Source: a phage
Length of the DNA: 64,000 nt
Assembly: GCA_012646185.1 (NCBI GenBank)
Contig: GCA_012646185.1_4706.1
Direction: 5' to 3' (one strand)
Shown: in pieces, positions 1-64,000 of the stretch
How positions within the stretch are numbered: position 1 is the first letter of the stretch
Layout of the letters: each line of letters opens with the position of its first letter
The notes under the pieces: model-generated
What the model was told of the DNA's origin: nothing
What the model saw: the letters and a program-made list of their open reading frames with translations, nothing else
The model's database searches: none
Program-made: the position numbers and the translations under genes

Positions 1-193
1 CCTCTAAGTGTTTCAAGTAGTTCCTGAAATTTATAACGATATTTAGGATTGCTTAACGTGTAGCAGCAGCCATGTACCACGTTATACGCGTAATCAACTT
101 GTAAACCACGAACCTTCGGATCCAATGATAGATTCAACGGCGCATCATCAAAAATCCACGCTTCAATGTTCTTCTTGGATTCCTTCGTTAACA
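1..193 (-). CDS. hypothetical protein, 5' portion only (gene continues beyond window start)
   Basis: Minus-strand reading frame runs off the window edge; ATG at 191-193 (plus-strand cat). Confidence 0.35.
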
Positions 194-326
194 TCGTTTT
201 TCACCTCGTCGTAAAAGTAAATAGAGTTTTGTCGAGACGCCCTAATTACTTACAACGTCGGTTCTCCCGGCTTCAGAGAATTCTTAAAATCCGTTAGTTT
301 TGATAGATAGGGTAAGACGGCATAAG

Positions 327-347
327 AGCCTCCCATTACGGGAGGCT
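327..347 (-). terminator. GC-rich stem-loop downstream of gene 360-908
   Basis: Inverted repeat agcctccc / gggaggct with 5-nt loop. Confidence 0.4.
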
Positions 348-359
348 TCATTAATCGGC

Positions 360-908
360 TTATTTCACAAGAACAGCGAATTCGAGAACATAAATAGCTT
401 CATCGTCCATCGGATTTGTTGTGGTATAACCAGCGAAGCAATAGCCCATATCCACGATAAACTCGCTAAGTTTATCGATGACTGATGCCCCGATACGATC
501 GTCAACAGACAGGCGACATTTACGGGTTATGTTTTGCCCGCGAGGAACGCCAGCTAACACGGATAGGAAATGTACGATCCGGTTATTGGTTGCGAACTGC
601 ATGTAATCATCGTAGTACTTAAGGTCTTTCATCGCAGACTCTACCGTCATACGACGACCAGGTGACACATACTCAGAATAAGAATAAGCTGCGATCGTAC
701 GACGATCTTCAGTAAGGTAAGTATTCCCTTCGGGATGATAACTCTCGACTGTTCCGTCTTCATGGGTGACGGTCACAACAGGTGCGCCGTACTCATCGCG
801 ACCGAAATCAATTTTACATTTATCCGAAAGCGGTAGAACCGTACAAGGCTTTGCACTGTTCTCATCAGGGAGATCGTAACCACTCATCATTTTCAAGAAC
901 ATAGACAT
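360..908 (-). CDS. hypothetical protein, paralog of 993-1526
   Basis: 182-aa ORF; N-terminal half shares NAKP, VTH.D, GN.Y, IA.Y.YS with the neighbouring ORF. Confidence 0.5.
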   Translation of the reverse strand: MSMFLKMMSGYDLPDENSAKPCTVLPLSDKCKIDFGRDEYGAPVVTVTHEDGTVESYHPEGNTYLTEDRRTIAAYSYSEYVSPGRRMTVESAMKDLKYYDDYMQFATNNRIVHFLSVLAGVPRGQNITRKCRLSVDDRIGASVIDKLSEFIVDMGYCFAGYTTTNPMDDEAIYVLEFAVLVK

Positions 909-992
909 AATAGAACCTCATGATAATAGATAATAGAAATGATAGATAGTACAACAAATTGAGGGGTATTATCCCACCCCTCGTAGGGATTA

Positions 993-1526
993 CTACTTAA
1001 CGATCGCGATGATTTTGCCACCCGCACCGGCGTAATATGCCGTTAACTTACCAGTAAACAACTCTTGTAAAAGACGATTTACGTTACTAACAAAATTAGG
1101 ATTGTCCGATTTTACAAAATCGATGTTTCGCGTTTGTTTTATATCACGATCGATTAAACGGATTTCCAACAACGCACAAATAAGGCGATCGTCGAGTTTA
1201 CCACTCGCATCCAGCACTTCCCCATACTTCGTAGCACGGACGTCCGCATACATACGGTCAACATCATCCTTCCCAAAACCACAGGAATAGGCATACGTTG
1301 CGATGGTGTTACCATTGTCCATCACATAAACGTTACCACCTGGGTAATCGATAAATCGTTGATCCTTATCACCATGAGTGACGAACTCCAGTGTCGGTCT
1401 ACCTAGTGAATCACGATTGAATTCGATAGTTGTCAAACGGTCAGGCACCACATGTAACGTAAACGGTTTTGCATTGTTACGATCGCTAGTATCGCAGTTA
1501 CCCATTACTTTTACGATAACACTCAT
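993..1526 (-). CDS. hypothetical protein, paralog of 360-908
   Basis: 177-aa ORF; tandem paralog, stem-loop gaggggt/acccctc downstream at 961-981. Confidence 0.5.
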   Translation of the reverse strand: MSVIVKVMGNCDTSDRNNAKPFTLHVVPDRLTTIEFNRDSLGRPTLEFVTHGDKDQRFIDYPGGNVYVMDNGNTIATYAYSCGFGKDDVDRMYADVRATKYGEVLDASGKLDDRLICALLEIRLIDRDIKQTRNIDFVKSDNPNFVSNVNRLLQELFTGKLTAYYAGAGGKIIAIVK

Positions 1527-1600
1527 GTTTTATTCCTTAGTAGTCCTAGTAGTAGTATTGAGGAATTTCACCTCATTAGATAGTCTATTTTGGTAATGTT

Positions 1601-1900
1601 TTACTGAAACAAGACATTAAATTCGACAAGATACCCATCGGATCTATCGCCCCGATAACGGTTGCAGAAAACACCGAATTTCATCAAGAACTCACATAGC
1701 TCTTCGGCTTTGTATAACGGAATACGATTTTCGTCGAGCAGAGGGCAACTATGGCTAACCCGCTCCGACGAATCAACGCAACACAAATAAAGAAGGAACC
1801 GAACAATAGCTCGGTTCTTAGTAAAGCTCTCGAATTCACCCACAGTTCTGAACTCATCGAGGAGCTTTGTCGTTTTCTTCAATCGTTCACGATCGAGCAT
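1601..1900 (-). CDS. hypothetical protein
   Basis: 99-aa ORF. Confidence 0.4.
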   Translation of the reverse strand: MLDRERLKKTTKLLDEFRTVGEFESFTKNRAIVRFLLYLCCVDSSERVSHSCPLLDENRIPLYKAEELCEFLMKFGVFCNRYRGDRSDGYLVEFNVLFQ

Positions 1901-1922
1901 GTTAACCTCAATACGAACATAA

Positions 1923-1954
1923 CCCTCCTCCTTCCCTTACGGGTTGGAGGAGGG
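1923..1954 (-). terminator. GC-rich stem-loop (ccctcctcc...ggaggaggg)
   Basis: Long inverted repeat immediately downstream of gene 1964-2278. Confidence 0.45.
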
Positions 1955-1963
1955 GATATACTG

Positions 1964-2278
1964 TTATTCTGTTTTCGGTGTTGAACCGTTCTTCTTGAAG
2001 TCGGATTCGTATTTCACGTTAGAATCGAGAACCTCACGAACGGTTTTATCTGTACAACCACGGGCGACGTATGCATTAAGATCGTCGCGTAATTTACGCA
2101 TCGTTGTTTTATCCGCATCAGAAACATCTGACTTGGTAAGACGGAATGCAATTGCATCACGAACTTTATTCAGCGTTGCTGGATTATTACGCTGCTCTGC
2201 AAATACCGCTTTGATGAATGTACCGCTATCTTTCGAAGCGATGGCTGCATCAAGAATTTCAATATGCTTTTCAGACAT
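1964..2278 (-). CDS. hypothetical protein
   Basis: 104-aa ORF. Confidence 0.45.
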   Translation of the reverse strand: MSEKHIEILDAAIASKDSGTFIKAVFAEQRNNPATLNKVRDAIAFRLTKSDVSDADKTTMRKLRDDLNAYVARGCTDKTVREVLDSNVKYESDFKKNGSTPKTE

Positions 2279-2329
2279 CTTCTTTCCTTTAATAAACGAT
2301 CATCGTCATATTCATTGCGCAGGATGCTA

Positions 2330-3655
2330 TCACTTCAAAAGCTTAGACACCGCCATGCTTCGCGCCATCGCAACGTCATACGCATCCATGATCGCGTCAC
2401 CGATAGCGGTATGACGGATCAACGGAATACCCATATCTGGATACTCTTTGGTGCCTAAGATGGATACCGGTTTGTCTTGATACGCGGCAACCATCGAACG
2501 AATATCCTGAACCTGGTTATAACGGCAGATTGGTTTGAAGCCCGCTTTACGGAACCAATGCTCTAATTGCGGCCAATCTGTTTCACCACGAGCAAGATAA
2601 TAGAAGGTATCTTTACCGTAGTATTCGGTCATTTTGTCACGAATACTGTTGACGAACGCATTTACTTCGGCGATGGCTTCTTTATAACCCATTGCCTTAC
2701 AATGTTGAAAACAATAGTCGCGCGCTTCCTTTGGTGCTTTGGTTTGCCACCATTCTACTGTTGATTCACTGATACGACCACCGTCAGCGATTTGACCATG
2801 AACGTCAGGGAAGATATCTATACGCGGACCGTTAACAATGGATTCTGGATTAGCCAGATCGAAGAACACGATACCGATTTCCAGCAATACTCCATTCTTT
2901 TCCAGACTAAGGTTTTCAACATCTAAACAAAATGCGGGCTTCTCTACCGCTAACGGCTCGAACGAATGGTTGCTGGTATCCGATTCGGTTTTAAGTTCGA
3001 CGACAGCCGGATCGGTATCCGTAGGTTTCAGTTCTACTACAGCATCATCGAGTCCCGATAACGAAAAATAGTCTTCGAAGAAATCGGATATCGTCATACC
3101 ATGCAAATTGATATCGCAATCTTCCAACCATTGCTTCAACTGGTGCTCACCGGCATGAATCGCTAAACGGCACGGTCCGGAACGATCATCTAGCGCTGCA
3201 TCGATCCAGAAGAAAGCGCGTATAAGTAAGTAAGGATTATACTCCGCGATGATTTCTTGGCTAGCCGAGAAATCGTACACCATTAGTTGTATTATTCCCT
3301 TACGCGTGTTATACGGATCAACTTTCAATCGACGCACTATTTCTTCTACGAATTCCAACGCGCGCGTGTACGAGGTGGACCCACCTTGTTCATACGAACA
3401 TATACCCGTCAAAAGTTCCTTATAGGACGCATATGGAACCATAGGCGATAATTTGTACGACAGTTCAGTATTGTAATTATCGCATAATTTCTTCGGGGCG
3501 ATAGCATCCTGTATCGCTGTAATAAACGCCGGTCCATCAATATCAAACAACCATCCTTGACGCCGGTATGCAGTGTACCGTAATAACGCACCGATAACTG
3601 CCTGGGGCGGTGTATATTCTTTCCCGTTAATTTCAAACAGTAGTTTGCTCATCAT
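2330..3655 (-). CDS. protein with C-terminal DEDDh-type 3'-5' exonuclease domain
   Basis: 441-aa ORF; Exo I-like FCLDVENLS, Exo III-like RHTAIGDAIMDAYD (H-x-A-x-x-D-A); internal repeat AVVELK x2. Confidence 0.55.
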   Translation of the reverse strand: MMSKLLFEINGKEYTPPQAVIGALLRYTAYRRQGWLFDIDGPAFITAIQDAIAPKKLCDNYNTELSYKLSPMVPYASYKELLTGICSYEQGGSTSYTRALEFVEEIVRRLKVDPYNTRKGIIQLMVYDFSASQEIIAEYNPYLLIRAFFWIDAALDDRSGPCRLAIHAGEHQLKQWLEDCDINLHGMTISDFFEDYFSLSGLDDAVVELKPTDTDPAVVELKTESDTSNHSFEPLAVEKPAFCLDVENLSLEKNGVLLEIGIVFFDLANPESIVNGPRIDIFPDVHGQIADGGRISESTVEWWQTKAPKEARDYCFQHCKAMGYKEAIAEVNAFVNSIRDKMTEYYGKDTFYYLARGETDWPQLEHWFRKAGFKPICRYNQVQDIRSMVAAYQDKPVSILGTKEYPDMGIPLIRHTAIGDAIMDAYDVAMARSMAVSKLLK

Positions 3656-3667
3656 AACACCTTTTCA

Positions 3668-4003
3668 TTATTCTGGTTTATCTGTTGTCAGGCCGAGTCC
3701 GGTCAATATCACGTAATCATACCACGCTTTTACTTCTGCTTTCGCTTCATCTAAACTGAATGCGTTGATGTGCGGAAACTCATCGTTGACTGGGAAAGGT
3801 AAATCGCAGTCGTAGCTTGTATCGTCTTTCCAACCTTTCCATTCGATCGTTAGGGAACCAAAAACGGTCTCAGCGACAACATGATTATAGCGACAGTTTT
3901 CACACGGTGCGTGCTCTTCCGACCACACAAGCTCATGCTGCGCTAAAAGTTGTTGTACAACCGATAATGGTTGCTCTTCATTAAGTTCGATACTGTCTAT
4001 CAT
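3668..4003 (-). CDS. hypothetical protein
   Basis: 111-aa ORF, 4-nt overlap with next gene. Confidence 0.45.
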   Translation of the reverse strand: MIDSIELNEEQPLSVVQQLLAQHELVWSEEHAPCENCRYNHVVAETVFGSLTIEWKGWKDDTSYDCDLPFPVNDEFPHINAFSLDEAKAEVKAWYDYVILTGLGLTTDKPE

Positions 4004-4596
4004 CGCATACCCTCCTTTTCCTTATCGTAATCGCTGCAAATATTGACAAACGCAGTATTATCAGACAGCGTGGCGACCATCTGACGGATTGCGACCAATG
4101 GTTCAAGTTTAGGATTGATTGATTCACCGGTCAACGCGCTTATTGCTCGTGTGATCTCAACCAAATCAACGTTCGGGTCTTTGTCATCAATAATGAGTAA
4201 ACTCTTCGCCGGTTTCTGACGACGTTTGATGATCAACAAATACGTGATGAGGTTCTCACGCCAAGCATCAGAATCCAGATTGCGTATCAGGGTTAACGCG
4301 CGACGCTCTTCCGCCCATGATGGTTTCTCACGGATAACAGGCATGTAAGATAATTGCTCAGCAAGCCCTTTCAAACTGACACGGTTGGTGCCACCGGGAT
4401 GCTCACTAATCCGCAACATCTCGGTTAACAGACGGACATAGGCGGCTGTTGTCGAAACACCCCTCAGCGGCAGGAACACATTATGTCCTGGAACCCCATC
4501 GTGACTCAGCGGTGCGATATACGCCATGAATCGCCGAATATCATCATCGGTCTGTTCTCCAGCAACGAACTTAAACGCTTCACGTAAAACGCTCAC
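4000..4596 (-). CDS. hypothetical protein
   Basis: 198-aa ORF. Confidence 0.45.
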   Translation of the reverse strand: MSVLREAFKFVAGEQTDDDIRRFMAYIAPLSHDGVPGHNVFLPLRGVSTTAAYVRLLTEMLRISEHPGGTNRVSLKGLAEQLSYMPVIREKPSWAEERRALTLIRNLDSDAWRENLITYLLIIKRRQKPAKSLLIIDDKDPNVDLVEITRAISALTGESINPKLEPLVAIRQMVATLSDNTAFVNICSDYDKEKEGMR

Positions 4597-4882
4597 TATG
4601 AAGTCTCCTTAATGTTTCTTGCATGCGTAGTCTCTTCGGCAGAAATAGACGTTTGTATAGATCGATTAACAGATAACGCATAACGGAAGCAACCACCAGG
4701 TATTCGCCTTCGGCTTCCGAGTAGCGTATCATGTTAATCGGATAGTTCAAATAAGAATAAGAAAAGAGATCATCGTTGGTGAGGTGATGATCTTCAAGAT
4801 ACTGACGAAACAATTCTGCTAAGGCATCGTACTCCATTCCGTAGTAACACAACGATACCTGTCTTACCGACAGTCGTTTCAT
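4580..4882 (-). CDS. hypothetical protein
   Basis: 100-aa ORF. Confidence 0.4.
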   Translation of the reverse strand: MKRLSVRQVSLCYYGMEYDALAELFRQYLEDHHLTNDDLFSYSYLNYPINMIRYSEAEGEYLVVASVMRYLLIDLYKRLFLPKRLRMQETLRRLHSERFT

Positions 4883-5721
4883 GCTGGGTTACCTTTTAGT
4901 TTTCCGCGTATCATGTCAACAACGCGTGAGGGATCAGAAATAACATTGGCGATAAGATGATCGATAGGTAGGTCGAGAATGATATTCTTCAGCTGGAAAG
5001 CCGTATCTTTACGACGCACGCCATAGAACACACCATCTTTAAACACAACCTCGTACGAAATGGGGAGCTGGCTAATAACCGTGTTAGCGTAATCACCCAA
5101 CCACATCGACCCCGCCATCAGATGCGCACAAACCGCATGACTAATACGCACATCTTTGTTCTTCCGGCTAACGTCTTTGGTTTTCGACATGGTGACCAGA
5201 AGCTCGCTGATCTTACTCAACATATCGTCGTATACCCCAAAGAACTTAATCAGTTGTCGGGCACCTAACGATATATATGTTTCCCGTGGTAAGACACAAC
5301 ACACCTGCGGTAACGTTCCAACCCCATAAACACAACTGTGTGGCGATAATGGGAGCAAATCAGCAACCGCGTTTTTGATGTTGTTATACTCAACGATATC
5401 ATTGAACGGTGAAAGGCCTTTCGTAATCGGTTTATCAATCGCCACATCGAACTCCGCGAACGTCCATGCTGCTTTACGTGGTTCCGCTTTCTGGTACGGT
5501 GGAGCCAGTACCGCGACAACGCGAAGCCGATGTTCATGGGTATCACGCAGCTTAAGTTGGATACCCTCATCGTCACCCTCACGCACAAGTGAGTAGCGGC
5601 TTGCGCAGTCATCACATACCACCGTTGGTTCGTGTTGACCGTATGCTGCAAGCATCGGTTTACTAAGATCTTTATCACAGTGTTTACAGCGATGATCCTG
5701 TTCCTGATAACTAATTTTCAC
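4879..5721 (-). CDS. hypothetical protein with N-terminal zinc ribbon
   Basis: 280-aa ORF; CKHCD...CDDC. Confidence 0.45.
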   Translation of the reverse strand: MKISYQEQDHRCKHCDKDLSKPMLAAYGQHEPTVVCDDCASRYSLVREGDDEGIQLKLRDTHEHRLRVVAVLAPPYQKAEPRKAAWTFAEFDVAIDKPITKGLSPFNDIVEYNNIKNAVADLLPLSPHSCVYGVGTLPQVCCVLPRETYISLGARQLIKFFGVYDDMLSKISELLVTMSKTKDVSRKNKDVRISHAVCAHLMAGSMWLGDYANTVISQLPISYEVVFKDGVFYGVRRKDTAFQLKNIILDLPIDHLIANVISDPSRVVDMIRGKLKGNPA

Positions 5722-5736
5722 ACCGAGACCCCTTTG

Positions 5737-6693
5737 TTAATGCAAGACACGATCTGCTGGAATTATCGAAGCATTGCTGTCGGACAGATTCGTCGCTTTA
5801 CGATCAGGACTGAATCGACGAGCGTTCTCTTCATGGTAGTTGACAGGGTTATCCTGTTTTAACAGTTCCATTGCCTCATCAAACGTTAGTTCCCGAAATC
5901 CTCTTGGATAGAGGAACAGGGGTTCATCAACATCCAGCCCTTTAACAAACCCGTGCGACAACCAGACACTACCATCAGCACTGTAAAGAACCGGCTCAAC
6001 GTCATAATCCAAGACGTATTGATACCAATAATTAAACAGTTGAGCAATCCACCGATTACGTAATAAGTAATCGATCGTAACCGCACTACGCACGCTGTGG
6101 CACCAGCCGATCTTACCATCAACTTTCTGCAGCAACGTACCCTCATTTGCTTGATGAATAACCGCATTAAATAACCACGCGAGATCGGTTGCGAAAAGTG
6201 CGGCTTCTTGAATATCGCTAATGTAACGCATGGGTATCGTCAGATGCGTGCGGTAATGTGACATTGCCTCTTCGTAGTTGTCTCCTTCGATGCAGAGAGT
6301 CCCGTTTGGCGACAGATGTCCCTGATTCAACGACTGACCAATATAAAGATCAGCGATCGCGTTAATATATTCGACGGTGCCCAAGGTTAACTCAGACATA
6401 AAACAATCGACATCAACAGCCATCGATGTGCTGGAAACAAACGGATTGGTTGGGCGAGTTGTATTAGAGAAAATAATCGACCAAATCGCTTCGTGTTTTT
6501 CATCCGATGGCAAAAACGAAATATGGCGTTCTGCGCTATTATCGACAACAAATACCTTAACGGTTTTCAAACAGCTAGTACAAACATAGCACGTGTTCGG
6601 CAACGGCATATCCGAAAACATATCGTAACGAATCGATGCCAACGAAATGTCATGTCCGCAATGAGGGCATGTCGTATCAATAAGCGTTTTCAT
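5737..6693 (-). CDS. hypothetical protein with N-terminal zinc ribbon
   Basis: 318-aa ORF; CPHCG...CYVCTSC. Confidence 0.45.
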   Translation of the reverse strand: MKTLIDTTCPHCGHDISLASIRYDMFSDMPLPNTCYVCTSCLKTVKVFVVDNSAERHISFLPSDEKHEAIWSIIFSNTTRPTNPFVSSTSMAVDVDCFMSELTLGTVEYINAIADLYIGQSLNQGHLSPNGTLCIEGDNYEEAMSHYRTHLTIPMRYISDIQEAALFATDLAWLFNAVIHQANEGTLLQKVDGKIGWCHSVRSAVTIDYLLRNRWIAQLFNYWYQYVLDYDVEPVLYSADGSVWLSHGFVKGLDVDEPLFLYPRGFRELTFDEAMELLKQDNPVNYHEENARRFSPDRKATNLSDSNASIIPADRVLH

Positions 6694-6956
6694 TATTGAA
6701 TTCCTTTTGATAAGAATAACTGAATATCGGTAAACTGTTCTTCAGGAACATCGTCAGCAGCCGTTAGAACCTTAGAGCCATGTTCATTGAGGTAAGCTTC
6801 CCGTAGACAACGATGACGTCGATTGGCTTCCTGGAACTCAGTGTCCGTCATGTAAACCAGCGTAAACTTCGAACGTTTATTCGGATTGTATCTCTTATTA
6901 CGTTTCTTTGGTTTCTTCGCCATAATAGCCTCGTGAAGGTGGATGGGCACACCCAT
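6693..6956 (-). CDS. small basic protein (start uncertain)
   Basis: 87-aa ORF; lysine/arginine-rich N-terminus MAKKPKKRNKRYNPNKR. Confidence 0.3.
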   Translation of the reverse strand: MGVPIHLHEAIMAKKPKKRNKRYNPNKRSKFTLVYMTDTEFQEANRRHRCLREAYLNEHGSKVLTAADDVPEEQFTDIQLFLSKGIQ

Positions 6957-6986
6957 CCACCTTCCTCCATGTTAAAGTGCGTTCAT

Positions 6987-7493
6987 TTATTCAGGTGTAC
7001 GTACGGTACGCGTGTTGGGATCAACCATTGCTGGCACACCCGCTGGACATTTACGGACATCGATCCGCATCTCCGGCTCGATCGGACGAACGCGATACGT
7101 TTTGCCGTCATCGGTTAACACCGAAATGGTCAACGCTTGGTTCAATTCACTAACGAAGCTCACCAAACGCTGTTGTCCGCCCTTCGACCAGAAGTTAAGA
7201 TCGGTTTCTCCATTGAAATAACTGATTCCATCAGCGGTTCCAATCGTGATTTTAACGATACCTGGATAGTCACGAAGAAGAGGTGCCTGATAACCTTCAT
7301 CTTCCGTATCCAGTTTTACCCACGCGCCTCCCGTAGACAAGCAGTTAACTTCCAAGGCGGTTGGTGCACTGACTTCTGCTGATGACCAGGTATACATCGT
7401 GCCTAGTTTAGCGTGTCCAGTTTCCAGTTCGCTATAATCCCAAGCATGTGCTGAAGCCGCAATAAACAAAGTCGCAAGAAACAACTTTTTCAT
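6987..7493 (-). CDS. secreted/periplasmic protein with Sec-type signal peptide
   Basis: 168-aa ORF; N-terminus MKKLFLATLFIAASAHA followed by W (n-h-c organisation, AHA cleavage motif). Confidence 0.55.
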   Translation of the reverse strand: MKKLFLATLFIAASAHAWDYSELETGHAKLGTMYTWSSAEVSAPTALEVNCLSTGGAWVKLDTEDEGYQAPLLRDYPGIVKITIGTADGISYFNGETDLNFWSKGGQQRLVSFVSELNQALTISVLTDDGKTYRVRPIEPEMRIDVRKCPAGVPAMVDPNTRTVRTPE

Positions 7494-7547
7494 TCTTTCG
7501 ATTCCTATTAAAAGTGACCGATTTCTGTGGTCGAGATTGCTAATAAA

Positions 7548-8009
7548 TTAATTCCGGTTTTGTTTCCGTATTGCACGGTTACGTTTACGTTCTTGGTCTT
7601 TGACTGTACCAAGAAACTTCTTTAATTCTGACGGTTCGAGCGTACCCTCACGTACCACACCGTTTTGTTCGATATGGTACGACCAATAACCAACTTCAGC
7701 CGTTAAGGATAACGTTGTCGGTTGTTCGTCAGGTAACGATCGGGGTGAGAAAATAAAGAGTAATTCAAAAGGCGTTTCTCGGCTGATGGTGGGGCGGATA
7801 CTCACATCAAGTCCCTCCCATCGCTGAGGTTTAAATATTCCTCCGGCGGCGATGATTGTCTCCGAGCGCTGGTCTACAAGCTCAGCTAATTCACGATCAT
7901 CGTTGAAATAAATATCGTGAAGGATATCCGTATCGATAAAAAACCCGCGATCCGAATCGTGACGAACAATGGAATTCTTCATTCTAACGCCTTTATTGTT
8001 TGTTTTCAT
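7548..8009 (-). CDS. hypothetical protein
   Basis: 153-aa ORF. Confidence 0.4.
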   Translation of the reverse strand: MKTNNKGVRMKNSIVRHDSDRGFFIDTDILHDIYFNDDRELAELVDQRSETIIAAGGIFKPQRWEGLDVSIRPTISRETPFELLFIFSPRSLPDEQPTTLSLTAEVGYWSYHIEQNGVVREGTLEPSELKKFLGTVKDQERKRNRAIRKQNRN

Positions 8010-8056
8010 GTCCTATACGAACATGAAAAACCGTTAATTTTTACCGTAGTCGTGTG

Positions 8057-8332
8057 TTAAAAATCCACGCCGCGACCCGTCATCGACGAAGGAACCGCGC
8101 GATAATAGAAGTAGATGTAATGGTCACGATGGCTAAAACAGTTTTTGCAAGCATAGAACTCTCCAGATCCAATGAATGATTTAATACGTGTAACTTGAGG
8201 GTGTCGTGTGAGTAACGCCTGTAGAACGATTTCCATTTGGTGTGCGCTCAAACCAGGTCGAGCTGCAACATGATAATGAAGCTCCTTAAGAAATCGCTTC
8301 CAGGGGTCAGGTTGTGTCGATGATCGAGACAT
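8057..8332 (-). CDS. hypothetical protein
   Basis: 91-aa ORF. Confidence 0.35.
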   Translation of the reverse strand: MSRSSTQPDPWKRFLKELHYHVAARPGLSAHQMEIVLQALLTRHPQVTRIKSFIGSGEFYACKNCFSHRDHYIYFYYRAVPSSMTGRGVDF

Positions 8333-8370
8333 CTTTATCTCCTTAACGGGTGCTGGTAACGCAGCATAAA

Positions 8371-8388
8371 CCCTCCCCGAAGGGAGGG
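8371..8388 (-). terminator. GC-rich stem-loop ccctccc-gaa-gggaggg
   Basis: Perfect 7-bp inverted repeat downstream of gene 8399-8956. Confidence 0.45.
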
Positions 8389-8398
8389 CGGTTAACGT

Positions 8399-8956
8399 TT
8401 ACTCCATCCATACTTCTTCGTCGTAATGATTTTCTATCGCATTACGCCAAAAACGTACGGTGTCCAAACTAATCGGTGCGTAAAAGTGTTGGTCAACGCC
8501 GACGTTAAGTCCGTTGGCCTTCGCTAACATACAGCGATGAATATGACCGAATAAATTAAAGTAGCCTGGGTTTCTTTCGCTGGGCTTATGGCATAGCCAG
8601 TAGGATTCGTCATTGCTAATCGGCAATACCAGCGGGTGCTCATAAACAGCAGCAAACCCCATACCGAGCAGTTTATCACGCCACGCTTCGAAGCTTAATC
8701 CTGTCGCTTTGTATGCGTCTTCGTCCCAATTCCCCATTACCAATTGAACCTGGATATCAGAACGAATGGCTTCCACGAACTCGAACTTACCCCAATCACC
8801 TAAATGCCATAACACACTGTTCTTTGGAAGGTTGTTGATGGCTTTCAGCATATGCTGGTTCATATCGGCGACGCTTGCGAACGGACGGCGTGAATACGTC
8901 CATGTACGCTCGCTATCAAAATGGGTATCCGACATAAAGAAGATGGGTGGGGTCAT
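8399..8956 (-). CDS. calcineurin-like metallophosphoesterase
   Basis: 185-aa ORF; motifs SDTHFD (D-x-H), HLGDW (GD), GNWD (GNHD-like), GHIH (GH-x-H). Confidence 0.7.
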   Translation of the reverse strand: MTPPIFFMSDTHFDSERTWTYSRRPFASVADMNQHMLKAINNLPKNSVLWHLGDWGKFEFVEAIRSDIQVQLVMGNWDEDAYKATGLSFEAWRDKLLGMGFAAVYEHPLVLPISNDESYWLCHKPSERNPGYFNLFGHIHRCMLAKANGLNVGVDQHFYAPISLDTVRFWRNAIENHYDEEVWME

Positions 8957-9435
8957 TGATTTAATTGCTCCAGAAATGCGCGACCCGATTTACTTGCTTT
9001 TAAATGCTGTTCTGCGGAAGTAAGCAGAAGATCGGTTGGCGTATATGCAGCGCTACCTTTCCACGCTGTTTTCAGTTTACCCTTTTCGATACTGAACTGA
9101 ATCAGTTGTTGGGTACCGAAGTTAAGCGTGTTCGTCGCGGCGCTAAATACACCGCCCATCATGCTGTAACCAAAGACTTTCACGTTTTCCGTGTAGAAGT
9201 CGTTATCGATCAATTTGTTCTGGAGCTCGAGTTGGTCGGACGGCAGCAATCCCCCATCAAAGACGCTTAAAATACCAGCCAGGCGATACATGCTCACCTT
9301 TCCTGAAACGCCCACCACGTAGTTGCCGTACAGGGTTTCTTCCAGTTTAGCAACAACGGTGCGATCGTCGGAGGTTTTCATCGAAACCTCAATACCATCA
9401 CCAACTTCTGTTAACGTTAAATCAACGATACTCAT
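8953..9435 (-). CDS. hypothetical protein
   Basis: 160-aa ORF. Confidence 0.45.
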   Translation of the reverse strand: MSIVDLTLTEVGDGIEVSMKTSDDRTVVAKLEETLYGNYVVGVSGKVSMYRLAGILSVFDGGLLPSDQLELQNKLIDNDFYTENVKVFGYSMMGGVFSAATNTLNFGTQQLIQFSIEKGKLKTAWKGSAAYTPTDLLLTSAEQHLKASKSGRAFLEQLNQ

Positions 9436-9456
9436 TCATTATTCTCCGCTTTCATG

Positions 9457-10143
9457 TTAACACATGATTTCACCATGTTTCTTTTCAACATACGTATAAA
9501 CGTCATCCAAATAAGCAATGAGTTTATCACGATCCGCACAGAGCGATTTAATCACCGCAATCTCTTTCATATAAAGCTGCTGACCTAACGCCGGATACGT
9601 AATCCATGCGTAGCCGTCAGGCGCAAATTTAGAAATAAGATAATCAGCGGTTTCCTGTAATGCGAACTCTTTACTCATCTGGCCGTAACGATGTTCGATT
9701 GCACGGATACCAAAACGTTCGTTATCAAGACGACCCATATCCGCCAAACGAAGCACCTGAGAAGCAACCGAGCTACGTGGACCAGAGTACGAGGCACGAT
9801 GTTCAGCAATAAGTACGCGTATCTCCTCGATGTCCTCCGGTGTGAAAATATGCTGCTCGTTACGAAGCAGGATAACCGATGCACGAATACCCCCGATAAG
9901 GTGGTGGTATGTTCTGTTTTCGTGGCAAGCGATATCATGCATAAAAGCAGCGGTTAATAGACGACGACGTTCCGTGGGTCTGATGATCCCAACCACATCA
10001 GCAAGTTCATTTGCCAGTTCAACAACAGCAAGCACATGTTCTTCTTGATGTGCAAGATCGTTCTTCCGAATATTTTCAATTACTTCAGCGCGTGTTTCCT
10101 GAGATAAGAAATTTAAACAATCCAACGAATATAAAGATTTCAT
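9457..10143 (-). CDS. putative HD-domain phosphohydrolase
   Basis: 228-aa ORF; H...HD signature (HQEEHVLAV...AAFMHDIACHE). Confidence 0.5.
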   Translation of the reverse strand: MKSLYSLDCLNFLSQETRAEVIENIRKNDLAHQEEHVLAVVELANELADVVGIIRPTERRRLLTAAFMHDIACHENRTYHHLIGGIRASVILLRNEQHIFTPEDIEEIRVLIAEHRASYSGPRSSVASQVLRLADMGRLDNERFGIRAIEHRYGQMSKEFALQETADYLISKFAPDGYAWITYPALGQQLYMKEIAVIKSLCADRDKLIAYLDDVYTYVEKKHGEIMC

Positions 10144-10184
10144 CGCACGTACCTCTTTGAATCTATTAATAAATTTTCTTTACT

Positions 10185-10208
10185 CACGTAAGTAATATAG
10201 CCGTGAAA
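10185..10208 (-). promoter_or_regulatory. early-promoter-like motif (minus-strand TTTCACGGCTATATTACTTACGTG)
   Basis: Contains TATATTAC; about 45 nt upstream of gene 9457-10143; one of four near-identical copies. Confidence 0.5.
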
Positions 10209-10287
10209 GGATTTGTGTTGGTCCGTCTCGATGCCCATCGTATTTTATGGATTGTCGAATGACGTCATTTTAAGGGACATCCCCGGC

Positions 10288-10316
10288 CTCCTCCCCAGGA
10301 AAGGTGTGGGGAGGAG
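10288..10316 (+). terminator. GC-rich stem-loop followed by T-run
   Basis: ctcctcccca...tggggaggag then ttttt on the plus strand. Confidence 0.35.
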
Positions 10317-10351
10317 TTTTTATCATACATTCTATTAAATCGAGCGCGATT

Positions 10352-12433
10352 ATGTTGGATAGAATCAATCGTTTAATGAACCGAATAACGGTTAAAAATC
10401 AGAGTAACAACACCGTGCATATCGGGGGTATCGATGCCTGGCGTCTTTCAGATGACATTCAGCGAATATGGGGTACCTCCCGATTTATGAAACATATGTT
10501 TCGTAATTTCTCTTCTAGTGGACTCAGTCTCCACAACTTTTACCTTCCCGATTTCGTTTATATTCTCGAAACGATCATCGAAGCAAAGAATACCCGTAGC
10601 AACAAACGCATGCTGAAACACCTTATTGAGGTACTGCTACAGGAAACCTGGCTGCAAAATACCACAATCGAGCAACCTGCAATCCTCGATAAAGCACGCA
10701 TGAACAAAATGCTAACGCTCTCTTTGTTCGATTATCAAGATGAGTTTATCGACATCTATAACCGTAACGTACCTAAATACCGACTGAAAGGATACGTGTG
10801 CGCGATGGGTGCTGGTGCGGGTAAAACAATCACCGCATTGGCTTTAAGCGCCGCAATGAACGTCGACGTATTTGTGGTCTGCTGTCCTAAGAACACCATG
10901 CGTTCAGCATGGCAATCCGATGTAAACAAAGCCATCGTTGACCCCGCAACAGAAACCGCGTTCTGGTCAGACACAATGCCACCATCACAGCTGCAGAAAA
11001 GCGATAAGTATTATTTTCTGCATTACGAATCGATGGGTTTATTAAACGATGTAATGATCAAGCATAAACGCACAGCGAAGCGCGTTCTTATTGTTGTTGA
11101 CGAAAGCCATAACTTCAACGACAAGAACAGCCAACGTTCCCAACGACTGGTTGATCTTGTACAGACAATGCGTCAAACCATGAATGCGGATGTGCACGTC
11201 TTGTTTATGTCGGGTACGCCTGTTAAACAAATGGGTTCTGAGATGATCCCCTGTTTAGGTTGTATCGACCCGATGTTCCAAGGACAGGTGGTCGATAGCT
11301 TCAAATCAATTTACGGTTTAACCAGCAGTCGCGCTAACGATATCCTCAGACATCGTCTTGGGTTCATGATGCATGTCGTACCTAAAGAGGCTTATCGTAA
11401 AACCCGTCCGGAAGTTCAGGACGTTTACGTGAAGCTCCCTAACGGTAGCGATTATACCATCTCAAGTATCCGCGACGACATGGCGGTATTTGTACGCGAT
11501 CGGGCGAAGTATTACAAGGATAACTGGGGGCATTACAGAAAGATTTTTGATGACGCCTTGGACTACTATCGTAAGACTATTCGTACCGATGGTGAACGTA
11601 AAGAGCTATCTCGATACGAATCGATTGTTACTCGTTTCCAGAAAGGTTACGATCCCGTCAGAGACAAAGAAGATGCGATGTTCTGCAATACGTTTGAAAA
11701 ACGAGCGATCATGCCGGTTCTTCCTTCCGATTTAAGGATCGCTTTCAAAGACGCCAAGAGCGTCATCAAGTACGTTGGGTTGAAAATTCAGGGTGAAGCG
11801 TTAGCGCGCGTTCTCGGTGCAGCCCGCATTCGGTGTCATGTCGACATGGTGGAGTACATCGACTTCGAAGGGTACATCAACAACGCTGAAGCCAAAGTGT
11901 TGATCTTCACGTCGTACGTTCAGGTGGTTGAGCGCGTCGACAACCTGCTTCGTGATGCGGGTTTCTTACCGGAACCCATTTACGGGAAGACCAACAAAAA
12001 CATCAACCAAATACTTGCTCGTCTACGCGATGATCCTGACAGCGGTCCCGCTATTGCAACATTTGATAGCTTAGCTGAAGGGGTTCCGATGCTGATGTGT
12101 AATGTCGGCCTTTTCCTGAACAACCCGTGGCGTTCATCCGATGAAATCCAAGCCATCAGCCGTCTCGATCGCGTAGGACAAACGCAGCCTGTTCGGATTT
12201 ATCGTTTCATGTTGGATACAGGAAGCGAGGGTAACGTTTCTACACGTAGCCACGAAATCATGGAGTTAAGTCGACAGCTTGTTGAAGAAATCACGGGTGT
12301 CAAATATGTTGTGAACAAGCAAGATGATGTTAACTTGCAAGAAACGTTGGCAATGGAAGGATACGACCAATACGTTACCGTAAACACCACGGAATACGAT
12401 ATTAAACCACGACCTGCGTTCTTGGAATGGTGA
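10352..12433 (+). CDS. SNF2-family SF2 helicase/ATPase
   Basis: Walker A GAGAGKT, motif II VVDESH, motif VI QAISRLDRVGQ; start placed at first ATG after the stem-loop (track ORF begins at 10304 with GTG inside the hairpin). Confidence 0.65.
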   Translation: MLDRINRLMNRITVKNQSNNTVHIGGIDAWRLSDDIQRIWGTSRFMKHMFRNFSSSGLSLHNFYLPDFVYILETIIEAKNTRSNKRMLKHLIEVLLQETWLQNTTIEQPAILDKARMNKMLTLSLFDYQDEFIDIYNRNVPKYRLKGYVCAMGAGAGKTITALALSAAMNVDVFVVCCPKNTMRSAWQSDVNKAIVDPATETAFWSDTMPPSQLQKSDKYYFLHYESMGLLNDVMIKHKRTAKRVLIVVDESHNFNDKNSQRSQRLVDLVQTMRQTMNADVHVLFMSGTPVKQMGSEMIPCLGCIDPMFQGQVVDSFKSIYGLTSSRANDILRHRLGFMMHVVPKEAYRKTRPEVQDVYVKLPNGSDYTISSIRDDMAVFVRDRAKYYKDNWGHYRKIFDDALDYYRKTIRTDGERKELSRYESIVTRFQKGYDPVRDKEDAMFCNTFEKRAIMPVLPSDLRIAFKDAKSVIKYVGLKIQGEALARVLGAARIRCHVDMVEYIDFEGYINNAEAKVLIFTSYVQVVERVDNLLRDAGFLPEPIYGKTNKNINQILARLRDDPDSGPAIATFDSLAEGVPMLMCNVGLFLNNPWRSSDEIQAISRLDRVGQTQPVRIYRFMLDTGSEGNVSTRSHEIMELSRQLVEEITGVKYVVNKQDDVNLQETLAMEGYDQYVTVNTTEYDIKPRPAFLEW

Positions 12434-12440
12434 TTAAGAA

Positions 12441-12464
12441 GCTCTGCATGATGTCAGGCAGAGC
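12441..12464 (+). terminator. stem-loop gctctgc...gcagagc
   Basis: Inverted repeat then TTTATA immediately after helicase stop. Confidence 0.4.
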
Positions 12465-12534
12465 TTTATACTTGCATTTGTTGCAACAATCGTATGACGT
12501 ATACGCGTTGTACTTATTTAATAAGGCAGAATAA

Positions 12535-13986
12535 ATGAAACTTAAACAAAGCTGGAAAGACGAACTTCTCGCGTTAGTAAATAGCAAAAACAGCTTACAG
12601 CTGACATTAGCCGACGTAAAATTTGAACTAACTGAACCGGTAAGCGAAGTGCCCGGAACGGTTGTCGTTACGATCAAACCGAACGATGATAGCCGTTACT
12701 TTAACGAGCAGTCTCTGACCTACATCCGTCGAGACATCGCTAAAAACTTCACCGGGATCCCGTTACGGGTTATCGTTAAAAATGATACCGCCGTAAGGGA
12801 TATCATCAATACGATTGCTGAACGTTACGGATTGGTATTTGACACAACCATCGACTTCCTCGAATCCGAGCTGAATAAGCAGATTACGTTCGAAGACACC
12901 GGTATTAAAGACATTACGGTTCCGGTTGCAAACACGTCTTATGTTTGGGCTGGTAATCTTCAGTTCAATATCGCTAACGATACGTTGAGCTTGATTACGA
13001 TCATCAAGCAAACCAATCTTACGAATCTGGTTTATCTGGATGGTGTTGAATCTAACACATCGGGTTCGTTACTATTAGCAACGACCTCGGTTATCGGCGA
13101 AAACGGAAATGCCGAAACAACTGAAGGTGTCCTTGACGCCGCGTACTTCCAGAATATCCTGAACGTCATGGTTCGTTATGGTGATATTACCAGCGAACAA
13201 ATGCAACAAGCAATGCAGACAATTAACGGAAGCGAAGACGCTCGTAGAGTAGAGGTGCGGTCATACGGTGACGCCGAATTACTGGTAACCACCAAGAAAG
13301 ATTGGGTTATCGGTAGCCTTAAGGGTGCTATGGTTGTTGGTCACGCTTCACCTAAACCAATCCAATACGTTCTTAAAACAAAAGGCGGCACCATTATATT
13401 GTCATTAGATGGTTGGACAAATGTCAATATCGATTGGGGTGATGGGAATAAGACGACGCAGGACTCAGGCGATAATGAATATCAGCACAATTATGCGGAC
13501 ACTACAGAACGTACGATCGTCGCTACGGGTACCCCTACCAACGTTGGAGATACAGACGTACAGCAAAGCTTCACCGGTGGTAACATCACTGAAATCGTTG
13601 ACTGGAACAACGGATTACCTAAGGCCCCATCATTACTTGCAGCGAACAGTTTAACTAAGGTTCCCGATTATATCCCGGCATACTGGACATCGTTAGAAGG
13701 TATGTTTACGCGATGCAGCGCTATTAACGACGTGAACATCACCAAATGGAACACCCGCAACGTTACTTCAATGAAGGACCTCTTCTACGGTTGCGCTACG
13801 TTCAACCAACCGATCGGTTCGTGGGATGTTTCGTCTGTTAAGAATGCAGACAATATGTTGTCTGGGTGCTTCGCGTTCAATCAGGATCTGAGTGGTTGGA
13901 CATTCCCGGCAGGCACTTCACACATCAACTACGACGCCATGACCGCCGCATGGCAGGCTGGTTATAAACCACACTTCACCGAGTAA
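12535..13986 (+). CDS. DUF285/BspA-like repeat protein (possible surface or host-interaction protein)
   Basis: 483-aa ORF; C-terminal tandem repeats MF.RC..N..I.KW.T.NVT.M..LF.GC..FNQ.I..WDVS.V.N...M..GC..FNQDLS.W. Confidence 0.6.
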   Translation: MKLKQSWKDELLALVNSKNSLQLTLADVKFELTEPVSEVPGTVVVTIKPNDDSRYFNEQSLTYIRRDIAKNFTGIPLRVIVKNDTAVRDIINTIAERYGLVFDTTIDFLESELNKQITFEDTGIKDITVPVANTSYVWAGNLQFNIANDTLSLITIIKQTNLTNLVYLDGVESNTSGSLLLATTSVIGENGNAETTEGVLDAAYFQNILNVMVRYGDITSEQMQQAMQTINGSEDARRVEVRSYGDAELLVTTKKDWVIGSLKGAMVVGHASPKPIQYVLKTKGGTIILSLDGWTNVNIDWGDGNKTTQDSGDNEYQHNYADTTERTIVATGTPTNVGDTDVQQSFTGGNITEIVDWNNGLPKAPSLLAANSLTKVPDYIPAYWTSLEGMFTRCSAINDVNITKWNTRNVTSMKDLFYGCATFNQPIGSWDVSSVKNADNMLSGCFAFNQDLSGWTFPAGTSHINYDAMTAAWQAGYKPHFTE

Positions 13987-13999
13987 AAAAAAAAAAAAA
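13985..13999. repeat. A15 homopolymer tract
   Basis: 15 consecutive A overlapping the stop codon of 12535-13986. Confidence 0.9.
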
Positions 14000-14011
14000 T
14001 AGATAGCATAT

Positions 14012-14045
14012 CTTCCTCCCTACCCATAACGGGCGGGGAGGAAGG
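14012..14045. terminator. GC-rich stem-loop between convergent genes
   Basis: cttcctccc...ggggaggaagg followed by ttt. Confidence 0.4.
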
Positions 14046-14061
14046 TTTATGTCAATTTAAC

Positions 14062-14400
14062 TTAGAACCAGAGTTCTTTCATGAAGTAGGCTTCCATATC
14101 GTAGATAAGCCACTCGTCAGGGATTTCTAAAGGATCGTCTTCGGTTAAGGTCAGCATGTGCAGGGCGAACGCACGCTTAATATCGTTCAGCAGTTTCTCG
14201 TCGTCGTAACCTTCGGGTAGTTTACGGTCTACCAGCTGGGTTTGTTTATAGACGTCGCGGAATGCTTCAGGGCTGTGTTTGTCCATCGGAAATTGTTCAG
14301 CAGCCTGAACCATAGAAAGCGTCCAGCTTACAACATTGTAACGCTCACCATTAATTTCACTGAACTGATCATCGATTAAACAGATTTGTTGTACGTTCAT
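14062..14400 (-). CDS. hypothetical protein
   Basis: 112-aa ORF. Confidence 0.45.
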   Translation of the reverse strand: MNVQQICLIDDQFSEINGERYNVVSWTLSMVQAAEQFPMDKHSPEAFRDVYKQTQLVDRKLPEGYDDEKLLNDIKRAFALHMLTLTEDDPLEIPDEWLIYDMEAYFMKELWF

Positions 14401-15290
14401 TCATTTTCTCCATTCTTATCTTGGTCGCAATCACACTCTTCGACGTCTTTCTTACTTAAACGTAAGACACCGAGTGCGGCATGCTTGAGTTCTTGCAACG
14501 CGCTTTTCAGCTGACCTTCTTCATCGAAATCAAAATACTTCTCGTTGTAGCTTAATGCTGGAATCATATTTACGAGAGGTTCGATGGCGGGCATCAGCAT
14601 TTCAATGACGACCTTAGGATCAACAAAGCGTTCAAACCCTTCAGGAAGTTTGCTCGCTACAACCTTATCGTTTTTGATGTAGAATTTGTTCTTGAACAGA
14701 TCGTCAAGAATAGCGTTCTCTTCATCCGTACGTTTTGCGTGAGGACGATCGATCATCTGTACAAACACACCATTCAACGCTTCAGGCAACGTCGGATTTT
14801 CACGAAGATAAGTTCCAGCCGGAATTTCAATATCGATCTTCGTCCACTCAACAACCTGGTGGTCTCGTGTGTAGATGACGTCAACTTCCCACGCCAGGCC
14901 ATCAGCGCTTTCTACGGTGTAACGTGTTTTCGCCTGGCCTTCAGGAGCCATGCGTTCGATCGCGTCAAACATCTCGACTGGAATTTCGACTTCGCTTTCC
15001 GTTGCATCACCTGGACCACGATACACCTTCGTGGTCATGATGTATTTCGGCTCTTCGTTATCGATCTGGATCGCACGTGCGCGCACCTGACCTTTCACAC
15101 CACCAACGGCTGTGTTATCAAACAACCATTGATGTTGCACCATATGTTCGATTTTTGATGCGACTTGACGAAGACGTTCAACACCGTCTTCAGCCAGTTT
15201 ACCAAAGAAGACCAGCTCACGTTCCTGCTGTGTCTCACCACTTAACATCATTAAATTGGCGATTTGTTTCACGCCTCTTACTTGTGACAT
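14397..15290 (-). CDS. hypothetical protein
   Basis: 297-aa ORF. Confidence 0.5.
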   Translation of the reverse strand: MSQVRGVKQIANLMMLSGETQQERELVFFGKLAEDGVERLRQVASKIEHMVQHQWLFDNTAVGGVKGQVRARAIQIDNEEPKYIMTTKVYRGPGDATESEVEIPVEMFDAIERMAPEGQAKTRYTVESADGLAWEVDVIYTRDHQVVEWTKIDIEIPAGTYLRENPTLPEALNGVFVQMIDRPHAKRTDEENAILDDLFKNKFYIKNDKVVASKLPEGFERFVDPKVVIEMLMPAIEPLVNMIPALSYNEKYFDFDEEGQLKSALQELKHAALGVLRLSKKDVEECDCDQDKNGENE

Positions 15291-15358
15291 ACATGCTCCG
15301 GTTATAAGGGCCTACATCGAGGCCCCTCATTGATTTTTGATTCCACCAAACGCTATCG

Positions 15359-16933
15359 TTACAATTCAAAATCTTCATCGATAACACGCTGGGTAAGCAC
15401 TTTGTCGCTGAAGAACTCCACCTTGCGCTGATGGTATTTACGGTGCGCTTCGATAGAAGTACATACCAGATACCAGAACGTTGGCGTCATTCCTTCAAAC
15501 TTCCCTTTCAGCTGACGCAGTCGCCCCAACACCTGAATGTTGCCGGTTCGTGACCCCATCGCTAACGTCATGAACGTCATCACCAAGTCAGGGAGGTCGA
15601 TACCTGTACCTGCCGATTTCACCGTCGTAACGCTAATATCGTTATCCAGCAAGACCATGAAATCTTCTTCAGCAGTATAAGGACCGATCTCTAGCTCAGG
15701 AATACGCTCACTGAGATAGTGCGACAACGACTTACACATATCAACGGTTGCACAATACACCAGCATCTTCATGCCTTCCTGATACTGGTTCATGAAACCT
15801 TTGATGATAACGGTATAGATGAAGTTAAAATACGCGAGTTTGAGTTGCTTGTTCTTCATGATAGACTGTTCGAATATCGTGTGTGAATAAGCTCCGCCAA
15901 ACCCTTTGTATCTGACTTTATCTGTACTGCGTAGTCGATATGTTACCGCATTTACCGCAATATATTTCTTGTATTCGCCTTTTGCATAACGGGCTTCTTT
16001 CGGATACATCAAATACAACATCTGTTCGATAAACGGATCATCGGACACCGCCGTTGCCGACAGATAAATGATTTCCGGAATACTGGCGTAACACTTGACC
16101 TTAAACAAGAAATGCAATGCTTCGTGACACTCGTCATGAATCAGCAAACCTATGCCGGTCTTTTCCCAAAACTCAGCGGGATGAAAGGCATATGGCGCAA
16201 CGCAGTTATTCTTCTCGTAGTCCGCAATATAACGTTGGAACATGTTCAAGGAGAACAATGCGATTTTGAAGTCGAGCTCACCTTGTTCAACCAAGGTTTG
16301 AAACTCCAGCATGCTGTAACGAGGAATGTCGGGATGTGGTGGATCCTCCTTAGCGTTCCCGCGTATCTCAATAACGTCCCCTGGTTCCATCCCGAAGAAG
16401 TTCAGCAGTGAGCTTCGCCAACCTGGCATGTATCTCGGCGACAGAATGATACCCGTCCGTACACCACGTCGGAAGGTAATCTCCTGCGACATGGCCGTTT
16501 TTCCTGACCCCGTTTGAGCGGTGTTTAGGCTCATTCTGAAGGGGGTATCCTTACCCCCGTCCATGTACTCCAACCATTCTTGCTGATCTTGACGCCATGG
16601 AAACTTCCATTTCTTTACGAACTCCACTTCTTTACCTGGTACCGGATCGTGATAGACGATTTCCAACCACTCTTTTCGTATCCCTCGGGAAAAGATAAAA
16701 TCCAAAAACGATTTCAACTGTTCACGGAGTAAGTATACCTCGCTATAATCGCTTCTCGCCGCGGCATACGTGTTTATGGTATCGGTAACCATTCTCCGTG
16801 TACGAGGGTCACGCCGTTTCCTCAGATGCAAACAACGGTCTCGAAGGTAATGGCCTATCAAATGGGCAAATCGAAGTCCGTATCCGCTCAGCCTCATGCC
16901 ATGCGAGAAGACGTCGATACGAGCTAACTTCAT
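15359..16933 (-). CDS. SF2 DExH-box helicase
   Basis: 524-aa ORF; Walker A AQTGSGKT, motif II IHDECHE, SAT, motif VI QVLGRLRQ. Confidence 0.65.
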   Translation of the reverse strand: MKLARIDVFSHGMRLSGYGLRFAHLIGHYLRDRCLHLRKRRDPRTRRMVTDTINTYAAARSDYSEVYLLREQLKSFLDFIFSRGIRKEWLEIVYHDPVPGKEVEFVKKWKFPWRQDQQEWLEYMDGGKDTPFRMSLNTAQTGSGKTAMSQEITFRRGVRTGIILSPRYMPGWRSSLLNFFGMEPGDVIEIRGNAKEDPPHPDIPRYSMLEFQTLVEQGELDFKIALFSLNMFQRYIADYEKNNCVAPYAFHPAEFWEKTGIGLLIHDECHEALHFLFKVKCYASIPEIIYLSATAVSDDPFIEQMLYLMYPKEARYAKGEYKKYIAVNAVTYRLRSTDKVRYKGFGGAYSHTIFEQSIMKNKQLKLAYFNFIYTVIIKGFMNQYQEGMKMLVYCATVDMCKSLSHYLSERIPELEIGPYTAEEDFMVLLDNDISVTTVKSAGTGIDLPDLVMTFMTLAMGSRTGNIQVLGRLRQLKGKFEGMTPTFWYLVCTSIEAHRKYHQRKVEFFSDKVLTQRVIDEDFEL

Positions 16934-18936
16934 AACGTGATTACATCCTCCGGTTTAGGTTCTTTACGCGGTAACAGCATGTAGTCGATCGGATGATCTG
17001 GCTTCATGGTTGGGATATAACTGTTCGGGTTTTGGAACGCATCCAGTTGCTCTTGGTGAGCGAACTTCATACTCAAGGAGCGCATGTTCATGTTCTTCTT
17101 GAAGGTACTGAAGTATCGTGTTGTTCCCTGTTTCGGCATGCGATAATCTTTCGTGTGCGGCGAACGAATCATGCTGGCGTAGAGAATAACATCGAGATGC
17201 GAAAGGTTCATTCGCAGACGCTGAGCGCACAGACGATGCCAATAGTACAGCACGTTTGCAACTTCTTCCGGCGTTGCTTCGTCTTCCGAGAGGAATCCGG
17301 CACTGAAAGAACCTTTCCCGAATTTGAACTCACGTTCGATTTCTTTTGCGTATTCCATCATGTTTTTGTGGATTAACGGCATCTGGAATAACGTACGTGA
17401 ATTGTCCCAATGTTTCAAGTCGAAAATCACAATCCCGTCAGGCGTCACTTCCCAGCTATGGCGTTTAAGATAACGGATAAACGCTTTACTCGGTACAACA
17501 GGACGACCGCAGAAATCGAAATTGACTTTGAGCTTACGATAGCTTTCATCTTTCCTGTCGTAAATCTCCATATCGCAAAGCGTCATGTTGAACAGACGCT
17601 GTGGTATCAGCGAACTGATTTCTTCCGCTTCGGCTACGTCGTACAACATGTTAGCAAGACCTAACTTCATCTTAATCAACACGTGTTTACCTTTCAGCTC
17701 ACGTGCGAGTTTGATGTCGTTCATGTTCTGGCTGTAGCGAAGGATATGCTGATATTCCGGTGGGATTGGTGCTGTAGAGACCGTTGACGAACCATCGTGG
17801 TGTTTGGTAGAAAGAATGTTCTGCGTTACCTGTTGCGAGCAGGTACGCGCTGCACCATCGCCGACATTATCAGTCAATGCGAAGTTATGACTTAATTCAC
17901 CGTAACACGTTGTACATACCCCAGCAGGATCGGGATGATGACAATAGTTAACGGAGCGCATGCGTACCGTCGTGCCGATCAATTCTTTCATGTGTGGTTG
18001 TATCGCTACCAACGAACCGTCGTCACGAATAATGAATCGACCGTGGAAACCACGCAGGTCGGTCTCATCGCGGATTGGCATCGGGATGGTCTCTTTACTA
18101 CCACAATCACCAGGATGAAGTCGTTGTACAACCGCTGTCGCTATCTGAAGTTCACGACCGAAATATTCAGACTTTTTAATCTGCTCTTTGTTGAACAGCA
18201 ACGATTTCGCCGCAGAACGACTTTCTTTCAAGCTGTCAGGAAGAGAGATCAAACCGGCTGCGTACGACCGCATTACCGGATCGCGGAATATCTCGGAGTT
18301 AATATCAGTCAAGAATCCACGCATCCCAATACACTGTAGCACCTGCCCAATCGAAACGTGTTCGGTTCTTACCGCACGTGCGATAGGGTTTGCATGTAAC
18401 GTTTTATCGGTGCTCAGTACCTTCGTCAGTTTCTTGTATGCGCTTTCAATGCCTTCGCGGGTGGGTTCCGCTTCGGCGATGATTTTCTTAACTTCGGGGT
18501 GTACAGTAATCTGATAAAAATCATCCGCGCAAATCGTTGTTACGTATTCCTCCAACGCATACGTAAAGAAGTTATATACATTGTTAAACATATCGAACAG
18601 TGCTTTCCAGAGAACCTCACGATTCTCTTGTGGATAAGCATACATGCATTGACGATACGCTGCGCTTTGCAACGCAACCGATGAACCCGCTGTGAACTTG
18701 CGTTTATCGACCAGGTTCTCTTTTGTCAATGGTGTCTCAGGATACATGCGATGTACAGACCAGTGCATGTAACTAAAGAAAATGCGTCGCGCACGTAATT
18801 CATGAACGCCATCGTCCATCTCGATATATACACGGTCATTAGGCTGTGCCCATTCGAACACCTCATCAACCGGCCAATGCATAAGCTCGCGTGCCCTCAC
18901 ACGACGTTTCGTGGTGGTTGTCTGTGTTGTAATCAT
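16930..18936 (-). CDS. multisubunit RNA polymerase beta-prime, C-terminal fragment
   Basis: 668-aa ORF; VRMRSVNYCHHPDPAGVCTTCYGEL...GDGAARTCSQQVTQNILSTKHHDGS matches the conserved beta-prime region RS...C...GVC..CYG...GEA.G..AAQSIGEPGTQ.TMRTFH.GG. Confidence 0.6.
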   Translation of the reverse strand: MITTQTTTTKRRVRARELMHWPVDEVFEWAQPNDRVYIEMDDGVHELRARRIFFSYMHWSVHRMYPETPLTKENLVDKRKFTAGSSVALQSAAYRQCMYAYPQENREVLWKALFDMFNNVYNFFTYALEEYVTTICADDFYQITVHPEVKKIIAEAEPTREGIESAYKKLTKVLSTDKTLHANPIARAVRTEHVSIGQVLQCIGMRGFLTDINSEIFRDPVMRSYAAGLISLPDSLKESRSAAKSLLFNKEQIKKSEYFGRELQIATAVVQRLHPGDCGSKETIPMPIRDETDLRGFHGRFIIRDDGSLVAIQPHMKELIGTTVRMRSVNYCHHPDPAGVCTTCYGELSHNFALTDNVGDGAARTCSQQVTQNILSTKHHDGSSTVSTAPIPPEYQHILRYSQNMNDIKLARELKGKHVLIKMKLGLANMLYDVAEAEEISSLIPQRLFNMTLCDMEIYDRKDESYRKLKVNFDFCGRPVVPSKAFIRYLKRHSWEVTPDGIVIFDLKHWDNSRTLFQMPLIHKNMMEYAKEIEREFKFGKGSFSAGFLSEDEATPEEVANVLYYWHRLCAQRLRMNLSHLDVILYASMIRSPHTKDYRMPKQGTTRYFSTFKKNMNMRSLSMKFAHQEQLDAFQNPNSYIPTMKPDHPIDYMLLPRKEPKPEDVITL

Positions 18937-19081
18937 TATTACTTTCCGATTTAAATGGTTTTATCATACGGTTTACCAATTCCGTTGGAATTTACTATCA
19001 TCATGATAGCATCGGGAATCCCTTCTCTTAGGTTATGTAGGTGTTAATATATCTCCACTGCCGGAGTAAAAGTCGGCAACA

Positions 19082-19567
19082 TTACCCGGCTTTCTGTCGT
19101 AGAGCGTACGGATCCATAGCGTCTGATATATCCGAAACAACCGTGAGAATGAAGCCCTTTATCTGTCTCACTTCGGTCACACGCAATCCTTTATCGTTAC
19201 GGTATACGTTTTCTTCACCAACCAACTTTGGTCGGATAACATAAACGCCATCAACATACGGGAATGTCGAATACGGATAAACACCAATAGAAATGATGTT
19301 TGGATAATCGCCTCGAAGGTCGCGTCCGAACTTATCAACTCGACCATAAATCGTTCCATCCGCACCTTCCACCTCAATGAGATCATTTCGAATATCCTGA
19401 AATAGCTGTTCTAAGGTGTCGGCGGGGTACGCGTATGCGACGCCTAACGCACGATCCTCGATCGTTTTGACATTGAATCCGTTAAGCCAAACAATCCGTT
19501 CATTCGCCCATGTTTCTTCATATACCGTTAACCCATCGCCGTATATGTTGGCGTGTGCTATCTCCAT
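19082..19567 (-). CDS. hypothetical protein
   Basis: 161-aa ORF. Confidence 0.45.
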   Translation of the reverse strand: MEIAHANIYGDGLTVYEETWANERIVWLNGFNVKTIEDRALGVAYAYPADTLEQLFQDIRNDLIEVEGADGTIYGRVDKFGRDLRGDYPNIISIGVYPYSTFPYVDGVYVIRPKLVGEENVYRNDKGLRVTEVRQIKGFILTVVSDISDAMDPYALRQKAG

Positions 19568-19681
19568 AATCTCATTTCCTCTTCTACGTAGAAATAGATG
19601 ACATGTTGGATATACGTTGCCTTTGCATATATTGCTTTATTTCCGTCAGAAATAACGGAAAATAAAAACAACGACATAATT

Positions 19682-19711
19682 CCCTCCCACCTCCACATGG
19701 GAGAGGGAGGG
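19682..19711 (-). terminator. GC-rich stem-loop ccctccc...gggaggg
   Basis: Inverted repeat downstream of gene 19725-20087. Confidence 0.4.
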
Positions 19712-19724
19712 TTATTCGTGTTTA

Positions 19725-20087
19725 TTATTCTACGCTGTCTTCTTCCGTATCTTCCTCTTCAGAACCATCGAATGTTTTCATTGTGACGGTGGTATCCCAG
19801 TTAGCCGCGTAATCGGCCATCGCTTCACGCAGCGCTTCTTCACCAGCATCACCAGCCAGGTCAAGTACAACCAAACCTTGTGCGACGTTTTGAGCAACGG
19901 TATCAATAACGGTTGCATCTTCTTCAAAACTACGTACGGGTTCAATGGTACCTACATCAACAGCATAGTTCGTGGTTGCTGTAAACACGGCGACTTGTAG
20001 CGCATTGCTATCTTCATCATGCAGTGCTGCTTCAATACCGATTGGACGAGCCAGTTCTTGCAGTGTTAATTTGCGAATTAAGTTCAT
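19725..20087 (-). CDS. hypothetical acidic protein
   Basis: 120-aa ORF, D/E-rich C-terminus. Confidence 0.45.
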   Translation of the reverse strand: MNLIRKLTLQELARPIGIEAALHDEDSNALQVAVFTATTNYAVDVGTIEPVRSFEEDATVIDTVAQNVAQGLVVLDLAGDAGEEALREAMADYAANWDTTVTMKTFDGSEEEDTEEDSVE

Positions 20088-20119
20088 TATGTTTTCCTCA
20101 GGTGAATGTTAGCAATCGT

Positions 20120-20545
20120 TTAAAACTTTAAAACTTTTTCGATACGATGGTTGACGAGTTCATTGAACGACTCTTCAGCTTGTTCGATGATTTCATCAAC
20201 GTCGATATCTAATTGTTGGGGTTGGATAACATGCTCTTTCATGGTTTCCAGCCAGTATTCGGCTTTAATCATGACGTTAGCGACGTGTTCGACCTGGCTG
20301 CGTATGTCGACGATCTGGCAGTCAGGATTGTTAATATCGATGATGTGTCCGTGGTGGTTGATAAAACCTAGCTTATTTGATGCCCTTACCGCATCGCGGG
20401 TAAGTTCTTGCAAGATTAAATTATTAACGTAGTTCACTGCTACGGAACGATTTTCGTTATCACTCATACCAGGGATCCTCTTTAAGTCATCACATTCTAG
20501 TGTTAAGCAGTTAAAATAAACCGTTCCTTTTATCAGCATAAACAT
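20120..20545 (-). CDS. hypothetical protein
   Basis: 141-aa ORF. Confidence 0.45.
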   Translation of the reverse strand: MFMLIKGTVYFNCLTLECDDLKRIPGMSDNENRSVAVNYVNNLILQELTRDAVRASNKLGFINHHGHIIDINNPDCQIVDIRSQVEHVANVMIKAEYWLETMKEHVIQPQQLDIDVDEIIEQAEESFNELVNHRIEKVLKF

Positions 20546-20585
20546 CCTCCTCCCACCACATGGGCAGGAGGAGGCGTAATATGCA

Positions 20586-20996
20586 TCAGAAAGGAGGACG
20601 ATCTTTAAATTCTAGCAACGTGTCTTCGAAGCAAGCGATAAGTTCAGACTGCAATTCGGTACGGCCTTGTTCACCGAAGAGTTCCAGCAACATTAACCCC
20701 CGAGCGGTCTTCGTAGCAACCTCTTCGCAGATGCGGAGATCGTGAACTTCATCATCGCCGACATCTTTACGTAACTGCGCTGCAATGGGCTTAAGATTGC
20801 CGTTTTCATCGTGTTCGTCACGAAATGCATCATAAGCCGCATCGATGTTCGCGATCCGTGTCAACCCTTCAGAATCCCGCCAGTCTCGATATAATCCAAG
20901 AAGACGGTTATGATTCTTCGTTTTGACGTTCGGTGCCGGAAGGTTGCGCAACAGATGTGGTGTAATCATTGCTATCACGCTATCCGAATGATCCAT
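20586..20996 (-). CDS. hypothetical protein
   Basis: 136-aa ORF. Confidence 0.45.
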   Translation of the reverse strand: MDHSDSVIAMITPHLLRNLPAPNVKTKNHNRLLGLYRDWRDSEGLTRIANIDAAYDAFRDEHDENGNLKPIAAQLRKDVGDDEVHDLRICEEVATKTARGLMLLELFGEQGRTELQSELIACFEDTLLEFKDRPPF

Positions 20997-21007
20997 CGTA
21001 TACCTCG

Positions 21008-23176
21008 TTAGCTTTCGCAGTCATCTGCGTCGATGATTTGTCCGCCAGCAACGTTCAGTTGATGATACAGAATCCTCAACGCACGGTTGCCGCCAATGGG
21101 ATACTTCTCGAAGTTGGTTGCAATAGGAATCGCTGACGGTTTATCGGTCGCATAGATGCTTTCAGTGATGCTATCCACCTGTTTTGGATTGTTCGCATAA
21201 TCCATAAAGACGCTCGCGAACCATCCGCCAGCAAAGGCGGTAACTTCGCGATGTTCAGATTCACCACAGTAACGAGTTGGTTGCTCTTTACCCGGAGAAC
21301 TGTATTTATCGCTATTACTGAGTTTCGACGGTAGTCCATGCGCTTGCAGTTTAGGGATGCCCACCGCTGACCAGTCGTTCGCCGTCTTCTCCAACATCAT
21401 GATGTACGTGTCACCGATCGCAATATCGTTCTTGGTTGTCCGCCACTGCCCAGAACGCCCACGATACCGTACAGGACCTTTCTTCAACGGGAACTCACGA
21501 ATCAGATTCTCCATACGTTCTGAACCTGCTGCGATACTGTCTGTCGGGATATAAACTTCCGTACCGTGGCGTTGTACGTACCGTAAATGATCCCATTTAT
21601 CCTCATCCGTGATACAGTATTTTTCAACAACCTGTTCCACGAATTCAGGACTGACGATATAGTAGTAGCGCATCAGTGTGTTCCAAGCGGTCTCCAGATC
21701 GCCTGCATCCATCACCGGTTTCAGTTCACGCATGATCTGATCACCAACGCCGTTGATGTAAGGTGCGTTAACACGACTTAAACTCATCCTTTTGATTACC
21801 GTACTATCGTCGAACATGAAGTCCGCAACGTTACCCCATTGGTCAACCGGCATTTCATCGTCTTCCATGATGTCGGTTACGACGAATTTATCACCCGCCA
21901 TACCGGTGAATTTAAACCCGATACCTGGAACAACGTCGTACGTGTACGTGATGGTCACACGCCAATCATCGAGATTCTCTTTACGATAATCGCGGGTCGG
22001 TAACACATGACGTAGCTGTCCGTTGGGATTGCGGATATCAATACCGTGTTCAGCATCAGCCAGGTTCAACCACCACATCACCGTTTGATGATGACGTATC
22101 GGCGTACCAACGCGTTCACGTTCGTACTTACGAACAGCATCCTGAATTCGGGTGTAAAGCAAACCAATCGCGTTCTCGTATTTCAGGAATTGACGATACG
22201 GAGGACGCATCTTCTCTTCCATCATAATCGCACGCTCGCGGGCTTGACGTCCAGAACGACGATGCCGGTCGCTGACAACATCGATATCCGTTACACGCGC
22301 ATTCGGTTCCGCGTAAGTGAGGTCGTCGTAAACATAATCCACGCGCTGAAGATTACACGTCATCATGTCAACAACGCTGAGGATAGGATCGATTTCGCGT
22401 GTTGCTGCAAGTAACCCATCCTTACGAATACGCTCACCGTTCTCGGGTATTGCTTGATATACCTCATCGTCACCGTAGAGATTGATTGGGTATCGTGATT
22501 TACCTGATGTGATCGTCCGCTTCTCAATGCCGGTACTGGTGAAATGCTTCAATACACCACGACGGGCAACACCACCATCCTCGATACACTGATAGAAGCT
22601 ACCGAAACACACTTTGCAATCGCGACCGTAACCCCACTCGCGCGTTTCTTGATTGATCGCTGGGCTTTCCATCAAACGAGAATATCGCGGTACGATCTGG
22701 CCTCGACGAAGGGAATGGAACAAGTTGGTTGGTCGAAAACGGAAACCGTACTGCTGATGCATGATGTGATGCTCAGGCACTTCAAGCAAGCGTAGCTCGT
22801 GACGGTTACCATCCTCTTGGTTTTCATACAGCACGTAATGCATCGTGTTTGTTTTGATGCTGTTTGCTGTATGCCCCGGTTGGAAACGTGGGATGATATC
22901 TATGATGCGAGATTCGACTGGAAACTCTACTGACCACGTGTTCTGTCCGTACTGGTATTCGATCCCCGTCGTCAGTCGGGACGGTTTCGCATCTTTGATA
23001 ACCAACGCTTGGCTAAGATGTCCACCAAACATCGCAGCGCGCTGTGCTGAGTTATAATGCAGTAGCCCGTTAAGTCCAGTCCCTACGCCAGTATACTCCT
23101 GTTTAATGGGAATGATTTTACCTTCAGCGATTGCCTGCTTCACAGATTCATAAAGAGGTTTTTCTTTATAATGCAT
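21008..23176 (-). CDS. multisubunit RNA polymerase beta, C-terminal fragment
   Basis: GMAGDKFVV...EDDEMPVDQWGNVADFMFD...IKRMSLSRV resembles the beta catalytic region GDK.AGRHGNKGV...EDMP...VD.V.NP..VPSRMN; start moved to internal ATG (MHYKEK) preceded by aggaag. Confidence 0.55.
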   Translation of the reverse strand: MHYKEKPLYESVKQAIAEGKIIPIKQEYTGVGTGLNGLLHYNSAQRAAMFGGHLSQALVIKDAKPSRLTTGIEYQYGQNTWSVEFPVESRIIDIIPRFQPGHTANSIKTNTMHYVLYENQEDGNRHELRLLEVPEHHIMHQQYGFRFRPTNLFHSLRRGQIVPRYSRLMESPAINQETREWGYGRDCKVCFGSFYQCIEDGGVARRGVLKHFTSTGIEKRTITSGKSRYPINLYGDDEVYQAIPENGERIRKDGLLAATREIDPILSVVDMMTCNLQRVDYVYDDLTYAEPNARVTDIDVVSDRHRRSGRQARERAIMMEEKMRPPYRQFLKYENAIGLLYTRIQDAVRKYERERVGTPIRHHQTVMWWLNLADAEHGIDIRNPNGQLRHVLPTRDYRKENLDDWRVTITYTYDVVPGIGFKFTGMAGDKFVVTDIMEDDEMPVDQWGNVADFMFDDSTVIKRMSLSRVNAPYINGVGDQIMRELKPVMDAGDLETAWNTLMRYYYIVSPEFVEQVVEKYCITDEDKWDHLRYVQRHGTEVYIPTDSIAAGSERMENLIREFPLKKGPVRYRGRSGQWRTTKNDIAIGDTYIMMLEKTANDWSAVGIPKLQAHGLPSKLSNSDKYSSPGKEQPTRYCGESEHREVTAFAGGWFASVFMDYANNPKQVDSITESIYATDKPSAIPIATNFEKYPIGGNRALRILYHQLNVAGGQIIDADDCES

Positions 23177-23207
23177 AGGACTTCCTATTATCGAATTGAG
23201 GTACGTC

Positions 23208-23561
23208 ATGTCTAACACGCCCCTGAACGACTTTCTTAAGACAAACCCCGATGACCTCATCCACGATCTTGATTTCAGGAACGTTGTTGAGATGCATCTG
23301 GAATATTTCAAAAATGCCGGACTGGTCTCTACGATAGACATACCACCCGAACGCGCCTACGAATTCGATGGTAACTTTTATGGATTGTGTCGTGTTCTGC
23401 TCGGCGAGGGTAGCGAACCAATGCACTGGATAACCATGAGACTCAATGGTTATCGCGACCCTACGGAATACACCGCCGATGTTCTAACCATGAAGATTGT
23501 CGATACAAGCGCAATCAACACATTAAAACAACAGTACCGCACAATCCACTACAGCGCTTAA
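23208..23561 (+). CDS. hypothetical protein (plus-strand gene embedded in minus-strand block)
   Basis: ORF with gaggt RBS-like sequence before ATG (MSNTPLND); stem-loop 23568-23595 follows. Confidence 0.4.
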   Translation: MSNTPLNDFLKTNPDDLIHDLDFRNVVEMHLEYFKNAGLVSTIDIPPERAYEFDGNFYGLCRVLLGEGSEPMHWITMRLNGYRDPTEYTADVLTMKIVDTSAINTLKQQYRTIHYSA

Positions 23562-23626
23562 GATAACCCTCCCACAGCGTAAAGCGTAGGGAGGGCATTT
23601 ATGCCGTCGTTCGATGACTTAATACA

Positions 23627-24907
23627 TCAGAAACGATTCACAGTACGTCCTGTCCACGCGCTCAGGATGTTGTTACGTTCCATCTCAGCCCGACGACGTA
23701 AACCGTTTGGCGACTGCGGTGCTTGCGGCATCCCCCATCCAGCCGGTTGCATACCCATGCCCGGCCAAGCAGCGTTATTGAACATCGTACCGTTACGTTC
23801 CGCAACACGGTTCATCAGCGCATCAAACGTGCTATTACCTGCCGGTTGGTTACCGCCGCTTTCCCACTGATTAGGTTGGACAGGTGCGGTTTTACCCAAC
23901 AGGTTATCGATCACACTGCCTGTTGAAGCAGGACGCGGTTGCATACCTTCATGTGCAGCTGCTGATGGATTTGGCTTAACCGTCGGCTGTGGACGACTGT
24001 TCAGCGTTACACCCATGTTGTATTTCGCTGGCGGAATCTGACCACGATGTTGATTGATCGGTTCAAAATCCTCAACCCAGGTAACATCACAGTAGCCGTT
24101 CTCTTTACCGTCGTACTTATCACCAAACAGTTTGATGAGATTGTTCAGCGGTTCCATCAGCTTAGCGAAGCTGTGGATAAGACAATCGAAATACGGAGCA
24201 TGAGGATCGCTTGACCCAGCGTTGTACGTTTCACTTACCTCACCCGCGTGCGGGATAACGTACTCAACCAGGTTTCTCAGCATGTTAAGATCTTTCTTGG
24301 AAATCTCAACACCACACCAGTACGTTTTCTTATCTTTCGTGCTGATGTGTTCTTCTTCCATGAACGGGAAAGTAACGACCGCAACGCGGGTCATCTTCTT
24401 ACCCATGTAGGTTGCGCCGGTACGACGAAGATAAATTTTGGACAGCGTATACGGTGTGTCGCGTTTCAGCCAAACGGTGACCAGTTTGCCCAGGGTCGTT
24501 AGTGTTTTATCGCTGGCGTCCGCAAGGATGTTGAAGAACTCTTTTTGCTTCGGTCCGAAACGTTTTGCTTCTTTAGGATTGATTGCGGTTTCAACCATCC
24601 AAATCAGCATGGAGCATAGCGTGGCGTTAAAACGAACAACCATCGCACGACGCAGGAACTGAAGTACTTCCGATTCGCCGTTCATCACGTCTTCACTTAG
24701 CGGATGGAACAGCACACGTTCAGCCAGCTGATTTCCGGTACGAACTTCAGAAACCGGCATCAGCAACGGCATGCTTTCCACGGTAGCGGCAACTGCAACA
24801 ACTTTACCATCCCCATCCGTAAAACGATATTCTAATTCGTGGGCGTCATTCTCAAAATAGTTAACGCTCTGTAGTGCTTTGCGATAAGCTTCGATAAGCT
24901 TCGACAT
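23627..24907 (-). CDS. hypothetical protein with P/G/Q-rich C-terminal region
   Basis: 426-aa ORF. Confidence 0.5.
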   Translation of the reverse strand: MSKLIEAYRKALQSVNYFENDAHELEYRFTDGDGKVVAVAATVESMPLLMPVSEVRTGNQLAERVLFHPLSEDVMNGESEVLQFLRRAMVVRFNATLCSMLIWMVETAINPKEAKRFGPKQKEFFNILADASDKTLTTLGKLVTVWLKRDTPYTLSKIYLRRTGATYMGKKMTRVAVVTFPFMEEEHISTKDKKTYWCGVEISKKDLNMLRNLVEYVIPHAGEVSETYNAGSSDPHAPYFDCLIHSFAKLMEPLNNLIKLFGDKYDGKENGYCDVTWVEDFEPINQHRGQIPPAKYNMGVTLNSRPQPTVKPNPSAAAHEGMQPRPASTGSVIDNLLGKTAPVQPNQWESGGNQPAGNSTFDALMNRVAERNGTMFNNAAWPGMGMQPAGWGMPQAPQSPNGLRRRAEMERNNILSAWTGRTVNRF

Positions 24908-24962
24908 ATTGTATTTCCTTTTCTTTACGTCAACGGTCCCCCTACAACAGGGGACCTATGGA

Positions 24963-26549
24963 TTAGAAGTTGCCTTTGGTAGTTACCGCATCCACCAGGT
25001 TAAACAAATCAACGCTCAGCTTATACACCTCCTGCTGGCTACGGTTGAGCAGCGGGCTGTATGCAGATGGGTTGATGTTCGGCATGGTGTACGGAATCGG
25101 TGCAGAACCGTCAACGCTGATCTTGAACTGGCTGTCCAGGAACAGGTTAATCGCGCCGCTCACCATAACCGCATTCGGGTTGTTGCCCAACATGGAGGGT
25201 AGGATATTGGTAATCATGTCAGAACGCATTTGTTCAGCAGCACGGTTACAATCGTATCCTTTAATGAACGGTACTGCGTCGGTAACCGCAACCGCCCACT
25301 GACCAGGCATGATACCGAGTTCTGGGTGACCATGGTTGTCAGCAATGAAACGGAACGATTCCAACATGCGGTATGTCATCGCAGCAGGCATCATTGCAGC
25401 AAGCGATGAGCAATACAGCGTTGGATAATCGATCACGTCCCAGCTCTGACTATCGGTCGGCATCCAACCAAACTCGGTGGTTGCTGATGTACCACGACGA
25501 GCTTCCACATACGGGAATAACGTTAAGACATCACGGATATGTTCACCGAACATCCGTTTCATGTCCGCCCAACTCAGGCTGCCGCTGAACGCGAATCCTT
25601 CATCACGCATAATCGCACCGAATACCGGATGCGCAACCAACGGTTCTTCGCGAACAGCTTGAGCGGCTTCTACGTAAATATCCTCGTTCTCTGCGCTACC
25701 TGGATGAGACCCGCTTTCGTACGTCTGACGAATAGCCCCAACATTATCGAAGGCTTTTCTTAGATAAATGGTTGGGATGTTCGTATCGGCACTAGCGGGT
25801 TTGATTTTCTCTGTTGCGAAACACATTGCTGCTTCCACACCACGGAAAACCGGTTCCGGTTGCGGTGGATAGGATGTACGATGAACCACATCAGCGTAGG
25901 CGGGATCGAACTGTTGCATTACGTTCTGCATGGCTGGGTCCATGAACTGGTTATCAAAACCACCATTGCCCACCCAACGCGCTGTTGATGCATAGGTCAG
26001 CGTATCCTGAACACGAGTACTGAACTGAACATCACGATTAACCGGGTCGTATGCGCCGGTCAACAGGTTCGTTGCGTCCATCGGGGTTGCACGAACGATT
26101 TGCTTACCGAACATATCCGTTGTGGTTGTTTCGGTTACCTGGATTACGTTCGTGAAGAAGAACACCAGTTCGTTCGGCAGATCGATAGCGCGCGTTGTAA
26201 ACGCATCGAGGCTTACAGAATGGTCGGTGTATCCAGAAATGTAATGGACACGCTTGGTTCCTGGTGCGAGGGTCAAGGATTCTTCTACCGCCATCATGAA
26301 ATGGAAACGACGTGTGCCCCAACCATTCGCAATCTCCGAAACCCCCTCAGGTTCTGCAGACTGCTGCAACAAACCGGTTGCAAGCTTATTGATTGCTGAT
26401 GGTGTTGTTGCCGTACCGAACTTCGTCGTGTTAATGAAGTCTTCGATGCTACGCATGCTATCTGCGTGGAATCGTAGTGGGCGACGTTGTACGTTGTTGT
26501 ACGGTGCGGTTTCAACCATCAGTATTTCACGAACATTCATCGGGATCAT
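24963..26549 (-). CDS. hypothetical protein
   Basis: 528-aa ORF; no motif recognised. Confidence 0.5.
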   Translation of the reverse strand: MIPMNVREILMVETAPYNNVQRRPLRFHADSMRSIEDFINTTKFGTATTPSAINKLATGLLQQSAEPEGVSEIANGWGTRRFHFMMAVEESLTLAPGTKRVHYISGYTDHSVSLDAFTTRAIDLPNELVFFFTNVIQVTETTTTDMFGKQIVRATPMDATNLLTGAYDPVNRDVQFSTRVQDTLTYASTARWVGNGGFDNQFMDPAMQNVMQQFDPAYADVVHRTSYPPQPEPVFRGVEAAMCFATEKIKPASADTNIPTIYLRKAFDNVGAIRQTYESGSHPGSAENEDIYVEAAQAVREEPLVAHPVFGAIMRDEGFAFSGSLSWADMKRMFGEHIRDVLTLFPYVEARRGTSATTEFGWMPTDSQSWDVIDYPTLYCSSLAAMMPAAMTYRMLESFRFIADNHGHPELGIMPGQWAVAVTDAVPFIKGYDCNRAAEQMRSDMITNILPSMLGNNPNAVMVSGAINLFLDSQFKISVDGSAPIPYTMPNINPSAYSPLLNRSQQEVYKLSVDLFNLVDAVTTKGNF

Positions 26550-26550
26550 T

Positions 26551-28137
26551 TTATTTTTTTCCTCTTAAATTTACTACGTGTTCATTTAATCGAACAACTA
26601 ATTGCACAAGCTGCTGACGGATATCTGCTGGACAAAGCATCAATCCTTTACGGTCAGCTGGGACTTTCTCAAGGATTTCCGGGCCTGCTGCTGAAACATC
26701 CCAGTCCCATTCACAAAACGCATCGGCCACCATGTTAATACCGACAACCGGTAAAGTTGTACGTTCATCTTCATACATGGCGTGTGGATACAATTTATTG
26801 ACAGTAATGATCTCCTGTGGTTTTAATTGGTGGATAATCTGATAAACATCGTCGCGTTTGACCTGGATACCTACGGTCAGCGCTGCCAGTTGAGGAAAAC
26901 CCCAATGGTCTAATAAGCAAGCTGCAATCGCTAACGCTTTTGCTTGATGCACGGCTTCAATCGGTGCCAGACTTCTCGCCGGAAGATGGCTATCAAGCAA
27001 CCATTGTGCCAGTGCTCGGCATCCACGGTTGATTGGTTTTAACTCAACGGTGTCATCATGTTTAGCGTACGTGTATCCGTCGTAACGTTTTGCGATACGC
27101 GCATACATGTCTTCAACTTTACCGTAAGGTGCCGTTTCGTCGACGTCGTGCAACACACGTTCCATCTGGGTAAGATACGCGATATCAAGAATGAGTACAC
27201 GCGGTGAACGTTTATCTTTCACCATCAACGCATCAATCACGCCTTGACTGTCTTCATCTTGCGCGTTCCCTCGTGGGGTTTTCTCACGAATCGGTCCGCT
27301 GAAACGTCGTTCCGTACAAAGGTTATTCACATAGCTAAAGATCAGTGTTACCAGATGCGTACAACTCACCAACACCCCATCTTTAACGACAGGCTGTACG
27401 GCTTGGTCCAAGTCGCGTACGGCGAGACGGCGGACGATGGCTTGTGAACGCAACCAGCCGGGCACTTTCTCCGTCGACATGTAATCCACGGTCATCGACA
27501 GCGTGATCTTTTTATCACCCGTCTGTGCGCGGATATAGTCTTCCAGTCGGTCGTAAGCGGCGATATCGTGAATGCGTGTTTTATACATCAACGACATAGC
27601 CACTTCTTCTTTACGAACCGTTCCGTACGTTTTCCCTGCGTCAATCAGAAACTCTGCCCAAATCGGCACCATCAGACGGACGTAGATCGCTAACGCCGTT
27701 AACTCAACGTAATCATTTCGTAAATAGGTTTTCTCAGGAATATCATCCTCACCTAATGTTGTTTTCATGTCCGGCGGTAATTTTACCCAACCCGGGGTAT
27801 TACACAACGCCAGAATCTCTTCGTACACAACCGGTTTGTAAATTTCACCAACAGCGCGACTCAACTCCTCCATTTGTTGTTGTGGAGCAATGTAGTTATC
27901 CATCGCTTCACGTGCTTTAACGAACCCTTCGAAGATGTCGTCAATTCGACGTGGGTTCTTTTGTTCTATCCAGGCGAGATACTTGTTAATCTCCCGCATC
28001 TGATTGCTAGCCATATCCCCATCAATCTTGATGTAACCCTGACCTGAAAATTCCACAGTACGTCCATCACGGTGTTTGATGAGATAGTGATCCAGCTTTT
28101 CTTTTCCTTGCGTCGTAATGACGGGCACTATGTGCAT
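26551..28137 (-). CDS. hypothetical protein
   Basis: Start moved to internal ATG (MHIVPVITTQ); the Arg-rich N-terminal extension in the track looks non-coding; early-promoter-like motif about 60 nt upstream. Confidence 0.5.
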   Translation of the reverse strand: MHIVPVITTQGKEKLDHYLIKHRDGRTVEFSGQGYIKIDGDMASNQMREINKYLAWIEQKNPRRIDDIFEGFVKAREAMDNYIAPQQQMEELSRAVGEIYKPVVYEEILALCNTPGWVKLPPDMKTTLGEDDIPEKTYLRNDYVELTALAIYVRLMVPIWAEFLIDAGKTYGTVRKEEVAMSLMYKTRIHDIAAYDRLEDYIRAQTGDKKITLSMTVDYMSTEKVPGWLRSQAIVRRLAVRDLDQAVQPVVKDGVLVSCTHLVTLIFSYVNNLCTERRFSGPIREKTPRGNAQDEDSQGVIDALMVKDKRSPRVLILDIAYLTQMERVLHDVDETAPYGKVEDMYARIAKRYDGYTYAKHDDTVELKPINRGCRALAQWLLDSHLPARSLAPIEAVHQAKALAIAACLLDHWGFPQLAALTVGIQVKRDDVYQIIHQLKPQEIITVNKLYPHAMYEDERTTLPVVGINMVADAFCEWDWDVSAAGPEILEKVPADRKGLMLCPADIRQQLVQLVVRLNEHVVNLRGKK

Positions 28138-28186
28138 AACAACCTCTTTTCGCGGTTCCCTGTTAAAACGTCTTCTGTGACGTCTA

Positions 28187-28213
28187 CCACAAAGGTAATA
28201 TAAGCGTGAATAA
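28187..28213 (-). promoter_or_regulatory. early-promoter-like motif (minus-strand ...TTATTCACGCTTATATTACCTTTGTGG)
   Basis: Contains TATATTAC; upstream of gene 26551-28137. Confidence 0.5.
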
Positions 28214-28341
28214 TTTTGGATTCCGGCTGAGTTATCGCTCAGCATGCAAGGCATCCCGCCGAAGCGAGACACCTTGCACTAACGGAAAATATTCGCGTTA
28301 CCTTCTGAATCGAAGACTCAGAATGCGATGCTAAAGCGTTA

Positions 28342-29130
28342 TTAGAACGCTAAGCCATCAAAGGCTATGGACGGATCGTCGTCGTCATTTGCGCTTGGCG
28401 CATCCCAACGGGTATCAGGGGCCGCTGAAGCCGAACTTGATGCGTTAGAGTTACCGTTGTACTGGCCATTACCAGCATTACGGTTACCGCCGCCGTTGTT
28501 ATTGTTACGGTTATAGCTATTGTTGCCATTACTTACGCTACGGCTTTCACCGTCGAAATTGGTTGCGAGGATGCTCGGCAACACTGCGCGATGAATACGT
28601 ACAAATTCCAACGCACAAAGCGGAGAAACAACCCCGATCTGTAAAGGTTGCCCAGACTCATCAACCAGAGCGTGGAAACGCGGCGGCTTGAATACGAATT
28701 GGATGTTCGGTTTTTGGTACGCTGTTACAGCGATATATACCGAACCATCATCGTTCTTACCAACCCATGTTGTACTTTCGGTAATCTGTTTCTTCTTACC
28801 TGGGTTATTGCGATCGTCGATAACCTTTTCGTTCTTCATCGCAAAACGTTGGCCTGGTTTACCCTTAGCAACCTGCTCGAGGATCGCAAGCAGGTTATAG
28901 AACGCGTATGAACTCATGCGCGCCCAAATGCTTTCAGCGCGACCCTGCTGGTCTTTACGACCGGTGTAAACCGTGATACGCGGTTGATTCTTAGCAACGC
29001 TAATTTTCAATGAGGGGATTGAATTACCGCCCTCAACCTTTTCGTCCGCCCACAGTTTCCAGTTGTTGTCGTCATACGCTGTAGGAATAATGTTTCCTTG
29101 TGGTTTACTGCCCGAATTCCAATTGCTCAT
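28342..29130 (-). CDS. hypothetical protein with SSB-like architecture
   Basis: 262-aa ORF; N/G-rich low-complexity linker then acidic tail ...NDDDDPSIAFDGLAF. Confidence 0.35.
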   Translation of the reverse strand: MSNWNSGSKPQGNIIPTAYDDNNWKLWADEKVEGGNSIPSLKISVAKNQPRITVYTGRKDQQGRAESIWARMSSYAFYNLLAILEQVAKGKPGQRFAMKNEKVIDDRNNPGKKKQITESTTWVGKNDDGSVYIAVTAYQKPNIQFVFKPPRFHALVDESGQPLQIGVVSPLCALEFVRIHRAVLPSILATNFDGESRSVSNGNNSYNRNNNNGGGNRNAGNGQYNGNSNASSSASAAPDTRWDAPSANDDDDPSIAFDGLAF

Positions 29131-29203
29131 TTTCAGCCTCGTTACGTAGTGTGAATCAATTTCTGGTTCAGATGATAGTCAATATTAGTTAAAAATTACA
29201 GCC

Positions 29204-30037
29204 TCAGCGGAACATGTCCAACAGAAAACGTTTTGCGAAGGGGTCACGTAACTGGTTGACACCAAAGCGTGTACGGTCTTCTGTTGTTAATGGATTCCAT
29301 TGACTCTGTTTCGCAAGATCTAACAGCATCCTTTTTATTTTCACCGGCCCACTGTTGAACTGTACGGCTTGGTCACCGAACGTTCCCAACGTCATCTTTG
29401 TAAATGGAAGATTCGCAACCTCTGGACGATCCCCACCAGTAAGTTTGGTCGACCACTGATGTTTTCGTTTCAAGGTTCCAGTATGGCTTTCTACCAAAAT
29501 AAGTTCACCAAAACCGGTTCTTGCCAACAAGTCAGAAACATAGTGCGTGGTGATATACGATGTCTTGGTTATCGTGGGTAATTTACAATCCATCGATTCG
29601 ATATTAGGGAGTCGATCTACAGACGCCATCAACCCACGATAAAGTGTAGCGAGTCCTTTTTGTTTTTCGGTGTGTGGCTCCTTATGTATAGCGTGCGGAT
29701 AAACACGCTTTATTGACGCATAGGTTGGCGCATATATCCGCAAACGAATATGGGGAACGAGTTCATTCACCAACTGCCTTAGCTGCAGTAACTCGTTTTG
29801 AAAATCCCCTGTTATCATCGATAACGGTAATTTATGTTGTTCAACGTCTTCAAAGCTTTCAACGAAATTGCGTGCTAAAGTACGCAGGTTGAACAACCAA
29901 TCCATCGGTGTTTCTGGCTGTTGCTGTACTGCTGATAGTGTTGCTGACGTCCCTACCGATAAAGGATAATCACCTAACGTGCGGGCGTACATATTGCTCA
30001 TACCCCACAACTCCTTCTTATCATGGCAACGTATCAA
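29204..30037 (-). CDS. hypothetical protein
   Basis: 277-aa ORF. Confidence 0.5.
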   Translation of the reverse strand: MIRCHDKKELWGMSNMYARTLGDYPLSVGTSATLSAVQQQPETPMDWLFNLRTLARNFVESFEDVEQHKLPLSMITGDFQNELLQLRQLVNELVPHIRLRIYAPTYASIKRVYPHAIHKEPHTEKQKGLATLYRGLMASVDRLPNIESMDCKLPTITKTSYITTHYVSDLLARTGFGELILVESHTGTLKRKHQWSTKLTGGDRPEVANLPFTKMTLGTFGDQAVQFNSGPVKIKRMLLDLAKQSQWNPLTTEDRTRFGVNQLRDPFAKRFLLDMFR

Positions 30038-31163
30038 GCCAAGCAGAAACCTTTAAGGCATCAACGTTCGGGTATTTATTACGAATGCGTTCGACCAACA
30101 AACGCTTAACGTTGTCCTTTGTCAAGTCCCCACCTTTCTCGATAACGTTATTGACAAAACTGTTCTTTAATAGCGACTGGTTGTTCTTGGCATCCGTTTT
30201 AATTGACCAGACAAAACCTGGATACAAAGAAGGGATAGAACGAAACGTTTTCGCCGCATCGTCTTCCTTATCGCAGCGTATTCGGATATGATCACCCTTC
30301 TTCAATGGAGCCAATTCCCGTTCCAACACACGGACAATTTCATCTCCAACAAGACCATGCAGTTTTATCGTCTTGTAGACATCTGCTTTCTTGTTTTCAA
30401 CAAATTCCCACTGGTCGTTAAACGTTTCCGTTAACATATAACGGAGATACCCTTTTGGACCTTCTTCACCGTGCGCCAAGCGACCGAACGAACCGCCAAC
30501 CATGATACGTCCTTTCTGGGATTGTAAGTGGATGTGCCCGCTCACGACCCACCCTTGGGTCTTCTCCACCATTGCGTTATACGCATCGCTGCTATGAACA
30601 CATGTTGCTTTTAACGCTTCTGGTGGAAGCTGATATTCAAACGCGCCATGCATCAGAATGAAGTCCGGCGATCCCTTCTCATCAATAAGTCGGTTCACAG
30701 CCGACAACGTCACATCCGGATCGTGGCTGTAGTTATCTGGAAGATAGAGCACTTTTAAACCAAAGTCTTCATCAACCATGCAGAGATCATCGTAATAACG
30801 AACTTTCGCTCCTATCTCCATGACCTCGTTCTGTTCAACGAACCACTGGCTTTGCTTCTGGTCGTGTAAATTGGTACCCTCAAGAAAGATCAACGTAATA
30901 TCGTGTTTTCTTGCATACCGTAACAACCAGGTGCCCCAGGCACGAACAGCAACCACGTCACTCGTCACAAACGTCGTGATACGATCGAAGACATCACCGC
31001 TGAACGTAATCACATCAAGCAGCGCAGGATCTTCTTTTGTAATGTAATAACGCAGTTGGCTAATCAGGTTTACTGTCGGTGTTTGACGATGGATAAAGTG
31101 AATATCCGACAAATTGATTCCACGTAATACCCCAGGCGTTTTATTTCGACTGAAGTCTCGCAT
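30021..31163 (-). CDS. Mre11/SbcD-like metallophosphoesterase nuclease
   Basis: 380-aa ORF; motifs LSDIHF (D-x-H), FSGDVFD (GD), LEGTNLHD (GNHD), LMHGAF, VSGHIH (GH-x-H). Confidence 0.6.
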   Translation of the reverse strand: MRDFSRNKTPGVLRGINLSDIHFIHRQTPTVNLISQLRYYITKEDPALLDVITFSGDVFDRITTFVTSDVVAVRAWGTWLLRYARKHDITLIFLEGTNLHDQKQSQWFVEQNEVMEIGAKVRYYDDLCMVDEDFGLKVLYLPDNYSHDPDVTLSAVNRLIDEKGSPDFILMHGAFEYQLPPEALKATCVHSSDAYNAMVEKTQGWVVSGHIHLQSQKGRIMVGGSFGRLAHGEEGPKGYLRYMLTETFNDQWEFVENKKADVYKTIKLHGLVGDEIVRVLERELAPLKKGDHIRIRCDKEDDAAKTFRSIPSLYPGFVWSIKTDAKNNQSLLKNSFVNNVIEKGGDLTKDNVKRLLVERIRNKYPNVDALKVSAWLDTLP

Positions 31164-31945
31164 CAGAATTCCTCTAGGTTGCTGCTGCTAATAGTCCCCG
31201 TCGTAGACGGCATGTTTCTACTACCCACCGACGCAGTTGTTGAAGAGGTTCTGGCTAGATTCAATCCATTTAATAACCCACGCTCTTTTACCGTACGACG
31301 TGAACCATCACGAACATCGTAAAGGGGTACGTTATAATGGTCAAAAATCCGAAGCCATTGCACGTAATCAGCAACAACATGGTCTTTGCTTTCATTCGGG
31401 GCAAAGCGATCAAGCTGATGGTCGACGTAAGCTTTAGCGCTTTCAGGATTGAAGTTATACTGTCGACGTGCTTTGTCCACCATCGCGAGGAAACATGTGT
31501 TGGGGTCACGATTGATGTATGAACGTGTCCGGATAAAGATAGCCGGTACCGTAAACAGAACCTTGTTGTTATTCCCATCAGCAACGATGTTAACCGCACG
31601 ATGCGGTTGGCCTGCTATCTTACACCAATCGTGAACAATGGTGCTATTACTCAGCATCTCCGCGTATTCAGGATCCTGCGAAAACATTCCTGCGAACGGA
31701 TACAAGAAATGTTTAACGAACAGCGATTCAGGCAGGATGTTGGGACGCGTCATCTCCTGTAAACCTTTTCGTAGAAGCTCGCTATTGTCTACCAGCTCCT
31801 GCCACATGTCCGGTCGTGTTTTCGGGATGGACGGATCCTGAGCGCGGCGAATGCGCTCTTCCTCATTTACAACCACTACCCCAGCCGGATACCCCAATAA
31901 ATCCGTTCCTTCGCTAACGTTGCTGTTAGTTTGGCGCGCCTTCAT
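31163..31945 (-). CDS. hypothetical protein
   Basis: 260-aa ORF. Confidence 0.5.
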   Translation of the reverse strand: MKARQTNSNVSEGTDLLGYPAGVVVVNEEERIRRAQDPSIPKTRPDMWQELVDNSELLRKGLQEMTRPNILPESLFVKHFLYPFAGMFSQDPEYAEMLSNSTIVHDWCKIAGQPHRAVNIVADGNNNKVLFTVPAIFIRTRSYINRDPNTCFLAMVDKARRQYNFNPESAKAYVDHQLDRFAPNESKDHVVADYVQWLRIFDHYNVPLYDVRDGSRRTVKERGLLNGLNLARTSSTTASVGSRNMPSTTGTISSSNLEEF

Positions 31946-32333
31946 TTACTTCCTCCTGCCACTTGATAAAATTACCACGCTCGGATCGCAGAACACCGCC
32001 CAAATCGTACGATATACCTTTCTCTGTGACAATCCCACCAATCTGGAGATCGACACGTTCCGTCGTCGGATCGATATACTTGACACGGACTTTCAATTCC
32101 ACGCGATCGTAATAACGCATTAAATAATCATACAACATCCGGTATGTCGCATCTTCCAATTTGGGTGCGCTATACTGCGACGTTGCAATGAGGTACGGTA
32201 GTGAAACGATGGAACCTTGATAGCAATACGACTGGGAATAATTCGATATTGCGAAATTGGTCATTAACCCATCCAGCTTTTTACCCGACGCGGTTAAAAA
32301 GCTCGACAGTCCCGGTAACGGATTCGATGCCAT
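31926..32333 (-). CDS. hypothetical protein
   Basis: 135-aa ORF. Confidence 0.45.
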   Translation of the reverse strand: MASNPLPGLSSFLTASGKKLDGLMTNFAISNYSQSYCYQGSIVSLPYLIATSQYSAPKLEDATYRMLYDYLMRYYDRVELKVRVKYIDPTTERVDLQIGGIVTEKGISYDLGGVLRSERGNFIKWQEEVNEGAPN

Positions 32334-32346
32334 GAGGAACTCCTCT

Positions 32347-32796
32347 TTAAGCGTAATTCATTCCAACCAATCTATCGTAGTTAGGCATATGTCCTAACTC
32401 CAGTTCGACGGGCATGGATACATTGGTGCGCGGTGCGTAAAATGTTCGCGTATGCATATCGATATACCCACAGTCCAAATAAACAATATCGGACAACTCC
32501 GCTGGATGTTTAGGTGCGGGAATCTTTAAGCGATTGTAACACTCAAGCTGCCACCAGGCATGAAAAAAGTTATTGTAGGCGTACGATTTACTGTTGGCAA
32601 CTTTAAGTCCGTAGATCACCCATAACGCCGCCATGAAGTTGGTTGCGTTAATTCGCATCGGTTGTTCATTATTGAGCATGTACGTGTAGGTAAACAACGG
32701 TGTGTTACCATCACCGAAACGTCCGACTAAGGTATTGTTCGTGTGTTCGACCTCAAAGGAAAAATGCTGGCTGCTATTGCCATCAAAATGGATCAT
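32347..32796 (-). CDS. hypothetical protein
   Basis: 149-aa ORF. Confidence 0.45.
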   Translation of the reverse strand: MIHFDGNSSQHFSFEVEHTNNTLVGRFGDGNTPLFTYTYMLNNEQPMRINATNFMAALWVIYGLKVANSKSYAYNNFFHAWWQLECYNRLKIPAPKHPAELSDIVYLDCGYIDMHTRTFYAPRTNVSMPVELELGHMPNYDRLVGMNYA

Positions 32797-32914
32797 CCCG
32801 TTCTCCTCAAGCTTTTCATTTCATAGAGTGGTGGAAATTCGTAGAAAGTTACAAAAATAAAAAAGAATGGGCAGCCCCTCCCCACCCGAAGGTAGGGAGA
32901 GACCGCAAATATAC

Positions 32915-33379
32915 TTAAACCAAAGCTGCGATAACGTCGTTAACATTACGGCCTCGCAACTCTGCCGCTAAACGAATAACTTCATCCAGGGAACGGTTTG
33001 TACGAATCTTGGCCACTTTCCAATTTTCAGGATACTGTTCGAAGTTAAGCAACCAAGTCATTACCTTTGCTTGTTCCATACCGTTGAGTTTGATTGTCGT
33101 GCGCGGATTGGCTTTGAACCACTTCTTGCTCAGCTGCGCCATACGGCGAACAGGGTAAGCGTAAGCGCGAGTCCAGTCTTTGGACAGATTGTCGAGTAAT
33201 TCACAGTAGCTGTTGTCGTAGTCTTTGTTGATACGACGTAATAACCAGTTGGCGGTCATCTGATAAAGTTTATCATCTTCACGTAACCGCATACCTGCTA
33301 CTGCTAAATAAATGATAAGACCTGCGCCCAGGATGAGAGACAGGATAAACAGAATTTGGGTTTCTTGTGCTAAAGTCAT
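32915..33379 (-). CDS. membrane-anchored protein (single N-terminal TM helix)
   Basis: 154-aa ORF; hydrophobic stretch ILFILSLILGAGLIIYLAVAG; early-promoter-like motif about 90 nt upstream. Confidence 0.5.
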   Translation of the reverse strand: MTLAQETQILFILSLILGAGLIIYLAVAGMRLREDDKLYQMTANWLLRRINKDYDNSYCELLDNLSKDWTRAYAYPVRRMAQLSKKWFKANPRTTIKLNGMEQAKVMTWLLNFEQYPENWKVAKIRTNRSLDEVIRLAAELRGRNVNDVIAALV

Positions 33380-33463
33380 TTTACTATCCTCGGATTTCGT
33401 TAGGATTTAATTTCCAATATAAGGACAATGTGATATGCCTTATACAGTCGATTGATGTTGTAC

Positions 33464-33490
33464 ATCACTTAAGTAATATAGCCGTGAAAA
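33464..33490 (-). promoter_or_regulatory. early-promoter-like motif (minus-strand TTTTTCACGGCTATATTACTTAAGTG)
   Basis: Contains TATATTAC; near-identical to the copy at 10185-10208. Confidence 0.5.
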
Positions 33491-33498
33491 ATGTTGGA

Positions 33499-34335
33499 TT
33501 AACGTGTTCTCCTATCACGATGCGTATACGACTGAAGACCGATGTCCATATGCGGTAACGTCAGCGTCTGCCAGATCTGTCGTGCGTAGCGATCGAGCGT
33601 ATGATCGTCAGTAACACAATCGACGGGTTCGATGAGGTGGGTCGTATACTGGCTTTTCTCGGAGAAAGGTTCGAGGTTAGCTGTATCGCCTAATCCGCTT
33701 TTCACTGTGAAGACAAGACGTGTGACTATCATCGCTTTATGTTGCTGTTCATTATAACGAAGGCTGCGGTATACGGCATAGCTCCCTCCTTTTAGGCTTC
33801 GGGTATAACGAAGGTCGGAGGTCGTCTCGGAAATCTGATACAGCATCCAGTCCAACGTATCACGCCAGTACGCATCATCCACATCAGGAACCGTGATACC
33901 GTATCGCGTAGGCAGCAATTCTAAAAGCAATTTATAAAGTCCGCGACGCAGACCATGCTCTTCTGTTTCCGATAAACCGTTTCCAACGTAACGTGAAATA
34001 CGTGTACGTAAATACGTACGGATGAACATATTCGCCATCAAGGTCTTCACTCTGCTACTGGTATCCTCAAAGCGATCAACGCTGAAACTCGTTTCAATCA
34101 GTCGTCCATTAAAATACAATGCGGCAACATACATCGCGTTATTACTATCACGTTCAATGTTTAAACGTCCGCAGATATTGGCTGCGTCGTTCATGGTGAA
34201 TTCTAATTTATCGTGTTCGATACGATAGATAATATCCTCTTGGGTTGCCAGGCTCGCAATGCGACGGTAGCCCGGAGAAGTACGTTTTACACTCATGATT
34301 GTCCTCGTTTTCAATTTTAAGATTGCATGCGGCAT
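33499..34335 (-). CDS. hypothetical protein
   Basis: 278-aa ORF. Confidence 0.5.
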   Translation of the reverse strand: MPHAILKLKTRTIMSVKRTSPGYRRIASLATQEDIIYRIEHDKLEFTMNDAANICGRLNIERDSNNAMYVAALYFNGRLIETSFSVDRFEDTSSRVKTLMANMFIRTYLRTRISRYVGNGLSETEEHGLRRGLYKLLLELLPTRYGITVPDVDDAYWRDTLDWMLYQISETTSDLRYTRSLKGGSYAVYRSLRYNEQQHKAMIVTRLVFTVKSGLGDTANLEPFSEKSQYTTHLIEPVDCVTDDHTLDRYARQIWQTLTLPHMDIGLQSYTHRDRRTR

Positions 34336-34378
34336 AAACCCTCCCCGCCTTATGCAGGGAGGGCAGCCATTAAATGGA

Positions 34379-35017
34379 TTAACCTAATTTACCACCGGCA
34401 ATGTTGGTGAAATCTTCGCCATCAGGAACTTGCAGTAGGATACGTGCCATGTCCCAGTTGGTTAATGTAATTGCTTTATCATCGATACTCAGTTCTGGTA
34501 GGTCGAGTTCATGATCATCAAACTCGTAGGAAATACTCCACGTTTCATCTGTTTTAGGATCGGTTATCAACACACCGTCTGTTACACGCATGTAGTCCGG
34601 ATGCAATTCATTACTGAATGTGCTGAACGGATCGGTGTAACATTCAGCATACCCCTCGATCTGCTGACGTTGCGCCTTCGTACGTAATTCAGGGCACGCC
34701 ATAATCAGTTGTCGAGATATGCCGTTTGCAGCACGGAAGTCTTCCACGGTGTTGCATGGCATAACCACATCGTCATGGAAGATGTTCTCCGATTGTCTCA
34801 ACAGCGTCTTACGGAGTTCAGCATAGTTTATCTGATTGAATGCGTCGAACGTTGCTAACGATTCAGCGTAAAAATGCTTTACGTGTTCGCTTGCACTGCC
34901 GAGGCTATTCATCAGCTTGTGGCCGTACTCCATAAAGCTTTTATCGAGACCGGAGGACATTTCTCCGAACCTCAGTGCACGATAACTGTCTCGTCCACCT
35001 GTAAATATTTGCGCCAT
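34379..35017 (-). CDS. hypothetical protein
   Basis: 212-aa ORF directly downstream of the beta-prime exons. Confidence 0.5.
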   Translation of the reverse strand: MAQIFTGGRDSYRALRFGEMSSGLDKSFMEYGHKLMNSLGSASEHVKHFYAESLATFDAFNQINYAELRKTLLRQSENIFHDDVVMPCNTVEDFRAANGISRQLIMACPELRTKAQRQQIEGYAECYTDPFSTFSNELHPDYMRVTDGVLITDPKTDETWSISYEFDDHELDLPELSIDDKAITLTNWDMARILLQVPDGEDFTNIAGGKLG

Positions 35018-35032
35018 TACAGGCGTCCTCCT

Positions 35033-35257
35033 TTAGCAATGGTTGTTAGTTGCTTCTATTTCATCAAGATACGGTTCTACGTCATCGCCCTCCACGAATT
35101 CGTTGAACCAACAGTCAATGGTAGAAATAACCGGTGACTGGTGTTCACATTTCTTAGATACCTTAAAAGGCACGTTATTATCCATCATACCGAGTTCGGG
35201 TCGAAAACGCCCGAAATGTTTCGCAGTCCAAATGTCTGGGACGATATGGTTGTTCAT
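35033..35257 (-). CDS. RNA polymerase beta-prime N-terminal subunit, exon 3 (proposed)
   Basis: Encodes MNNHIVPD...GMMDNN, matching the beta-prime sequence that follows NADFDGD (MAVHVP / MNLHVP, then LMMSTNN); exact 5' boundary uncertain. Confidence 0.5.
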   Translation of the reverse strand: MNNHIVPDIWTAKHFGRFRPELGMMDNNVPFKVSKKCEHQSPVISTIDCWFNEFVEGDDVEPYLDEIEATNNHC

Positions 35258-35617
35258 CAAAATCTTCAGTATGAATCGCTACTTCATACCCGCAGCATTA
35301 CCTGCAGCTCCTGGTGTTACCAGGATGTTGAGAGTATATCATGCCCATATTCCAAATGGAACGTAGGACTTCCGCGCTGGATCTCGCTTGAGACCACTTA
35401 CTCGTTGAACGTTCTCCTAAACGGAGCTTCGCTGCTGATTGGACATTGTTACGTACGGTAGGCGTCCCATTAAAGGGATTTTCATTGAAGCCGCGTACAT
35501 CCGTTACCTTGTTTCTACCTTATCGGTTCCTCTTACGAGGCGTAACGGCTTTAGCCTATTCCAGCAATTCACGGAATGCATATTCTCCTTTTCAGGAGAT
35601 AAGGCCATGGCTCTGGC
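35258..35617 (-). ncRNA. putative self-splicing intron 1 (ORF-less, group I-like), boundaries approximate
   Basis: About 360-nt hairpin-rich sequence between DFDGD codons and resumption of beta-prime homology; tandem relative of intron 2. Confidence 0.5.
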
Positions 35618-35632
35618 ATCACCGTCAAAGTC
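35618..35632 (-). CDS. RNA polymerase beta-prime micro-exon encoding DFDGD (proposed)
   Basis: Minus-strand codons GAC TTT GAC GGT GAT; flanked by the two intron copies; exon 1 ends ...GYNA. Confidence 0.5.
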
Positions 35633-35982
35633 CACATATCTTCAGTATGAATCGCTACTTCATACCCGCAGCATTACCTGCAGCTCCTGGTGTTACCAGG
35701 ACGGAGAGATCATCTCATCACCCACGAAGGGTGTTCCGCGCTACCCTCAGCGAATTCGAGGGACATGATCGTTGAACCTTCCACCGATAATCGGTGGCTA
35801 GGCTGCTGATTAAACATTGTACGTTGGGGTGGCATCCTGGTTCAGGACTGTCGTTGAAGCCTCCCAACATCCACTCACTTATTTCCGCCTTATCGGCTCC
35901 CATAAGGGCAGAGTGGCTTTAGCCCGTCTCAGCAATTCACGGAATTCAAGCTCTTCCTTTCAGAAGGCAGGGCCTCATCTGA
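35633..35982 (-). ncRNA. putative self-splicing intron 2 (ORF-less, group I-like), boundaries approximate
   Basis: Follows the codon for Ala of ...KGYNA (exon ends in U); RNA ends in G just before GAC of DFDGD; track ORF reads 17 codons into it then stops. Confidence 0.5.
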
Positions 35983-37233
35983 AGCATTGTATCCCTTAAG
36001 GATCATCACGCTTAACCCGATGGTGTTATCCTGCGGATCGCGTTTAACCTTGGTGATTTCAAGACATTGGTTACTGCTTCGGTCAAGTGATGGGTTTCGA
36101 ACAAAGCCGCACACAATCCCATCGAACGGCGTATCAGCAATAAGCTCATCGTGCAGCTCGCTCATCATCGGATGATAATTACGGACATGTTCCGCAACGA
36201 ACGCACGCGCTGCTCTCGGTGAGTAACCACGATGGAATAACTTGGATTGGATATGTTCTTTATTGGTTAAAGTAAATGGTGCGTATGGGAAATGCAGATG
36301 ATAATAACGATGGTTCGCTGTTATCGAACTGATTACGGTACGCGTGGTGAATGGATGTAATGTACCTAATATGTTTTTACGTGTAATACCTTTCTTCTTA
36401 CCGATGAACTCATCGAAAATCGCTGCGTGGTATTGCAGTAGCTTCAATTGCACTTTCGCCATCCAGTTTTCTTTCTTTCTGGCGCTCAAAGGTGTTGTTG
36501 GATGATAGATACTGTTCAACGTACCAATAGCATCGATCGCACCTTCCATTTTGCTATCCGCATAACGACCGGTCGGCGTATTTTCGATAACGAACATCAT
36601 GGCTGCAGGAAAGCTGATATACTGACTGAAGAACTTATCACGATGGATACGGATGAATTCTCGTAGCGTGTCAACTTTCTCCATGTTCTTCGGTCCACGT
36701 AACGTCGGTCCTTTATACAAGATCTCCATGATGCGATCGAAGTTCTGTATAAAGCTATTTACGCCACGCCGTATCCCGAATACATCGAATTGCTGCTCCA
36801 GATAGTTCTTGAGTTCGATGGGTCGTTTTACATTTGGACGGTAACTGGCATCAATGAGCCACGTCATCGTTTCAAAGCTTTTGATATTCAACTCGCTTGC
36901 CAGCACGAGATGGACCAACGGGTTAATGAACGCATCGATTCCTTCAGGAACGCGCGCCCAAACCGTCGAACGAATCTCTTGTTCTGCTGGGTAGGTTACA
37001 ACCGTTTTACAGTTTGGACACACCGTGCCGAGTAGCTCACCACGATTGTAGAAACCACAACCACATTGTGGTGTGATATCCAACGTATCGCTGGAGTAAA
37101 CACGGGTGATAAAACTGTTTAATTTCTTCTTCTCTTCGACGACTTTTGTATCGTAATCATTCAACAAAATCGGCGTGAAAGGAAGTTCTGCGAGCTGTCT
37201 ATCGAAACTCACGATATCGAGCATGATGGCCAT
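35983..37233 (-). CDS. RNA polymerase beta-prime N-terminal subunit, exon 1
   Basis: Zn-finger CGCGFYNRGELLGTVCPNCKTVV (compare CxCGKY...C..CGVEV); NPSLDRSS (compare NRQPSLHK / NRAPTLHR); IGLSVMILKGYNA (compare LNLSVTSPYNA) immediately before the missing DFDGD. Confidence 0.65.
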
Positions 37234-37275
37234 GGGGTATCTCCTACAAATGAAAAAGAACGTTAGGACGTATAA

Positions 37276-37299
37276 GGGAGGGAGGTTGCCCTCCCTCCC
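37276..37299 (-). terminator. GC-rich stem-loop gggagggagg-ttgc-cctccctccc between chimallin candidate and beta-prime gene
   Basis: Perfect 10-bp inverted repeat. Confidence 0.45.
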
Positions 37300-37325
37300 G
37301 TCAGATTACATCGAACGTTCTTCCA

Positions 37326-39221
37326 TTAGAACAGGTTGAATGCCCCACCCATGTTGTTAACGCCAACATTCGGACGATCGCTACGTGCGTAGATGTTACC
37401 GGAGATGTTACCCAGACCACGAGCACGTGCTGCCATGTTACCACGAACAGCGGTACCTGCCAGATGCTGGATGTTCTCAGGACGGATGGTGAAGCCAGCA
37501 TCAGCCGCAGCTTCGATCAGCGCCTGCAGTGCTAACGGATCGAAGTCGTAACGCATTGCCCAGCCGGTTTGTTCCCAGCTACCAGACAGAACACGATCGA
37601 TGATTTCGTGACGAGCGACAACACGCTGAGACATCGTCATATCGGTACGGTCGAAGCTGTCTTCCCAAGCTTCTACGGTATCCGGGTTAGTGATGTTCAT
37701 CATGTACAGATCGTCCATATCACGAATATCGTGACGGTGACCATCCTGGTGGTTGTAGTAACCCAGCGGGATACGGTTACCGGTAGCGTAGACCAGCGGT
37801 TGGCCGTATTGATATTTCTTGCTGAAGCAACCCAGGGTAGTATCATCGAAGGCACGGTAAAGTGCTTTGTAGCCTTCAGAGACTTCCTGAACTTTACCTT
37901 CAACATTACCCGTATAGATCTTCTCAGCCGCCGGGATCATACGCAGCAGCCAGCTGTATTCGCCTTCTTCCGGTACGTCGATAGAAATCAGCAGAGACGG
38001 ATACAGAACCTGTTGCAGGAACTTGTAAATCTGCTCGTTGGTTTGCGTAGACAGATCCAGCGGTGCAGTCACTTCAGGATCCAGCACCATCGCCAGAGCA
38101 CCTGGGTTATGCGGACCAATACCACGAGCCGCGTTGCTGATTAAAGACTGTGCCCATGCCATGCCGCTGTTCAGCGTAGCGATGGTACCAATCAGACCCA
38201 GCACGAAGCTGTTCGGTGTGAACGCATCCAGCTCCAGCGGGTAAGCGCTGGTCATCACGTAACGCGGCTGGTATTGTACAGTCGGCGGTACCGGATAGCC
38301 GTTAACCAGAACAGGGCCTTGGTTGAAGGTCGGGTTCTGCGGGCTGTAGGTCAGGTCGATGTAACCGGTGGTGGCGACCAGACGCTGTTGACTATCGTAA
38401 TCGCTCATCGCTTGACGGATGCGGTTAGAGATAGTTACAGTGATGTCAGAACGCACAGGGTTACCAACAATATCACTGTCCTGCATACCGCTGGTGTTGT
38501 ACTGAACGCTGCTGATTGGCTGATCGCTTGCCATCATGCCCAGGTTGAACTGCGGCAGACCCAGTTTATCACCGAGACGGATTTCGATTGCGGTCTGGAT
38601 TGCGTTATCTGCAGCAGACAGCAGGGTGGTTGCCAGATGCGCAGATTCAGCGGTGATTTCATTGGTCACCACAGCCAGACCAGCGATACGAACAGTACCG
38701 TTAGACTTACCGCCAATAGCTGAATACATTGCCGCCATGACTTCGTTGATGAACGTACCGTTCAGGTTATCAACCCAGGTACGCGGTACCAGAATGTTAC
38801 CATGCGGACCTTGTTCTTCACGACGCGGCAGCGGAGCCAGACCAGCAACCAGCGGCAGGACGTAACCGAAGAAGTGGTTATGATCACCAACTTTTGCACC
38901 GCTCATAACAACCAGGGTCGGATACGGTACGCTGTACTGGTTCGGGTCAACCGCAACAAAGATGAAGTCGTCTTTGAACTGGGTATCTTCCAGATATTTC
39001 TCCATCAGACGACGGAGATTCAGTACCTGCTCGGAGCCGGTATTACGGCTGATACGACGGCTCAGTGTACGGTTGATCGTACGCATCGTATGAGTTACTT
39101 TAGGACGGTCGGCAAAATCTGCAGCGGTTTCCAGCGCCTCATCAGCACGTTGTGCGGTGCGGGTTTCAGCTGCACGAATTTCTACATTATCGTTACCGTT
39201 ATTACGTACGTCTAAGCCCAT
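37326..39221 (-). CDS. chmA: candidate phage-nucleus shell protein (chimallin); alternative is a major virion structural protein
   Basis: 631-aa ORF directly upstream of the beta-prime N-terminal gene (same order as phiKZ gp54-gp55); early-promoter motif 70 nt upstream; extended charged N-terminal tail. Confidence 0.45.
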   Translation of the reverse strand: MGLDVRNNGNDNVEIRAAETRTAQRADEALETAADFADRPKVTHTMRTINRTLSRRISRNTGSEQVLNLRRLMEKYLEDTQFKDDFIFVAVDPNQYSVPYPTLVVMSGAKVGDHNHFFGYVLPLVAGLAPLPRREEQGPHGNILVPRTWVDNLNGTFINEVMAAMYSAIGGKSNGTVRIAGLAVVTNEITAESAHLATTLLSAADNAIQTAIEIRLGDKLGLPQFNLGMMASDQPISSVQYNTSGMQDSDIVGNPVRSDITVTISNRIRQAMSDYDSQQRLVATTGYIDLTYSPQNPTFNQGPVLVNGYPVPPTVQYQPRYVMTSAYPLELDAFTPNSFVLGLIGTIATLNSGMAWAQSLISNAARGIGPHNPGALAMVLDPEVTAPLDLSTQTNEQIYKFLQQVLYPSLLISIDVPEEGEYSWLLRMIPAAEKIYTGNVEGKVQEVSEGYKALYRAFDDTTLGCFSKKYQYGQPLVYATGNRIPLGYYNHQDGHRHDIRDMDDLYMMNITNPDTVEAWEDSFDRTDMTMSQRVVARHEIIDRVLSGSWEQTGWAMRYDFDPLALQALIEAAADAGFTIRPENIQHLAGTAVRGNMAARARGLGNISGNIYARSDRPNVGVNNMGGAFNLF

Positions 39222-39283
39222 TTGGGATTCCTCTTTTCTTAAACTTTATTAAATGACGTCATTGAATCAGCTTCTACTCGCTC

Positions 39284-39311
39284 ATTCACCTAGGTAATAT
39301 AACCCTGAAAT
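39284..39311 (-). promoter_or_regulatory. early-promoter-like motif (minus-strand ATTTCAGGGTTATATTACCTAGGTG)
   Basis: Contains TATATTAC; upstream of 37326-39221; palindrome AATGACGTCATT at 39252-39263 in the leader. Confidence 0.5.
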
Positions 39312-39475
39312 TTTTTTCAATATTGGTGTAACCACATTGAACGATATAAACCCCCAGGCGAACGCTGCCGAGAAGCAACATTCTTTCTACATATAATCAG
39401 GATATGTCTGTAAACTTTTACTTCTCTTATTGAGAGTAATGTCATATCCGTTTACTACCTTCTTACGGAGTTCGT

Positions 39476-40570
39476 ATGTTTCGTGTTTTAAATAACCTCC
39501 CGCGAACATCATCGGGTGTGCAACCCGTCCCTCAGAAAGACTATCTAATACGCGAAGTTCAAAGAAACCTACAGACAATCCAGAACCACTATCAAGGTTT
39601 TACCTTCGCGGTTCAGAGCGATCACATCCTTGCGTTGCTGCTCGCACAGCTCCCTATGAGATACGACATCTCAGTACAAACTTACTACGACATGATTCTC
39701 GATCTTACCCCAGAATTGGGTAATCGTGTCAAGTTGACAACATCAAGATACGCGGGTAAGTTATTCGACGGTGCTTTCTATCCGGGATTGCACGAAGCTA
39801 TTATCGCAACCGGTGAAAGTCGTCTTATTTCACGTGACGTTCTTGACAACTGGCGTAATTGGTCACCAGTTAGAATCGTGACGCACCCATACGCAAATCT
39901 TCGTTACATTCCTCTTCACCGAAAGCAGGTTGAAGATGGGCGAGGTTTTGCAGTCATTATGGTTGACGTACCTTTATTAGCGCTACAGTATCGAATGTGG
40001 TCTTTGATCATGGGTCATAACGTCGACGGTAAATGGGTGGTTAAAGAACCGGTTACAAGCTTCCTTGCGAGTTTTCCGTTGGTTAACGCATTATACTCAC
40101 ACAACGATGTTGTTATACGTAATCGTTGTTTGTGGGTATCTCCGGCTAAGAATCCACTCAAATCACCCATTTACGTTAACGACCTTGATAACGTATTCAG
40201 CCAAGTCGTTCTGTCCGTACAGCATCATTTATTACGAAGAAGACGAAGCTACACCGATATGCTTAAACAGATACCGAGTTTATACGGAGATCAGTACCAA
40301 GCAACCCGAATGGGTTACACCGTCGATCTTCGACAAACACGATGGGCAAGGGATCTGGGTTGTCTGTCATTATGGCAACAACTCGTCACATTGCAAAACG
40401 TATCTGAAAGCGTCGGGTTCAGCAGTCAAATCGATAACGACCTGTACCGTGCTGCCGACCGGAGTCTAAAAGAAGGTAACTGGGAATCCTCTCCGTTACC
40501 TGGCGATTTAAGACGTGAAGTTATCGCACAGGTTGCCGACCTCTTAAAAATTCTTCCCGCTGGTGCATAA
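39476..40570 (+). CDS. hypothetical protein
   Basis: 364-aa plus-strand ORF. Confidence 0.5.
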   Translation: MFRVLNNLPRTSSGVQPVPQKDYLIREVQRNLQTIQNHYQGFTFAVQSDHILALLLAQLPMRYDISVQTYYDMILDLTPELGNRVKLTTSRYAGKLFDGAFYPGLHEAIIATGESRLISRDVLDNWRNWSPVRIVTHPYANLRYIPLHRKQVEDGRGFAVIMVDVPLLALQYRMWSLIMGHNVDGKWVVKEPVTSFLASFPLVNALYSHNDVVIRNRCLWVSPAKNPLKSPIYVNDLDNVFSQVVLSVQHHLLRRRRSYTDMLKQIPSLYGDQYQATRMGYTVDLRQTRWARDLGCLSLWQQLVTLQNVSESVGFSSQIDNDLYRAADRSLKEGNWESSPLPGDLRREVIAQVADLLKILPAGA

Positions 40571-40591
40571 TCACCTCCCTCTTCCCTTGCA

Positions 40592-40620
40592 TCCTCCCAA
40601 CCCGTAAGGGAAGGGAGGAT
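40592..40620. terminator. GC-rich stem-loop between convergent genes
   Basis: tcctcccaaccc-gtaa-gggaagggagga. Confidence 0.4.
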
Positions 40621-40636
40621 GGGGTGGTGGATTATG

Positions 40637-42790
40637 TTACTCTGCGGTTTCTTGCTTCGGTAAATAACTTGCTGCAATGTCTTGGGCTAACAATGTATTG
40701 TTTTTATTCGAGATGAAAATACCGTAACTTTCCATTAACGCGTAATACGAACGCACGAGCGTAGAGATCAATCGACGAATATCCATACCTTGAATAAAGA
40801 TATCGGGAAGCCCGGAGGCTTCGATCACCGGTAATGGTATCGTTAAGTTGCTTATCGTTTTCTTATCGTTACGTACAATCCAATCACGGAAACGTTGTTG
40901 TAACCCTTTATCCTCCCAGGAATCAATCCAATCGTTAAGAAGCGTTTTGTTCTTCGTCGCCAACGGCACACGAACCCCAACATAGGGTGGTTCCTGGCAA
41001 TGGCCGTACGATTGAGCAAACACCTCTTCCCACATATCGTAAGACTGTTTCGTTACTGCAACATGCGGTTTCACTTTAACACGTGTTAAGAAATCGGGAT
41101 CACCTCGTTTCATGGACTCAACGATTTCGTTTTCTAACGAGATAATATCATCAAGAACCAATCGAATGCTGATCTTCTCATTACGTAACAGCTTATCCAT
41201 GATACCACACATCATGCGTTCAACACGTTTGACGATCATTTTTGGTGCTGACGCATCACGCATAACAGGACCTTTCAATTCCAGCTTCGGTGGATTGATA
41301 GGAACCCCTTCACGCATGGTCATGTAACCGTAATAGTTTTTACCCATCGAGGTTAACGACAGAATCAAGAACATATATTCGTTCTTCATTTCCATTACGT
41401 ACATATGCTCTTTCGCTACACCGATATTACCAGAACACATCGCCATCAGATGAACCGTAATCTGCGTAACCAGATAGATAAGCGTATTTGCTAAGCGCGT
41501 CGAAACTGGATTGATCTCCATATTTCCAAATCGCCACTGAACCCACTCCTGGCAGGTAAACACCGTCGAGTCGGTATCAGACAACACACCCACTTCACGG
41601 ATTGCTGATGGGAAAGCATAAACGCCAGCCGGTTGGTTCTCGGTACGCCAGAACGCCATAATCAAATCAGCATAGCTTTGAATACGCTGTAGCATTAATT
41701 TTGTCGTTGCTGCAGTAAGACGATAACCAAGCTCATTTCCTTTTTCTAGCGCTACGTAAATCGCTTCCCCGTTCAAGAACTCCGTGCATTGTGCTGTAAT
41801 CCAAGCGACCGTGTTGTTATCCATGGAAGCAATAATGGCTTTAGCCTCTTCCATCGTTTCAACCGGTTCGGATGCCAGTTCACATAACGAGTCAAGAAAA
41901 TCTCGAACAAATTCAGGATTAAGCTCACGTAACGAGTACAGGTTATTGCTGTACATGTAGCAGGCACGTTCCAGTGGGGTTAAACCAGTAATTAACTCCC
42001 GGATAATCAGTTCTTTCTCTGGGTCGAAAGTATATCGATGCAAGCATTTCGATACGTTAGCCCAAACCTCTTCCGGTGTAGGGTAATGTAATTTGTATTT
42101 TACCATTACCTGTTCAATGGCTTTACGATCGCTGTTACGGACAATACTTACGATGTTTTCGATTGCGATATCACAATCGTAATAATGGAAATTGCCCGCA
42201 AGGAAGCGTTCGTTGTTCGCATTGGCTGAACCTGAAGCACAGCGACATGTTGTCGTTAAACTTGGATGCGCGATCGGATTATAAAAAGGGTTAAACTTGG
42301 ACGCCTGGGTTCCTGACAAACTGTTGTTATCTAACTTGGTGTTGGTTTGTCGTTTATCGTGTAACTCAGCTTCATCTTTACGTCCGTGTGCTTGTGCTAT
42401 CGACATTTGTTTCTTTTGTTTCTTACGCAACTTACCGTTTTCAACCGCGAAGTCGCTTAGCACACTGGAGCGTGTCTCACGTGGGTAACAGTTAGCCCAC
42501 ACCGGCGTGATAATTAAATTATTTTCTTTAATATCGTTGAAGTATTGGCTGAACTTGATGACTTCTTTTTCTCGATTTCCTTCGGTACGCTGTGTTAATA
42601 CAAGACAGTCGGGATCAACCATCCCGTATTTTCCACCAGGACGAACCGTTTCAAGAACAAACTGCAACGCTTCCTGCTGTGATATCCCACGCATGCGCAT
42701 TAAGAACAGGGTATAATCCTGTACCGCTTCTTTGGTCATATCCAACGTACGACCATATCCGTTTTCATCGTAAAAGAACGGATTTTCCAT
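40637..42790 (-). CDS. hypothetical large protein
   Basis: 717-aa ORF; contains SDTDS but no ordered polymerase motif set. Confidence 0.5.
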   Translation of the reverse strand: MENPFFYDENGYGRTLDMTKEAVQDYTLFLMRMRGISQQEALQFVLETVRPGGKYGMVDPDCLVLTQRTEGNREKEVIKFSQYFNDIKENNLIITPVWANCYPRETRSSVLSDFAVENGKLRKKQKKQMSIAQAHGRKDEAELHDKRQTNTKLDNNSLSGTQASKFNPFYNPIAHPSLTTTCRCASGSANANNERFLAGNFHYYDCDIAIENIVSIVRNSDRKAIEQVMVKYKLHYPTPEEVWANVSKCLHRYTFDPEKELIIRELITGLTPLERACYMYSNNLYSLRELNPEFVRDFLDSLCELASEPVETMEEAKAIIASMDNNTVAWITAQCTEFLNGEAIYVALEKGNELGYRLTAATTKLMLQRIQSYADLIMAFWRTENQPAGVYAFPSAIREVGVLSDTDSTVFTCQEWVQWRFGNMEINPVSTRLANTLIYLVTQITVHLMAMCSGNIGVAKEHMYVMEMKNEYMFLILSLTSMGKNYYGYMTMREGVPINPPKLELKGPVMRDASAPKMIVKRVERMMCGIMDKLLRNEKISIRLVLDDIISLENEIVESMKRGDPDFLTRVKVKPHVAVTKQSYDMWEEVFAQSYGHCQEPPYVGVRVPLATKNKTLLNDWIDSWEDKGLQQRFRDWIVRNDKKTISNLTIPLPVIEASGLPDIFIQGMDIRRLISTLVRSYYALMESYGIFISNKNNTLLAQDIAASYLPKQETAE

Positions 42791-42865
42791 AAATCCTCCA
42801 AAAGTTATTTAGTCTGTCTACATCATCTCGTATATCTGTTAAAAAAGAAGGACGGCATAAAAAAG

Positions 42866-42893
42866 AACCGATCCAGCCGAAGCCAGATCGGTT
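42866..42893 (-). terminator. rho-independent-type terminator (minus strand)
   Basis: aaccgatc...gatcggtt 8-bp stem followed on the minus strand by a U-run (plus-strand aaaaaag at 42855-42861). Confidence 0.5.
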
Positions 42894-43088
42894 AAAAAGG
42901 ATAATAACTGACAGAAAGATATCGATGATGTTCGTGAAACAAGATCTTCTCTCGTGTACAATGATGCTAGATCAGAGGGAGGTTGTAACACGAGAGGTGG
43001 TCCGCCAAAGAAGGAATAAAAACACGAACCTATCTTATTTCACTGATGGCACTAACCACTCAAAATATATAGTACTGTATGTAAAAGT

Positions 43089-43502
43089 TTACTGATTAAT
43101 CAAGTCGTTAGCAACAATCTTGGTGTAACCCGCCTGATTAAGAATTTGATTAATTTTCGTCACGTCGGTCGCATCCTCAATAACGATGCTGGGTTTATAG
43201 ATCAGCGTCTTGGTAACGACGATTGTACTCTCCTTAATCCAAGGAATCCCTAGAATCACATACTCGCCGTCGGCTGTAATGACCTCGACGTAATTGTATT
43301 TCGTCGGATCGTTCGGTACACTAGACGGGAGCCGGGAATAAATCTGTTGGTGAATGGCATCTACATCACGACCGTTACGTACAGCTGTGCGATAATTGTA
43401 CACAGCGCTAATTTCTACTCCGTTGAAGTTAACCCCAAGTTCTGGGGCGTACACATCAAAACTCACAACAGAGCCAATCTTTTCTAAATCAGAAGCTGGC
43501 AT
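43089..43502 (-). CDS. hypothetical protein
   Basis: 137-aa ORF. Confidence 0.45.
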   Translation of the reverse strand: MPASDLEKIGSVVSFDVYAPELGVNFNGVEISAVYNYRTAVRNGRDVDAIHQQIYSRLPSSVPNDPTKYNYVEVITADGEYVILGIPWIKESTIVVTKTLIYKPSIVIEDATDVTKINQILNQAGYTKIVANDLINQ

Positions 43503-43513
43503 AATAGCATCCT

Positions 43514-43912
43514 TTATTTAAAAATGTATTCATATCCGAAAGTCGTCGCTGACCAGACCCGGATAGATGATAGTGTTCCGCCACGATAAAACGTTTTTGT
43601 GAATTCCATATCCTGGACAACACGATAATAAACACGTCCGATAATACGCACGATAAGGTTTCGTGATAACGATCTCTCCTCGCAGTATTCATCGATAAAG
43701 TCATCGTCGATATCCGATAAGACAACATCCGCAATTTCTTGCAGTAGATTCCTCATCAGCATCTGCCTTCCTTCGGTACCCCACCCAGACAAACAGTAAT
43801 CGTCTTCTGCCTGACTATAGATGTCGTTAACCGCCTGTTCGAGCAGTTGCTCAAGATAGTAGTCATCGCGTTTTATAACGTGGCGACGGCGCTCAGTGGC
43901 GTATTTTTCCAT
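43514..43912 (-). CDS. hypothetical protein (start uncertain; track ORF extends to 44035)
   Basis: Internal ATG (MEKYATERRR) chosen to limit overlap with 43873-44361. Confidence 0.35.
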   Translation of the reverse strand: MEKYATERRRHVIKRDDYYLEQLLEQAVNDIYSQAEDDYCLSGWGTEGRQMLMRNLLQEIADVVLSDIDDDFIDEYCEERSLSRNLIVRIIGRVYYRVVQDMEFTKTFYRGGTLSSIRVWSATTFGYEYIFK

Positions 43913-44361
43913 CCTGTGTTTCTCTTGTTCGGCGTATGTATTAACGACGCCACAGTCTTTTCTGGATCGTCCCACAATGCACGACGAAAACTGGATACTA
44001 CCATAACGGTAGGATAGATTTGTACAACCTCCCATCCGTAACGATGTGCGTTAGTCGTACGTCCGACATTGAACAGACATAGCTGATTTAAGAAACAGAG
44101 CTGCATCTTCGTAAACAACACCATGTCTTCACGTTTAACGTATCCGAGGATATACGCATTCTCGAACGCCTCGCGTGACAAGACGGGACGATTAAGATAC
44201 CGTAACGCTAATACCAACAACGTTGTTATGCGCAACGGATCTTCTGGGTCATTCATGGTACTCAGCTCTGCTTGTAACCAGTCAGGGATAGTAACCGTCA
44301 GACGATAGGTATCTGTTCCACGATCAACCACATTCAATGTTGAAAAAGGCAACATATCCAT
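43873..44361 (-). CDS. hypothetical protein
   Basis: 162-aa ORF. Confidence 0.4.
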   Translation of the reverse strand: MDMLPFSTLNVVDRGTDTYRLTVTIPDWLQAELSTMNDPEDPLRITTLLVLALRYLNRPVLSREAFENAYILGYVKREDMVLFTKMQLCFLNQLCLFNVGRTTNAHRYGWEVVQIYPTVMVVSSFRRALWDDPEKTVASLIHTPNKRNTGWKNTPLSAVATL

Positions 44362-44899
44362 GAATTCCTTCTAGCTCGAGGTTGTTCTCGCCGGTCTTCG
44401 GTAATAACCCACTGGCCGTTAACATCTGTGTCATCGAGTAGTCAAAGCACGGGAATATCAGGTTAACGGTTTCCTGGATCGCGTCAACATAACTATAAAT
44501 GGCTTCATAATACTCACCGTCATGATCTACGCTAACCAGTTCCTGACACAGTTCTTCGCTTATCATTTCATATACCGGTGGATACCACGATTGAAATGGT
44601 CGCTGCATACGTAACGACCAGTACTCGTACGTTGTATACTGAAGCACGTCATAAGCCGATACGTTAATGCGGTCGAAGAAAGCATACTTGTCCATATGCT
44701 GGTACAACATCGCCAACACGGTTTCCAAGCACACCGATATCCGCACGCCGTCATCTTTCCCGTTAAGAAAATTAGGTTTCTGCCGATAACGCACAAATGC
44801 CGACGGCCTTGATTGCATTATTCCACCACCAACCATAACGTCATACTCGTATCTAACGTAAAATTGAAATGCCACCAATCTTCTACACGTGGAATCCAC
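44324..44899 (-). CDS. hypothetical protein (start uncertain, possibly ATG at 44818)
   Basis: 191-aa ORF. Confidence 0.4.
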   Translation of the reverse strand: MDSTCRRLVAFQFYVRYEYDVMVGGGIMQSRPSAFVRYRQKPNFLNGKDDGVRISVCLETVLAMLYQHMDKYAFFDRINVSAYDVLQYTTYEYWSLRMQRPFQSWYPPVYEMISEELCQELVSVDHDGEYYEAIYSYVDAIQETVNLIFPCFDYSMTQMLTASGLLPKTGENNLELEGIHGYVAFFNIECG

Positions 44900-45501
44900 G
44901 TACGAAGGATTTGGTTAACTTCGCTTCGCATCACCGATAAACGACAACGAAAATCGAACTTCTCATCGTGGCCGTAGTCTTCATGCATGAAAACTTCATC
45001 CAAAACGAACTCAAGTTGCATGTCGACATCGCGGCCAGAGATATTCCGTTTGTACAAATACAGTTCAATCGTGTCGTAAAGCAACGTATGAATATCATAA
45101 TTTCCGTTCGGTGAGAAATAAGGTAATCGCTCATCGAGCATCGAAAACAGATATTCACTGTAGTTTAATAACGGGATGATGTATCGACGCCCTGTCTGTG
45201 GTGTGCGAATATGTATCGAAACCTGACTTGGGCGCGGAATAACCGACGGCTTAGAATCGTCTCTCTGAAATTGCTCTAAAGATCGCAACAAAGGTGGCCG
45301 CATTGTAACTCTCCAACGCCCAATTGTAAGGCCCTTCCAACATGTGTTCCCATACGTGAATAAACTCACTACCGAAGACAGGCTCCAGCGCCATGGTGAG
45401 ATTCGTAAGTTCTGACGCAGCCGCATGGTAAGCATCAACATGTCTTTCCATTGACGGATCGTCTTCATTGAAAATACGTTCTGTGTCGCCAGCCCGCTCA
45501 A
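44818..45501 (-). CDS. hypothetical protein (N-terminal third likely non-coding)
   Basis: 227-aa ORF; R/W-rich N-terminus, plausible start at MLDERLPYF. Confidence 0.35.
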   Translation of the reverse strand: MSGLATQNVFSMKTIRQWKDMLMLTMRLRQNLRISPWRWSLSSVVSLFTYGNTCWKGLTIGRWRVTMRPPLLRSLEQFQRDDSKPSVIPRPSQVSIHIRTPQTGRRYIIPLLNYSEYLFSMLDERLPYFSPNGNYDIHTLLYDTIELYLYKRNISGRDVDMQLEFVLDEVFMHEDYGHDEKFDFRCRLSVMRSEVNQILRTWIPRVEDWWHFNFTLDTSMTLWLVVE

Positions 45502-45712
45502 TAAGTTCGGTAATGAGATCTGTCCATGTCTCGTGACACGTCATCATTTCCTGTTCTCGACTTAGTATGCCGATGTCTGCGTGGACGCTGGACTCGAACC
45601 GGTCTAAAAGGACCCGAAGAACGTGCACCTTGTCGATGTATTTCACCGTTATCCAGGAAAGCGGTTGCCACCGACTCAGCATCCATCCGGTACTCGGGAA
45701 CCCCAAACTCAT
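45251..45712 (-). CDS. hypothetical protein, possibly the frameshifted continuation of 45498-46475
   Basis: Track ORF 45251-45880 overlaps the upstream ORF by 383 nt in another frame. Confidence 0.3.
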   Translation of the reverse strand: MSLGFPSTGWMLSRWQPLSWITVKYIDKVHVLRVLLDRFESSVHADIGILSREQEMMTCHETWTDLITELIERAGDTERIFNEDDPSMERHVDAYHAAASELTNLTMALEPVFGSEFIHVWEHMLEGPYNWALESYNAATFVAIFRAISERRF

Positions 45713-46475
45713 ATAGTACGGGTTGCACCGGACCGAAGACGGAGCGACGTTGTTTAAATCGTTCCTTAAGGGCAAGGCCTTGTTTAATATAAACGGGTTC
45801 ATTGGCGAGCTGTTCCGCTTTTCGTTTTGCGTGAGCCAATCGAAGTTCTTCCAATTGCCCAAGCCATTCAAATTGTTCATCTGTTAGCTCCTGGGGACGT
45901 TCAACAATCGCGCCAGACGGGCAGATATTGATCGTAATGTTAATTGACGGCATCGCCATCACTCGAGGATTACTATTACGTACGCGGACAACATGTTCGG
46001 TTGCTGATTTACGATCGACGCAATACTCTGTTTCTTGGAACTCAAATGCTTTTAACGGCGTTGGTTTTGTTTGATGTTTAGGAACGCGGCCAAGATCAAC
46101 AATATAGGCATAATCGCACACACGTTCTATTCCGTAAATACGGTTATCCGACCAGTTCTTACCAAACAGCTTGTTGTGATGATAAGACAGATATTCGGTT
46201 ACCATACCCTGGACAACATCGAAGTCTTCTCGAAATTCAGGTTGGTACCAAATCGGACCGAGAATATCTGCGAACGATTCATGACGATATCGAGGATCAT
46301 GTCGAGTCCAGGTCATTCTCTGATTAAGATCGAAATCCACCAACAACTCGGTTAATTGCAATTTTTCCTTCGGAGAAAGCTGGCGTTGATGATGCAAACT
46401 CAGACAATCGATAAGCGGTAATGAAACCCACGATGCTAATGTGTACAAATCGATCCTGGCTAATCTCTTGGTCAT
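45498..46475 (-). CDS. hypothetical protein (C-terminal tail Arg-rich, probably out of frame)
   Basis: 325-aa ORF. Confidence 0.4.
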   Translation of the reverse strand: MTKRLARIDLYTLASWVSLPLIDCLSLHHQRQLSPKEKLQLTELLVDFDLNQRMTWTRHDPRYRHESFADILGPIWYQPEFREDFDVVQGMVTEYLSYHHNKLFGKNWSDNRIYGIERVCDYAYIVDLGRVPKHQTKPTPLKAFEFQETEYCVDRKSATEHVVRVRNSNPRVMAMPSINITINICPSGAIVERPQELTDEQFEWLGQLEELRLAHAKRKAEQLANEPVYIKQGLALKERFKQRRSVFGPVQPVLYEFGVPEYRMDAESVATAFLDNGEIHRQGARSSGPFRPVRVQRPRRHRHTKSRTGNDDVSRDMDRSHYRTY

Positions 46476-46566
46476 ACTCTTTTCCTAAGTCCCCATTGTT
46501 TATACACACGATATCTGGGAATAGTTAAAATATACGGCGTAAAACGAAGCAGGAGAGTTTCTGACG

Positions 46567-46887
46567 TCATTTTCTCCCTCTTCGAATACTACCGATACCT
46601 CTTTCGTCTAAGACGTCCCAGGCACGCTTTATTTCATCCTCCGTTGCTCTGGTATCTGGAGGGACAACCATAACACAGTCATGGAATGGCCAATGTGTAG
46701 GTCTGGGGTTAGCGAACAAATCATCCCATTCAAATGTCCATTCTTTCTTTGAGCGATTGTAGTAGAGCGTAAGGTACGTGTTGGTATACGCTGGATAACC
46801 ATGCATCACTTCAATATCCTTACGATCTTGCCGTTCCTGATTCCAATCGTTAAACCGCTTTCTTATTTTCTCCCACCACTTTCCCAT
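46567..46887 (-). CDS. hypothetical protein
   Basis: 106-aa ORF. Confidence 0.45.
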   Translation of the reverse strand: MGKWWEKIRKRFNDWNQERQDRKDIEVMHGYPAYTNTYLTLYYNRSKKEWTFEWDDLFANPRPTHWPFHDCVMVVPPDTRATEDEIKRAWDVLDERGIGSIRRGRK

Positions 46888-46940
46888 GCTTTCTCCTACA
46901 CGGCATAAAAGCCTGCCCCGAAGGACAGGCTCGATAGAAC

Positions 46941-47141
46941 TTAACGACCATCCAATTTCAATGAAGGATGGTTGACGATATGTGCGTGTTTTGCTGGGTC
47001 ATATAGCTGATATGGAAAATAGCCATGCCATTGACGGCCTTGGCATTTCGTACACAGGAACTGACCAACACCTTGTCGATTCTCGTAAGCGAGTTCGGTA
47101 CTATCAACATGACCGCAACGTTCGCAGATAAACAGCGACAT
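46941..47141 (-). CDS. small zinc-ribbon protein
   Basis: 66-aa ORF; CERCG...CTKCQ. Confidence 0.45.
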   Translation of the reverse strand: MSLFICERCGHVDSTELAYENRQGVGQFLCTKCQGRQWHGYFPYQLYDPAKHAHIVNHPSLKLDGR

Positions 47142-47178
47142 AGCGCATCCCCATTCACTTGAACCTTTTGGTTCGGCA

Positions 47179-48159
47179 TTAGAAAAGCAAGAAACCGCTA
47201 TTCTTCGCTTCCGCTACAGTTTCGTCACCAACTTTCGGTGCCTGTTGACGTGCGTTACGATGTTCGATGTAACGTTTCGCTTCGTCAGCGATTTGTTTGA
47301 TAATACCCCCTAAACGATCGGTACTTAAAACAAACGACGTCGCTTCACGAATCGGGCTGCTTTCAGGCACAAAACCATCACAGCTGTAAATAGCGCTAAC
47401 ACCCATGACTTTTGTCGCGTCTTTCGGATAAAGCGTACAGAAAGCAATCGGGCTATCGTTCTCTTTCGTCCAATCGTATCCCATGAACGTATTCAGTTCG
47501 GTGATCGTTGGTTCCAAACCGGTAACACGTGGATGGTTTAAGAAGTTTTCCAGGTCGGCGCTGTCAAGACGACGGTTCTCGCCAGAAAACAGAACACAAA
47601 GCTGGCTAATAACAACCTGCACGTCCAGGTTGACATCCTGCTCCGATTTCCCATTTTCGCCATTCATGTGATAGCTAACAATCACTGGACGTTTCAACCC
47701 TTCTGCAGCCGCCATCAGTCCCTTGAAGGTGCGATCGGCGTTGATCGTCTGGCGCTCATCATCGAACGAGGCAACGATACAACACACCACACGTTCACCG
47801 CGTTCCAGCAGGTTAGCAACCAACGCAGGACCGGCAACAGAACCTGAACCACCGCTCAAACTAAAGACCACGATATTAAATTTACCGGGCGTACGCTTAT
47901 TCAGAATACCCGGGATTTGTGAACAGATCAGTTCAGCGTTCTCATCACGCTTCTTACCAGAACCGTCTAACTCACGACCGGCTGCATCTTTAAAGATGTA
48001 AATATGATCGTCACCCAGTGTGCTATCGCGTAGGTTAGCGCGGCTGGTATCGACATACGTCATGCTGTGTAATCCTTTCGCGACTTCGCCTTCAAATGCT
48101 GAGCCGATTTCGCCACCACAACCACCGACAGCCCAAATATGTACTTGGTTCTCTTGCAT
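47179..48159 (-). CDS. phuZ: tubulin/FtsZ-like GTPase PhuZ
   Basis: 326-aa ORF; N-terminal AVGGCGGEIG (T1 loop) and SLSGGSGSVAGP (tubulin signature GGGTGSG-like). Confidence 0.8.
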   Translation of the reverse strand: MQENQVHIWAVGGCGGEIGSAFEGEVAKGLHSMTYVDTSRANLRDSTLGDDHIYIFKDAAGRELDGSGKKRDENAELICSQIPGILNKRTPGKFNIVVFSLSGGSGSVAGPALVANLLERGERVVCCIVASFDDERQTINADRTFKGLMAAAEGLKRPVIVSYHMNGENGKSEQDVNLDVQVVISQLCVLFSGENRRLDSADLENFLNHPRVTGLEPTITELNTFMGYDWTKENDSPIAFCTLYPKDATKVMGVSAIYSCDGFVPESSPIREATSFVLSTDRLGGIIKQIADEAKRYIEHRNARQQAPKVGDETVAEAKNSGFLLF

Positions 48160-48223
48160 GTGAACTCCTAATTTAATATGTATTTAACGCACAATGAATC
48201 TTTCTTTGCTAAAGGGGTGACCC

Positions 48224-49066
48224 ATGGGTGCTATTGACTACAGTGTAGATCGTATCTGTCGTACAATACCGGCAGATATCCTACAGTATTGCTATATCGA
48301 TCGTTACGACTGGCGTAATCGCTATCCTCGTTCCGTAGAAGACATCATTACCGATTGGGTAATCCGTAAACGGGTTATCGGCGACATCGATATCTACGGG
48401 GGGCTACAAACCGTTATCCCCCTTGATGATGCCGGTGTCACTATCGAAGAAGTCACCATTAACTGTTATGTTTTCCACATTCCGTTGGAAGCCACACAGG
48501 GACGTTATATCACGTCCGCATTATCCATTATTTCAGGGAGCGTGAACAACTACGGAATAAACTATAACGGGCAATGGGGTGCTTTCAACCAAACCCAGTT
48601 TCAACGTCAGCTTTGTGGGTGGAACCCCGCAAGCAACACGTTACAGCAAGGGATGAACGCGTTCGGTCCCATGAACGTTCTTAGTACAGCCAACGTTGAT
48701 ATCATCGCCCCTAACACCATCATGGTGAACAACGTCACGCCTGTACAATTTCCCCTGAGCCTACGCTGTTTCCTTGCCCACGATCCGGAACTTACCAACC
48801 TCAGCATGGAGGTTTGGAACGACTTCTACAAACTCTGTTTATACGCCACGCAAAGTGACATCTACAACAGAACCGTTATCCGTCTCGATAGAGGTGTTAC
48901 AGCACAAGGACAAGAAGTCGGTGCATTCAAGGAATACATCGATCGCTTTGCCGATGCTGAAAACACATATCAGGAATTCCTGAACGAAACGTGGGCTGGC
49001 GTTGCCGCCTGGAACGATCCGCAAACTAAACGTCGCGCCATTCGACTACAAACCGGTTACTTCTGA
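48224..49066 (+). CDS. hypothetical protein
   Basis: 280-aa plus-strand ORF. Confidence 0.5.
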   Translation: MGAIDYSVDRICRTIPADILQYCYIDRYDWRNRYPRSVEDIITDWVIRKRVIGDIDIYGGLQTVIPLDDAGVTIEEVTINCYVFHIPLEATQGRYITSALSIISGSVNNYGINYNGQWGAFNQTQFQRQLCGWNPASNTLQQGMNAFGPMNVLSTANVDIIAPNTIMVNNVTPVQFPLSLRCFLAHDPELTNLSMEVWNDFYKLCLYATQSDIYNRTVIRLDRGVTAQGQEVGAFKEYIDRFADAENTYQEFLNETWAGVAAWNDPQTKRRAIRLQTGYF

Positions 49067-49593
49067 TTAACGACAGCTTCCTCCCTCGGAGTTTTCGAGG
49101 GAGGTATTTGCCGTTTGAACACTTTCAGCATGTTCGCAAAATCAGCAGCAATAATACAGGCCGAGGTTGATAGCTTATTACTGAAAATGAGATCGTCCGG
49201 TAAACAATCGAACTGAATACCGTATTGCGTCTTTGTCTCATCAACGATCAATGACGGTGTCGATCTTGTCTTCGCGATGTCGGTGATATACAAACGTAGA
49301 AATAATTCACCGTCTTCGCTATCCATAAAACGATAAGCGTTACCAGAAAACGCAACATGCGGCGTAACGATAAATTGAACACGATCGTCGGTCGGATGGA
49401 TATTTAACCAACGTTCGATATCATTACTACTCACATTTCGCATATTTACTACGGTAAAAGCAAATAGCGTATCGTGATGTTTGGAATAATGCAGCACGTA
49501 CGCCGCACCTTTCTTTTTGTGAATCCCTTCAATGTATTCTATTGTCGTATAGCCAGATTTATATAGCTTTACTTGCGGTTTATCACTCATCAT
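49057..49593 (-). CDS. hypothetical protein
   Basis: Start moved to ATG (MMSDKPQ) that overlaps the stop of the upstream ORF (ATGATGA arrangement). Confidence 0.45.
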   Translation of the reverse strand: MMSDKPQVKLYKSGYTTIEYIEGIHKKKGAAYVLHYSKHHDTLFAFTVVNMRNVSSNDIERWLNIHPTDDRVQFIVTPHVAFSGNAYRFMDSEDGELFLRLYITDIAKTRSTPSLIVDETKTQYGIQFDCLPDDLIFSNKLSTSACIIAADFANMLKVFKRQIPPSKTPREEAVVNQK

Positions 49594-49889
49594 AACAACC
49601 CTTCCCGTTTCATCGCAGCACGCATACTTGCGTAAAGCGCATTCTTCATCGCACCTGGACGCAACGGATAACAAATCTCATATCGACGTCCTTGTTTTAC
49701 AGCAATTTTCCTTCCGTTCAGAAACAACGCACCATTATCCAGCAACAACTCACCTTGTAGTATCATGAGTCCTGCTTTAACATGACGTCCTTCTTCTTTC
49801 GTTAAGACCTTATAGCCGTGTTTATCCAATAACCACAATTCGTAGATACCATGCGCAGCCTTCGGCATTACTTTCTTCTTCGTCGTCAT
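49590..49889 (-). CDS. hypothetical protein
   Basis: 99-aa ORF. Confidence 0.45.
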   Translation of the reverse strand: MTTKKKVMPKAAHGIYELWLLDKHGYKVLTKEEGRHVKAGLMILQGELLLDNGALFLNGRKIAVKQGRRYEICYPLRPGAMKNALYASMRAAMKREGLL

Positions 49890-49901
49890 GGAAGATCCTC
49901 C

Positions 49902-50276
49902 TTAAACTCCTTGTCGGATCATCACCAACCGGAGCATGTTGTATTCCAATGTAGCGCTTTCTAATTCGAATTCATATCGATACCAGAAATTCGGCTCTAA
50001 TTGACCTACAACACATTTACGAACATCTGTCTGCACCTTCCTCGACAACACCTGTAACAGTTGTGTTATCTCCGGCTTGAAGTAATGCGCCAAACCTAAC
50101 TGATCAGAATAAAACAGGCCACAATCAAAGATGGCCTGTAAAATAACATATTCAACCATCAGGTGACGCGCATCGGGGTCAGGGAATGGCGAACGTAAAG
50201 CGAGATCTAACACATCGACGATTGGGCCGACATAAATGGCGGCACGGTACTCACGAATAACACTGATGTTATCCAT
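49902..50276 (-). CDS. hypothetical protein
   Basis: 124-aa ORF. Confidence 0.45.
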   Translation of the reverse strand: MDNISVIREYRAAIYVGPIVDVLDLALRSPFPDPDARHLMVEYVILQAIFDCGLFYSDQLGLAHYFKPEITQLLQVLSRKVQTDVRKCVVGQLEPNFWYRYEFELESATLEYNMLRLVMIRQGV

Positions 50277-50289
50277 GATAACCTATTCG

Positions 50290-51114
50290 TTAACTATCGC
50301 TTTCTGACGTATCGACGTAGTTGAAAATACGATCCCGTAAACACTCGTAACGAGGCAACGCGCTAAGAATGATCATCTTCAACTGCATCGCGATCGATAC
50401 ACGTTCTTCATCCGACGCATCGTCTCCCCATTTACCCGGCTTAACCTGAATGGGTTCATGCGGATCCTGCGGGAATATAAAACTTAACAACAGATAATCC
50501 GTACGGAACTCCCACACTTCTCGACCGTCGTTATCGGTTTCCTTACGCAACGTGAAGAGTTGGCGTTCGGTGGTTGGATCCAGCATCAGCGGTCGGCCAC
50601 GAACAATCTCCAGTTTACGTGGGCTGACGAACGTCGTACGTTCAGGAAGGTATTTTTCAACATCATCCGTATCCAACAAGAACAAAATGATGTCGTCAAA
50701 ATACTTCGGTGCGTACGTGTGTATCGGTTCACCGTCGCTATACGAAGAGATCTCCTGGAGTATTGGCGTCTTAGACGAAAAGTTCTGGCACGAACCACGG
50801 GTGATCGGTAAGGTGGTCCATTGATGTTCTGTAGACAATTCGACAGGCACCAACGGATAATCATCGATGAAGACCACGCACGTTGTACTAATGGGTATTC
50901 TTCCATCATTACCCGGTTCAAAAACCAAACGTATCTTACCTGTAATCAACGCCATCTCATCTGGCATTAAATGGCTTGCTGAACGGGCAAGCCTGAAACC
51001 GCTCGCCTGTTTATAAGGTTCGGGTTTATAGCCACGGACAATAAGAGACACATCCGCAAGTTCAACGCTCACAAATGCATCTTTGGTGTCTTCATTGTTC
51101 GTCGTTAACGTCAT
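50290..51114 (-). CDS. hypothetical protein
   Basis: 274-aa ORF. Confidence 0.5.
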   Translation of the reverse strand: MTLTTNNEDTKDAFVSVELADVSLIVRGYKPEPYKQASGFRLARSASHLMPDEMALITGKIRLVFEPGNDGRIPISTTCVVFIDDYPLVPVELSTEHQWTTLPITRGSCQNFSSKTPILQEISSYSDGEPIHTYAPKYFDDIILFLLDTDDVEKYLPERTTFVSPRKLEIVRGRPLMLDPTTERQLFTLRKETDNDGREVWEFRTDYLLLSFIFPQDPHEPIQVKPGKWGDDASDEERVSIAMQLKMIILSALPRYECLRDRIFNYVDTSESDS

Positions 51115-52129
51115 TGTTCATTTTCTCCATTGCAACAAATCGTTCAAGCTCGCGTAATAAACGCTCTTTTAACGCAGTATCAACTTCCGGAGCATGTTTA
51201 TCACGATACCATTCTGTCCCGTTGTATTGCAGGCTAACATGCCATGTTCCTAACGGGCTTTCCTCTGCAGCGGCGATGAAATTCTTAACGCCGGTTTTGG
51301 TAGGATACTCCATGATAGGAACAGCCTGCTTCAGATCCATCACGGTAAGATCCTGGAAGTTATAATCCAGAAGCGTTAATGCACGTTTGTCGCGTAGCAG
51401 TAACCCGCAATCCAAGATGGTGAAATCAATACCCCAGAAACGTAACTTACCTCCAACCCCAACAGGAGTATGGCCACGATAAACTGCAAGATAAATCTCA
51501 CCTTTATCGGTTTCTTTGTTGTATCCAGCAATAAAAGCGGCTGTGATTAATGGTTGGTGTCCTTTCGCTAAGAAGACAGGGTGGTTATGATACAACCAGT
51601 CACTACGAATCAGATCGGTAACCTGACCTAAACGTGCGGTTGGTACCATCACCGATCCCAGAGTTTCATCAACAGGAACCTGGTAATATTCAAACAGAAC
51701 ACCATCGATTTCTTCGGTAGCGTAAGGTGTACGTGTGGGATCGTTAAGGAGTTTACGGAGTTTTGTGTTGATTTCATTAACACGACTATCCTGTTCTTTC
51801 TCACGGCTACCGATAACAAAAGCAACAAGATTGCGTACGCTAACAAAAACATCATCTTTCTCGGTGTCGCTGAGATCAGCTTCATCCGGCATTGTTGTCC
51901 AATGTAACGGACCTTCAACGACCTTAAGCCATTTATCTTCGCGTTCAGGATAAACAAAAGGCTTATGCACAGGAACACTGGTATGCTGAACACGTAATAA
52001 CAGATTGCATAACGACGGTAATGTTTTCTCTAGAGGAGGGACAATACCTGAGGTAACGGAAATAACATAGCGGTTAAGAACAAGAGAAGCTGAATAAGTA
52101 ATGTTATCTAATCCTGGTAATTGATCCAT
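51092..52129 (-). CDS. hypothetical protein
   Basis: 345-aa ORF. Confidence 0.5.
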   Translation of the reverse strand: MDQLPGLDNITYSASLVLNRYVISVTSGIVPPLEKTLPSLCNLLLRVQHTSVPVHKPFVYPEREDKWLKVVEGPLHWTTMPDEADLSDTEKDDVFVSVRNLVAFVIGSREKEQDSRVNEINTKLRKLLNDPTRTPYATEEIDGVLFEYYQVPVDETLGSVMVPTARLGQVTDLIRSDWLYHNHPVFLAKGHQPLITAAFIAGYNKETDKGEIYLAVYRGHTPVGVGGKLRFWGIDFTILDCGLLLRDKRALTLLDYNFQDLTVMDLKQAVPIMEYPTKTGVKNFIAAAEESPLGTWHVSLQYNGTEWYRDKHAPEVDTALKERLLRELERFVAMEKMNNDVNDEQ

Positions 52130-52384
52130 GATAGGAATCCTTAGTATGTTTGATATGTTGTTTAATTGACATATTAAGTTTAAAAGAGGTTATGTTTTAC
52201 GTATTGTTAATAACGTATTCTTATCTCTATTAAGTTATGTTCTATCTAAAGATAGTAAACAGATATAATGCTCCCCACCTCCCCATTCTCCCAAGTAATA
52301 CTGGCCTACCGGCCCTCTCCTTTTTAAGGGAGAGAGTAAGCATTCAGTATTGCTCAAATGAATAAGCAAAACAGTATAAACTTA

Positions 52385-52408
52385 CCGTCTCGAGTTATCT
52401 CGAGACGG
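52385..52408 (-). terminator. perfect 10-bp stem-loop ccgtctcgag-ttat-ctcgagacgg
   Basis: Downstream of gene 52438-52791. Confidence 0.5.
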
Positions 52409-52437
52409 CGTAGTAGTATCTGTTTATCTCTTTTATG

Positions 52438-52791
52438 CTAACAGCCTATTTCTGCATGAACCTTTAACGATTCGAATACATCTTGCTTCTTTGTCATCGT
52501 CTTGTATAAACGTGATTGAGCAATGATCTTTATCCATTGTTGTGGATCGCGTAAATTCACATTTTCAAAACGGGGTGGGGTATTAGCTCCGTCGAGTCGG
52601 ATATACCCTAAGAGCAATCCTTCATGGTCTCCTCGACGGATTTCGATATGCGGTTTGAGGAAGACACGATTGTCTGGTGGATACCAGCTTACGGTGTAGT
52701 AATGGTTTCCTGAAACAACGAATTCGTGAACGGTTTTTGTCTCATCGTCAATGACCGCATTTACGTTGGGAATCATTAATTTTTGAAGCAT
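52438..52791 (-). CDS. hypothetical protein
   Basis: 117-aa ORF. Confidence 0.45.
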   Translation of the reverse strand: MLQKLMIPNVNAVIDDETKTVHEFVVSGNHYYTVSWYPPDNRVFLKPHIEIRRGDHEGLLLGYIRLDGANTPPRFENVNLRDPQQWIKIIAQSRLYKTMTKKQDVFESLKVHAEIGC

Positions 52792-53375
52792 GGGACATAA
52801 ACCTCCATCAACATCGCATAAAGCGCACCAAGCCCGTGTAGGACTTGGTTAGGTGCAAAGGTTGGTGTGTAACATACTTGTTCGGTTGGTGTTTGTTGAC
52901 GTAAGTCTAACGGATCCCCGTTGATAAGCATCTGCAGGAGATCAGCATCATCTTGCAATGTGTCTTCATCGATATACGCATCAACACAAAGCAGTCGGTG
53001 TAACTGTTCGGGTTTAATTGAAATACCTACAACCATGCAGTTGTTGTAGGTGGCGTTGTCCAGAAAGAAGTGGATGACGCCCGCTTGAGGATCGCCACCG
53101 TAGTGAAGCCAGCGCGTAAAACCAGCCGACATCATCCATAGCGGGTTGTGTTGTAACGCACTGACGACGCGGGTCTCGAAATCCAAACCAAACTTCTGGA
53201 AGATCGCACCCATCTGGAAACGATCTTCATCGAGACGGTAGCGGAATATACAAGCATCCGATCCCGATGAGTTATCATACACCGAAAGATACCCACGATG
53301 GATTTCCACGGTAACATTGTTGTCGTCAAGCGTGGCGCTCGCAACGCCGTTAGAAAAGGTTGGAACAAAGCTCAT
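52776..53375 (-). CDS. hypothetical protein
   Basis: 199-aa ORF. Confidence 0.45.
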   Translation of the reverse strand: MSFVPTFSNGVASATLDDNNVTVEIHRGYLSVYDNSSGSDACIFRYRLDEDRFQMGAIFQKFGLDFETRVVSALQHNPLWMMSAGFTRWLHYGGDPQAGVIHFFLDNATYNNCMVVGISIKPEQLHRLLCVDAYIDEDTLQDDADLLQMLINGDPLDLRQQTPTEQVCYTPTFAPNQVLHGLGALYAMLMEVYVPCFKN

Positions 53376-53923
53376 CTTGTAATCCTTAATTTACCTGAAT
53401 GAATTATCGTTGATGGGTCCACGACGCGACCGTATTTCGCGTTACGTAATACACGATGCCCAAAGAAGTCAGCGGTTTCCAAAACAACCGTGTAACAACC
53501 CAGCTGATGTTGGTGTCCCCAAAACCGTTCAATGGGAATCCAGCAGGGCGACATGCCTTTGTGTCGCCAATCCGTAACACAACCGAATTCAGCAAACTGT
53601 TCAGTAAACCACTCGTCAATGTCGGTATCCGTAAAGAGAAATACGTGGTTTTTAACCAGATAAGCGAACCCAGGATAAAAAAGCTGAGGGTCATCCGGGT
53701 CACGGAGATAAACACGAAGTTTGTCTAGCGTACCCTCGATAACGATCGTATCGGGTAATCCTGGCGGCGTGAACCGAAGTTGGAAGTTATCCTCGTTTGC
53801 CGAGGCGTTAACCAAATACCCCAATTGAAGGGGCCGATGCAATTCGAAAAGGTTGAACGTTAATGCATATTCGATATACTCTAATCCTATATTCATGTCT
53901 GACCTATGTGGTATGGACGGCAT
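53372..53923 (-). CDS. hypothetical protein
   Basis: 183-aa ORF. Confidence 0.45.
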   Translation of the reverse strand: MPSIPHRSDMNIGLEYIEYALTFNLFELHRPLQLGYLVNASANEDNFQLRFTPPGLPDTIVIEGTLDKLRVYLRDPDDPQLFYPGFAYLVKNHVFLFTDTDIDEWFTEQFAEFGCVTDWRHKGMSPCWIPIERFWGHQHQLGCYTVVLETADFFGHRVLRNAKYGRVVDPSTIIHSGKLRITR

Positions 53924-54028
53924 TGCATTGCCTTCCGCGAGTGTAATCAGGAAGGTAATGTAGGTTTATTTTAATCTCCATTTCGCGATGATATGACAGT
54001 CTTTATTACGTTTACCATCTGAGGGAGC

Positions 54029-55273
54029 ATGCTCATGTCTTCTATTTTACAGGTGTTTAATGCGCATGCGGAAGGCATTGACATCGACGAGTATTTTGTT
54101 AATCAGGTTATCCGTTACGCGACACGCTTCCGTACGCAAGACCAAGAACACATGCGTTTTTTCGGTGGGGTTCTGTTAGGTGTACAGAAAATCCGATTCA
54201 CAACAAGACATAACGATACATGGTTTTCCGACGTCTTGATGATGGATGAAGAAAGCTTACGGCGCGATTTGAGTAAACTGCCCTTCTACAATACGCAGAC
54301 CAACCGTGTTGCCTCAAACGCCTTTAACCTAAGTTGCTGTTGGTTGCTTTATGCGATCTTCCACAGCAAACAAATCAAAAAAGAAAAGGTTCGTGAAGCC
54401 GGGATGCTTGCAGCAATGCAAGTCCTCCATTATAAATTCATTTGCGGTCTGGTAGCACGACGTTATCCTTATAACGCCGATCCGGCTATCGCCATTAAAG
54501 CGTACGATGAGTTAACACTCAAATCAGGCATCAAGCGCATGAATAGCTGGAATGAGTACATCGACGAACGCTGTAATGCCATCATTGCGCGTAATAGTAC
54601 ACATTTCAGTCGTTGGTCAACCCTGGAACCTGATAGCGTCGCCGAACGTTTTGTGCGTGATGTGAATACCGGAATCCGTAAGGTTATCAACCGTATCACC
54701 GATACGTACTACGCGATGTACGAAGAAGGTAAGAAGATAGGCACGTCTTCTCAAACTGTAGAGTTAGACGATGGTCTCGCTGTTCGCGATATTAAACGCA
54801 ACGAAACCACTTATCGTCAATATCTGTTCGAAATCGCTTATGACCGAACAAGTTTCGTTAAACGTGAACTCATGGTCGTCATCCTCGACGTGCATCATAC
54901 TACCAATCTTTTATCCCTTGAGCGAGCGTTAAGCTATATCAGCGCTAACGTAGAACGACCGACAAGAGACGGAAAACAGGTCTCTCAGATGTTGCGGCTT
55001 GTAATGGAGCATGCTATCGAGTATATCATCTTGAATAAGGTCGATATGCGCGATCTTACGTTCTTATTCTACATGCGTAACGTGTACACGTCCAACCGTA
55101 CCAGCAACCCGAAACTGTTAGAACTGCGTAAAATTGGCTCTGAAGTCATTAAGAAAGCAACCAATGCGAGAAACGACGCTGAAGCTGCGGCGACACGCAC
55201 CGGTGTCTTTCTGTATATCCTGCTTCGTGTGTTTAGCCGTAACTATTACGTTCGACGTGCGATGTCACGTTAA
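54029..55273 (+). CDS. hypothetical protein
   Basis: 414-aa plus-strand ORF; gagggag before ATG. Confidence 0.5.
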   Translation: MLMSSILQVFNAHAEGIDIDEYFVNQVIRYATRFRTQDQEHMRFFGGVLLGVQKIRFTTRHNDTWFSDVLMMDEESLRRDLSKLPFYNTQTNRVASNAFNLSCCWLLYAIFHSKQIKKEKVREAGMLAAMQVLHYKFICGLVARRYPYNADPAIAIKAYDELTLKSGIKRMNSWNEYIDERCNAIIARNSTHFSRWSTLEPDSVAERFVRDVNTGIRKVINRITDTYYAMYEEGKKIGTSSQTVELDDGLAVRDIKRNETTYRQYLFEIAYDRTSFVKRELMVVILDVHHTTNLLSLERALSYISANVERPTRDGKQVSQMLRLVMEHAIEYIILNKVDMRDLTFLFYMRNVYTSNRTSNPKLLELRKIGSEVIKKATNARNDAEAAATRTGVFLYILLRVFSRNYYVRRAMSR

Positions 55274-55425
55274 CAATGTAACGGTAAAACTTTACTGACG
55301 TTGGTTATTATTTGAAGCATAGGGCTTCACCCAGGAGTACCATCCCTTTAAGTCGTTTGTCCTCTCCTGGTTAACTGTCGTTCTCTCACAGTGCTCGACA
55401 GACCAAAAATGCTCAGGCCTCATAG

Positions 55426-55454
55426 CCTCCTCTGGGAATGGAACCCAGAGGAGG
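55426..55454. terminator. perfect 11-bp stem-loop cctcctctggg-aatggaa-cccagaggagg between convergent genes
   Basis: Inverted repeat in the 190-nt non-coding region. Confidence 0.5.
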
Positions 55455-55466
55455 ACTATGTTTGCC

Positions 55467-55787
55467 TTAAAATTCAATGCGACCTTTTGTCGTAAACAAT
55501 ACACCTCTTTGCCAACAGAAAAGATCCTCCGATTGAGCGCAAACACGAATACCCGCATCGAATAGATGTTTTGTTCTGGCGCTTAAACAATCAGGATCTT
55601 CTACATACAACAGAAGACGTTGGCATTTATTTTGAATGCGTTCGACAAGGATGTTCTTATCGCTTAAAATAAAATGCGCGTTATCTGTTAAGTTATCGTC
55701 GGTTTCCAGCTGCCCGACAAGTTTGATTAAAATACGCAATTGCTCAAGTGTGTCATGATCAAGTGAATCACCCATGGCGTACCTCAA
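55467..55787 (-). CDS. hypothetical protein
   Basis: 106-aa ORF. Confidence 0.4.
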   Translation of the reverse strand: MRYAMGDSLDHDTLEQLRILIKLVGQLETDDNLTDNAHFILSDKNILVERIQNKCQRLLLYVEDPDCLSARTKHLFDAGIRVCAQSEDLFCWQRGVLFTTKGRIEF

Positions 55788-55860
55788 CGTTATACGTCGT
55801 TTGTATTATAATACGCTATCGTCTCCCCGCCTGTATTAACGGGGAGTCTGCAAACTACTC

Positions 55861-58092
55861 TTAGAAAAAACCGCCCGGACGGTATTGACCCATCGTCATC
55901 CACGCATTACGAGAAATATTCCGTTCATTCGAAGAGCGGCTTATTTGACGATAAGTATTCGCTCGTTCCTCCCTTGCTTTCGTGATCATCGCATCAATAG
56001 AAACAGCCGCTGAATCCTCCCCACGTATTTTTCCTTTATACGTAAGAAGCTCTGCCTCCAATCGATCCAAGATAAGGCCGTTGGTTTCGGTCTTAAGCAA
56101 CTCATAGATTTCAGCAACGCGTTGACGTAGCTTCGCCTGCTGTTGGTTAAGATACGCTTCATACGGATCGATTTCACCCGTTACAGATGCTGGTAAACGA
56201 CTCATGACTTTAAGTGGATCGATACCGTAATGGATCTGTTTCTTAGCACGCTTGATGAACCACATCGCTAACATCCATGCGAACGTCATGTCATCGTGCA
56301 TTCCATCCTGGTGATCAACACGCCCATCTTTGATAACCAATCCAAGGATCTCGGAACACAACATCTTATCACGTAATTGCCCGCGGGTTTCTACAATACC
56401 TTCCATCAAGATGTCGGAATACAACTCCATACGTTTGCGTGCATCCGTTGTGAAGCCTAAATGCCGTTTACGTTGAGCATACCAACTTTCATCACGCATA
56501 CTCAATGGTAATTTCAGGTCTTCGAACATCGCTGGGTTATCAGCATGTCTGTCCACAATCGTGTTGTATACGCGTTTGAACACGTCGATGCCCGCTTGCC
56601 GCAAGAACTCTTCAATCGCATCTAACAACATGATTGCGCTGCTTTTACGTTCAGGAATCAACGTAACGTTCTTAAAACGCATCATGAAGTTGGCCATCCA
56701 ACGAGCAAAAGAAAGCAGGCTCAGTTTATTAAAACGTCCCGTCGCGACAACTTCTGCTGTTTCCACATCCACCATCACCAAACCGATAGCGTCACGACCG
56801 ATCGCGTCACTGGTGTCTAAACCAGCAACCACCTTATTGTTCTGCATGTATGTCTCGATTTGACCTCGAGGTATATACCAGTTGATGCAGTAGCCTTCAG
56901 GTGAGATCTCGATATGGTCGATTTCACGTTGTCCTGCCATGATCATCTCAACCATCTCAGCGGTTAACGGGCTTTCTGCTGAACCGTTGGTCCAGATGTT
57001 CATGTAGTCGCGGTCTTTCTGAAGTTTATCACCTTCCGTTTCGTTCATGGTTTTTGCTAACCATTCATCACTGAATCCCAATTGGGCATGGTTCCATTGT
57101 GCCCCGATCCTGACGGTCGCTTTGCTGAGCTCGCACGGTACGTTGTTCAATACCGTCTGATGCAGATGCTTTTCGTTACGGCAGTCAAAGAAACTTTCAG
57201 AGAACGGCGCTGAACGCATGAAAACTTCATAAGCCCATTTGCCTTCGCGTTTATCCAATTCACCTGCTGTTGTCGTATAGATGATACTTGTCAGGTCGCC
57301 GTTGCTTAATGCTTCATCGCGTGCCGCACCCATCGCACCGATACCAGCAGGAACAATAATTTCGATGTATTTCGTAAACGCGGTTTCGTCGCTATGGAAT
57401 AGCGGGGTTGTTAGACCACGACCGATGTTTGTTGCTTGTTTCTTATCCGAACGTGGAATCTTTACCGATAACTTGTTCTTAAACCGCGTGTAGGTCACGT
57501 TCTCTTTGTTCGATGAATCGCGACTATCCAGCGTCCAGAGATATGCAGGCAACAGATCGCGTATACTACGCACGTCTTCTACCGTTTTCGTACGGGCATC
57601 ACCGTCTTTTGTTAACTGAATAACCTCGGTGTTTCGACTACGAACATAGGTTAGATAACAGAACAACCCTAACATGGTCATGGATTTACCCGTCTGACGT
57701 ATCTGTATCTGATACCAGTTCGTTCGGGTAAATATCCCCCAGAGCATCGGAATGTTACCACGGTTAGCACGGAATGAAATTTTGTTATCACCCGCTTTAG
57801 CCGGAACGCGCATCACTTCACGGAAGAAGTACCATGGATTAAGATAGCATTCCGCACTGATCATCTGAATCTGTTCTGACGTCAAATTCGGTGCGTGGGG
57901 ATCAACACCAATCAATCTTGGGTTTAATAACGCCATGAAAAACGCAGAGTTCCGGACACCGAATTCACGACGATACAAGATCGCTAAATCACGCCAACTT
58001 GTGTTTGTTGTTTCCCAGTGTGGAACAGCCTGAGGAAAATAATCCCAATCTTCCTCAAACAGGATGATTTTCTTCGGATCGACAATCGACAT
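55861..58092 (-). CDS. terminase large subunit (ATPase plus nuclease)
   Basis: 743-aa ORF; Walker A-like IRQTGKSMT, nuclease-like GLDTSDAIGRDAIGLVMVD and C-terminal VDHQDGMHDD. Confidence 0.6.
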   Translation of the reverse strand: MSIVDPKKIILFEEDWDYFPQAVPHWETTNTSWRDLAILYRREFGVRNSAFFMALLNPRLIGVDPHAPNLTSEQIQMISAECYLNPWYFFREVMRVPAKAGDNKISFRANRGNIPMLWGIFTRTNWYQIQIRQTGKSMTMLGLFCYLTYVRSRNTEVIQLTKDGDARTKTVEDVRSIRDLLPAYLWTLDSRDSSNKENVTYTRFKNKLSVKIPRSDKKQATNIGRGLTTPLFHSDETAFTKYIEIIVPAGIGAMGAARDEALSNGDLTSIIYTTTAGELDKREGKWAYEVFMRSAPFSESFFDCRNEKHLHQTVLNNVPCELSKATVRIGAQWNHAQLGFSDEWLAKTMNETEGDKLQKDRDYMNIWTNGSAESPLTAEMVEMIMAGQREIDHIEISPEGYCINWYIPRGQIETYMQNNKVVAGLDTSDAIGRDAIGLVMVDVETAEVVATGRFNKLSLLSFARWMANFMMRFKNVTLIPERKSSAIMLLDAIEEFLRQAGIDVFKRVYNTIVDRHADNPAMFEDLKLPLSMRDESWYAQRKRHLGFTTDARKRMELYSDILMEGIVETRGQLRDKMLCSEILGLVIKDGRVDHQDGMHDDMTFAWMLAMWFIKRAKKQIHYGIDPLKVMSRLPASVTGEIDPYEAYLNQQQAKLRQRVAEIYELLKTETNGLILDRLEAELLTYKGKIRGEDSAAVSIDAMITKAREERANTYRQISRSSNERNISRNAWMTMGQYRPGGFF

Positions 58093-58142
58093 ATAAACTC
58101 CTCCGATGGAGGGTGCCGGGCACCCTCCATCGTTGTATTACC

Positions 58143-59882
58143 TTATGCGACTTTACTAATAACGACTGCTGTGATACCGAGATGTAGGTCGACGCCATTC
58201 TGTACTTTAATCCAGCGGATATACAGGTTAGCGTTATCCTGTCCCGTACCACCTGGGACGTTATTGTTCCTATTCCATTGCGAGATTTCGAAACGTTTCT
58301 GCACGTTAGGACCAACCATGATTTCAAAGTGGGTCGGTTCTGGTGCTTTCGATTCCGTTTTCTCAAGATAGAGCGGATGTGTCGTGTAGTAAAGCTGCTT
58401 CAACCATTCACCCAGATCTGAGTGTTTGTTCGTCAAGTCAACATACGCGTTACCAGCAACATCGTAAGTAAACAACGCTTTCGTGTTACGACCGTACACA
58501 TCCGTTGTCGTCGGCGTTGTTTGCGAGCTGAACGTTACTGTCCAGTAATCACCGGATGTTGCCGAACCTGCTTGCAGTAACGTCATTCGAATAGTCTGCG
58601 TATGACGTACGCGTTTGTAAACGGTAGGATCGACTTCATCTAACCAGATGTTGTACGCAAATTCCTGAGGTTGTCCGTATTTCTTCGGATTAAACTCAGG
58701 GCTGTTCAGCGCCAATTGTACTTTATCGGTTACGTTGTAGTATCGCTCACGGTCAACGTTGTACAACCAGAACACCAGCTCATATCCCACTGCATCAGAT
58801 ACCCATTGTGGATAGCAGAACAGTTTAACACTGTATGCCCCTTTCGCTTCTTTAGAAACGACGGTATAAGGTACGCTGATGTGTTTCACTGCGCCAGGTA
58901 ACGCGTAGGATGTGTCCTCATCATCGTCCAGGTAGTAGTGTAACGCCAGCGGGTGTTTGCTGTTGATAACCTGGGACGTGAAGACGTTAAGGCCGTCCAA
59001 CACAACCTTGTTACCAGTAACCGGCCAATGTTTAATGGAACCATCACTGTAGGTGACTTCAGCCTGAAGGTCGACGGAATCCAGGTTGACGTTAATCGGC
59101 AACTCGAGTAGTTTGGTATCGCTGCTGCTCAGCCACGTTGACTTCAGTCGTACCCCGTCTTCCAGAATATATTTAATACCCCGGTCTGGTGTGCGTACAT
59201 AGTCGGTGATACGAACAATCATACGTTTCATGGATAGTGGCTGTGGACCGTCACCATAACCTACTACCATCACCTGCTCAAAATCTTCGACAGGCTTAAT
59301 GCAGTAACCTTCACGAGGTGCCCAGATAGCTTTATTCGTTCCGTCTTTGTAAGCGATAAGCTGACACGGAATGAAATCACTGATCTTATTCCCGCTGTTG
59401 TCATACATCGCACTGATGATTTCGCCTTTGGCGCTGATATCAGAACCGCGGAACACTGCGATACGTCGAATATCCGAGCCATGCAGATGGAAACGACGAT
59501 CGATGTTCATTGTAGCAGGGATCGTGTTCGTATTAATCAATACACGCCATGTATCGTACGACCACGTCGGGTCAATACCTTCAAAGGTTGTCGTCTCATC
59601 ACCCTGGCCGTCGAATGGAGCAGACAGCTGACCGATAAGTTTAAGGGTACTTAGTTTTGTGCGATCGTCTACGGCGATAACACGGTACACCGCATTCGTA
59701 TCCCAGTCTTCAACTTTATCGTCCACGTTGGGGACGTAAAGTTTCCAGTCTTCTTCAACGCCATTATAGATCTCTTTATACGCATAGGTGGTATAGCGTC
59801 TGTCGAGATCCTGAATAGCGAGTTTATCCGGATGCTGTTGTGCATAAAGCACCGGATTGGTAATCTCTCTTCCCATTATCAC
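58143..59882 (-). CDS. hypothetical protein, possibly virion structural
   Basis: 579-aa ORF upstream of terminase. Confidence 0.45.
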   Translation of the reverse strand: MIMGREITNPVLYAQQHPDKLAIQDLDRRYTTYAYKEIYNGVEEDWKLYVPNVDDKVEDWDTNAVYRVIAVDDRTKLSTLKLIGQLSAPFDGQGDETTTFEGIDPTWSYDTWRVLINTNTIPATMNIDRRFHLHGSDIRRIAVFRGSDISAKGEIISAMYDNSGNKISDFIPCQLIAYKDGTNKAIWAPREGYCIKPVEDFEQVMVVGYGDGPQPLSMKRMIVRITDYVRTPDRGIKYILEDGVRLKSTWLSSSDTKLLELPINVNLDSVDLQAEVTYSDGSIKHWPVTGNKVVLDGLNVFTSQVINSKHPLALHYYLDDDEDTSYALPGAVKHISVPYTVVSKEAKGAYSVKLFCYPQWVSDAVGYELVFWLYNVDRERYYNVTDKVQLALNSPEFNPKKYGQPQEFAYNIWLDEVDPTVYKRVRHTQTIRMTLLQAGSATSGDYWTVTFSSQTTPTTTDVYGRNTKALFTYDVAGNAYVDLTNKHSDLGEWLKQLYYTTHPLYLEKTESKAPEPTHFEIMVGPNVQKRFEISQWNRNNNVPGGTGQDNANLYIRWIKVQNGVDLHLGITAVVISKVA

Positions 59883-62473
59883 TCACCTTTGATTGTGTAA
59901 AACTTCGTGAAGTCCACGCGATCTTTCAAGAACTCACGACTGACGCGTTCTAAGAACCGCAGTTGTTTAACCGTAACTTCAAGCGGCGTCCAACTGTCGT
60001 GTGGATGAATAGAGACCATCCGCCAATCGTAATTACGTAACGCAGGATCGTAGTCATAGAACCATTTATACGGCTCCATGAAATCCATCAGTTTAACGTC
60101 CTGCATATCAGGATCGGGATCGATAACACCATTGATAAGATCGTACGTTACCGCCATCAACGTTGGGCTGATAAGCTGGTATTTGTTTTCAATCGTTACC
60201 GGCGTATCGTACTTCACACGAGGGAAATACAAGGACATATAGTCTTCAACGCGTTTATCGGTTTCAAGACTTTTGTCGCGTAGATAATACGTGTCTGTGT
60301 TCACGAGACCACGGATAGGGGCAATAACGTGGTAAATCGCATAAGGCACCCCATCGTTGACTTTGATGTCAGCAGGGTATTGTGTGTCCTCAGCTGTAAC
60401 CACTTCGCTACGATCGTAAATACGTCCACCAACCACAATACGAACAACATGGTCGTCACGAACATTAAACACGTCGTCGTAAGAAAGCTGATTATGCATC
60501 GTCCAACCGGTATCGTAAACGGTTTCACTGGTTAAGTCCGTACGTGGAAAACCGGTGCATCTCACGGTAACCGTGTGTGTGTTCCCCTCACTGAAATACC
60601 GTTTCGCGTTGATCATGATCGTTGGCCATTTTACGATATAATCGATATCGCGTACCAAGCTGTAGCTTTTGGTTGCTCGCTCGTCACCTAACCATACTTC
60701 GATTTGACCAGGTTCGAAAGGCAGCGGGTATTCAACATCAATACCCGTCGTAACATCCAACCATACGGTGTGATTACGATGTTGTATCGTGGTCTTATAC
60801 GCTAAGAAGTAGGTGTCGAACAATACTAAACCGGTTTGCTTTCTTCCGTCCAACGACCATTTTATTACCCCGTTCTCTTCCGTTACCACAGAAGCATCAT
60901 CGGTAACATCCTTCCATGTGTTCGCAACAGGTTGTCCGTTACGAAGGTTTACGCTGTAGCAGCGGTAACTTGCCCACTCACGGATTGGGACGTCGGCAAC
61001 ACCCATCACGTAATCAAGCGTTCTCCCACCAACACCCGATCGGCCCTCAACATAGGACGTGGTTTCATATTGCGGATAAAAATGTCGGCCTGCCGGATGT
61101 TGCGTGATACCCAATAATAGACCGTCACTGTCGTACTCGAAGAACGTCGCATTTGCACGCAAACCCCACGGTACTTCAGCGGTAGGGGTACCCATATCGT
61201 CAGTAACGCGTTGTGGACTATCTGCAACCAGTTTTGCCATCGCGTTATACCCGTAAGCGGAGGTCACCATGTCGATCGTGATATTGCTTTCCTTATTACG
61301 CATGATGCGTGTATAATCACTGGCTTCAAGCGTACGTGCAAAGAACTCGGGTATATTAGCGTTCTGTTCTAACATCGCACCGACGATGACGTCGTCTGGA
61401 AGTTTATACAATTCGTGGATGCGGTTATGTTCGAAGGTTAACTGCGTTTTCAAACCGCTATCACGGACAACCACTTCCAGGGTTAAATCACGAAGCGATT
61501 CTGCTCCATCAACCCGTTCAACGAAGTAACTGACATAATCAACAGGAATCCCGTAATCACGATGCGTGAGCATGCGGATACTATTTTCCTGGTTGGTATG
61601 GTAATAACGTCCTTTTCCGTTAGGTCCTTTCACGTAGATATCAACGTCATCACGATACCGGATTTTAGTATCCGCTTCATCTTTCGGCGGATGAATAAGA
61701 TACTTCACTTTTTTGTCCAGATCGCTGTTGTACGTTCTAAGATCTTCTACACGGAAGCTGTACCGATGAACAACTGTGCCATCATAGATGACCTGAATGC
61801 TATCGCCGATCTTAAAACTTGACGGTGGGATGTCTTCAACCGCTTCACCATTGATACTACAGTGCGTCCAACCGATTCCGGTTTCCTGGATCTTTTTACG
61901 CCAGGCGTATAGCTGACGCTGCCACTGTAGAACCTGTGTCGAGCTGGTTACAATCCCCCCAAGGACATGCACTTCACGCCCCGCCGGTTTCGTGTATGAT
62001 GGATAGCCTTCCGCGAAGTCAGCGTTGAGATAGGTGCGCCAGTAATAATCACCAACGCCAAGGTCAGCGATATTCGGTTGGTCGAGCACACAGACCAGCA
62101 TCGTTTCGTTTTCCAGATTACCCGTCCACGTTAATGTCAACGGGAATTCTTTACCGTCCTCGGTATAGATATTGTAATACGATCCCTTCACCTCACAGAA
62201 CTTGCTGAGTTCTCGCCACCACAACCGACCCGCCCCGACATTAAAATCCTCTCCCATGTGTCGTCCAATAACAAACACATGGAACGTATTGGTATCATCA
62301 GGAAGATTGAATGTACGATGCCAAGCCGTAAAGTTTTTTACTGCGCCGGTCTTTCCGGTAATACGACGCATCTTGATACGATGCTGGTTGTCCATTAATG
62401 GACGGCAGTTCACGTTCAGCGCAGCATGATTTATCAAGTATTGCGCTGTAGGATTAGAAGCGTTCAACACCAC
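59879..62473 (-). CDS. hypothetical large protein, possibly virion structural
   Basis: 864-aa ORF. Confidence 0.45.
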   Translation of the reverse strand: MVLNASNPTAQYLINHAALNVNCRPLMDNQHRIKMRRITGKTGAVKNFTAWHRTFNLPDDTNTFHVFVIGRHMGEDFNVGAGRLWWRELSKFCEVKGSYYNIYTEDGKEFPLTLTWTGNLENETMLVCVLDQPNIADLGVGDYYWRTYLNADFAEGYPSYTKPAGREVHVLGGIVTSSTQVLQWQRQLYAWRKKIQETGIGWTHCSINGEAVEDIPPSSFKIGDSIQVIYDGTVVHRYSFRVEDLRTYNSDLDKKVKYLIHPPKDEADTKIRYRDDVDIYVKGPNGKGRYYHTNQENSIRMLTHRDYGIPVDYVSYFVERVDGAESLRDLTLEVVVRDSGLKTQLTFEHNRIHELYKLPDDVIVGAMLEQNANIPEFFARTLEASDYTRIMRNKESNITIDMVTSAYGYNAMAKLVADSPQRVTDDMGTPTAEVPWGLRANATFFEYDSDGLLLGITQHPAGRHFYPQYETTSYVEGRSGVGGRTLDYVMGVADVPIREWASYRCYSVNLRNGQPVANTWKDVTDDASVVTEENGVIKWSLDGRKQTGLVLFDTYFLAYKTTIQHRNHTVWLDVTTGIDVEYPLPFEPGQIEVWLGDERATKSYSLVRDIDYIVKWPTIMINAKRYFSEGNTHTVTVRCTGFPRTDLTSETVYDTGWTMHNQLSYDDVFNVRDDHVVRIVVGGRIYDRSEVVTAEDTQYPADIKVNDGVPYAIYHVIAPIRGLVNTDTYYLRDKSLETDKRVEDYMSLYFPRVKYDTPVTIENKYQLISPTLMAVTYDLINGVIDPDPDMQDVKLMDFMEPYKWFYDYDPALRNYDWRMVSIHPHDSWTPLEVTVKQLRFLERVSREFLKDRVDFTKFYTIKGE

Positions 62474-63446
62474 GGCATGCCTCCAGGAGGTATTTCATGT
62501 TGGCTTGGAAATCATTGACGTCACGCGCCATACGACGCTGATCCGCCATGAGACGAGCCAACACGGTATCACGGTAACCACGATCGTGGTCGGCAGCAGA
62601 GCATAAAAGAATAAATGTTGGTGGATGCTCTAAAGCAATCCCAGCAACTTCTTTGCTATAACCCCCAACCCAGCTGTAAGCGGTGATTTCAAACAACAAC
62701 GCTTGGGTTAACGTGTTCAAACGGGGACTAATATTACTTTCTTTTAGTGCGGTTACAAAAGCTGCCATGTTAGGGATATAACCCAGGTTTTCGGTTACGA
62801 TACCGATGCTCGCAAAATCGTAACGAAGCGTTGTCTGGATGGTGCGCACCATAGTTAGTCTTTCATTATTTGTAAGGCTATCTTTAAATAAGCAAAGATA
62901 GTACCACGCTGTTATGATGGCAACGTCACGACGTTGTTGGAGATCCAGACCTAAACGTTGAGTAATTTGTCCACTGATCCAATCGCAGAAGACACGCATC
63001 GGGATAGGGCCAAGACGTTCAAAAGGACGTGTGCCCAAGGATTCCCATCCTACCTGAAGATACGCACGTGATTGAAGAAAGTTATATTCACGTTCGTTAA
63101 CGACGGTAGTACGCGATCCTGGGCGTGAAGTGTCGGTTGGTGTGCGAGCATAGGCACGCTGGTCGATGACGACGCGTTGTCCATCCATCACCGTTTTAAT
63201 CACCAGCGGATGACCGAAGGAAGGAATATCGTCTAACGTGTTTTTGTTACCGATAACTTCTAAGACGGGGGTGTTTACACCATTTTCTTCTCCTGGTGCG
63301 CTTAACAACCCACCGACATAAGCAACCTCGATTGCGGTGCGAATACGGTCAATCCCTTTGAGTTTTGTTCCAACAGTTGTGTCGTAAGGAGAGATGAACA
63401 TAGATAATTCCTTTATTACGGCATAGTAAGAAAACGGGTTACGCAC
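62454..63446 (-). CDS. hypothetical protein
   Basis: 330-aa ORF. Confidence 0.45.
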   Translation of the reverse strand: MRNPFSYYAVIKELSMFISPYDTTVGTKLKGIDRIRTAIEVAYVGGLLSAPGEENGVNTPVLEVIGNKNTLDDIPSFGHPLVIKTVMDGQRVVIDQRAYARTPTDTSRPGSRTTVVNEREYNFLQSRAYLQVGWESLGTRPFERLGPIPMRVFCDWISGQITQRLGLDLQQRRDVAIITAWYYLCLFKDSLTNNERLTMVRTIQTTLRYDFASIGIVTENLGYIPNMAAFVTALKESNISPRLNTLTQALLFEITAYSWVGGYSKEVAGIALEHPPTFILLCSAADHDRGYRDTVLARLMADQRRMARDVNDFQANMKYLLEACRGVERF

Positions 63447-63546
63447 ACAGATTTAAGCATAATGGTAATATTTTACGTAATGCCTATGACATTGTGTCAC
63501 GTGTGCAATTATGTCATACAATTTCCTTAATTTAAGGAGAGTTATA

Positions 63547-64000
63547 ATGAGGCTCAAAAACAGTACGCCTCGCGCGATTTTCACGGGCTTTAAAGAGGGT
63601 CTCACTACGGATCCGGTAACCGCCCCTGAGATCACGCCCATTCACCTCCCGTATGTCTACATTCAGGGTGGTCGTGGTAAAGAGGATACCTTGCTTTTAA
63701 CAGGGGACGCCCTGTCCACCGTTTACGGTGACGAAATGTTGAATTACCGTAGTAAGTATGCTTCTCCTGCAACACTGATTGCACGTCAAGCGGCTTCAAC
63801 CGGTAGCGCAATTTTCACCAAACGTTTGGTGTCACCCGATGCAAAATACGCCCGTATTCGTATCGGTGTAGAAGTGGTTGACGATGTTCTTCCGGTTTGG
63901 CAGCGTAACCCTGACGGTTCCTATAAAAAGGATCAGGACGGCAACCGTATTCAGGACGGCGACAAAGTCACCAATAAAATCAAAATGCGTTGGGTCGTTA
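63547..64000 (+). CDS. hypothetical protein, 5' portion only (gene continues beyond window end)
   Basis: ATG at 63547 preceded by aaggag; reading frame open to the window edge. Confidence 0.45.
   Translation, partial: MRLKNSTPRAIFTGFKEGLTTDPVTAPEITPIHLPYVYIQGGRGKEDTLLLTGDALSTVYGDEMLNYRSKYASPATLIARQAASTGSAIFTKRLVSPDAKYARIRIGVEVVDDVLPVWQRNPDGSYKKDQDGNRIQDGDKVTNKIKMRWVV

Follow-up and report, generated by a model that had tools for sequence, protein, structure and literature searches.

A perfect palindrome in the shell-gene leader of a Goslar-like jumbo phage and the settings of its other copies

Nucleus-forming phages of the kind studied here have their own RNA polymerases (PMC4666361), and their DNA is enclosed and shielded from host nucleases (reviews). 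The early promoters of the phiKZ type have been described as an AT-rich consensus in which TATATTAC lies about 10 bp upstream of the start (PMC4666361, PMC11512511), while the late promoter of phiKZ is TATG, with transcription beginning at the G (PMC4666361). Small RNAs that arise by termination just past the start site have been reported for both 201phi2-1 and phiKZ (PMC11512511). The window analysed here, a whole stretch of 64 kb, is closely related to the E. coli jumbo phage Goslar (96-98% identity across the aligned blocks), whose phage family carries HNH endonucleases. As in phiKZ and 201phi2-1, the window has the early core TATATTAC, and it also has a candidate late start of the TATG type; the papers on those two phages describe no palindromic leader element, unlike what is seen here.

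A preliminary description of the window singled out four sites built around the palindrome TGACGTCA and proposed an operator for a phage or host regulator, or a nuclease recognition site. Here, we examine these sites using the complete genome of Goslar (17.7 kb of non-coding DNA) as the reference for genome-wide counts, together with a survey of 21 leaders of chmA, the gene of the nuclear shell protein (chimallin), across Chimalliviridae, phages that are phylogenetically non-independent. In the reading that we hold with modest confidence, the copies do not form one regulatory system: the copy in the chmA leader is a family-wide cis-element, that at 10258 belongs to the 5' end of a predicted short unit, and the rest are most likely due to chance. 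Positions, counts, conservation and comparative patterns are observed, whereas the points at which transcription starts, the existence of the short transcript and every function are inferred from the sequence.

Copies of the palindrome and their surroundings

The sequences and positions first given for the four sites proved exact: AATGACGTCATT at 10258-10269 and 39252-39263, CTGACGTCATTTT at 46561-46573 and GTGACGTCT at 28177-28185 (Table 1). The window contains six copies of TGACGTCA, against three noted earlier, and the additional copies at 14876, 57877 and 62516 lie within long ORFs. The four sites had all been called intergenic, which is correct for 10258, 39252 and 28177 but only in part for the 46562 copy: its last bases belong to the minus-strand ORF 46567..46887, of which they form the stop codon (46567-46569) and the last sense codon. 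This copy lies at the gp236/gp237 junction, and its context (a gp236 homologue) is missing from the sister clade. The half-variant at 28177 has the GACGTC core alone in common with the other copies.

Table 1. Positions of the palindrome copies and of neighbouring features in the window
Feature	Position	Strand	Remarks
Early promoter core of HD-domain gene (9457-10143, -)	10192..10199	-	10258 palindrome 58 nt upstream
Conserved element TTTTATGG-N2/3-TGTCGAATGA	10243..10262	+	three clades; unique in Goslar
Predicted 73-nt transcription unit (short leader RNA or attenuator)	10249..10321	+	fold -27.9 kcal/mol
Second perfect AATGACGTCATT copy	10258..10269	+	at +10..+21 of predicted late-promoter transcript
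SNF2/DEAD helicase gene	10352-12433		downstream of predicted 73-nt unit
TGACGTCA	14876..14883	.	coding, within ORF 14397..15290
Half-variant (AGACGTCAC on minus strand)	28177..28185	-	9 nt after early core 28195-28202; leader of gp175 homologue
chmA, nuclear shell protein (chimallin)	37326..39221	-	631 aa; PF25677; 97.9% identity to Goslar's annotated nuclear shell protein
AATGACGTCATT in chmA 5' leader	39252..39263	-	-42..-31 relative to ATG; starts 30 nt after early core; directly after predicted 5' hairpin
Predicted 5' stem-loop of chmA transcript (TGAATGAGC...GCTGATTCA)	39263..39288	-	minimum-free-energy folds, four leaders
chmA early promoter core TATATTAC, virion RNA polymerase type	39294..39301	-	
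Partial copy TGACGTCATT	46562..46571	-	over stop codon of ORF 46567..46887; 87 nt upstream of ATG of ORF 45498..46475
TGACGTCA	57877-57884		coding, terminase large subunit
TGACGTCA	62516-62523		coding

The window contains four exact TATATTAC cores, each of which precedes a gene on the minus strand; situated in intergenic DNA, they correspond to early promoters of the phiKZ type with predicted start sites. Three copies of the palindrome do lie within 70 nt of this motif, as had been pointed out, but the geometry differs between them: 30 nt downstream (39252), 9 nt downstream (28177) and 58 nt upstream on the other side (10258). About 12 early promoters in Goslar share the common extended consensus, and GACGTC is found downstream of two of these.

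When counted against shuffled sequence, TGACGTCA is mildly raised in the window (6 observed, 1.68 expected; 2 of 100 shuffles reach 6). The earlier expectation of 0.1 occurrences holds for a 10-mer fixed beforehand and not otherwise; as measured, TGACGTCATT occurs at 3 sites, which amount to 5 strand matches, where 0.28 would be expected. Across the Goslar genome the 8-mer is unremarkable, with eight of its 11 copies in coding sequence and twelve other 8-nt palindromes commoner (13 to 27 copies each). In the non-coding DNA of Goslar the GACGTC core is not enriched (6 against 5.8 expected); of the 11 copies of TGACGTCA, three are non-coding where 0.8 would be expected. AATGACGTCATT is the sole recurring palindromic 12-mer among 88 in Goslar, and both copies are non-coding (P 0.008 by shuffling; about 0.022 by our own arithmetic, given the 14 non-coding palindromes present). 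Repeats of 12-mers as such are not rare, since about 19 are expected by chance in 17.7 kb of non-coding DNA (own arithmetic). Chance most likely accounts for the copies at 46562, at 28177 and in coding sequence.

These counts also bear on the proposal of a recognition site for a nuclease or restriction-type enzyme (AatII recognizes GACGTC) or for a homing endonuclease. Type II sites typically have a palindromic hexamer as their core, and HNH enzymes occur in the phage family; however, Goslar contains GACGTC 78 times, where about 58 occurrences would be expected of a random hexamer, so that the site is not avoided, and the non-coding count is at expectation. With the phage genome shielded from host nucleases (reviews) and unrelated palindromes at the chmA position in relatives, we regard a nuclease site as very improbable.

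The palindrome in the chmA leader

AATGACGTCATT is present in the chmA leader of all Goslar-like genomes, including one in which ChmA is 94% identical and the leader flanks are altered. In the sister clade with a ChmA of 46% identity, TTGTCGACAA or TGTCGACA occupies the position of the palindrome, and the wider promoter motif of chmA, AAATTTCAGGGTTATATTACCTA, is kept even there. A perfect palindrome of at least 12 nt was found at this position in 15 of the 21 leaders, and one of 10 nt in one more; it is absent from four (Eowyn, Noxifer, RSL2 and AgentSmith), and L016 has 8 nt. The palindromes are 10-18 nt long, end 25-41 nt before the ATG and, in the 15 leaders in which a promoter core was found, start 24-37 nt after it. 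The leader in the window fits this definition, as do 15 others (core found in 14), and the element falls within the transcribed region in every case.

Among 18 leaders tested, 13 carry a palindrome of at least 12 nt within 100 nt of the annotated chmA ATG, whereas 2000 rounds of shuffling averaged 0.66 and never exceeded 4, and the remainder of the chmA loci contains 0.025 such palindromes per 100 nt. In Goslar overall, 7 palindromes of this length lie 10-50 nt ahead of a start codon where 3.7 would be expected, a weak enrichment (P = 0.08). The sequence of the chmA palindrome varies between lineages but is kept within a lineage while the remaining leader diverges. TTCTTGATCAAGAA is identical at -38/-39 in phiKZ, RVTF4, Psa21 and PA1C, with varying flanks, and the CTTGATCAAG core is retained in PhiPA3, Phabio and D6, the flanks of PhiPA3 and Phabio changing symmetrically.

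It could be argued that every copy, that of chmA included, is a functionless coincidence in AT-rich intergenic DNA, given the number of 12-mer repeats expected by chance, the mild excess of the 8-mer and the weak Goslar-wide enrichment of leader palindromes. However, the family-wide position of a perfect palindrome cannot be chance and, together with the shuffling result, refutes this account for the chmA copy, which is moreover kept in the 94%-identity relative with changed flanks; we give pure coincidence a small probability. The chmA-leader element is real and apparently undescribed, as no published description of it was found in the literature. As judged from the leader survey, the copy at 39252 represents the form taken in the Goslar lineage by a palindrome that most nucleus-forming phages sampled have at the same leader position, and the element is clearly under selection.

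Since the palindromy runs through the centre, the recognized form must be two-fold symmetric, either double-stranded DNA to which a dimer binds or a duplex of two RNAs. Central palindromy would not be needed for a hairpin alone. The stem-loop predicted at the 5' end of the chmA transcript is also predicted at the matching place in sister-clade leaders, with a shorter stem in L016; the fold z-scores are not significant, so that this stem-loop is a prediction only. The chmA palindrome would act as a family-wide cis-element in the transcribed leader of the shell gene, and would tune shell-gene expression, most likely at the transcript level.

The copy upstream of the helicase gene

The 10258 copy lies 9 nt past a conserved late-type TATG start, in the short leader before the helicase gene. 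The TATG (10246-10249) matches the late-promoter motif of phiKZ, the motif being short and the start site predicted; seven hairpin-plus-TTTATGCCGT sites in Goslar are consistent with this motif, and TTTTATGG is kept in three clades at 10243-10250. The predicted 73-nt unit consists of a 5' stem-loop with the palindrome, followed by a hairpin, CTCCTCCCC/GGGGAGGAG (10288-10316), and a T-run (10317-10321). The hairpin before the helicase gene is annotated as a terminator in Goslar, a simple terminator scan made no call on the 10288-10316 hairpin, and hairpin and T-run are found before the helicase gene in all three clades. In the 57% clade, a second predicted late promoter, TTTATGCCGT, follows the hairpin before the helicase ATG. 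The whole 64-kb window gave no match to Rfam families at the gathering score.

The right half of the 10258 palindrome is not conserved. Sister clades have AATGACCCCA or AATGATCCCT at this site and keep the left half alone (AATGA, plus C in one of the two). Likewise, the sister-clade chmA palindrome TTGTCGACAA is not repeated at the helicase leader, the two loci having a TGTCGA 6-mer alone in common. This match could hint at a relationship between the sister-clade loci, but 6-mers shared by two regions as short as these are not rare (a chance of roughly 0.02-0.4 depending on the region limits, own arithmetic). The 10258 palindrome may be a Goslar-lineage remodelling of the conserved TGTCGAATGA, and the copy would form the 5' end of a short unit that runs from the late-type TATG start to the terminator-like hairpin upstream of the helicase gene. 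Such a unit at 10249-10321 would resemble the 5'UTR-derived small RNAs of 201phi2-1 and phiKZ, in which a start is followed within 250 nt by an intrinsic terminator upstream of a gene, both being predicted here.

Because AAUGACGUCAUUUU is a palindrome, an RNA containing it is complementary over 12 nt to minus-strand mRNAs at two places, the chmA leader and the gp236/237 junction. The 10249-10321 RNA could therefore act as a small regulator of how much shell protein is made late in infection or, in a more general form of RNA pairing, leader palindromes could let abundant mRNAs self-pair. Of 246 translation-initiation regions, that of chmA has the longest complementary stretch (12 nt; the next is 9) when compared with the first 34 nt of the RNA, and the only other 12-nt complementary match genome-wide is the gp236/237 junction. 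Central palindromy is a requirement of an intermolecular duplex rather than of a hairpin, the unit of promoter, conserved 5' sequence and terminator is kept in three clades, and small RNAs of such architecture are known in related phages (PMC11512511). However, the target ranking is partly circular, as the idea arose from the match itself; chmA ranks 20th in Goslar by an energy-based score; and in the sister clade, with both loci on one 255-kb contig, no more than 6 nt are complementary, which puts chmA in 45th place among 50 targets. A small regulatory RNA of this kind is distinctly unlikely. We attach similarly little weight to the fuller proposal that the chmA palindrome is an ancient, family-wide shell-gene control acting via a symmetric duplex and not via a hairpin, and that the 10249-10321 RNA pairs with the chmA leader and the gp236/237 junction. 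If true, this RNA would tie shell-protein synthesis to the late programme.

Shared operators and comparison with known systems

The improbable recurrence of AATGACGTCATT (P about 0.01-0.02), together with a third copy of 10 nt at a gene junction, makes a Goslar-lineage link between the sites possible. A dimeric DNA-binding protein of this lineage might read AATGACGTCATT or TGACGTCA in the leaders of chmA and of the helicase gene as well as at the gp236/gp237 junction. The genes would then be regulated together, the bound protein perhaps blocking the path of the phage RNA polymerases. Besides the non-coding setting of both 12-nt copies and the 10-nt copy at 46562, the perfect symmetry through the centre suits a dimer, and chmA palindromes are kept in sequence within lineages; gp115 (weakly similar to a transcriptional regulator) and gp119 (SANT/Myb-domain) are possible DNA-binding proteins of Goslar. 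The positions relative to promoters, however, are inconsistent: two copies lie 30 and 9 nt downstream of early cores, one is 58 nt upstream of such a core and 9 nt past a late-type start, and one lies over a stop codon. The 10258 palindrome is missing in sister clades, which have not placed their own chmA palindrome there either, and Proteus phage 10 has its own chmA palindrome without a second intergenic copy. No cognate protein was identified, and four proteins encoded beside three of the sites gave no Pfam family. To our knowledge, natural operators are rarely perfect over 14-18 bp, which also counts against an operator here. As the copies occur in differing settings, a shared operator is weakly supported, and we consider it unlikely. 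The operator first proposed keeps in its favour a chmA copy that is symmetric and selected and the recurrence of AATGACGTCATT, but it finds neither a common geometry nor conservation in the sister clade. A host regulator in particular is unlikely, since the phage has its own RNA polymerases and encloses its DNA (PMC4666361; reviews).

The chmA palindrome, in our preferred reading a family-wide leader element, can be set against several known systems. The eukaryotic cAMP response element (CRE) is an 8-bp palindrome identical to TGACGTCA and is read by a dimer through its centre; it is bound by bZIP dimers (CREB/ATF), and bZIP factors are eukaryotic. At the chmA position, however, the palindromes of related phages are unrelated in sequence, so that TGACGTCA itself is not the conserved feature. 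Ribbon-helix-helix dimers of the MetJ type read short perfect palindromes, and met operators have two or more adjacent boxes in tandem in an 8-bp register. On the minus strand the 28177 copy reads AGACGTCA, which matches the E. coli met box (AGACGTCT) at 7 of 8 positions. We rejected it as a MetJ operator: it is a single box with no neighbour in register, the next AGACGT being 12 nt away, and host repressors should not reach the enclosed phage DNA.

At the RNA level, self-complementary dimerization sites include the 6-nt palindrome in the HIV-1 DIS loop and the dimerization loops of oskar and bicoid mRNA. Like the chmA elements, these are perfect palindromes in leaders or UTRs that vary between lineages and show symmetric double substitutions, a comparison that serves as a lead only. 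The known sites are 6 nt long and lie in a hairpin loop, whereas the chmA palindromes are 10-18 nt long and have no enclosing loop. Stem-loops at the 5' end stabilize highly expressed bacterial and phage mRNAs, as in the ompA leader. Like a leader of the ompA type, that of chmA has a predicted 5'-terminal hairpin; another self-complementary stretch, a short one, comes next, ahead of the ribosome-binding site. Stabilizing hairpins need no self-complementary loop, whereas the chmA palindrome, in each lineage that carries it, is unbroken at its centre.

Frequency and placement of the CRE-like palindrome

A 12-kb piece of the window matched Escherichia phage vB_EcoM_Goslar, a 237-kb nucleus-forming jumbo phage of the Chimalliviridae, at 98.2%, and along its entire length the window aligns colinearly to Goslar 132.7-197.6 kb (94-97% identity). 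The complete Goslar genome with its 247 annotated genes (7.06% non-coding) served as the genome-wide reference. About 1.1 kb of Goslar sequence is missing from the window at 35577-35984 (Goslar 168164-169661); in Goslar it contains an HNH endonuclease gene along with the greater part of a group I intron, and adjoins the RNA polymerase beta-subunit gene; a second divergent block lies at window 2949-3663. A search of the phage collection for close Goslar relatives returned none besides Goslar. Metagenome assemblies supplied Goslar-like genomes (94-99% identity in ChmA, the chimallin of the nuclear shell), which are too alike to resolve selection at 10258 or 39252, a sister clade (ChmA 46%, helicase 57% identity; both loci on one 255,398-bp contig) and a further contig with 62% helicase identity. 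These relatives were found with the helicase and ChmA queries; the HD-domain protein as query yielded no intermediate relatives.

The preliminary description listed copies of a CRE-like palindrome, all of them taken as intergenic, that could be an operator for a phage or host regulator, or a nuclease site. All four sequences are present as stated, at 10258, 28177, 39252 and 46562. The window in fact holds six copies of the 8-mer TGACGTCA (core GACGTC), three of them inside genes (14876, 57877 and 62516), and the copy at 46562, at the gp236/237 junction, overlaps the stop codon of ORF 46567..46887. Six copies compare with 1.68 expected, a number equalled in 2 of 100 shuffles. Across the genome the 8-mer is ordinary: Goslar has 11 copies, 8 of them coding, and twelve other 8-nt palindromes occur 13 to 27 times each. 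The GACGTC core occurs 6 times in Goslar non-coding DNA versus 5.8 expected. About 19 chance 12-mer repeats are expected by simple arithmetic in the 17.7 kb of non-coding DNA, so a repeated 12-mer is unsurprising by itself, and promoters and terminators form far stronger repeat families there. The 12-nt perfect palindrome AATGACGTCATT, which contains TGACGTCA, is the sole recurring one among the 88 palindromic 12-mers in Goslar; both copies are non-coding (P = 0.008 by shuffling; about 0.022 given the 14 non-coding palindromes present). A set of near-identical hairpins (CCTCCTCCAACCCGTAAGGGAAGGAGGA and variants) also recurs 7-9 times in the non-coding DNA of Goslar, for the most part beyond the window and including both genome ends; the one cross-checked, at 27746-27777, carries a terminator annotation.

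Early promoters number about a dozen in Goslar, and their extended consensus, built around TATATTAC, agrees with the early promoter used by the phiKZ virion RNA polymerase (PMC4666361, PMC11512511). In most, an inverted repeat (TTTCACGgcTATATTACttaCGTGA) surrounds the core, and several of the transcripts start with a predicted hairpin. The copies share no common architecture relative to these promoters (see the table), and GACGTC lies downstream of 2 of the approximately 12 in Goslar. No Rfam match was obtained in the window, nor any Pfam family for the four proteins beside three of the sites. Something real had been seen, yet the idea of a unifying operator is weakly supported, and annotating the TGACGTCA set as a motif for regulator binding is not warranted. 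The copies at 46562 and 28177 and those in coding sequence are best read as chance.

Palindromes, promoters and hairpins in the window and in related phages
Feature	Genome	Position	Sequence	Remarks
chmA leader palindrome	window / Goslar	39252 (window)	AATGACGTCATT	Starts 30 nt after early core, -42 to -31 relative to chmA ATG; between promoter and ATG
chmA leader palindrome	phiKZ, RVTF4, Psa21, PA1C		TTCTTGATCAAGAA	Identical in all four
chmA leader palindrome	PhiPA3		TACTTGATCAAGTA	
chmA leader palindrome	Phabio		TTAACTTGATCAAGTTAA	
chmA leader palindrome	D6		TCTTGATCAAGA	
chmA leader palindrome	Erwinia RAY, Proteus phage 10		ACATTAGCTAATGT	
chmA leader palindrome	Salmonella SA002, Erwinia SNUABM_37		CAATCGCGATTG	
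chmA leader palindrome	Ralstonia RP12		GCTTTGCAAAGC	
chmA leader palindrome	Burkholderia FLC9		ACACACTCGAGTGTGT	
chmA leader palindrome	Xanthomonas LucasX		TGTTCGCGCGAACA	
Major capsid leader palindrome	Goslar	45685-45696 (outside window)	ACTTATATAAGT	
Major capsid leader palindrome	Proteus phage 10 (L046)	220834-220847	AACTTATATAAGTT	Nearly the same as in Goslar
Major capsid leader palindrome	phiKZ (L051)	13250-13261	TCCTACGTAGGA	Overlaps ribosome-binding site
Second perfect copy	window	10258	AATGACGTCATT	58 nt upstream of a third early core, on its far side
Half-variant	window	28177		9 nt after another early promoter core
Early promoter cores	window	10192, 28195, 33473, 39294 (all minus)	TATATTAC	
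Predicted 73-nt unit	window	10249-10321 (+)	TGTCGAATGA (conserved)	Late-type TATG start, terminator-like hairpin; upstream of SNF2/DEAD helicase gene; three clades
Hairpin running straight into late motif	window	23598 (+)	TTTATGCCGT	
Hairpin running straight into late motif	window	42852, 46900 (minus-strand motif)	TTTATGCCGT	
Repeated hairpins	Goslar	27745-27777, 48105-48130, 71985-72020	CCTCCTCCAACCCGTAAGGGAAGGAGGA type	Examples

A palindrome in the leader of the chimallin gene

The 12-mer at 39252, directly preceded by the predicted 5' hairpin of the chmA leader, is kept in all Goslar-like genomes, including a 94% relative with altered leader flanks. Whole-leader RNA folds gave non-significant z-scores. 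In the sister clade, the same promoter precedes chmA and the same spot has a different palindrome, TTGTCGACAA or, in a second contig of the clade (L016), only the 8-nt TGTCGACA. Among 21 Chimalliviridae chmA leaders, 16 carry a perfect palindrome of 10-18 nt at a fixed position with a lineage-specific sequence (the window, L032, L036, L037, L039-L041, L047-L049, L052-L055, L062 and L063); it is at least 12 nt long in 15 and 10 nt in one more. In the 15 leaders with an identifiable promoter core, the distance from core to palindrome is 24-37 nt; the palindrome ends 25-41 nt before the ATG. The PhiPA3 spacing assumes that translation begins not at the annotated start but at an in-frame ATG upstream of it, one that has a good ribosome-binding site. 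Eowyn, Noxifer, RSL2 and Bacillus phage AgentSmith have no palindrome at this position. A palindrome of at least 12 nt lies within 100 nt of the annotated ATG in 13 of the 18 leaders tested, versus a mean of 0.66 and a maximum of 4 in 2000 trials with shuffled leaders; the phages are mutually related and so are not independent trials, though the palindromes at this position comprise six or more distinct sequences. The remainder of the same loci has 0.025 such palindromes per 100 nt. No description of TGACGTCA-type motifs or of the chmA-leader palindrome was found in the open-access literature. The 39252 copy, in short, belongs to a conserved palindromic element of shell-gene leaders that has apparently not been described before.

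The chmA early core is preceded, at a distance of about 40 nt, by another element (window 39341-39354, minus-strand GGGGTTTATATCGT) that Goslar-like phages share with the sister clade (ChmA 46%). It may be a second chmA promoter, as TTTATATCGT resembles the late-promoter motif.

Possible recognition of the chmA palindrome

In every case the symmetry of the chmA palindrome runs through the central four bases. A hairpin would leave these bases unpaired and unconstrained, and a plain hairpin therefore fails to account for the symmetry. Within a lineage the palindrome is held while the surrounding leader diverges, and around the CTTGATCAAG core the flanks change symmetrically in PhiPA3 and Phabio. 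The palindrome always falls within the predicted transcribed leader. Central symmetry, constancy within lineages and transcribed position together suggest that what is recognised is a duplex with two-fold symmetry, which would be either DNA bound by a dimer just downstream of the start or two paired RNAs. We lean towards a role at the transcript level because of the position in the leader and because the major capsid gene, which is transcribed late and presumably by the other polymerase, likewise has a perfect leader palindrome in each of the three genomes examined (Goslar, Proteus phage 10 and phiKZ).

Leader palindromes as a general class are not convincing in Goslar (7 versus 3.7 expected, P = 0.08). 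TCCTACGTAGGA also occurs before Goslar gp055 (60909-60920), and CACATTAGCTAATGTG, before gp58 (Goslar 65117-65132, outside the window), includes the exact 14-mer of the RAY and Proteus phage 10 chmA leaders; the gp58 leader again reads hairpin, palindrome, about 25 nt and ATG. The late promoter P119L of phiKZ has an unexplained need for downstream sequence; leader palindromes were rejected as the explanation, since no palindrome of at least 8 nt lies downstream of it.

Chimallin is probably among the first and most abundant products of infection. The palindrome, found in phages of E. coli, Pseudomonas, Erwinia, Salmonella, Proteus, Ralstonia, Burkholderia and Xanthomonas, offers a concrete and easily mutated handle on the control of this phage-nucleus-building protein, and might serve as a part when such phages, which are therapeutic candidates, are to be engineered or silenced.

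The helicase leader and a possible link to chmA

Three clades share TTTTATGG-N2/3-TGTCGAATGA in the helicase leader, followed by a hairpin and T-run of differing sequence, and the clade with 57% helicase identity has a second TTTATGCCGT between these and the helicase ATG. Late promoters of phiKZ have the motif TATG, with transcription starting at its G (PMC4666361). Goslar contains seven exact copies of a hairpin followed by TTTATGCCGT, and the sister clade shows the motif again (L032 19075, L034 9964); terminator and late promoter appear to be joined in one module here. Relatives read AATGACCCCA and AATGATCCCT at 10258, so this palindrome is not conserved. Only its left half falls within the conserved element, which is unique in the Goslar genome. 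An IMG/VR pattern scan for the element returned only Goslar-like genomes and three apparently unrelated, coding-looking matches. The 10258 copy is particular to its lineage and belongs to a conserved, putative late-promoter leader unit. In a metagenomic relative, the 1044-aa helicase homologue (L023 5482-8616) carries a LAGLIDADG-type insertion, probably an intein.

Since AATGACGTCATT is palindromic, identity of its two copies is also complementarity, and the RNA predicted from 10249-10321 could form a duplex at two places, over 12 nt in the chmA leader and over a shifted 12 nt at the gp236/237 junction. These are its only two 12-nt matches in the genome, and contiguous complementarity ranks chmA first among Goslar targets. 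However, an energy-based duplex score places chmA 20th in Goslar (scoring with the full RNA is dominated by the GC-rich terminator and uninformative), and in the sister clade chmA is 45th of 50 candidate targets and the two loci share TGTCGA only; we regard such pairing as improbable. A protein site shared by the two perfect copies is unlikely too, if less so, the chmA palindrome of Proteus phage 10 having no second intergenic copy. Given the results from the sister clade and Proteus phage 10, we treat the link between 10258 and 39252 as unproven.

The 10249-10321 unit could itself be a small RNA or an attenuator. A simple terminator scan did not call its hairpin, and the consensus fold of the helicase leader is weak (three sequences, one with inexact coordinates). 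In its predicted layout, the unit resembles the 5'UTR-derived small RNAs and attenuators of 201phi2-1 and phiKZ (PMC11512511).

Follow-up and report, generated by a model that had tools for sequence, protein, structure and literature searches.

The two plus-strand genes at positions 10,352 to 13,986 of the 64,000-nucleotide stretch of phage DNA analysed here (the window) are best explained, with a probability that we put at about 0.8, as two separately terminated virion genes of a Goslar-like nucleus-forming jumbo phage, the first encoding a head-packaged, injected SNF2 translocase and the second a modular host-recognition fibre protein. This reading builds on the identity, domain make-up, fold class and orthology of the two genes, the hypervariability of a cassette within the second gene, and published detection, in Goslar virions, of proteins 96-99% identical to the two encoded here, all of which are established.

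Identity of the locus and its phage

As a whole, the window shares 96% identity with Escherichia phage Goslar (Chimalliviridae). Positions 10200-14100 are 96.2% identical to Goslar at the nucleotide level, with the same gene order and the same annotated terminators. By sequence, the two genes of the locus are the orthologues of Goslar gp160 and gp161 (Table 1), with 98.6% and 95.9% amino acid identity, respectively, and with the same lengths, order, orientation, and flanking and intervening hairpins. The gp160 orthologue carries 10 amino acid substitutions relative to Goslar and the gp161 orthologue 20, non-synonymous codon changes are more frequent, relative to synonymous ones, in gp161 (20:28) than in gp160 (10:60), and the poly-A run 3' of the gp161 stop codon is longer in the present phage.

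According to the first-pass annotation, made from the sequence alone, the first 23 kb has no long plus-strand genes other than these two, and this holds in fact across positions 1-24000, where they are the only plus-strand ORFs of more than 156 aa and all remaining long ORFs lie on the minus strand. The start that it had assigned to gene 1, at 10352, is likely to be correct because the more upstream GTG at 10304 falls within the upstream hairpin, because the Goslar annotation begins at the equivalent ATG, and because the tblastn match to phiKZ begins at residue 1, which is the first codon of annotated phiKZ gp203.

Table 1. Coordinates of the genes, protein regions and DNA elements of the locus within the window.
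Feature	Position	Strand	Description or basis
ORF 1	10304..12433	+	709 aa if from GTG
Gene 1, virion-packaged SNF2-family ATPase	10352..12433	+	693 aa; orthologue of Goslar gp160 and phiKZ gp203
Gene 2, DUF7941-LRR virion protein	12535..13986	+	483 aa; orthologue of Goslar gp161
Conserved N-terminal globular part of DUF7941 module	12535..13080	+	residues 1-182; conservation, PHROG
Beta-strand-rich middle domain	13285..13569	+	residues 251-345; DWGDG motif at aa 300-304; AF2
DUF285/PARCEL leucine-rich-repeat solenoid	13570..13983	+	residues 346-483; degenerate repeats and ~3 canonical ones of 25-26 residues
Exchangeable cassette (linker, middle domain, LRR)	13136..14012	+	starts just past the conserved N-terminal domain, ends at the terminator hairpin
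Divergent intergenic region	10144..10351		208 bp between HD-hydrolase gene (minus strand, start 10143) and helicase gene
Upstream hairpin	10288..10316	+	CCTCCTCCCCA...TGGGGAGGAG, then TTTTTAT; 36 nt 5' of helicase ATG
Terminator-like hairpin	12438..12467	+	AGCTCTGC...GCAGAGCT, then TTTATACTT; between gene 1 and gene 2
Hairpin at convergent junction	14010..14046		junction with gp162-like gene (14062-14400, minus strand); folding

Gene 2 encodes a virion protein with an exchangeable distal part

The DUF285 repeats previously noticed in gene 2 were recovered by a significant Pfam match (PF03382; E = 5.4e-22, 78.2 bits against a cut-off of 25) and by the TIGR02167 (PARCEL) profile (33.7 bits against a cut-off of 30), and the structure model confirmed that this part is predicted to adopt an LRR solenoid fold. 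The label "BspA-type" does not apply in its strict sense, as BspA-type LRR_5 and other LRR families are absent from the Pfam list at E <= 1, which holds DUF7941, DUF285, a weak Rad60-SLD match and nothing else. Nor are such repeats unusual in a phage, as had been stated; tblastn with gene 2 found similarity at 396 places in 116 phage records, with almost all of the matches listed spanning the DUF285 part alone and some jumbo phages containing dozens of such places. Several PHROG families also span the DUF285 region, and DUF285 is not rare in phages.

The N-terminal DUF7941 module of gene 2 (PF25613; E = 7.2e-25, 88.4 bits against a cut-off of 27), in which residues 4-209 correspond to profile positions 5-216 of 276, had been overlooked by the first-pass annotation. 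DUF7941 defines the chimallivirus virion-fibre family, and the module ties gene 2 to the virion. Across Goslar-like phages, the gp161 orthologues are 86-98% identical in the conserved globular part of the module, which is matched by phrog_1037 and phrog_2935 ("virion structural protein") as well and is presumed to be an attachment or oligomerisation domain; the AF2 model of this domain is poor (pLDDT <50 at residues 53-176). In the middle domain, D300, W301, G302, D303 and G304 are invariant in 25 homologues, and AF2 predicts consecutive strands with pLDDT of ~80-95. From the motif we read residues ~275-345 as PKD-like, and the Pfam search returned no PKD match at E <= 1. A signal peptide, a lipobox and a membrane anchor were sought in the gene 2 product and none was found; on the Kyte-Doolittle scale, the 12-residue stretch of highest hydrophobicity within the first 46 residues reaches 0.98 and the maximum 19-residue window 0.92. 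The RefSeq name, "BspA family ... surface protein", would make gene 2 a bacterial cell-surface protein, an assignment that we rejected because there is no secretion or anchor signal and the N-terminus is a DUF7941 module.

Virion mass spectrometry (MS) places gp161 at ~111 copies per Goslar virion, and a 2026 Goslar preprint lists it among ten DUF7941 virion proteins and proposes that gp161 takes part in host recognition. In that preprint gp22 forms filaments in vitro and filaments of the remaining DUF7941 proteins are predicted, phiKZ gp126/gp127 fit peripheral-baseplate density, and the "fibre cloud" is a model that is partly AlphaFold-based, DUF7941 density being absent from the Goslar baseplate map. 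The gene number of gp161 is apart from those of the other Goslar DUF7941 genes (gp22-34, gp86-93), and no further DUF7941 paralogue of gp161 was found in the window. A class of 584-aa proteins that combine DUF7941 with DUF285 is encoded in a tail-fibre cluster and is paralogous, not orthologous, to gp161.

Comparison with L004, a more distant relative than Goslar, revealed that nucleotide identity is ~90-95% up to ~13000, falls to 45-59% in 13136-14012, and is 94% from 14013 on. In four genomes, amino acids 183-483 of gp161 are 39-63% identical, whereas its N-terminal domain is 87-97% conserved and the flanking helicase, gp162 and gp163 are 89-99% identical, and the breakpoints of the variable segment, at ~13100 and at the hairpin, are sharp. 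These alignments identify the C-terminal 300 residues of gp161 as a swappable cassette, a point added by the present analysis.

These data are consistent with a model in which the DUF7941 module would dock gp161 into DUF7941 filaments, whose proposed point of suspension is the peripheral baseplate, leaving a flexible linker, the middle domain and a short DUF285 solenoid as the exposed distal part. The distal part may bind a host-surface ligand and, swapped as a cassette between related phages, may serve as an auxiliary host-recognition or host-range module. A host-surface role, already suggested from the repeats, is now the leading hypothesis, given the Goslar preprint and the hypervariability of the cassette; receptor binding, named alongside it, we infer. 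More tentatively, the distal part (~13100-14010) could be a plug-in host-range cassette, exchanged among Goslar-like phages by recombination between the DUF7941 N-terminal domain and the hairpin. It would then largely decide, as a principal determinant, the Enterobacteriaceae strains that are captured by the micron-long DUF7941 fibre cloud.

Alternatively, gp161 could be a virion fibre protein in which the LRR is not receptor-binding but caps, cross-links or bundles other proteins of the fibre network or attaches the virion to mucus or debris, much as decorative Ig-like domains are thought to attach virions to non-host material. We consider this unlikely. A structural partner should co-evolve slowly, whereas the distal part has been replaced wholesale among near-identical genomes, which is the usual pattern of a host-range module. 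Moreover, paralogues that share the N-terminal module of gp161 carry carbohydrate-binding or glycosidase domains (2026 preprint).

Gene 1 encodes a head-associated SNF2-family ATPase

Gene 1 had been called an SNF2-type helicase, and every line of evidence agreed. Its Pfam matches are ResIII (E = 1.8e-12, 47.9 bits), SNF2-rel_dom (PF00176; E = 6.7e-8, 32.4 bits against a cut-off of 24.9) and Helicase_C (E = 4.7e-7, 30.5 bits against 23.5), with ResIII outscoring SNF2-rel_dom for lobe 1. When motifs I, II (DExH), III ((S/T)GTP) and VI (QAxxRxxRxGQ) were inspected for their SNF2-typical form, each was present, as GAGAGKT at residue 153, DESH at 250, SGTP at 287 and QAISRLDRVGQ at 600. Among solved structures, the predicted fold most resembles those of SNF2 ATPases and shares with them the enlarged helical insertion that separates lobe 1 from lobe 2. 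With motifs, Pfam, PDB sequence matches and predicted fold concordant, gene 1 belongs to the SNF2 family of SF2 ATPases, and its product is a putative double-stranded-DNA translocase; by the NCBIfam profile PRK04914 it does not qualify as a RapA equivalog. With tblastn (E <= 1e-5), gene 1 matched 205 records at one place each, 202 of them over at least 80% of the query, and it shares 32.8% identity with phiKZ gp203 over 94% of the protein (E = 4e-115). Judged by these matches, it is a single-copy, full-length chimallivirus orthologue (202 records) that has been inherited vertically across the family.

Several reports place members of this family in the head. phiKZ gp203, which carries a structural-protein annotation, is reported to be proteolytically processed, to be packaged in the head, to co-pellet with DNA, and to be non-essential, tolerating transposon insertions (PMC12676376), and GFP fusions of RAY gp131 and phiPA3 gp233 are located with capsids and bouquets and not with the nucleus. 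Virion proteomics, the check proposed along with the original annotation, has already been done for Goslar and places both gp160 and gp161 in the virion. There, copy numbers are ~10.6 for gp160 and ~8-21 for four of the five vRNAP subunits, while the Rad25-type non-virion helicase gp164, at 0.39, is ~27-fold below gp160, and two nvRNAP rows are at ~0.5-0.6. Low-copy detection by MS is by itself weak evidence for gp160, because thymidylate synthase (~20) and chimallin (~126) are also in the list.

We suggest that the SNF2 translocase is packaged in the head at ~10 copies, a number near that of the virion RNA polymerase. It would stay bound to the genome and be injected along with the DNA, and early in infection it would spend ATP moving along DNA and remodelling protein-DNA complexes. 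Both the injection and the target of the enzyme are inferences; possible tasks would be removal of packaging or inner-body proteins or aid to the injected polymerase.

A packaged, DNA-associated helicase could instead be a "DarB-like" anti-restriction or anti-defence factor, co-injected to protect the incoming genome. Some orthologues, e.g. those of EL and SL2, are annotated as "DarB-like antirestriction" proteins, and non-essentiality in the laboratory host suits an accessory, defence-related role. However, the Escherichia records among the 205 tblastn matches are the two Goslar entries only, with P1 darB unmatched; Pfam found neither a methyltransferase nor any other added domain in gene 1; matches to NCBIfam defence-helicase profiles are far under the cut-offs (e.g. 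37.9 against 610 for DrmD); and the early vesicle and the nucleus already shield the genome. We therefore regard this function as improbable. Even less probable is a main role in recombination or replication within the phage nucleus, with virion presence being incidental. Iyer et al. suggested that in group 1 jumbo phages UvsW might be replaced by the Snf2 helicases (PMC7824862), and the low copy number of gp160 is within the range where MS also shows non-structural proteins, but the fusions to the RAY and phiPA3 orthologues avoid the nucleus, phiKZ gp203 is reported to be processed as other head proteins are (PMC12676376), and gp164 is far less abundant than gp160 in the same Goslar dataset.

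The two genes are probably separately terminated and not a unit

All six plus-strand genes detected in the window (scan of ORFs of at least 100 aa) correspond to Goslar virion proteins, namely gp160, gp161, gp172 (inner baseplate), gp233 (neck adaptor), gp224 and gp245. Strand does not cleanly split virion from non-virion classes, because minus-strand neighbours such as gp162 (~127 copies in Goslar virion MS) are also virion proteins. The present analysis adds that four distant relatives (phiKZ, Ea35-70, OBP and pTD1) likewise have their virion helicase gene in the opposite orientation to the genes around it. What lies downstream of the helicase gene varies by lineage, with gp202/gp201 in phiKZ, an internal head protein in OBP, gp129 in Ea35-70 and nothing in pTD1; in phiKZ and OBP the annotation of the gene after the helicase is that of a virion or internal-head protein. 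Examination of the four other lineages revealed no pairing of the helicase with DUF7941.

The stem-loops said to bracket the genes, at 10288-10316 and 14012-14045, are real by folding, family membership and stem-preserving changes, the second being placed here at 14010-14046. The upstream hairpin (-20.6 kcal/mol, followed by UUUUUAU) has z = -1.9 against shuffled sequences, which alone is not exceptional; a compensatory change in L004 replaces A-U by G-C, and the element resembles either a terminator of the plus strand or a hairpin in the 5' leader. The divergent intergenic region that contains it has no differences from Goslar in 208 bp, whereas 3.5% of bases differ in the coding regions on either side, and it is mostly conserved in L004. 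This region presumably holds the promoters of the HD-hydrolase and helicase genes, and a search of it for sigma-70-like enrichment found none. By analogy with elements reported in 201phi2-1, the perfectly conserved leader with its hairpin may be a premature-termination or 5'-UTR small-RNA element.

The hairpin between the two genes (-19.3 kcal/mol, z = -3.5), absent from the first-pass annotation, has a stem that is kept in Goslar and L004, with the loop alone varying, and the Goslar annotation has putative terminators at the equivalents of both this hairpin and the upstream one. The hairpin at the convergent junction (-30.5 kcal/mol, z = -6.6 on the plus strand; -26.1 kcal/mol, z = -4.9 on the minus strand) is a probable bidirectional terminator. 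It is preceded by a run of A15 at 13986-14000 (T15 on the minus strand) that differs in length among genomes. In L004, two changes convert a stem mismatch and a G-U wobble into G-C pairs, and another genome (L012) has the exact reverse complement of the hairpin. Both bracketing hairpins are members of a "CCTCCC-loop-GGGAGG" family with nine copies in the window against 0.02 expected, and belong to a window-wide, conserved terminator family of the phage, which the present analysis adds.

The least probable reading is that the two genes form a coupled operon or an acquired "island", in which helicase and repeat protein cooperate or came jointly from a bacterial source: they are adjacent, co-oriented and hairpin-bracketed, the pair is kept in five of the five Goslar-like genomes examined, and DUF285 is frequent among bacterial surface proteins, but a conserved terminator-like hairpin separates them, their GC and GC3 match those of neighbouring genes, the helicase is a vertical single-copy gene throughout the Chimalliviridae, other lineages have unrelated genes or none 3' of it, copy numbers are ~ten-fold apart, and the two evolve independently (93-99% identity for the helicase against 39-63% for the distal part of gp161). 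The locus is very probably neither a foreign island nor an operon, and the two-gene unit of the first-pass annotation is not supported. Our data suggest instead two separately terminated virion-protein genes, inverted within a mostly non-virion minus-strand block and fenced by terminator-family hairpins, that would be transcribed late.

Discussion

The two genes and their nature have already been described in Goslar, so the finding is real but essentially known, and its discovery value is small. RefSeq already annotates both genes under the names guessed in the first-pass annotation, the helicase family has been known for more than a decade as a phiKZ-type head protein, and gp161 is named in the 2026 structural and proteomic study of Goslar. 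The cassette, highly variable and with sharp boundaries, should be easy to swap and is a candidate handle on host range, for its prediction or engineering, in E. coli-, Salmonella- and Shigella-associated jumbo phages. The conserved inverted placement and vRNAP-like copy number of the helicase sharpen the question of the role that a DNA translocase, once injected, would have in the early infection vesicle.

Gene 2 has in common with bacterial DUF285/PARCEL surface (lipo)proteins (Mycoplasma, Listeria "Liste_lipo_26") the 25-26-residue repeat and the LRR-type solenoid; in contrast to them, it has only ~3 canonical repeats, a phage-specific anchoring module and no secretion signal. It shares the DUF7941 N-terminal module and virion association with the Goslar filament subunits gp22 and gp23, with gp86 and gp92, and with phiKZ gp126/gp127. 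gp86 and gp92 join the module to LRR, carbohydrate-binding or hydrolase domains. The globular DUF7941 sub-domain at the C-terminus of gp22 is missing from gp161, which has the middle domain and the DUF285 LRR in its place.

The gene 1 product is 14-19% identical to eukaryotic and archaeal SNF2 ATPases (Ino80, CSB/ERCC6, SNF2h, Chd1, SsoRad54), lacks the accessory chromatin-reading domains of those remodellers, and has a 120-residue N-terminal domain and a disordered tail of its own; nucleosomes cannot be its substrate. Beyond Goslar gp160, it has counterparts in the phiKZ gp203 family (RAY gp131, phiPA3 gp233, OBP gp263), with which it shares full-length similarity, single copy, an inverted gene and reported virion or capsid association, although some orthologues carry LAGLIDADG inteins or long C-terminal extensions and gene 1 has neither.

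Locus and genomic context

The helicase gene (gene 1) and the gp161 gene (gene 2) are already known, both from annotation and from a recent structural and proteomic study; what is new here is incremental, namely the breakpoints that delimit a hypervariable cassette in gp161, a virion-helicase gene that is inverted across the family, and a family of probable terminator hairpins. An ORF scan agreed with the first-pass annotation that these are the only long plus-strand genes in the first 23 kb, as the remaining long ORFs of the first 24 kb all lie on the minus strand. A megablast search with positions 10200-14100 returned a sole match, Escherichia phage vB_EcoM_Goslar, which aligned to 100% of the query at 96.2% identity. 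Goslar, a member of the Chimalliviridae, is one of the nucleus-forming jumbo phages. Collinearity with it extends through the remainder of the window, which includes the genes for chimallin, DNA polymerase, PhuZ, the large terminase and non-virion RNA polymerase (nvRNAP) subunits. No tRNAs were found, the window holds no paralogue of the helicase or gp161, and Rfam gave no match in 9900-14300 at E <= 1 and none window-wide at gathering thresholds.

Gene 1 likely starts at the ATG at 10352 rather than the GTG at 10304, because the GTG falls within the upstream hairpin, the equivalent ATG is used in the Goslar annotation, and the tblastn match to phiKZ begins at residue 1, the first codon of the annotated gp203 gene. 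These phages use their own polymerases, and a sigma-70-type promoter scan of 9400-14500 was uninformative (8 sites versus 9.6 expected). A sequence common to the upstream regions of both genes, ATCGTAT, was rejected as a motif since it is not enriched (19 occurrences versus 14.4 expected).

Two differences among relatives concern other genes. In Goslar (L011 positions 12466-13961), an nvRNAP subunit gene contains or adjoins an HNH endonuclease gene (gp186) and a group I intron of 377 nt. At 35310-35992 (minus strand) of the window, this stretch of 1497 bp is replaced by 407 bp of unrelated sequence, with internal repeats and two tandem sub-threshold group I intron matches (27.4 and 23.1 bits), which suggests a different intron arrangement without the endonuclease. 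The Rad25-type helicase (15359-16933, minus strand) has 524 aa in the window and 753 aa in the Goslar-like relative L004 (8823-11084) and its L012 and L014 equivalents, owing to ~227 aa inserted in frame between residues 145 and 146. The longer form had no Pfam match at E <= 0.01, and the insertion may be an intein or another element.

Features of the gene pair, its hairpins and the compared genes (identities are to the window, across five genomes)
Feature	Position	Strand	Details
HD hydrolase			identity 96-99%
Upstream hairpin	10288-10316	+	-20.6 kcal/mol; followed by UUUUUAU
Gene 1, helicase (gp160 equivalent)	10304/10352-12433	+	709 aa from GTG, 693 aa from ATG; Goslar virion protein; identity 93-99%
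Intergenic hairpin	12438-12467	+	-19.3 kcal/mol, z = -3.5
Gene 2 (gp161 equivalent)	12535-13986	+	483 aa; Goslar virion protein
gp161 N-terminal domain	residues 1-182		conserved; poorly predicted by AlphaFold2
gp161 linker	residues 183-250		helical, variable
gp161 middle domain	residues ~251-345		beta-strand-rich; DWGDG motif invariant
gp161 solenoid			short; ~3 canonical 25-26-residue repeats
gp161 cassette	residues 183-483		identity 39-63% in four of five genomes, 96% in Goslar
Downstream hairpin	14010-14046		-30.5 kcal/mol, z = -6.6; preceded by A15 run
gp162	14062-14400	-	112 aa; identity 90-98%
gp163			identity 89-99%
gp172 equivalent		+	inner baseplate, modelled in cryo-EM map
gp245 equivalent	39476-40570	+	~16 copies/virion in Goslar; ends at CCTCCC hairpin
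gp233 equivalent	48224-49066	+	neck adaptor, modelled in cryo-EM map; ends at CCTCCC hairpin
gp224 equivalent	54029-55273	+	~37 copies/virion in Goslar
CCTCCC-loop-GGGAGG copies	329-345, 8372-8387, 10290-10314, 14015-14041, 19683-19710, 23568-23594, 34340-34362, 40593-40618, 49080-49104

Gene 1 encodes a virion-associated SNF2-family ATPase

The proposal that gene 1 encodes an SNF2-type helicase is borne out by several independent lines of evidence that agree. Pfam detects ResIII (1.8e-12), SNF2-rel_dom (32.4 bits versus a cut-off of 24.9) and Helicase_C, and PHROGs assigns the protein to phrog_62, “DNA helicase” (1e-88). The SNF2-style motifs are complete (GAGAGKT at 153, DESH at 250, SGTP at 287 and QAISRLDRVGQ at 600), and all 43 matches among PDB sequences are SNF2-family proteins, SWR1, ISWI, SsoRad54, DDM1 and Snf2 among them. 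The AlphaFold2 model is confident (pLDDT 86): an N-terminal domain of 120 residues precedes two RecA lobes, between which lies a long helical insertion (~365-500), and the tail is disordered. A RapA equivalog was ruled out (16.6 bits versus 576), and similarity to P1 DarB was not detectable, though some orthologues are so labelled.

Tblastn placed one full-length copy of the helicase in each of 202 jumbo-phage records, including phiKZ, 201phi2-1, EL, OBP, RAY-like Erwinia phages and Vibrio phages; the matches for EL, phiHQ and CF8 are split in two. These three and P0132, P0145, P0159, P0197, P0205, P0207 and P0220 are listed as homologues bearing inserts or extensions: several orthologues of ~1030-1060 aa contain a LAGLIDADG-type homing-endonuclease/intein domain (PF14528), and others have C-terminal extensions of 250-450 residues of unknown family. 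Unlike those orthologues, the window helicase has neither an intein domain nor a C-terminal extension. The homologue P0170 carries a precomputed PF12699 (inner-body protein) label, and the idea of a fusion was dropped because PF12699 could not be reproduced even at E <= 10.

The phiKZ orthologue, gp203, is annotated as a structural protein. One study describes gp203 as a head-packaged protein that undergoes proteolytic processing, co-pellets with DNA once the capsid is disrupted and tolerates transposon insertions (PMC12676376, citing Thomas 2012). GFP fusions of RAY gp131 and phiPA3 gp233 localize to capsids and bouquets, not to the nucleus. Virion proteomics, proposed in the first-pass annotation as a check, has already been done for Goslar, which is 96-99% identical, and both proteins are virion-associated. 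The supplement to that study gives estimated copy numbers per virion of ~10.6 for gp160 (range 7-16.6), with four of five virion RNA polymerase subunits at ~8-21, the Rad25-type helicase gp164 at 0.39 and two nvRNAP rows at ~0.5-0.6 (bioRxiv 10.64898/2026.04.21.720040). Low-copy detection by itself is no proof of a virion role, because thymidylate synthase (~20 copies) and chimallin (~126) are also in the list (bioRxiv 10.64898/2026.04.21.720040). We favor a model in which the helicase is a DNA-bound translocase that would be injected together with the genome and would then remodel protein-DNA complexes early in infection. Alternatively, it could act in anti-restriction or in recombination within the phage nucleus.

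Probable terminator hairpins of one family bracket the gene pair

The stem-loops said to bracket the gene pair both fold, and a third, between the two genes, had been overlooked. The Goslar annotation places putative terminators at the hairpins before the helicase and between the genes; its GenBank feature table has no terminator feature at the one after gp161. Both bracketing hairpins share the core CCTCCC-loop-GGGAGG, which occurs nine times in the window versus 0.02 expected. Every copy except that at 10290 adjoins one or two long ORFs whose stop codon is no more than ~50 nt away, and the transcribed strand after these hairpins often reads GTTTATGC, a tail whose TATG we take to resemble the phiKZ late-promoter core. 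The hairpin is probably a conserved terminator motif of this phage, and the family has a parallel in 201phi2-1 and phiKZ, where conserved terminator motifs have been mapped (PMC11512511). In L004, the upstream stem has a double change from A-U to G-C, and two changes in the downstream stem give G-C pairs where the window has a mismatch and a G-U wobble. Comparison with related genomes supports selection on hairpin structure.

The upstream hairpin has the orientation of a plus-strand terminator but lies only 36 nt before the helicase start, and no plus-strand gene precedes it. The 208-bp intergenic region before the helicase is identical to that of Goslar, whereas 3.5% of bases differ in the coding sequence on either side. 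By analogy with 201phi2-1, for which a 5'-UTR-derived small RNA has been reported, this hairpin may be a leader terminator or may yield such an RNA.

At the other end, an A15 run (13986-14000) directly follows and overlaps the gp161 stop codon; the run is shorter in Goslar (11) and L004 (10), and on the minus strand it forms a T-tract 12 nt past the convergent terminator hairpin. In L012, the downstream hairpin (~4990-5022) is the exact reverse complement of window 14012-14044, with the loop and stem imperfections flipped, which suggests inversion or recombination inside the palindromic stem that marks the right-hand end of the variable cassette.

The gene pair is neither a foreign island nor a single operon

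The description of the gene pair as a plus-strand “island” does not hold, because its base composition equals that of its neighbors (GC content, GC3 and the magnitude of GC skew are equal, and only the sign of the skew tracks the coding strand), the helicase has been inherited vertically through the family, a conserved hairpin stands between the genes, and the two genes evolve independently. The strand flip nevertheless looks meaningful. In phiKZ, Ea35-70, OBP and pTD1, too, the helicase gene runs against its neighbors, in pTD1 on its own. The genes after it are annotated as virion proteins in phiKZ (gp202/gp201) and OBP (an internal head protein), and as a hypothetical protein in Ea35-70 (gp129). 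No link of these genes to DUF7941 emerged: phiKZ gp201 and gp202 have no Pfam match, and their PHROG families, like those of Ea35-70 gp129 and OBP gp262 (the latter compared by PHROGs only), are unlike those of gp161.

All six plus-strand genes in the window (scan of ORFs of at least 100 aa) match Goslar virion proteins, so that plus-strand islets in the block generally have the look of virion-protein genes. Minus-strand genes can encode virion proteins as well, since gp162 is abundant in virions. This gene is convergent with that of gp161 and had no Pfam or PHROG match; at ~127 copies per virion in Goslar, near the 111 of gp161 (bioRxiv 10.64898/2026.04.21.720040), gp162 may be an uncharacterized virion protein and possible gp161 partner. 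The label of late transcription unit for these plus-strand genes is an inference, as literature searches turned up no timing data on them.

gp161 combines a conserved virion module with a hypervariable, probably exchangeable distal cassette

Pfam finds DUF7941 at residues 4-209 of gp161 (7.2e-25), a module that the first-pass annotation had missed, and, at residues 385-456 (5.4e-22; 78 bits versus a cut-off of 25), the DUF285 repeats that it had reported. The outcome named there as refuting, an absent DUF285 profile match, thus did not occur. NCBIfam identifies the repeat as PARCEL (TIGR02167), over its cut-off, and the N-terminal part matches PHROGs “virion structural protein” families. The protein has four parts (table), as judged from 25 aligned homologues and from an AlphaFold2 model. 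Proteins of 584 aa with DUF7941 and DUF285 were rejected as longer gp161 orthologues; they are sited in a tail-fibre cluster and are paralogues.

A 2026 Goslar cryo-EM and proteomics preprint (bioRxiv 10.64898/2026.04.21.720040) counts gp161 (~111 copies per virion, range 74-174) among ten DUF7941 proteins, the others being gp22, 23, 31, 33, 34, 86, 91, 92 and 93. Its authors report or propose that gp22 forms filaments in vitro, that AlphaFold predicts head-to-tail oligomers, that phiKZ gp126/gp127 fit a peripheral-baseplate density, and that these elements together constitute a “DUF7941 fibre cloud” that mediates initial host recognition.

DUF285 had been called unusual in a phage, a view that is unsupported because tblastn with whole gp161 found similarity at 396 places in 116 phage records. 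Almost all matches outside Goslar cover the DUF285 part alone, in Synechococcus phages, Prevotella Lak megaphages, and Aeromonas, Campylobacter and Listeria phages, and some Vibrio jumbo phages have 25-39 such places each. No paper linking DUF285 to receptor binding by phages turned up in literature searches.

Many Goslar-like genomes are present in public assemblies as contigs of 235-247 kb, often within Escherichia, Salmonella, Shigella and Enterobacter assemblies. Among the gp161 orthologues aligned, the N-terminal domain is 86-98% identical, and identity drops to 24-50% in the linker, middle domain and leucine-rich repeat. Five genomes compared, including Goslar, share the local order HD hydrolase, helicase, gp161, gp162 and gp163. 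Nucleotide identity to L004 is ~90-95% until ~13000, 45-59% over 13136-14012 and 94% from the terminator hairpin on. Codon differences from Goslar (non-synonymous:synonymous) number 20:28 in gp161 versus 10:60 in the helicase, with relatively more amino-acid change in gp161.

Of the first-pass reading, then, the SNF2 and DUF285 assignments and a plausible host-surface role stand, and rarity, the “island” and the omission of DUF7941 do not. The host-surface role is plausible from the exchangeable distal module, a pattern in the aligned sequences that supports, but does not prove, a function of gp161 in host recognition. In this respect gp161 resembles tail fibres, which likewise join a conserved attachment domain to an exchangeable distal module.

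Follow-up and report, generated by a model that had tools for sequence, protein, structure and literature searches.

A run of fifteen adenines that shares its first two bases with the stop codon of a predicted host-recognition gene raises an obvious question: is it a switch, altering the end of the protein as bases are gained or lost, or does it belong to another kind of signal at the end of the gene? The run lies in a 64,000-nucleotide stretch of phage DNA (contig GCA_012646185.1_4706.1 of assembly GCA_012646185.1), referred to here in its full length as the window, which is 96.3% identical to Escherichia phage vB_EcoM_Goslar and collinear with Goslar 132.7-197.6 kb. Goslar itself is a nucleus-forming jumbo phage of E. 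coli belonging to the Chimalliviridae. The most likely explanation of the feature is an ordinary one, namely a variant of a terminator U-tract that overlaps the stop codon of a convergent gene, and the published Goslar genome already displays it, though without an annotation.

The junction and its flanking genes

The plus-strand gene that ends at the run had been labelled DUF285 in an earlier, sequence-only reading of the window, and Pfam agrees with this label, with a DUF7941 match (E=7e-25) covering residues 4-209 and a DUF285 match (E=5e-22) covering residues 385-456 of the protein, which is the homolog of Goslar gp161 (Table 1). In a recent structural preprint, Goslar gp161 is one of the DUF7941 proteins whose C-terminal part is made of leucine-rich repeats, and a host-recognition role was suggested (bioRxiv 10.64898/2026.04.21.720040); the homolog in the window is a predicted host-recognition virion protein. 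The C-terminal half of the protein is variable among relatives, and the 3' half of the gene shows 55-85% identity among them compared to at least 94% downstream. The convergent minus-strand gene, the gp162 homolog, has no Pfam match and by tblastn its homologs were found in Goslar alone; it is an ORFan restricted to Goslar-type genomes, and because of this the orthologous junction is not comparable across genera. According to the Goslar annotation (gp162-gp165), this gene closes a minus-strand unit to which a helicase and an RNA polymerase beta subunit also belong.

Only 75 nt separate the two convergent genes. On the plus strand the junction reads ...ACCGAG T AAAAAAAAAAAAAAA TAGATAGCATAT CTTCCTCCCTACCCATAACGGGCGGGGAGGAAG GTTTATG..., with the onset of the A15 at the second base of the stop codon of the plus-strand ORF 12535-13986, and positions 13985-14011 of the window correspond to Goslar 146584-146606. 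The anatomy given by the sequence-only reading, i.e. an overlap with the stop, a GC-rich stem-loop and a U-run downstream of the hairpin of the convergent gene, is the one found by direct reading. The U15 does lie beyond that hairpin, but its distance, which had been put at about 15 nt, measures 12 nt from the main stem.

The A15 is real and non-random, far beyond what chance would give. No other homopolymer in the 64-kb window exceeds 7 bases, the next A-run having 6 and the next T-run 7, and under a first-order model 0.0003 A-runs of at least 15 are expected in the window. Searches against the curated RNA families of Rfam 15 returned two sub-threshold matches only in 13400-14600 (22 bits, E ~0.5), and none at gathering score across the whole window.

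Table 1. Features of the gp161/gp162 junction in the window and sites of long homopolymers in the Goslar genome
Feature	Position	Strand	Description
DUF7941 + DUF285 (BspA-like LRR) gene, 483 aa	12535-13986	+	Goslar gp161 homolog, 95.9% identical
TAA stop of the DUF7941 + DUF285 gene	13984-13986	+	the homopolymer starts with its two A's
A15 homopolymer	13985-13999	A15 on plus	T15/U15 in minus-strand sense; direct reading
Spacer TAGATAGCATAT, 12 nt	14000-14011		A/U-rich; minus-strand reading AUAUGCUAUCUA, with WTATG element adjoining the stem
Hairpin core CTTCCTCCC-TA-CCC-ATAAC-GGG-C-GGGGAGGAAG, 33 nt	14012-14044	both	CCUCC/GGAGG arms
GTTTATG tail	14045-14051	+	'TTAT(G)' element of chimallivirus terminators, right after the hairpin
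Convergent 112-aa gene	14062-14400	-	Goslar gp162 homolog, 98% identical; stop 14062-14064
Order along the plus strand			TAA/A15, 12-nt spacer, hairpin 14012-14044, GTTTATG, convergent gene end 14062
Goslar A17	Goslar 40-56		gp249+ / gp1-
Goslar A9	Goslar 36823		gp36+ / gp37-
Goslar A9	Goslar 48086		gp43+ / gp44-
Goslar A11 and A10	Goslar 108101 and 108114		gp94- / gp93-
Goslar A11 (site studied)	Goslar 146584		gp161+ / gp162-
Goslar A12	Goslar 200204		gp218+ / gp219-

Hairpin, spacer and tail

The hairpin next to the run has 12+3 bp and a folding energy of -26 kcal/mol for 14005-14048 (44 nt), which places it among the strongest local structures in the 64 kb. As a whole, the 116-nt region folds with z=-4.9 on the plus strand, none of 200 shuffles being better. 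Folding of the same region in minus-strand sense gives z=-2.0, a modest gain over shuffles, and the centroid structure there keeps a hairpin of 8+4 bp at 17 nt past the stop of the gp162 homolog. The layout on the plus strand is …GGGGAGGAAG-GTTTATG and that on the minus strand is similar, …GGGAGGAAG-ATATG.

Canonical intrinsic termination requires a U-tract within 1-2 nt of the stem. For minus-strand transcripts, a stem-loop past the stop is present at 14012-14044, while no U-tract is found 0-2 nt from it: between the main stem and the U15 there are 12 nt, or 7 nt if a weak outer CAUA/UAUG extension of the stem is counted, and this extension is broken in assemblies where the spacer reads GCACAT. 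A further weak mini-hairpin of 5 bp, AGAUA/UAUCU, is predicted just before the U-run in the spacer variant of the window. The site was not called by a consensus terminator scan, and the Goslar annotation, which marks terminators elsewhere, has none between gp161 and gp162. RNA-seq of Goslar infection has been published without a reported terminator analysis (bioRxiv 10.1101/2023.09.20.558163), and no 3'-end mapping for Goslar was found in the literature.

The hairpin of this site is of the same type as other intergenic hairpins of Goslar, in which the combination of hairpin and WTATG occurs at 43 or more sites compared to 2-6 in Markov controls. This combination is also present at convergent junctions without a following gene, which indicates that WTATG is part of the signal and not merely a start codon. 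The GTTTATG tail also resembles the SD and ATG of a vestigial mini-ORF of three codons (ATG TCA ATT TAA).

Length variation among Goslar-like assemblies

Pattern scans of viral and metagenome collections, together with contigs encoding an identical gp162 protein, provided 19 usable, independent Goslar-like assemblies. The A-run is uninterrupted in every one of them and consists of 9 (one assembly), 10 (four), 11 (eight), 12 (three), 13 (one) or 15 (two) bases; the mode is 11, and Goslar itself has A11 at its gp161/gp162 site. Five genomes in which the C-terminus of the DUF285 protein is identical have 15, 13, 11, 12 and 11 A, and the length of the run therefore changes quickly. The sequence-only reading had considered the tract slippage-prone and had proposed a comparison of its length across isolates; the 19 assemblies support the slippage, and their comparison shows a length that is not invariant.

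What these changes do not affect is the protein. The in-frame stop is formed by the T and the first two A's in 19/19 assemblies, including the lineages in which the protein ends in …FTE*, …FDL* or …FQ*, and the called gene ends shift by exactly the length of the run. Since the run begins after the T of the stop, any run of at least two A leaves TAA in frame, and its length cannot alter the protein. The suggestion that a length change would alter the C-terminus of the DUF285 protein is refuted, as the same TAA ends the ORF in every assembly, and with it a frameshift or C-terminus switch is rejected at the DNA level. Considered as a phase-variation locus, the site displays length polymorphism (9-15 A) and neither a frame shift nor an effect on promoter spacing, for which there is no downstream gene on either strand.

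The elements adjoining the run are more constant in length. Substitutions affect a handful of positions in the spacer, which measures 12 nt in each of the 19 assemblies, and the hairpin is identical in 18 of them, the sole change being located in a bulge, unlike the sequence just past the hairpin, which is variable. With 18/19 hairpin sequences invariant, there is no covariation signal to test, and as all relatives are at least 85% identical, the argument from conservation is a short-range one.

Long runs across the Goslar genome

The whole Goslar record (237 kb) was assembled and its homopolymers counted, and merging of the duplicated record ends and of one tandem pair gave six sites (Table 1). 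The record strand contains eight A-runs of at least 9, where 1.9 are expected, and no T-runs of at least 9, where 3.2 are expected. Since nearly all Goslar genes are on the minus strand, majority-strand transcripts carry each of the long runs as a U-run. The same minus-strand order is found at all six sites, a gene stop being followed by a strong hairpin, 9-14 nt and then the U-run, and when 3000 random genome positions are taken for comparison, the 60 nt upstream of each run have a folding energy within the lowest 0.5%. With weak predicted outer pairs counted, the gap falls to 0 nt at Goslar 40-56 and 36823, which is the canonical layout, and to 6-7 nt at the others, including 146584.

Five of the six sites are at convergent junctions, and the remaining one is between two minus-strand genes, where no plus gene can play a part. 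Among the non-overlapping convergent junctions of Goslar, 5/17 have a long run on the minus-strand side and 0/17 on the plus-strand side, and seven Goslar convergent junctions do without a long run. Two of the other Goslar sites are conserved and length-polymorphic in a second genome, with A17 vs A13 and A12 vs A10. The hint of a role in minus-strand termination, which the sequence-only reading also contained, fits this genome-wide pattern.

Long T-runs in PCH45 and SPLA10

Related nucleus-forming phages also have unusually long T-runs that are restricted to the majority strand and often found at convergent junctions. The scanned 100 kb of Serratia phage PCH45, whose majority strand is the plus strand, contain eleven runs of T9-11, all on that strand and all following a stable hairpin, mostly directly and in three cases after a gap of 5-13 nt, while the longest A-run on the majority strand is 6. 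One of these, the T9 at 70314-70322, overlaps the TAA of a convergent gene ending at 70321, the same type of overlap as that seen in the window. Salmonella phage SPLA10 (50 kb scanned) has three T9-10 runs on the majority strand, each after a stable hairpin. A-runs of at least 8 are absent from the majority strand in the scanned 100 kb of PCH45 and 50 kb of SPLA10, which means that there are no long U-runs on the minority strand in either. Long U-tracts on majority-strand terminators are a habit common to these enterobacterial chimalliviruses, although the usual gap between stem and run is 0-1 in PCH45 and SPLA10, whereas the Goslar-like run is set back by 6-14 nt.

Similarity to known terminators and tracts

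Termination in nucleus-forming phages has been mapped only in phiKZ and 201phi2-1. The phiKZ terminator motif, obtained by mapping of transcript ends, is a CCYCC/GGRGG stem-loop followed by TTAT, expressed as 5'-BCCYCCCCHWWDGGGRRGGBYTTATKYYGT-3', and bidirectional regions are found between convergent genes (PMC10914365). The same type of motif (motif A) is present in 201phi2-1, with 15 bidirectional sites and eight terminators that are functional in vivo (PMC11512511). Chimalliviruses transcribe with their own polymerases (PMC10914365; bioRxiv 10.1101/2023.09.20.558163).

The Goslar-type signal resembles the phiKZ and 201phi2-1 motif in its pyrimidine-rich CCYCC arm, its purine-rich GGRGG arm, the TTAT(G) after the stem and its dozens of copies per genome. 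Compared by hand, the plus-strand CTTCCTCCC...GGGGAGGAAG-GTTTATG departs from the phiKZ expression by one mismatch and a one-base offset, which is a resemblance and not an exact match. The Goslar stem differs from that of phiKZ in being longer, with an inner CCC/GGG tier, and the long U-run is absent from the published motif.

The arrangement also resembles that of bidirectional Rho-independent terminators between convergent bacterial or phage genes, in which one GC-rich hairpin serves two convergent units, with an A-run on one side and a U-rich tail on the other; in the window it is compact enough to touch a stop codon, and at Goslar 4144 a small-scale version has TAAAAACC flush with a hairpin. 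The run in the window departs from these terminators in lying 12 nt from the main stem and in having a length of 9-15 instead of about 7-9, and the polymerases involved are presumably the phage's own. Homopolymeric contingency tracts of bacteria and phages offer the remaining comparison, since these too are long, pure and length-polymorphic runs beside a surface or host-recognition gene. Unlike them, the tract in the window comes after the stop-codon T, beyond the reading frame, and changes in its length neither shift a frame nor concern promoter spacing.

Alternative explanations

The possibility first suggested by the sequence, that of a phase-variable contingency site altering the C-terminus or expression of the DUF285 protein, has in its favour that the tract is hypervariable in length and lies at the end of a gene with a variable C-terminal half and predicted host binding. 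It is nevertheless extremely improbable, given that the run is 3' of the T of the stop, that the same TAA and homologous C-termini accompany every length from 9 to 15 A in 19/19 assemblies, and that like runs are also found where both neighbours are minus-strand genes and, elsewhere, 52 nt past the end of another plus gene. We also think it very unlikely that the A-run acts in the plus-strand mRNA, be it as a post-stop poly(A) for translation termination, in RNase E cleavage, in Hfq/S1 binding or in export from the phage nucleus. The run is indeed only 0-8 nt past the stop of the plus gene at four convergent junctions, but minus-strand genes, which are the large majority, never carry an A-run in sense orientation, as there are no T-runs of at least 9 on the record strand. 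Moreover, there is no plus gene at Goslar 108101, the run at Goslar 40-56 comes after the plus gene's own terminator hairpin, and those of PCH45 and SPLA10 are U-runs in the mRNA sense.

Two other readings deserve more weight, though both seem unlikely to us. The run could be a tolerated homopolymer, expanded by slippage and without present function, perhaps a relic U-tract that drifted from its hairpin and persists only because the site is non-coding in a group of relatives that is still young. That its length wanders from 9 to 15 even among near-identical genomes would be expected of such a relic, as would a 12-nt gap that is non-canonical, and many convergent junctions manage without such a run in a set of relatives that are all close. 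Neutrality does not account for the single orientation of all long runs in 237 kb, each behind a hairpin in the top 0.5% and at the end of a majority-strand unit, nor for runs that stay pure while the adjoining 12-nt spacer gathers substitutions, nor for the majority-strand-only bias shared by PCH45 and SPLA10. Pol III and archaeal polymerases terminate at oligo-U. By analogy, the U-run might be a hairpin-independent signal for stopping and releasing the divergent multisubunit RNA polymerases of the phage, in which case the upstream hairpin would only protect the 3' end or serve the opposite strand. At 9-14 nt from the main stems the runs are too far away for the canonical hairpin-invasion mechanism, they are unusually long (9-17), and the polymerases of chimalliviruses are, as cited above, their own. 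Set against this, six sites in 237 kb cannot constitute the general terminator of the phage, and at two Goslar sites and most of those in PCH45 and SPLA10 the run is flush with the stem, as in ordinary intrinsic terminators. A related and similarly doubtful proposal, also based on analogy, is that, where majority-strand transcription runs towards convergent genes, most of them virion genes, Goslar-like phages stop it by a distinct composite signal made up of a hairpin, a spacer fixed at about 12 nt and a run of U>=9, in which the U-run and not the hairpin would release a non-canonical multisubunit RNA polymerase. As transcription in the phage nucleus is not coupled to translation, Goslar-like phages may need such a fail-safe.

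Several further candidates were considered and rejected. A conserved small ORF passing through the run on the minus strand (MLSIFFFFF...) is discounted by the fact that its frame after the run changes with run length in relatives, and the three-codon mini-ORF on the plus strand after the hairpin varies in both sequence and length. A recombination-module boundary was considered, the break in homology coinciding with the run, but the other five sites flank conserved genes, e.g. the portal gene (gp36) and gp218. With regard to a T7 class II-like signal, the 'ATCTA' of the spacer is not conserved in Goslar (AACTA), and Goslar-type phages are not known to use a T7-type polymerase. A remnant of a retro-element or DGR was likewise considered and rejected. 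Matches to the hairpin pattern, which is palindromic, in several bacterial and metagenomic contigs, on both strands, are unrelated.

A probable U-tail on one side of a proposed bidirectional terminator

Set beside the observed anatomy, non-randomness, conservation, length polymorphism, genome-wide recurrence with strand bias and parallels in relatives, the reading that we favour, and consider reasonably probable, is that the A15 serves as template for a long U-tail, with which a bidirectional terminator between convergent units of a Goslar-like jumbo phage ends the minus-strand transcripts. Transcripts of the plus strand, covering a helicase gene and the DUF285 gene, would reach the CCUCC/GGAGG hairpin and then GUUUAUG, the conserved layout of chimallivirus terminators. 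Those of the minus strand, covering RNA polymerase beta, helicase, gp163 and gp162, would pass through the same near-palindromic hairpin and continue into GAUAUG, the A/U-rich spacer and U9-15. The U-run would leave the polymerase with a hybrid of weak rU:dA pairs only, and the polymerase would be kept from running antisense through the DUF285 gene. What we infer is that transcripts terminate and are released at the site, how the 12-nt gap is accommodated, which polymerase is involved and how a run 7-12 nt from the stem takes part.

The position and the variability of the tract can be placed within this terminator reading. The intergenic region is only 75 nt, which leaves the tract directly against the plus gene, where it provides the AA of the TAA stop, and because its length has no coding consequence, replication slippage varies it freely between 9 and 15. 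RNA polymerases slip on A/T runs from a length of about 9 upwards, and transcripts that cross the tract are probably heterogeneous in length, without any effect on coding.

Significance for Goslar-type phages

The main value of this analysis is as a correction: a homopolymer touching a stop codon beside a host-recognition gene looks like a phase-variation switch, and here it is not one. For annotation, the terminator reading, which we hold with some confidence, would add to Goslar-type genomes a terminator on the minus strand together with five sites of similar design, of a kind that standard terminator finders miss because the U-run is set back from the stem. Long tracts of this kind also explain assemblies that break or are mis-sized at such points. 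The new points are modest, consisting of the recurrent architecture of hairpin, spacer and long U-run, the strict majority-strand bias in three chimallivirus lineages and the fixed 12-nt offset. This bias of long U-runs, taken with the offset in Goslar, provides small clues to how the RNA polymerases of these phages terminate transcription.

Hairpins and long A-runs

Strong intergenic hairpins with shared features recur in the window as a family: their arms are CCTCC/GGAGG, and a CCC-loop-GGG inner tier and CATAA…/…TTATG flanks are frequent. They look like the counterpart in Goslar, the closely related E. coli jumbo phage, of the terminator motifs mapped in the related phages phiKZ and 201phi2-1. 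An identical hairpin copy, CCCTCCTCCAACCCGTAAGGGAAGGAGGAGGG, is common to several Goslar junctions, and the Goslar record annotates a terminator at only some hairpins of this type.

Past the hairpin that follows the A15 run at the DUF285 gene stop, the plus strand reads GGAGGAAGG-TTT-ATG TCA ATT TAA, i.e. a Shine–Dalgarno-like arm and then a mini-ORF of three codons. The mini-ORF differs in relatives, being ATG ACG ATT TAA or ATG TGG TTA TGA in some and continuing antisense into gp162 in others; it is probably the WTATG portion of the terminator motif and not a gene.

Outside the window, Goslar carries a tandem A11-CG-A10 between the co-directional minus-strand genes gp94 and gp93, where a 15-bp hairpin is followed by 9 nt and then by the A-run pair. 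This is the sole non-convergent member of the long A-run set, and it offers a good test case for the reading of such runs as the U-tails of minus-strand terminators.

Long A-run tracts are also, evidently, points where assemblies break, because both an N gap and the ends of the Goslar GenBank record sit at such runs. The gap, of about 100 N, lies in the metagenomic scaffold ERZ22322224 NODE_33 (L038), where it begins 8 nt past the gp162 stop and takes the place of the DUF285 gene's 3′ end as well as of the A-run and hairpin. The Goslar record both starts and ends at another long A-run (A17 and A16, respectively), with duplicated flanks.

Coordinates of the features described, in the window and in other records
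Feature	Window (nt)	Other record (nt)
CCTCC/GGAGG hairpins, approximate starts	~326, 1923, 8371, 10288, 19682, 20545, 23567, 34339, 37276, 40590, 49080, 55421, 58104	
Arm and mini-ORF (+)	14036–14062	
Tandem A11-CG-A10		Goslar 108101–108123
A17 at record start		Goslar 40–56
A16 at record end		Goslar 237292–237307
N stretch		L038 1847–1946
Segment without megablast match	2949–3663	Goslar 135612–136263
Intron/endonuclease region	35577–35984	Goslar 168164–169661
Long gene at helicase position		L035 and L039, locus 1–542 (cut at locus end)
DUF285 gene, 3′ half	13200–13986	

Variation among Goslar-like genomes

Around the exonuclease-like gene gp147 of Goslar, about 700 nt of the window have no megablast match to Goslar, amid surroundings that are 94–97% identical; this is a segment locally replaced or highly diverged. 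A 407-nt stretch of the window corresponds to 1497 nt in Goslar, which contain gp186, an HNH/NUMOD1 endonuclease gene, as well as an annotated group I intron, next to an RNA polymerase beta-prime gene. An Rfam search that included group I introns returned no family at gathering score across the entire window, and the window phage appears to be without this intron and homing-endonuclease insertion.

In two relatives (L035 and L039) the gene that lies upstream of the gp163 homologue, in the place of the 524-aa helicase (gp164 homologue), has a called length of 876 and 829 aa and matches LAGLIDADG_3 weakly, which suggests that some lineages have an intein or a homing endonuclease inserted in their helicase.

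The DUF285 gene stop and its A-run mark a point of homology break. Among Goslar-like genomes the gp161 homologue is only 55–85% identical over its C-terminal DUF285/LRR half (L004, L009, L010, L015, L017 and L018), while the N-terminal DUF7941 half retains ~90–100% identity, as does the sequence from the A-run onward throughout. This pattern is mosaic or diversifying, as is typical for genes that determine host range.
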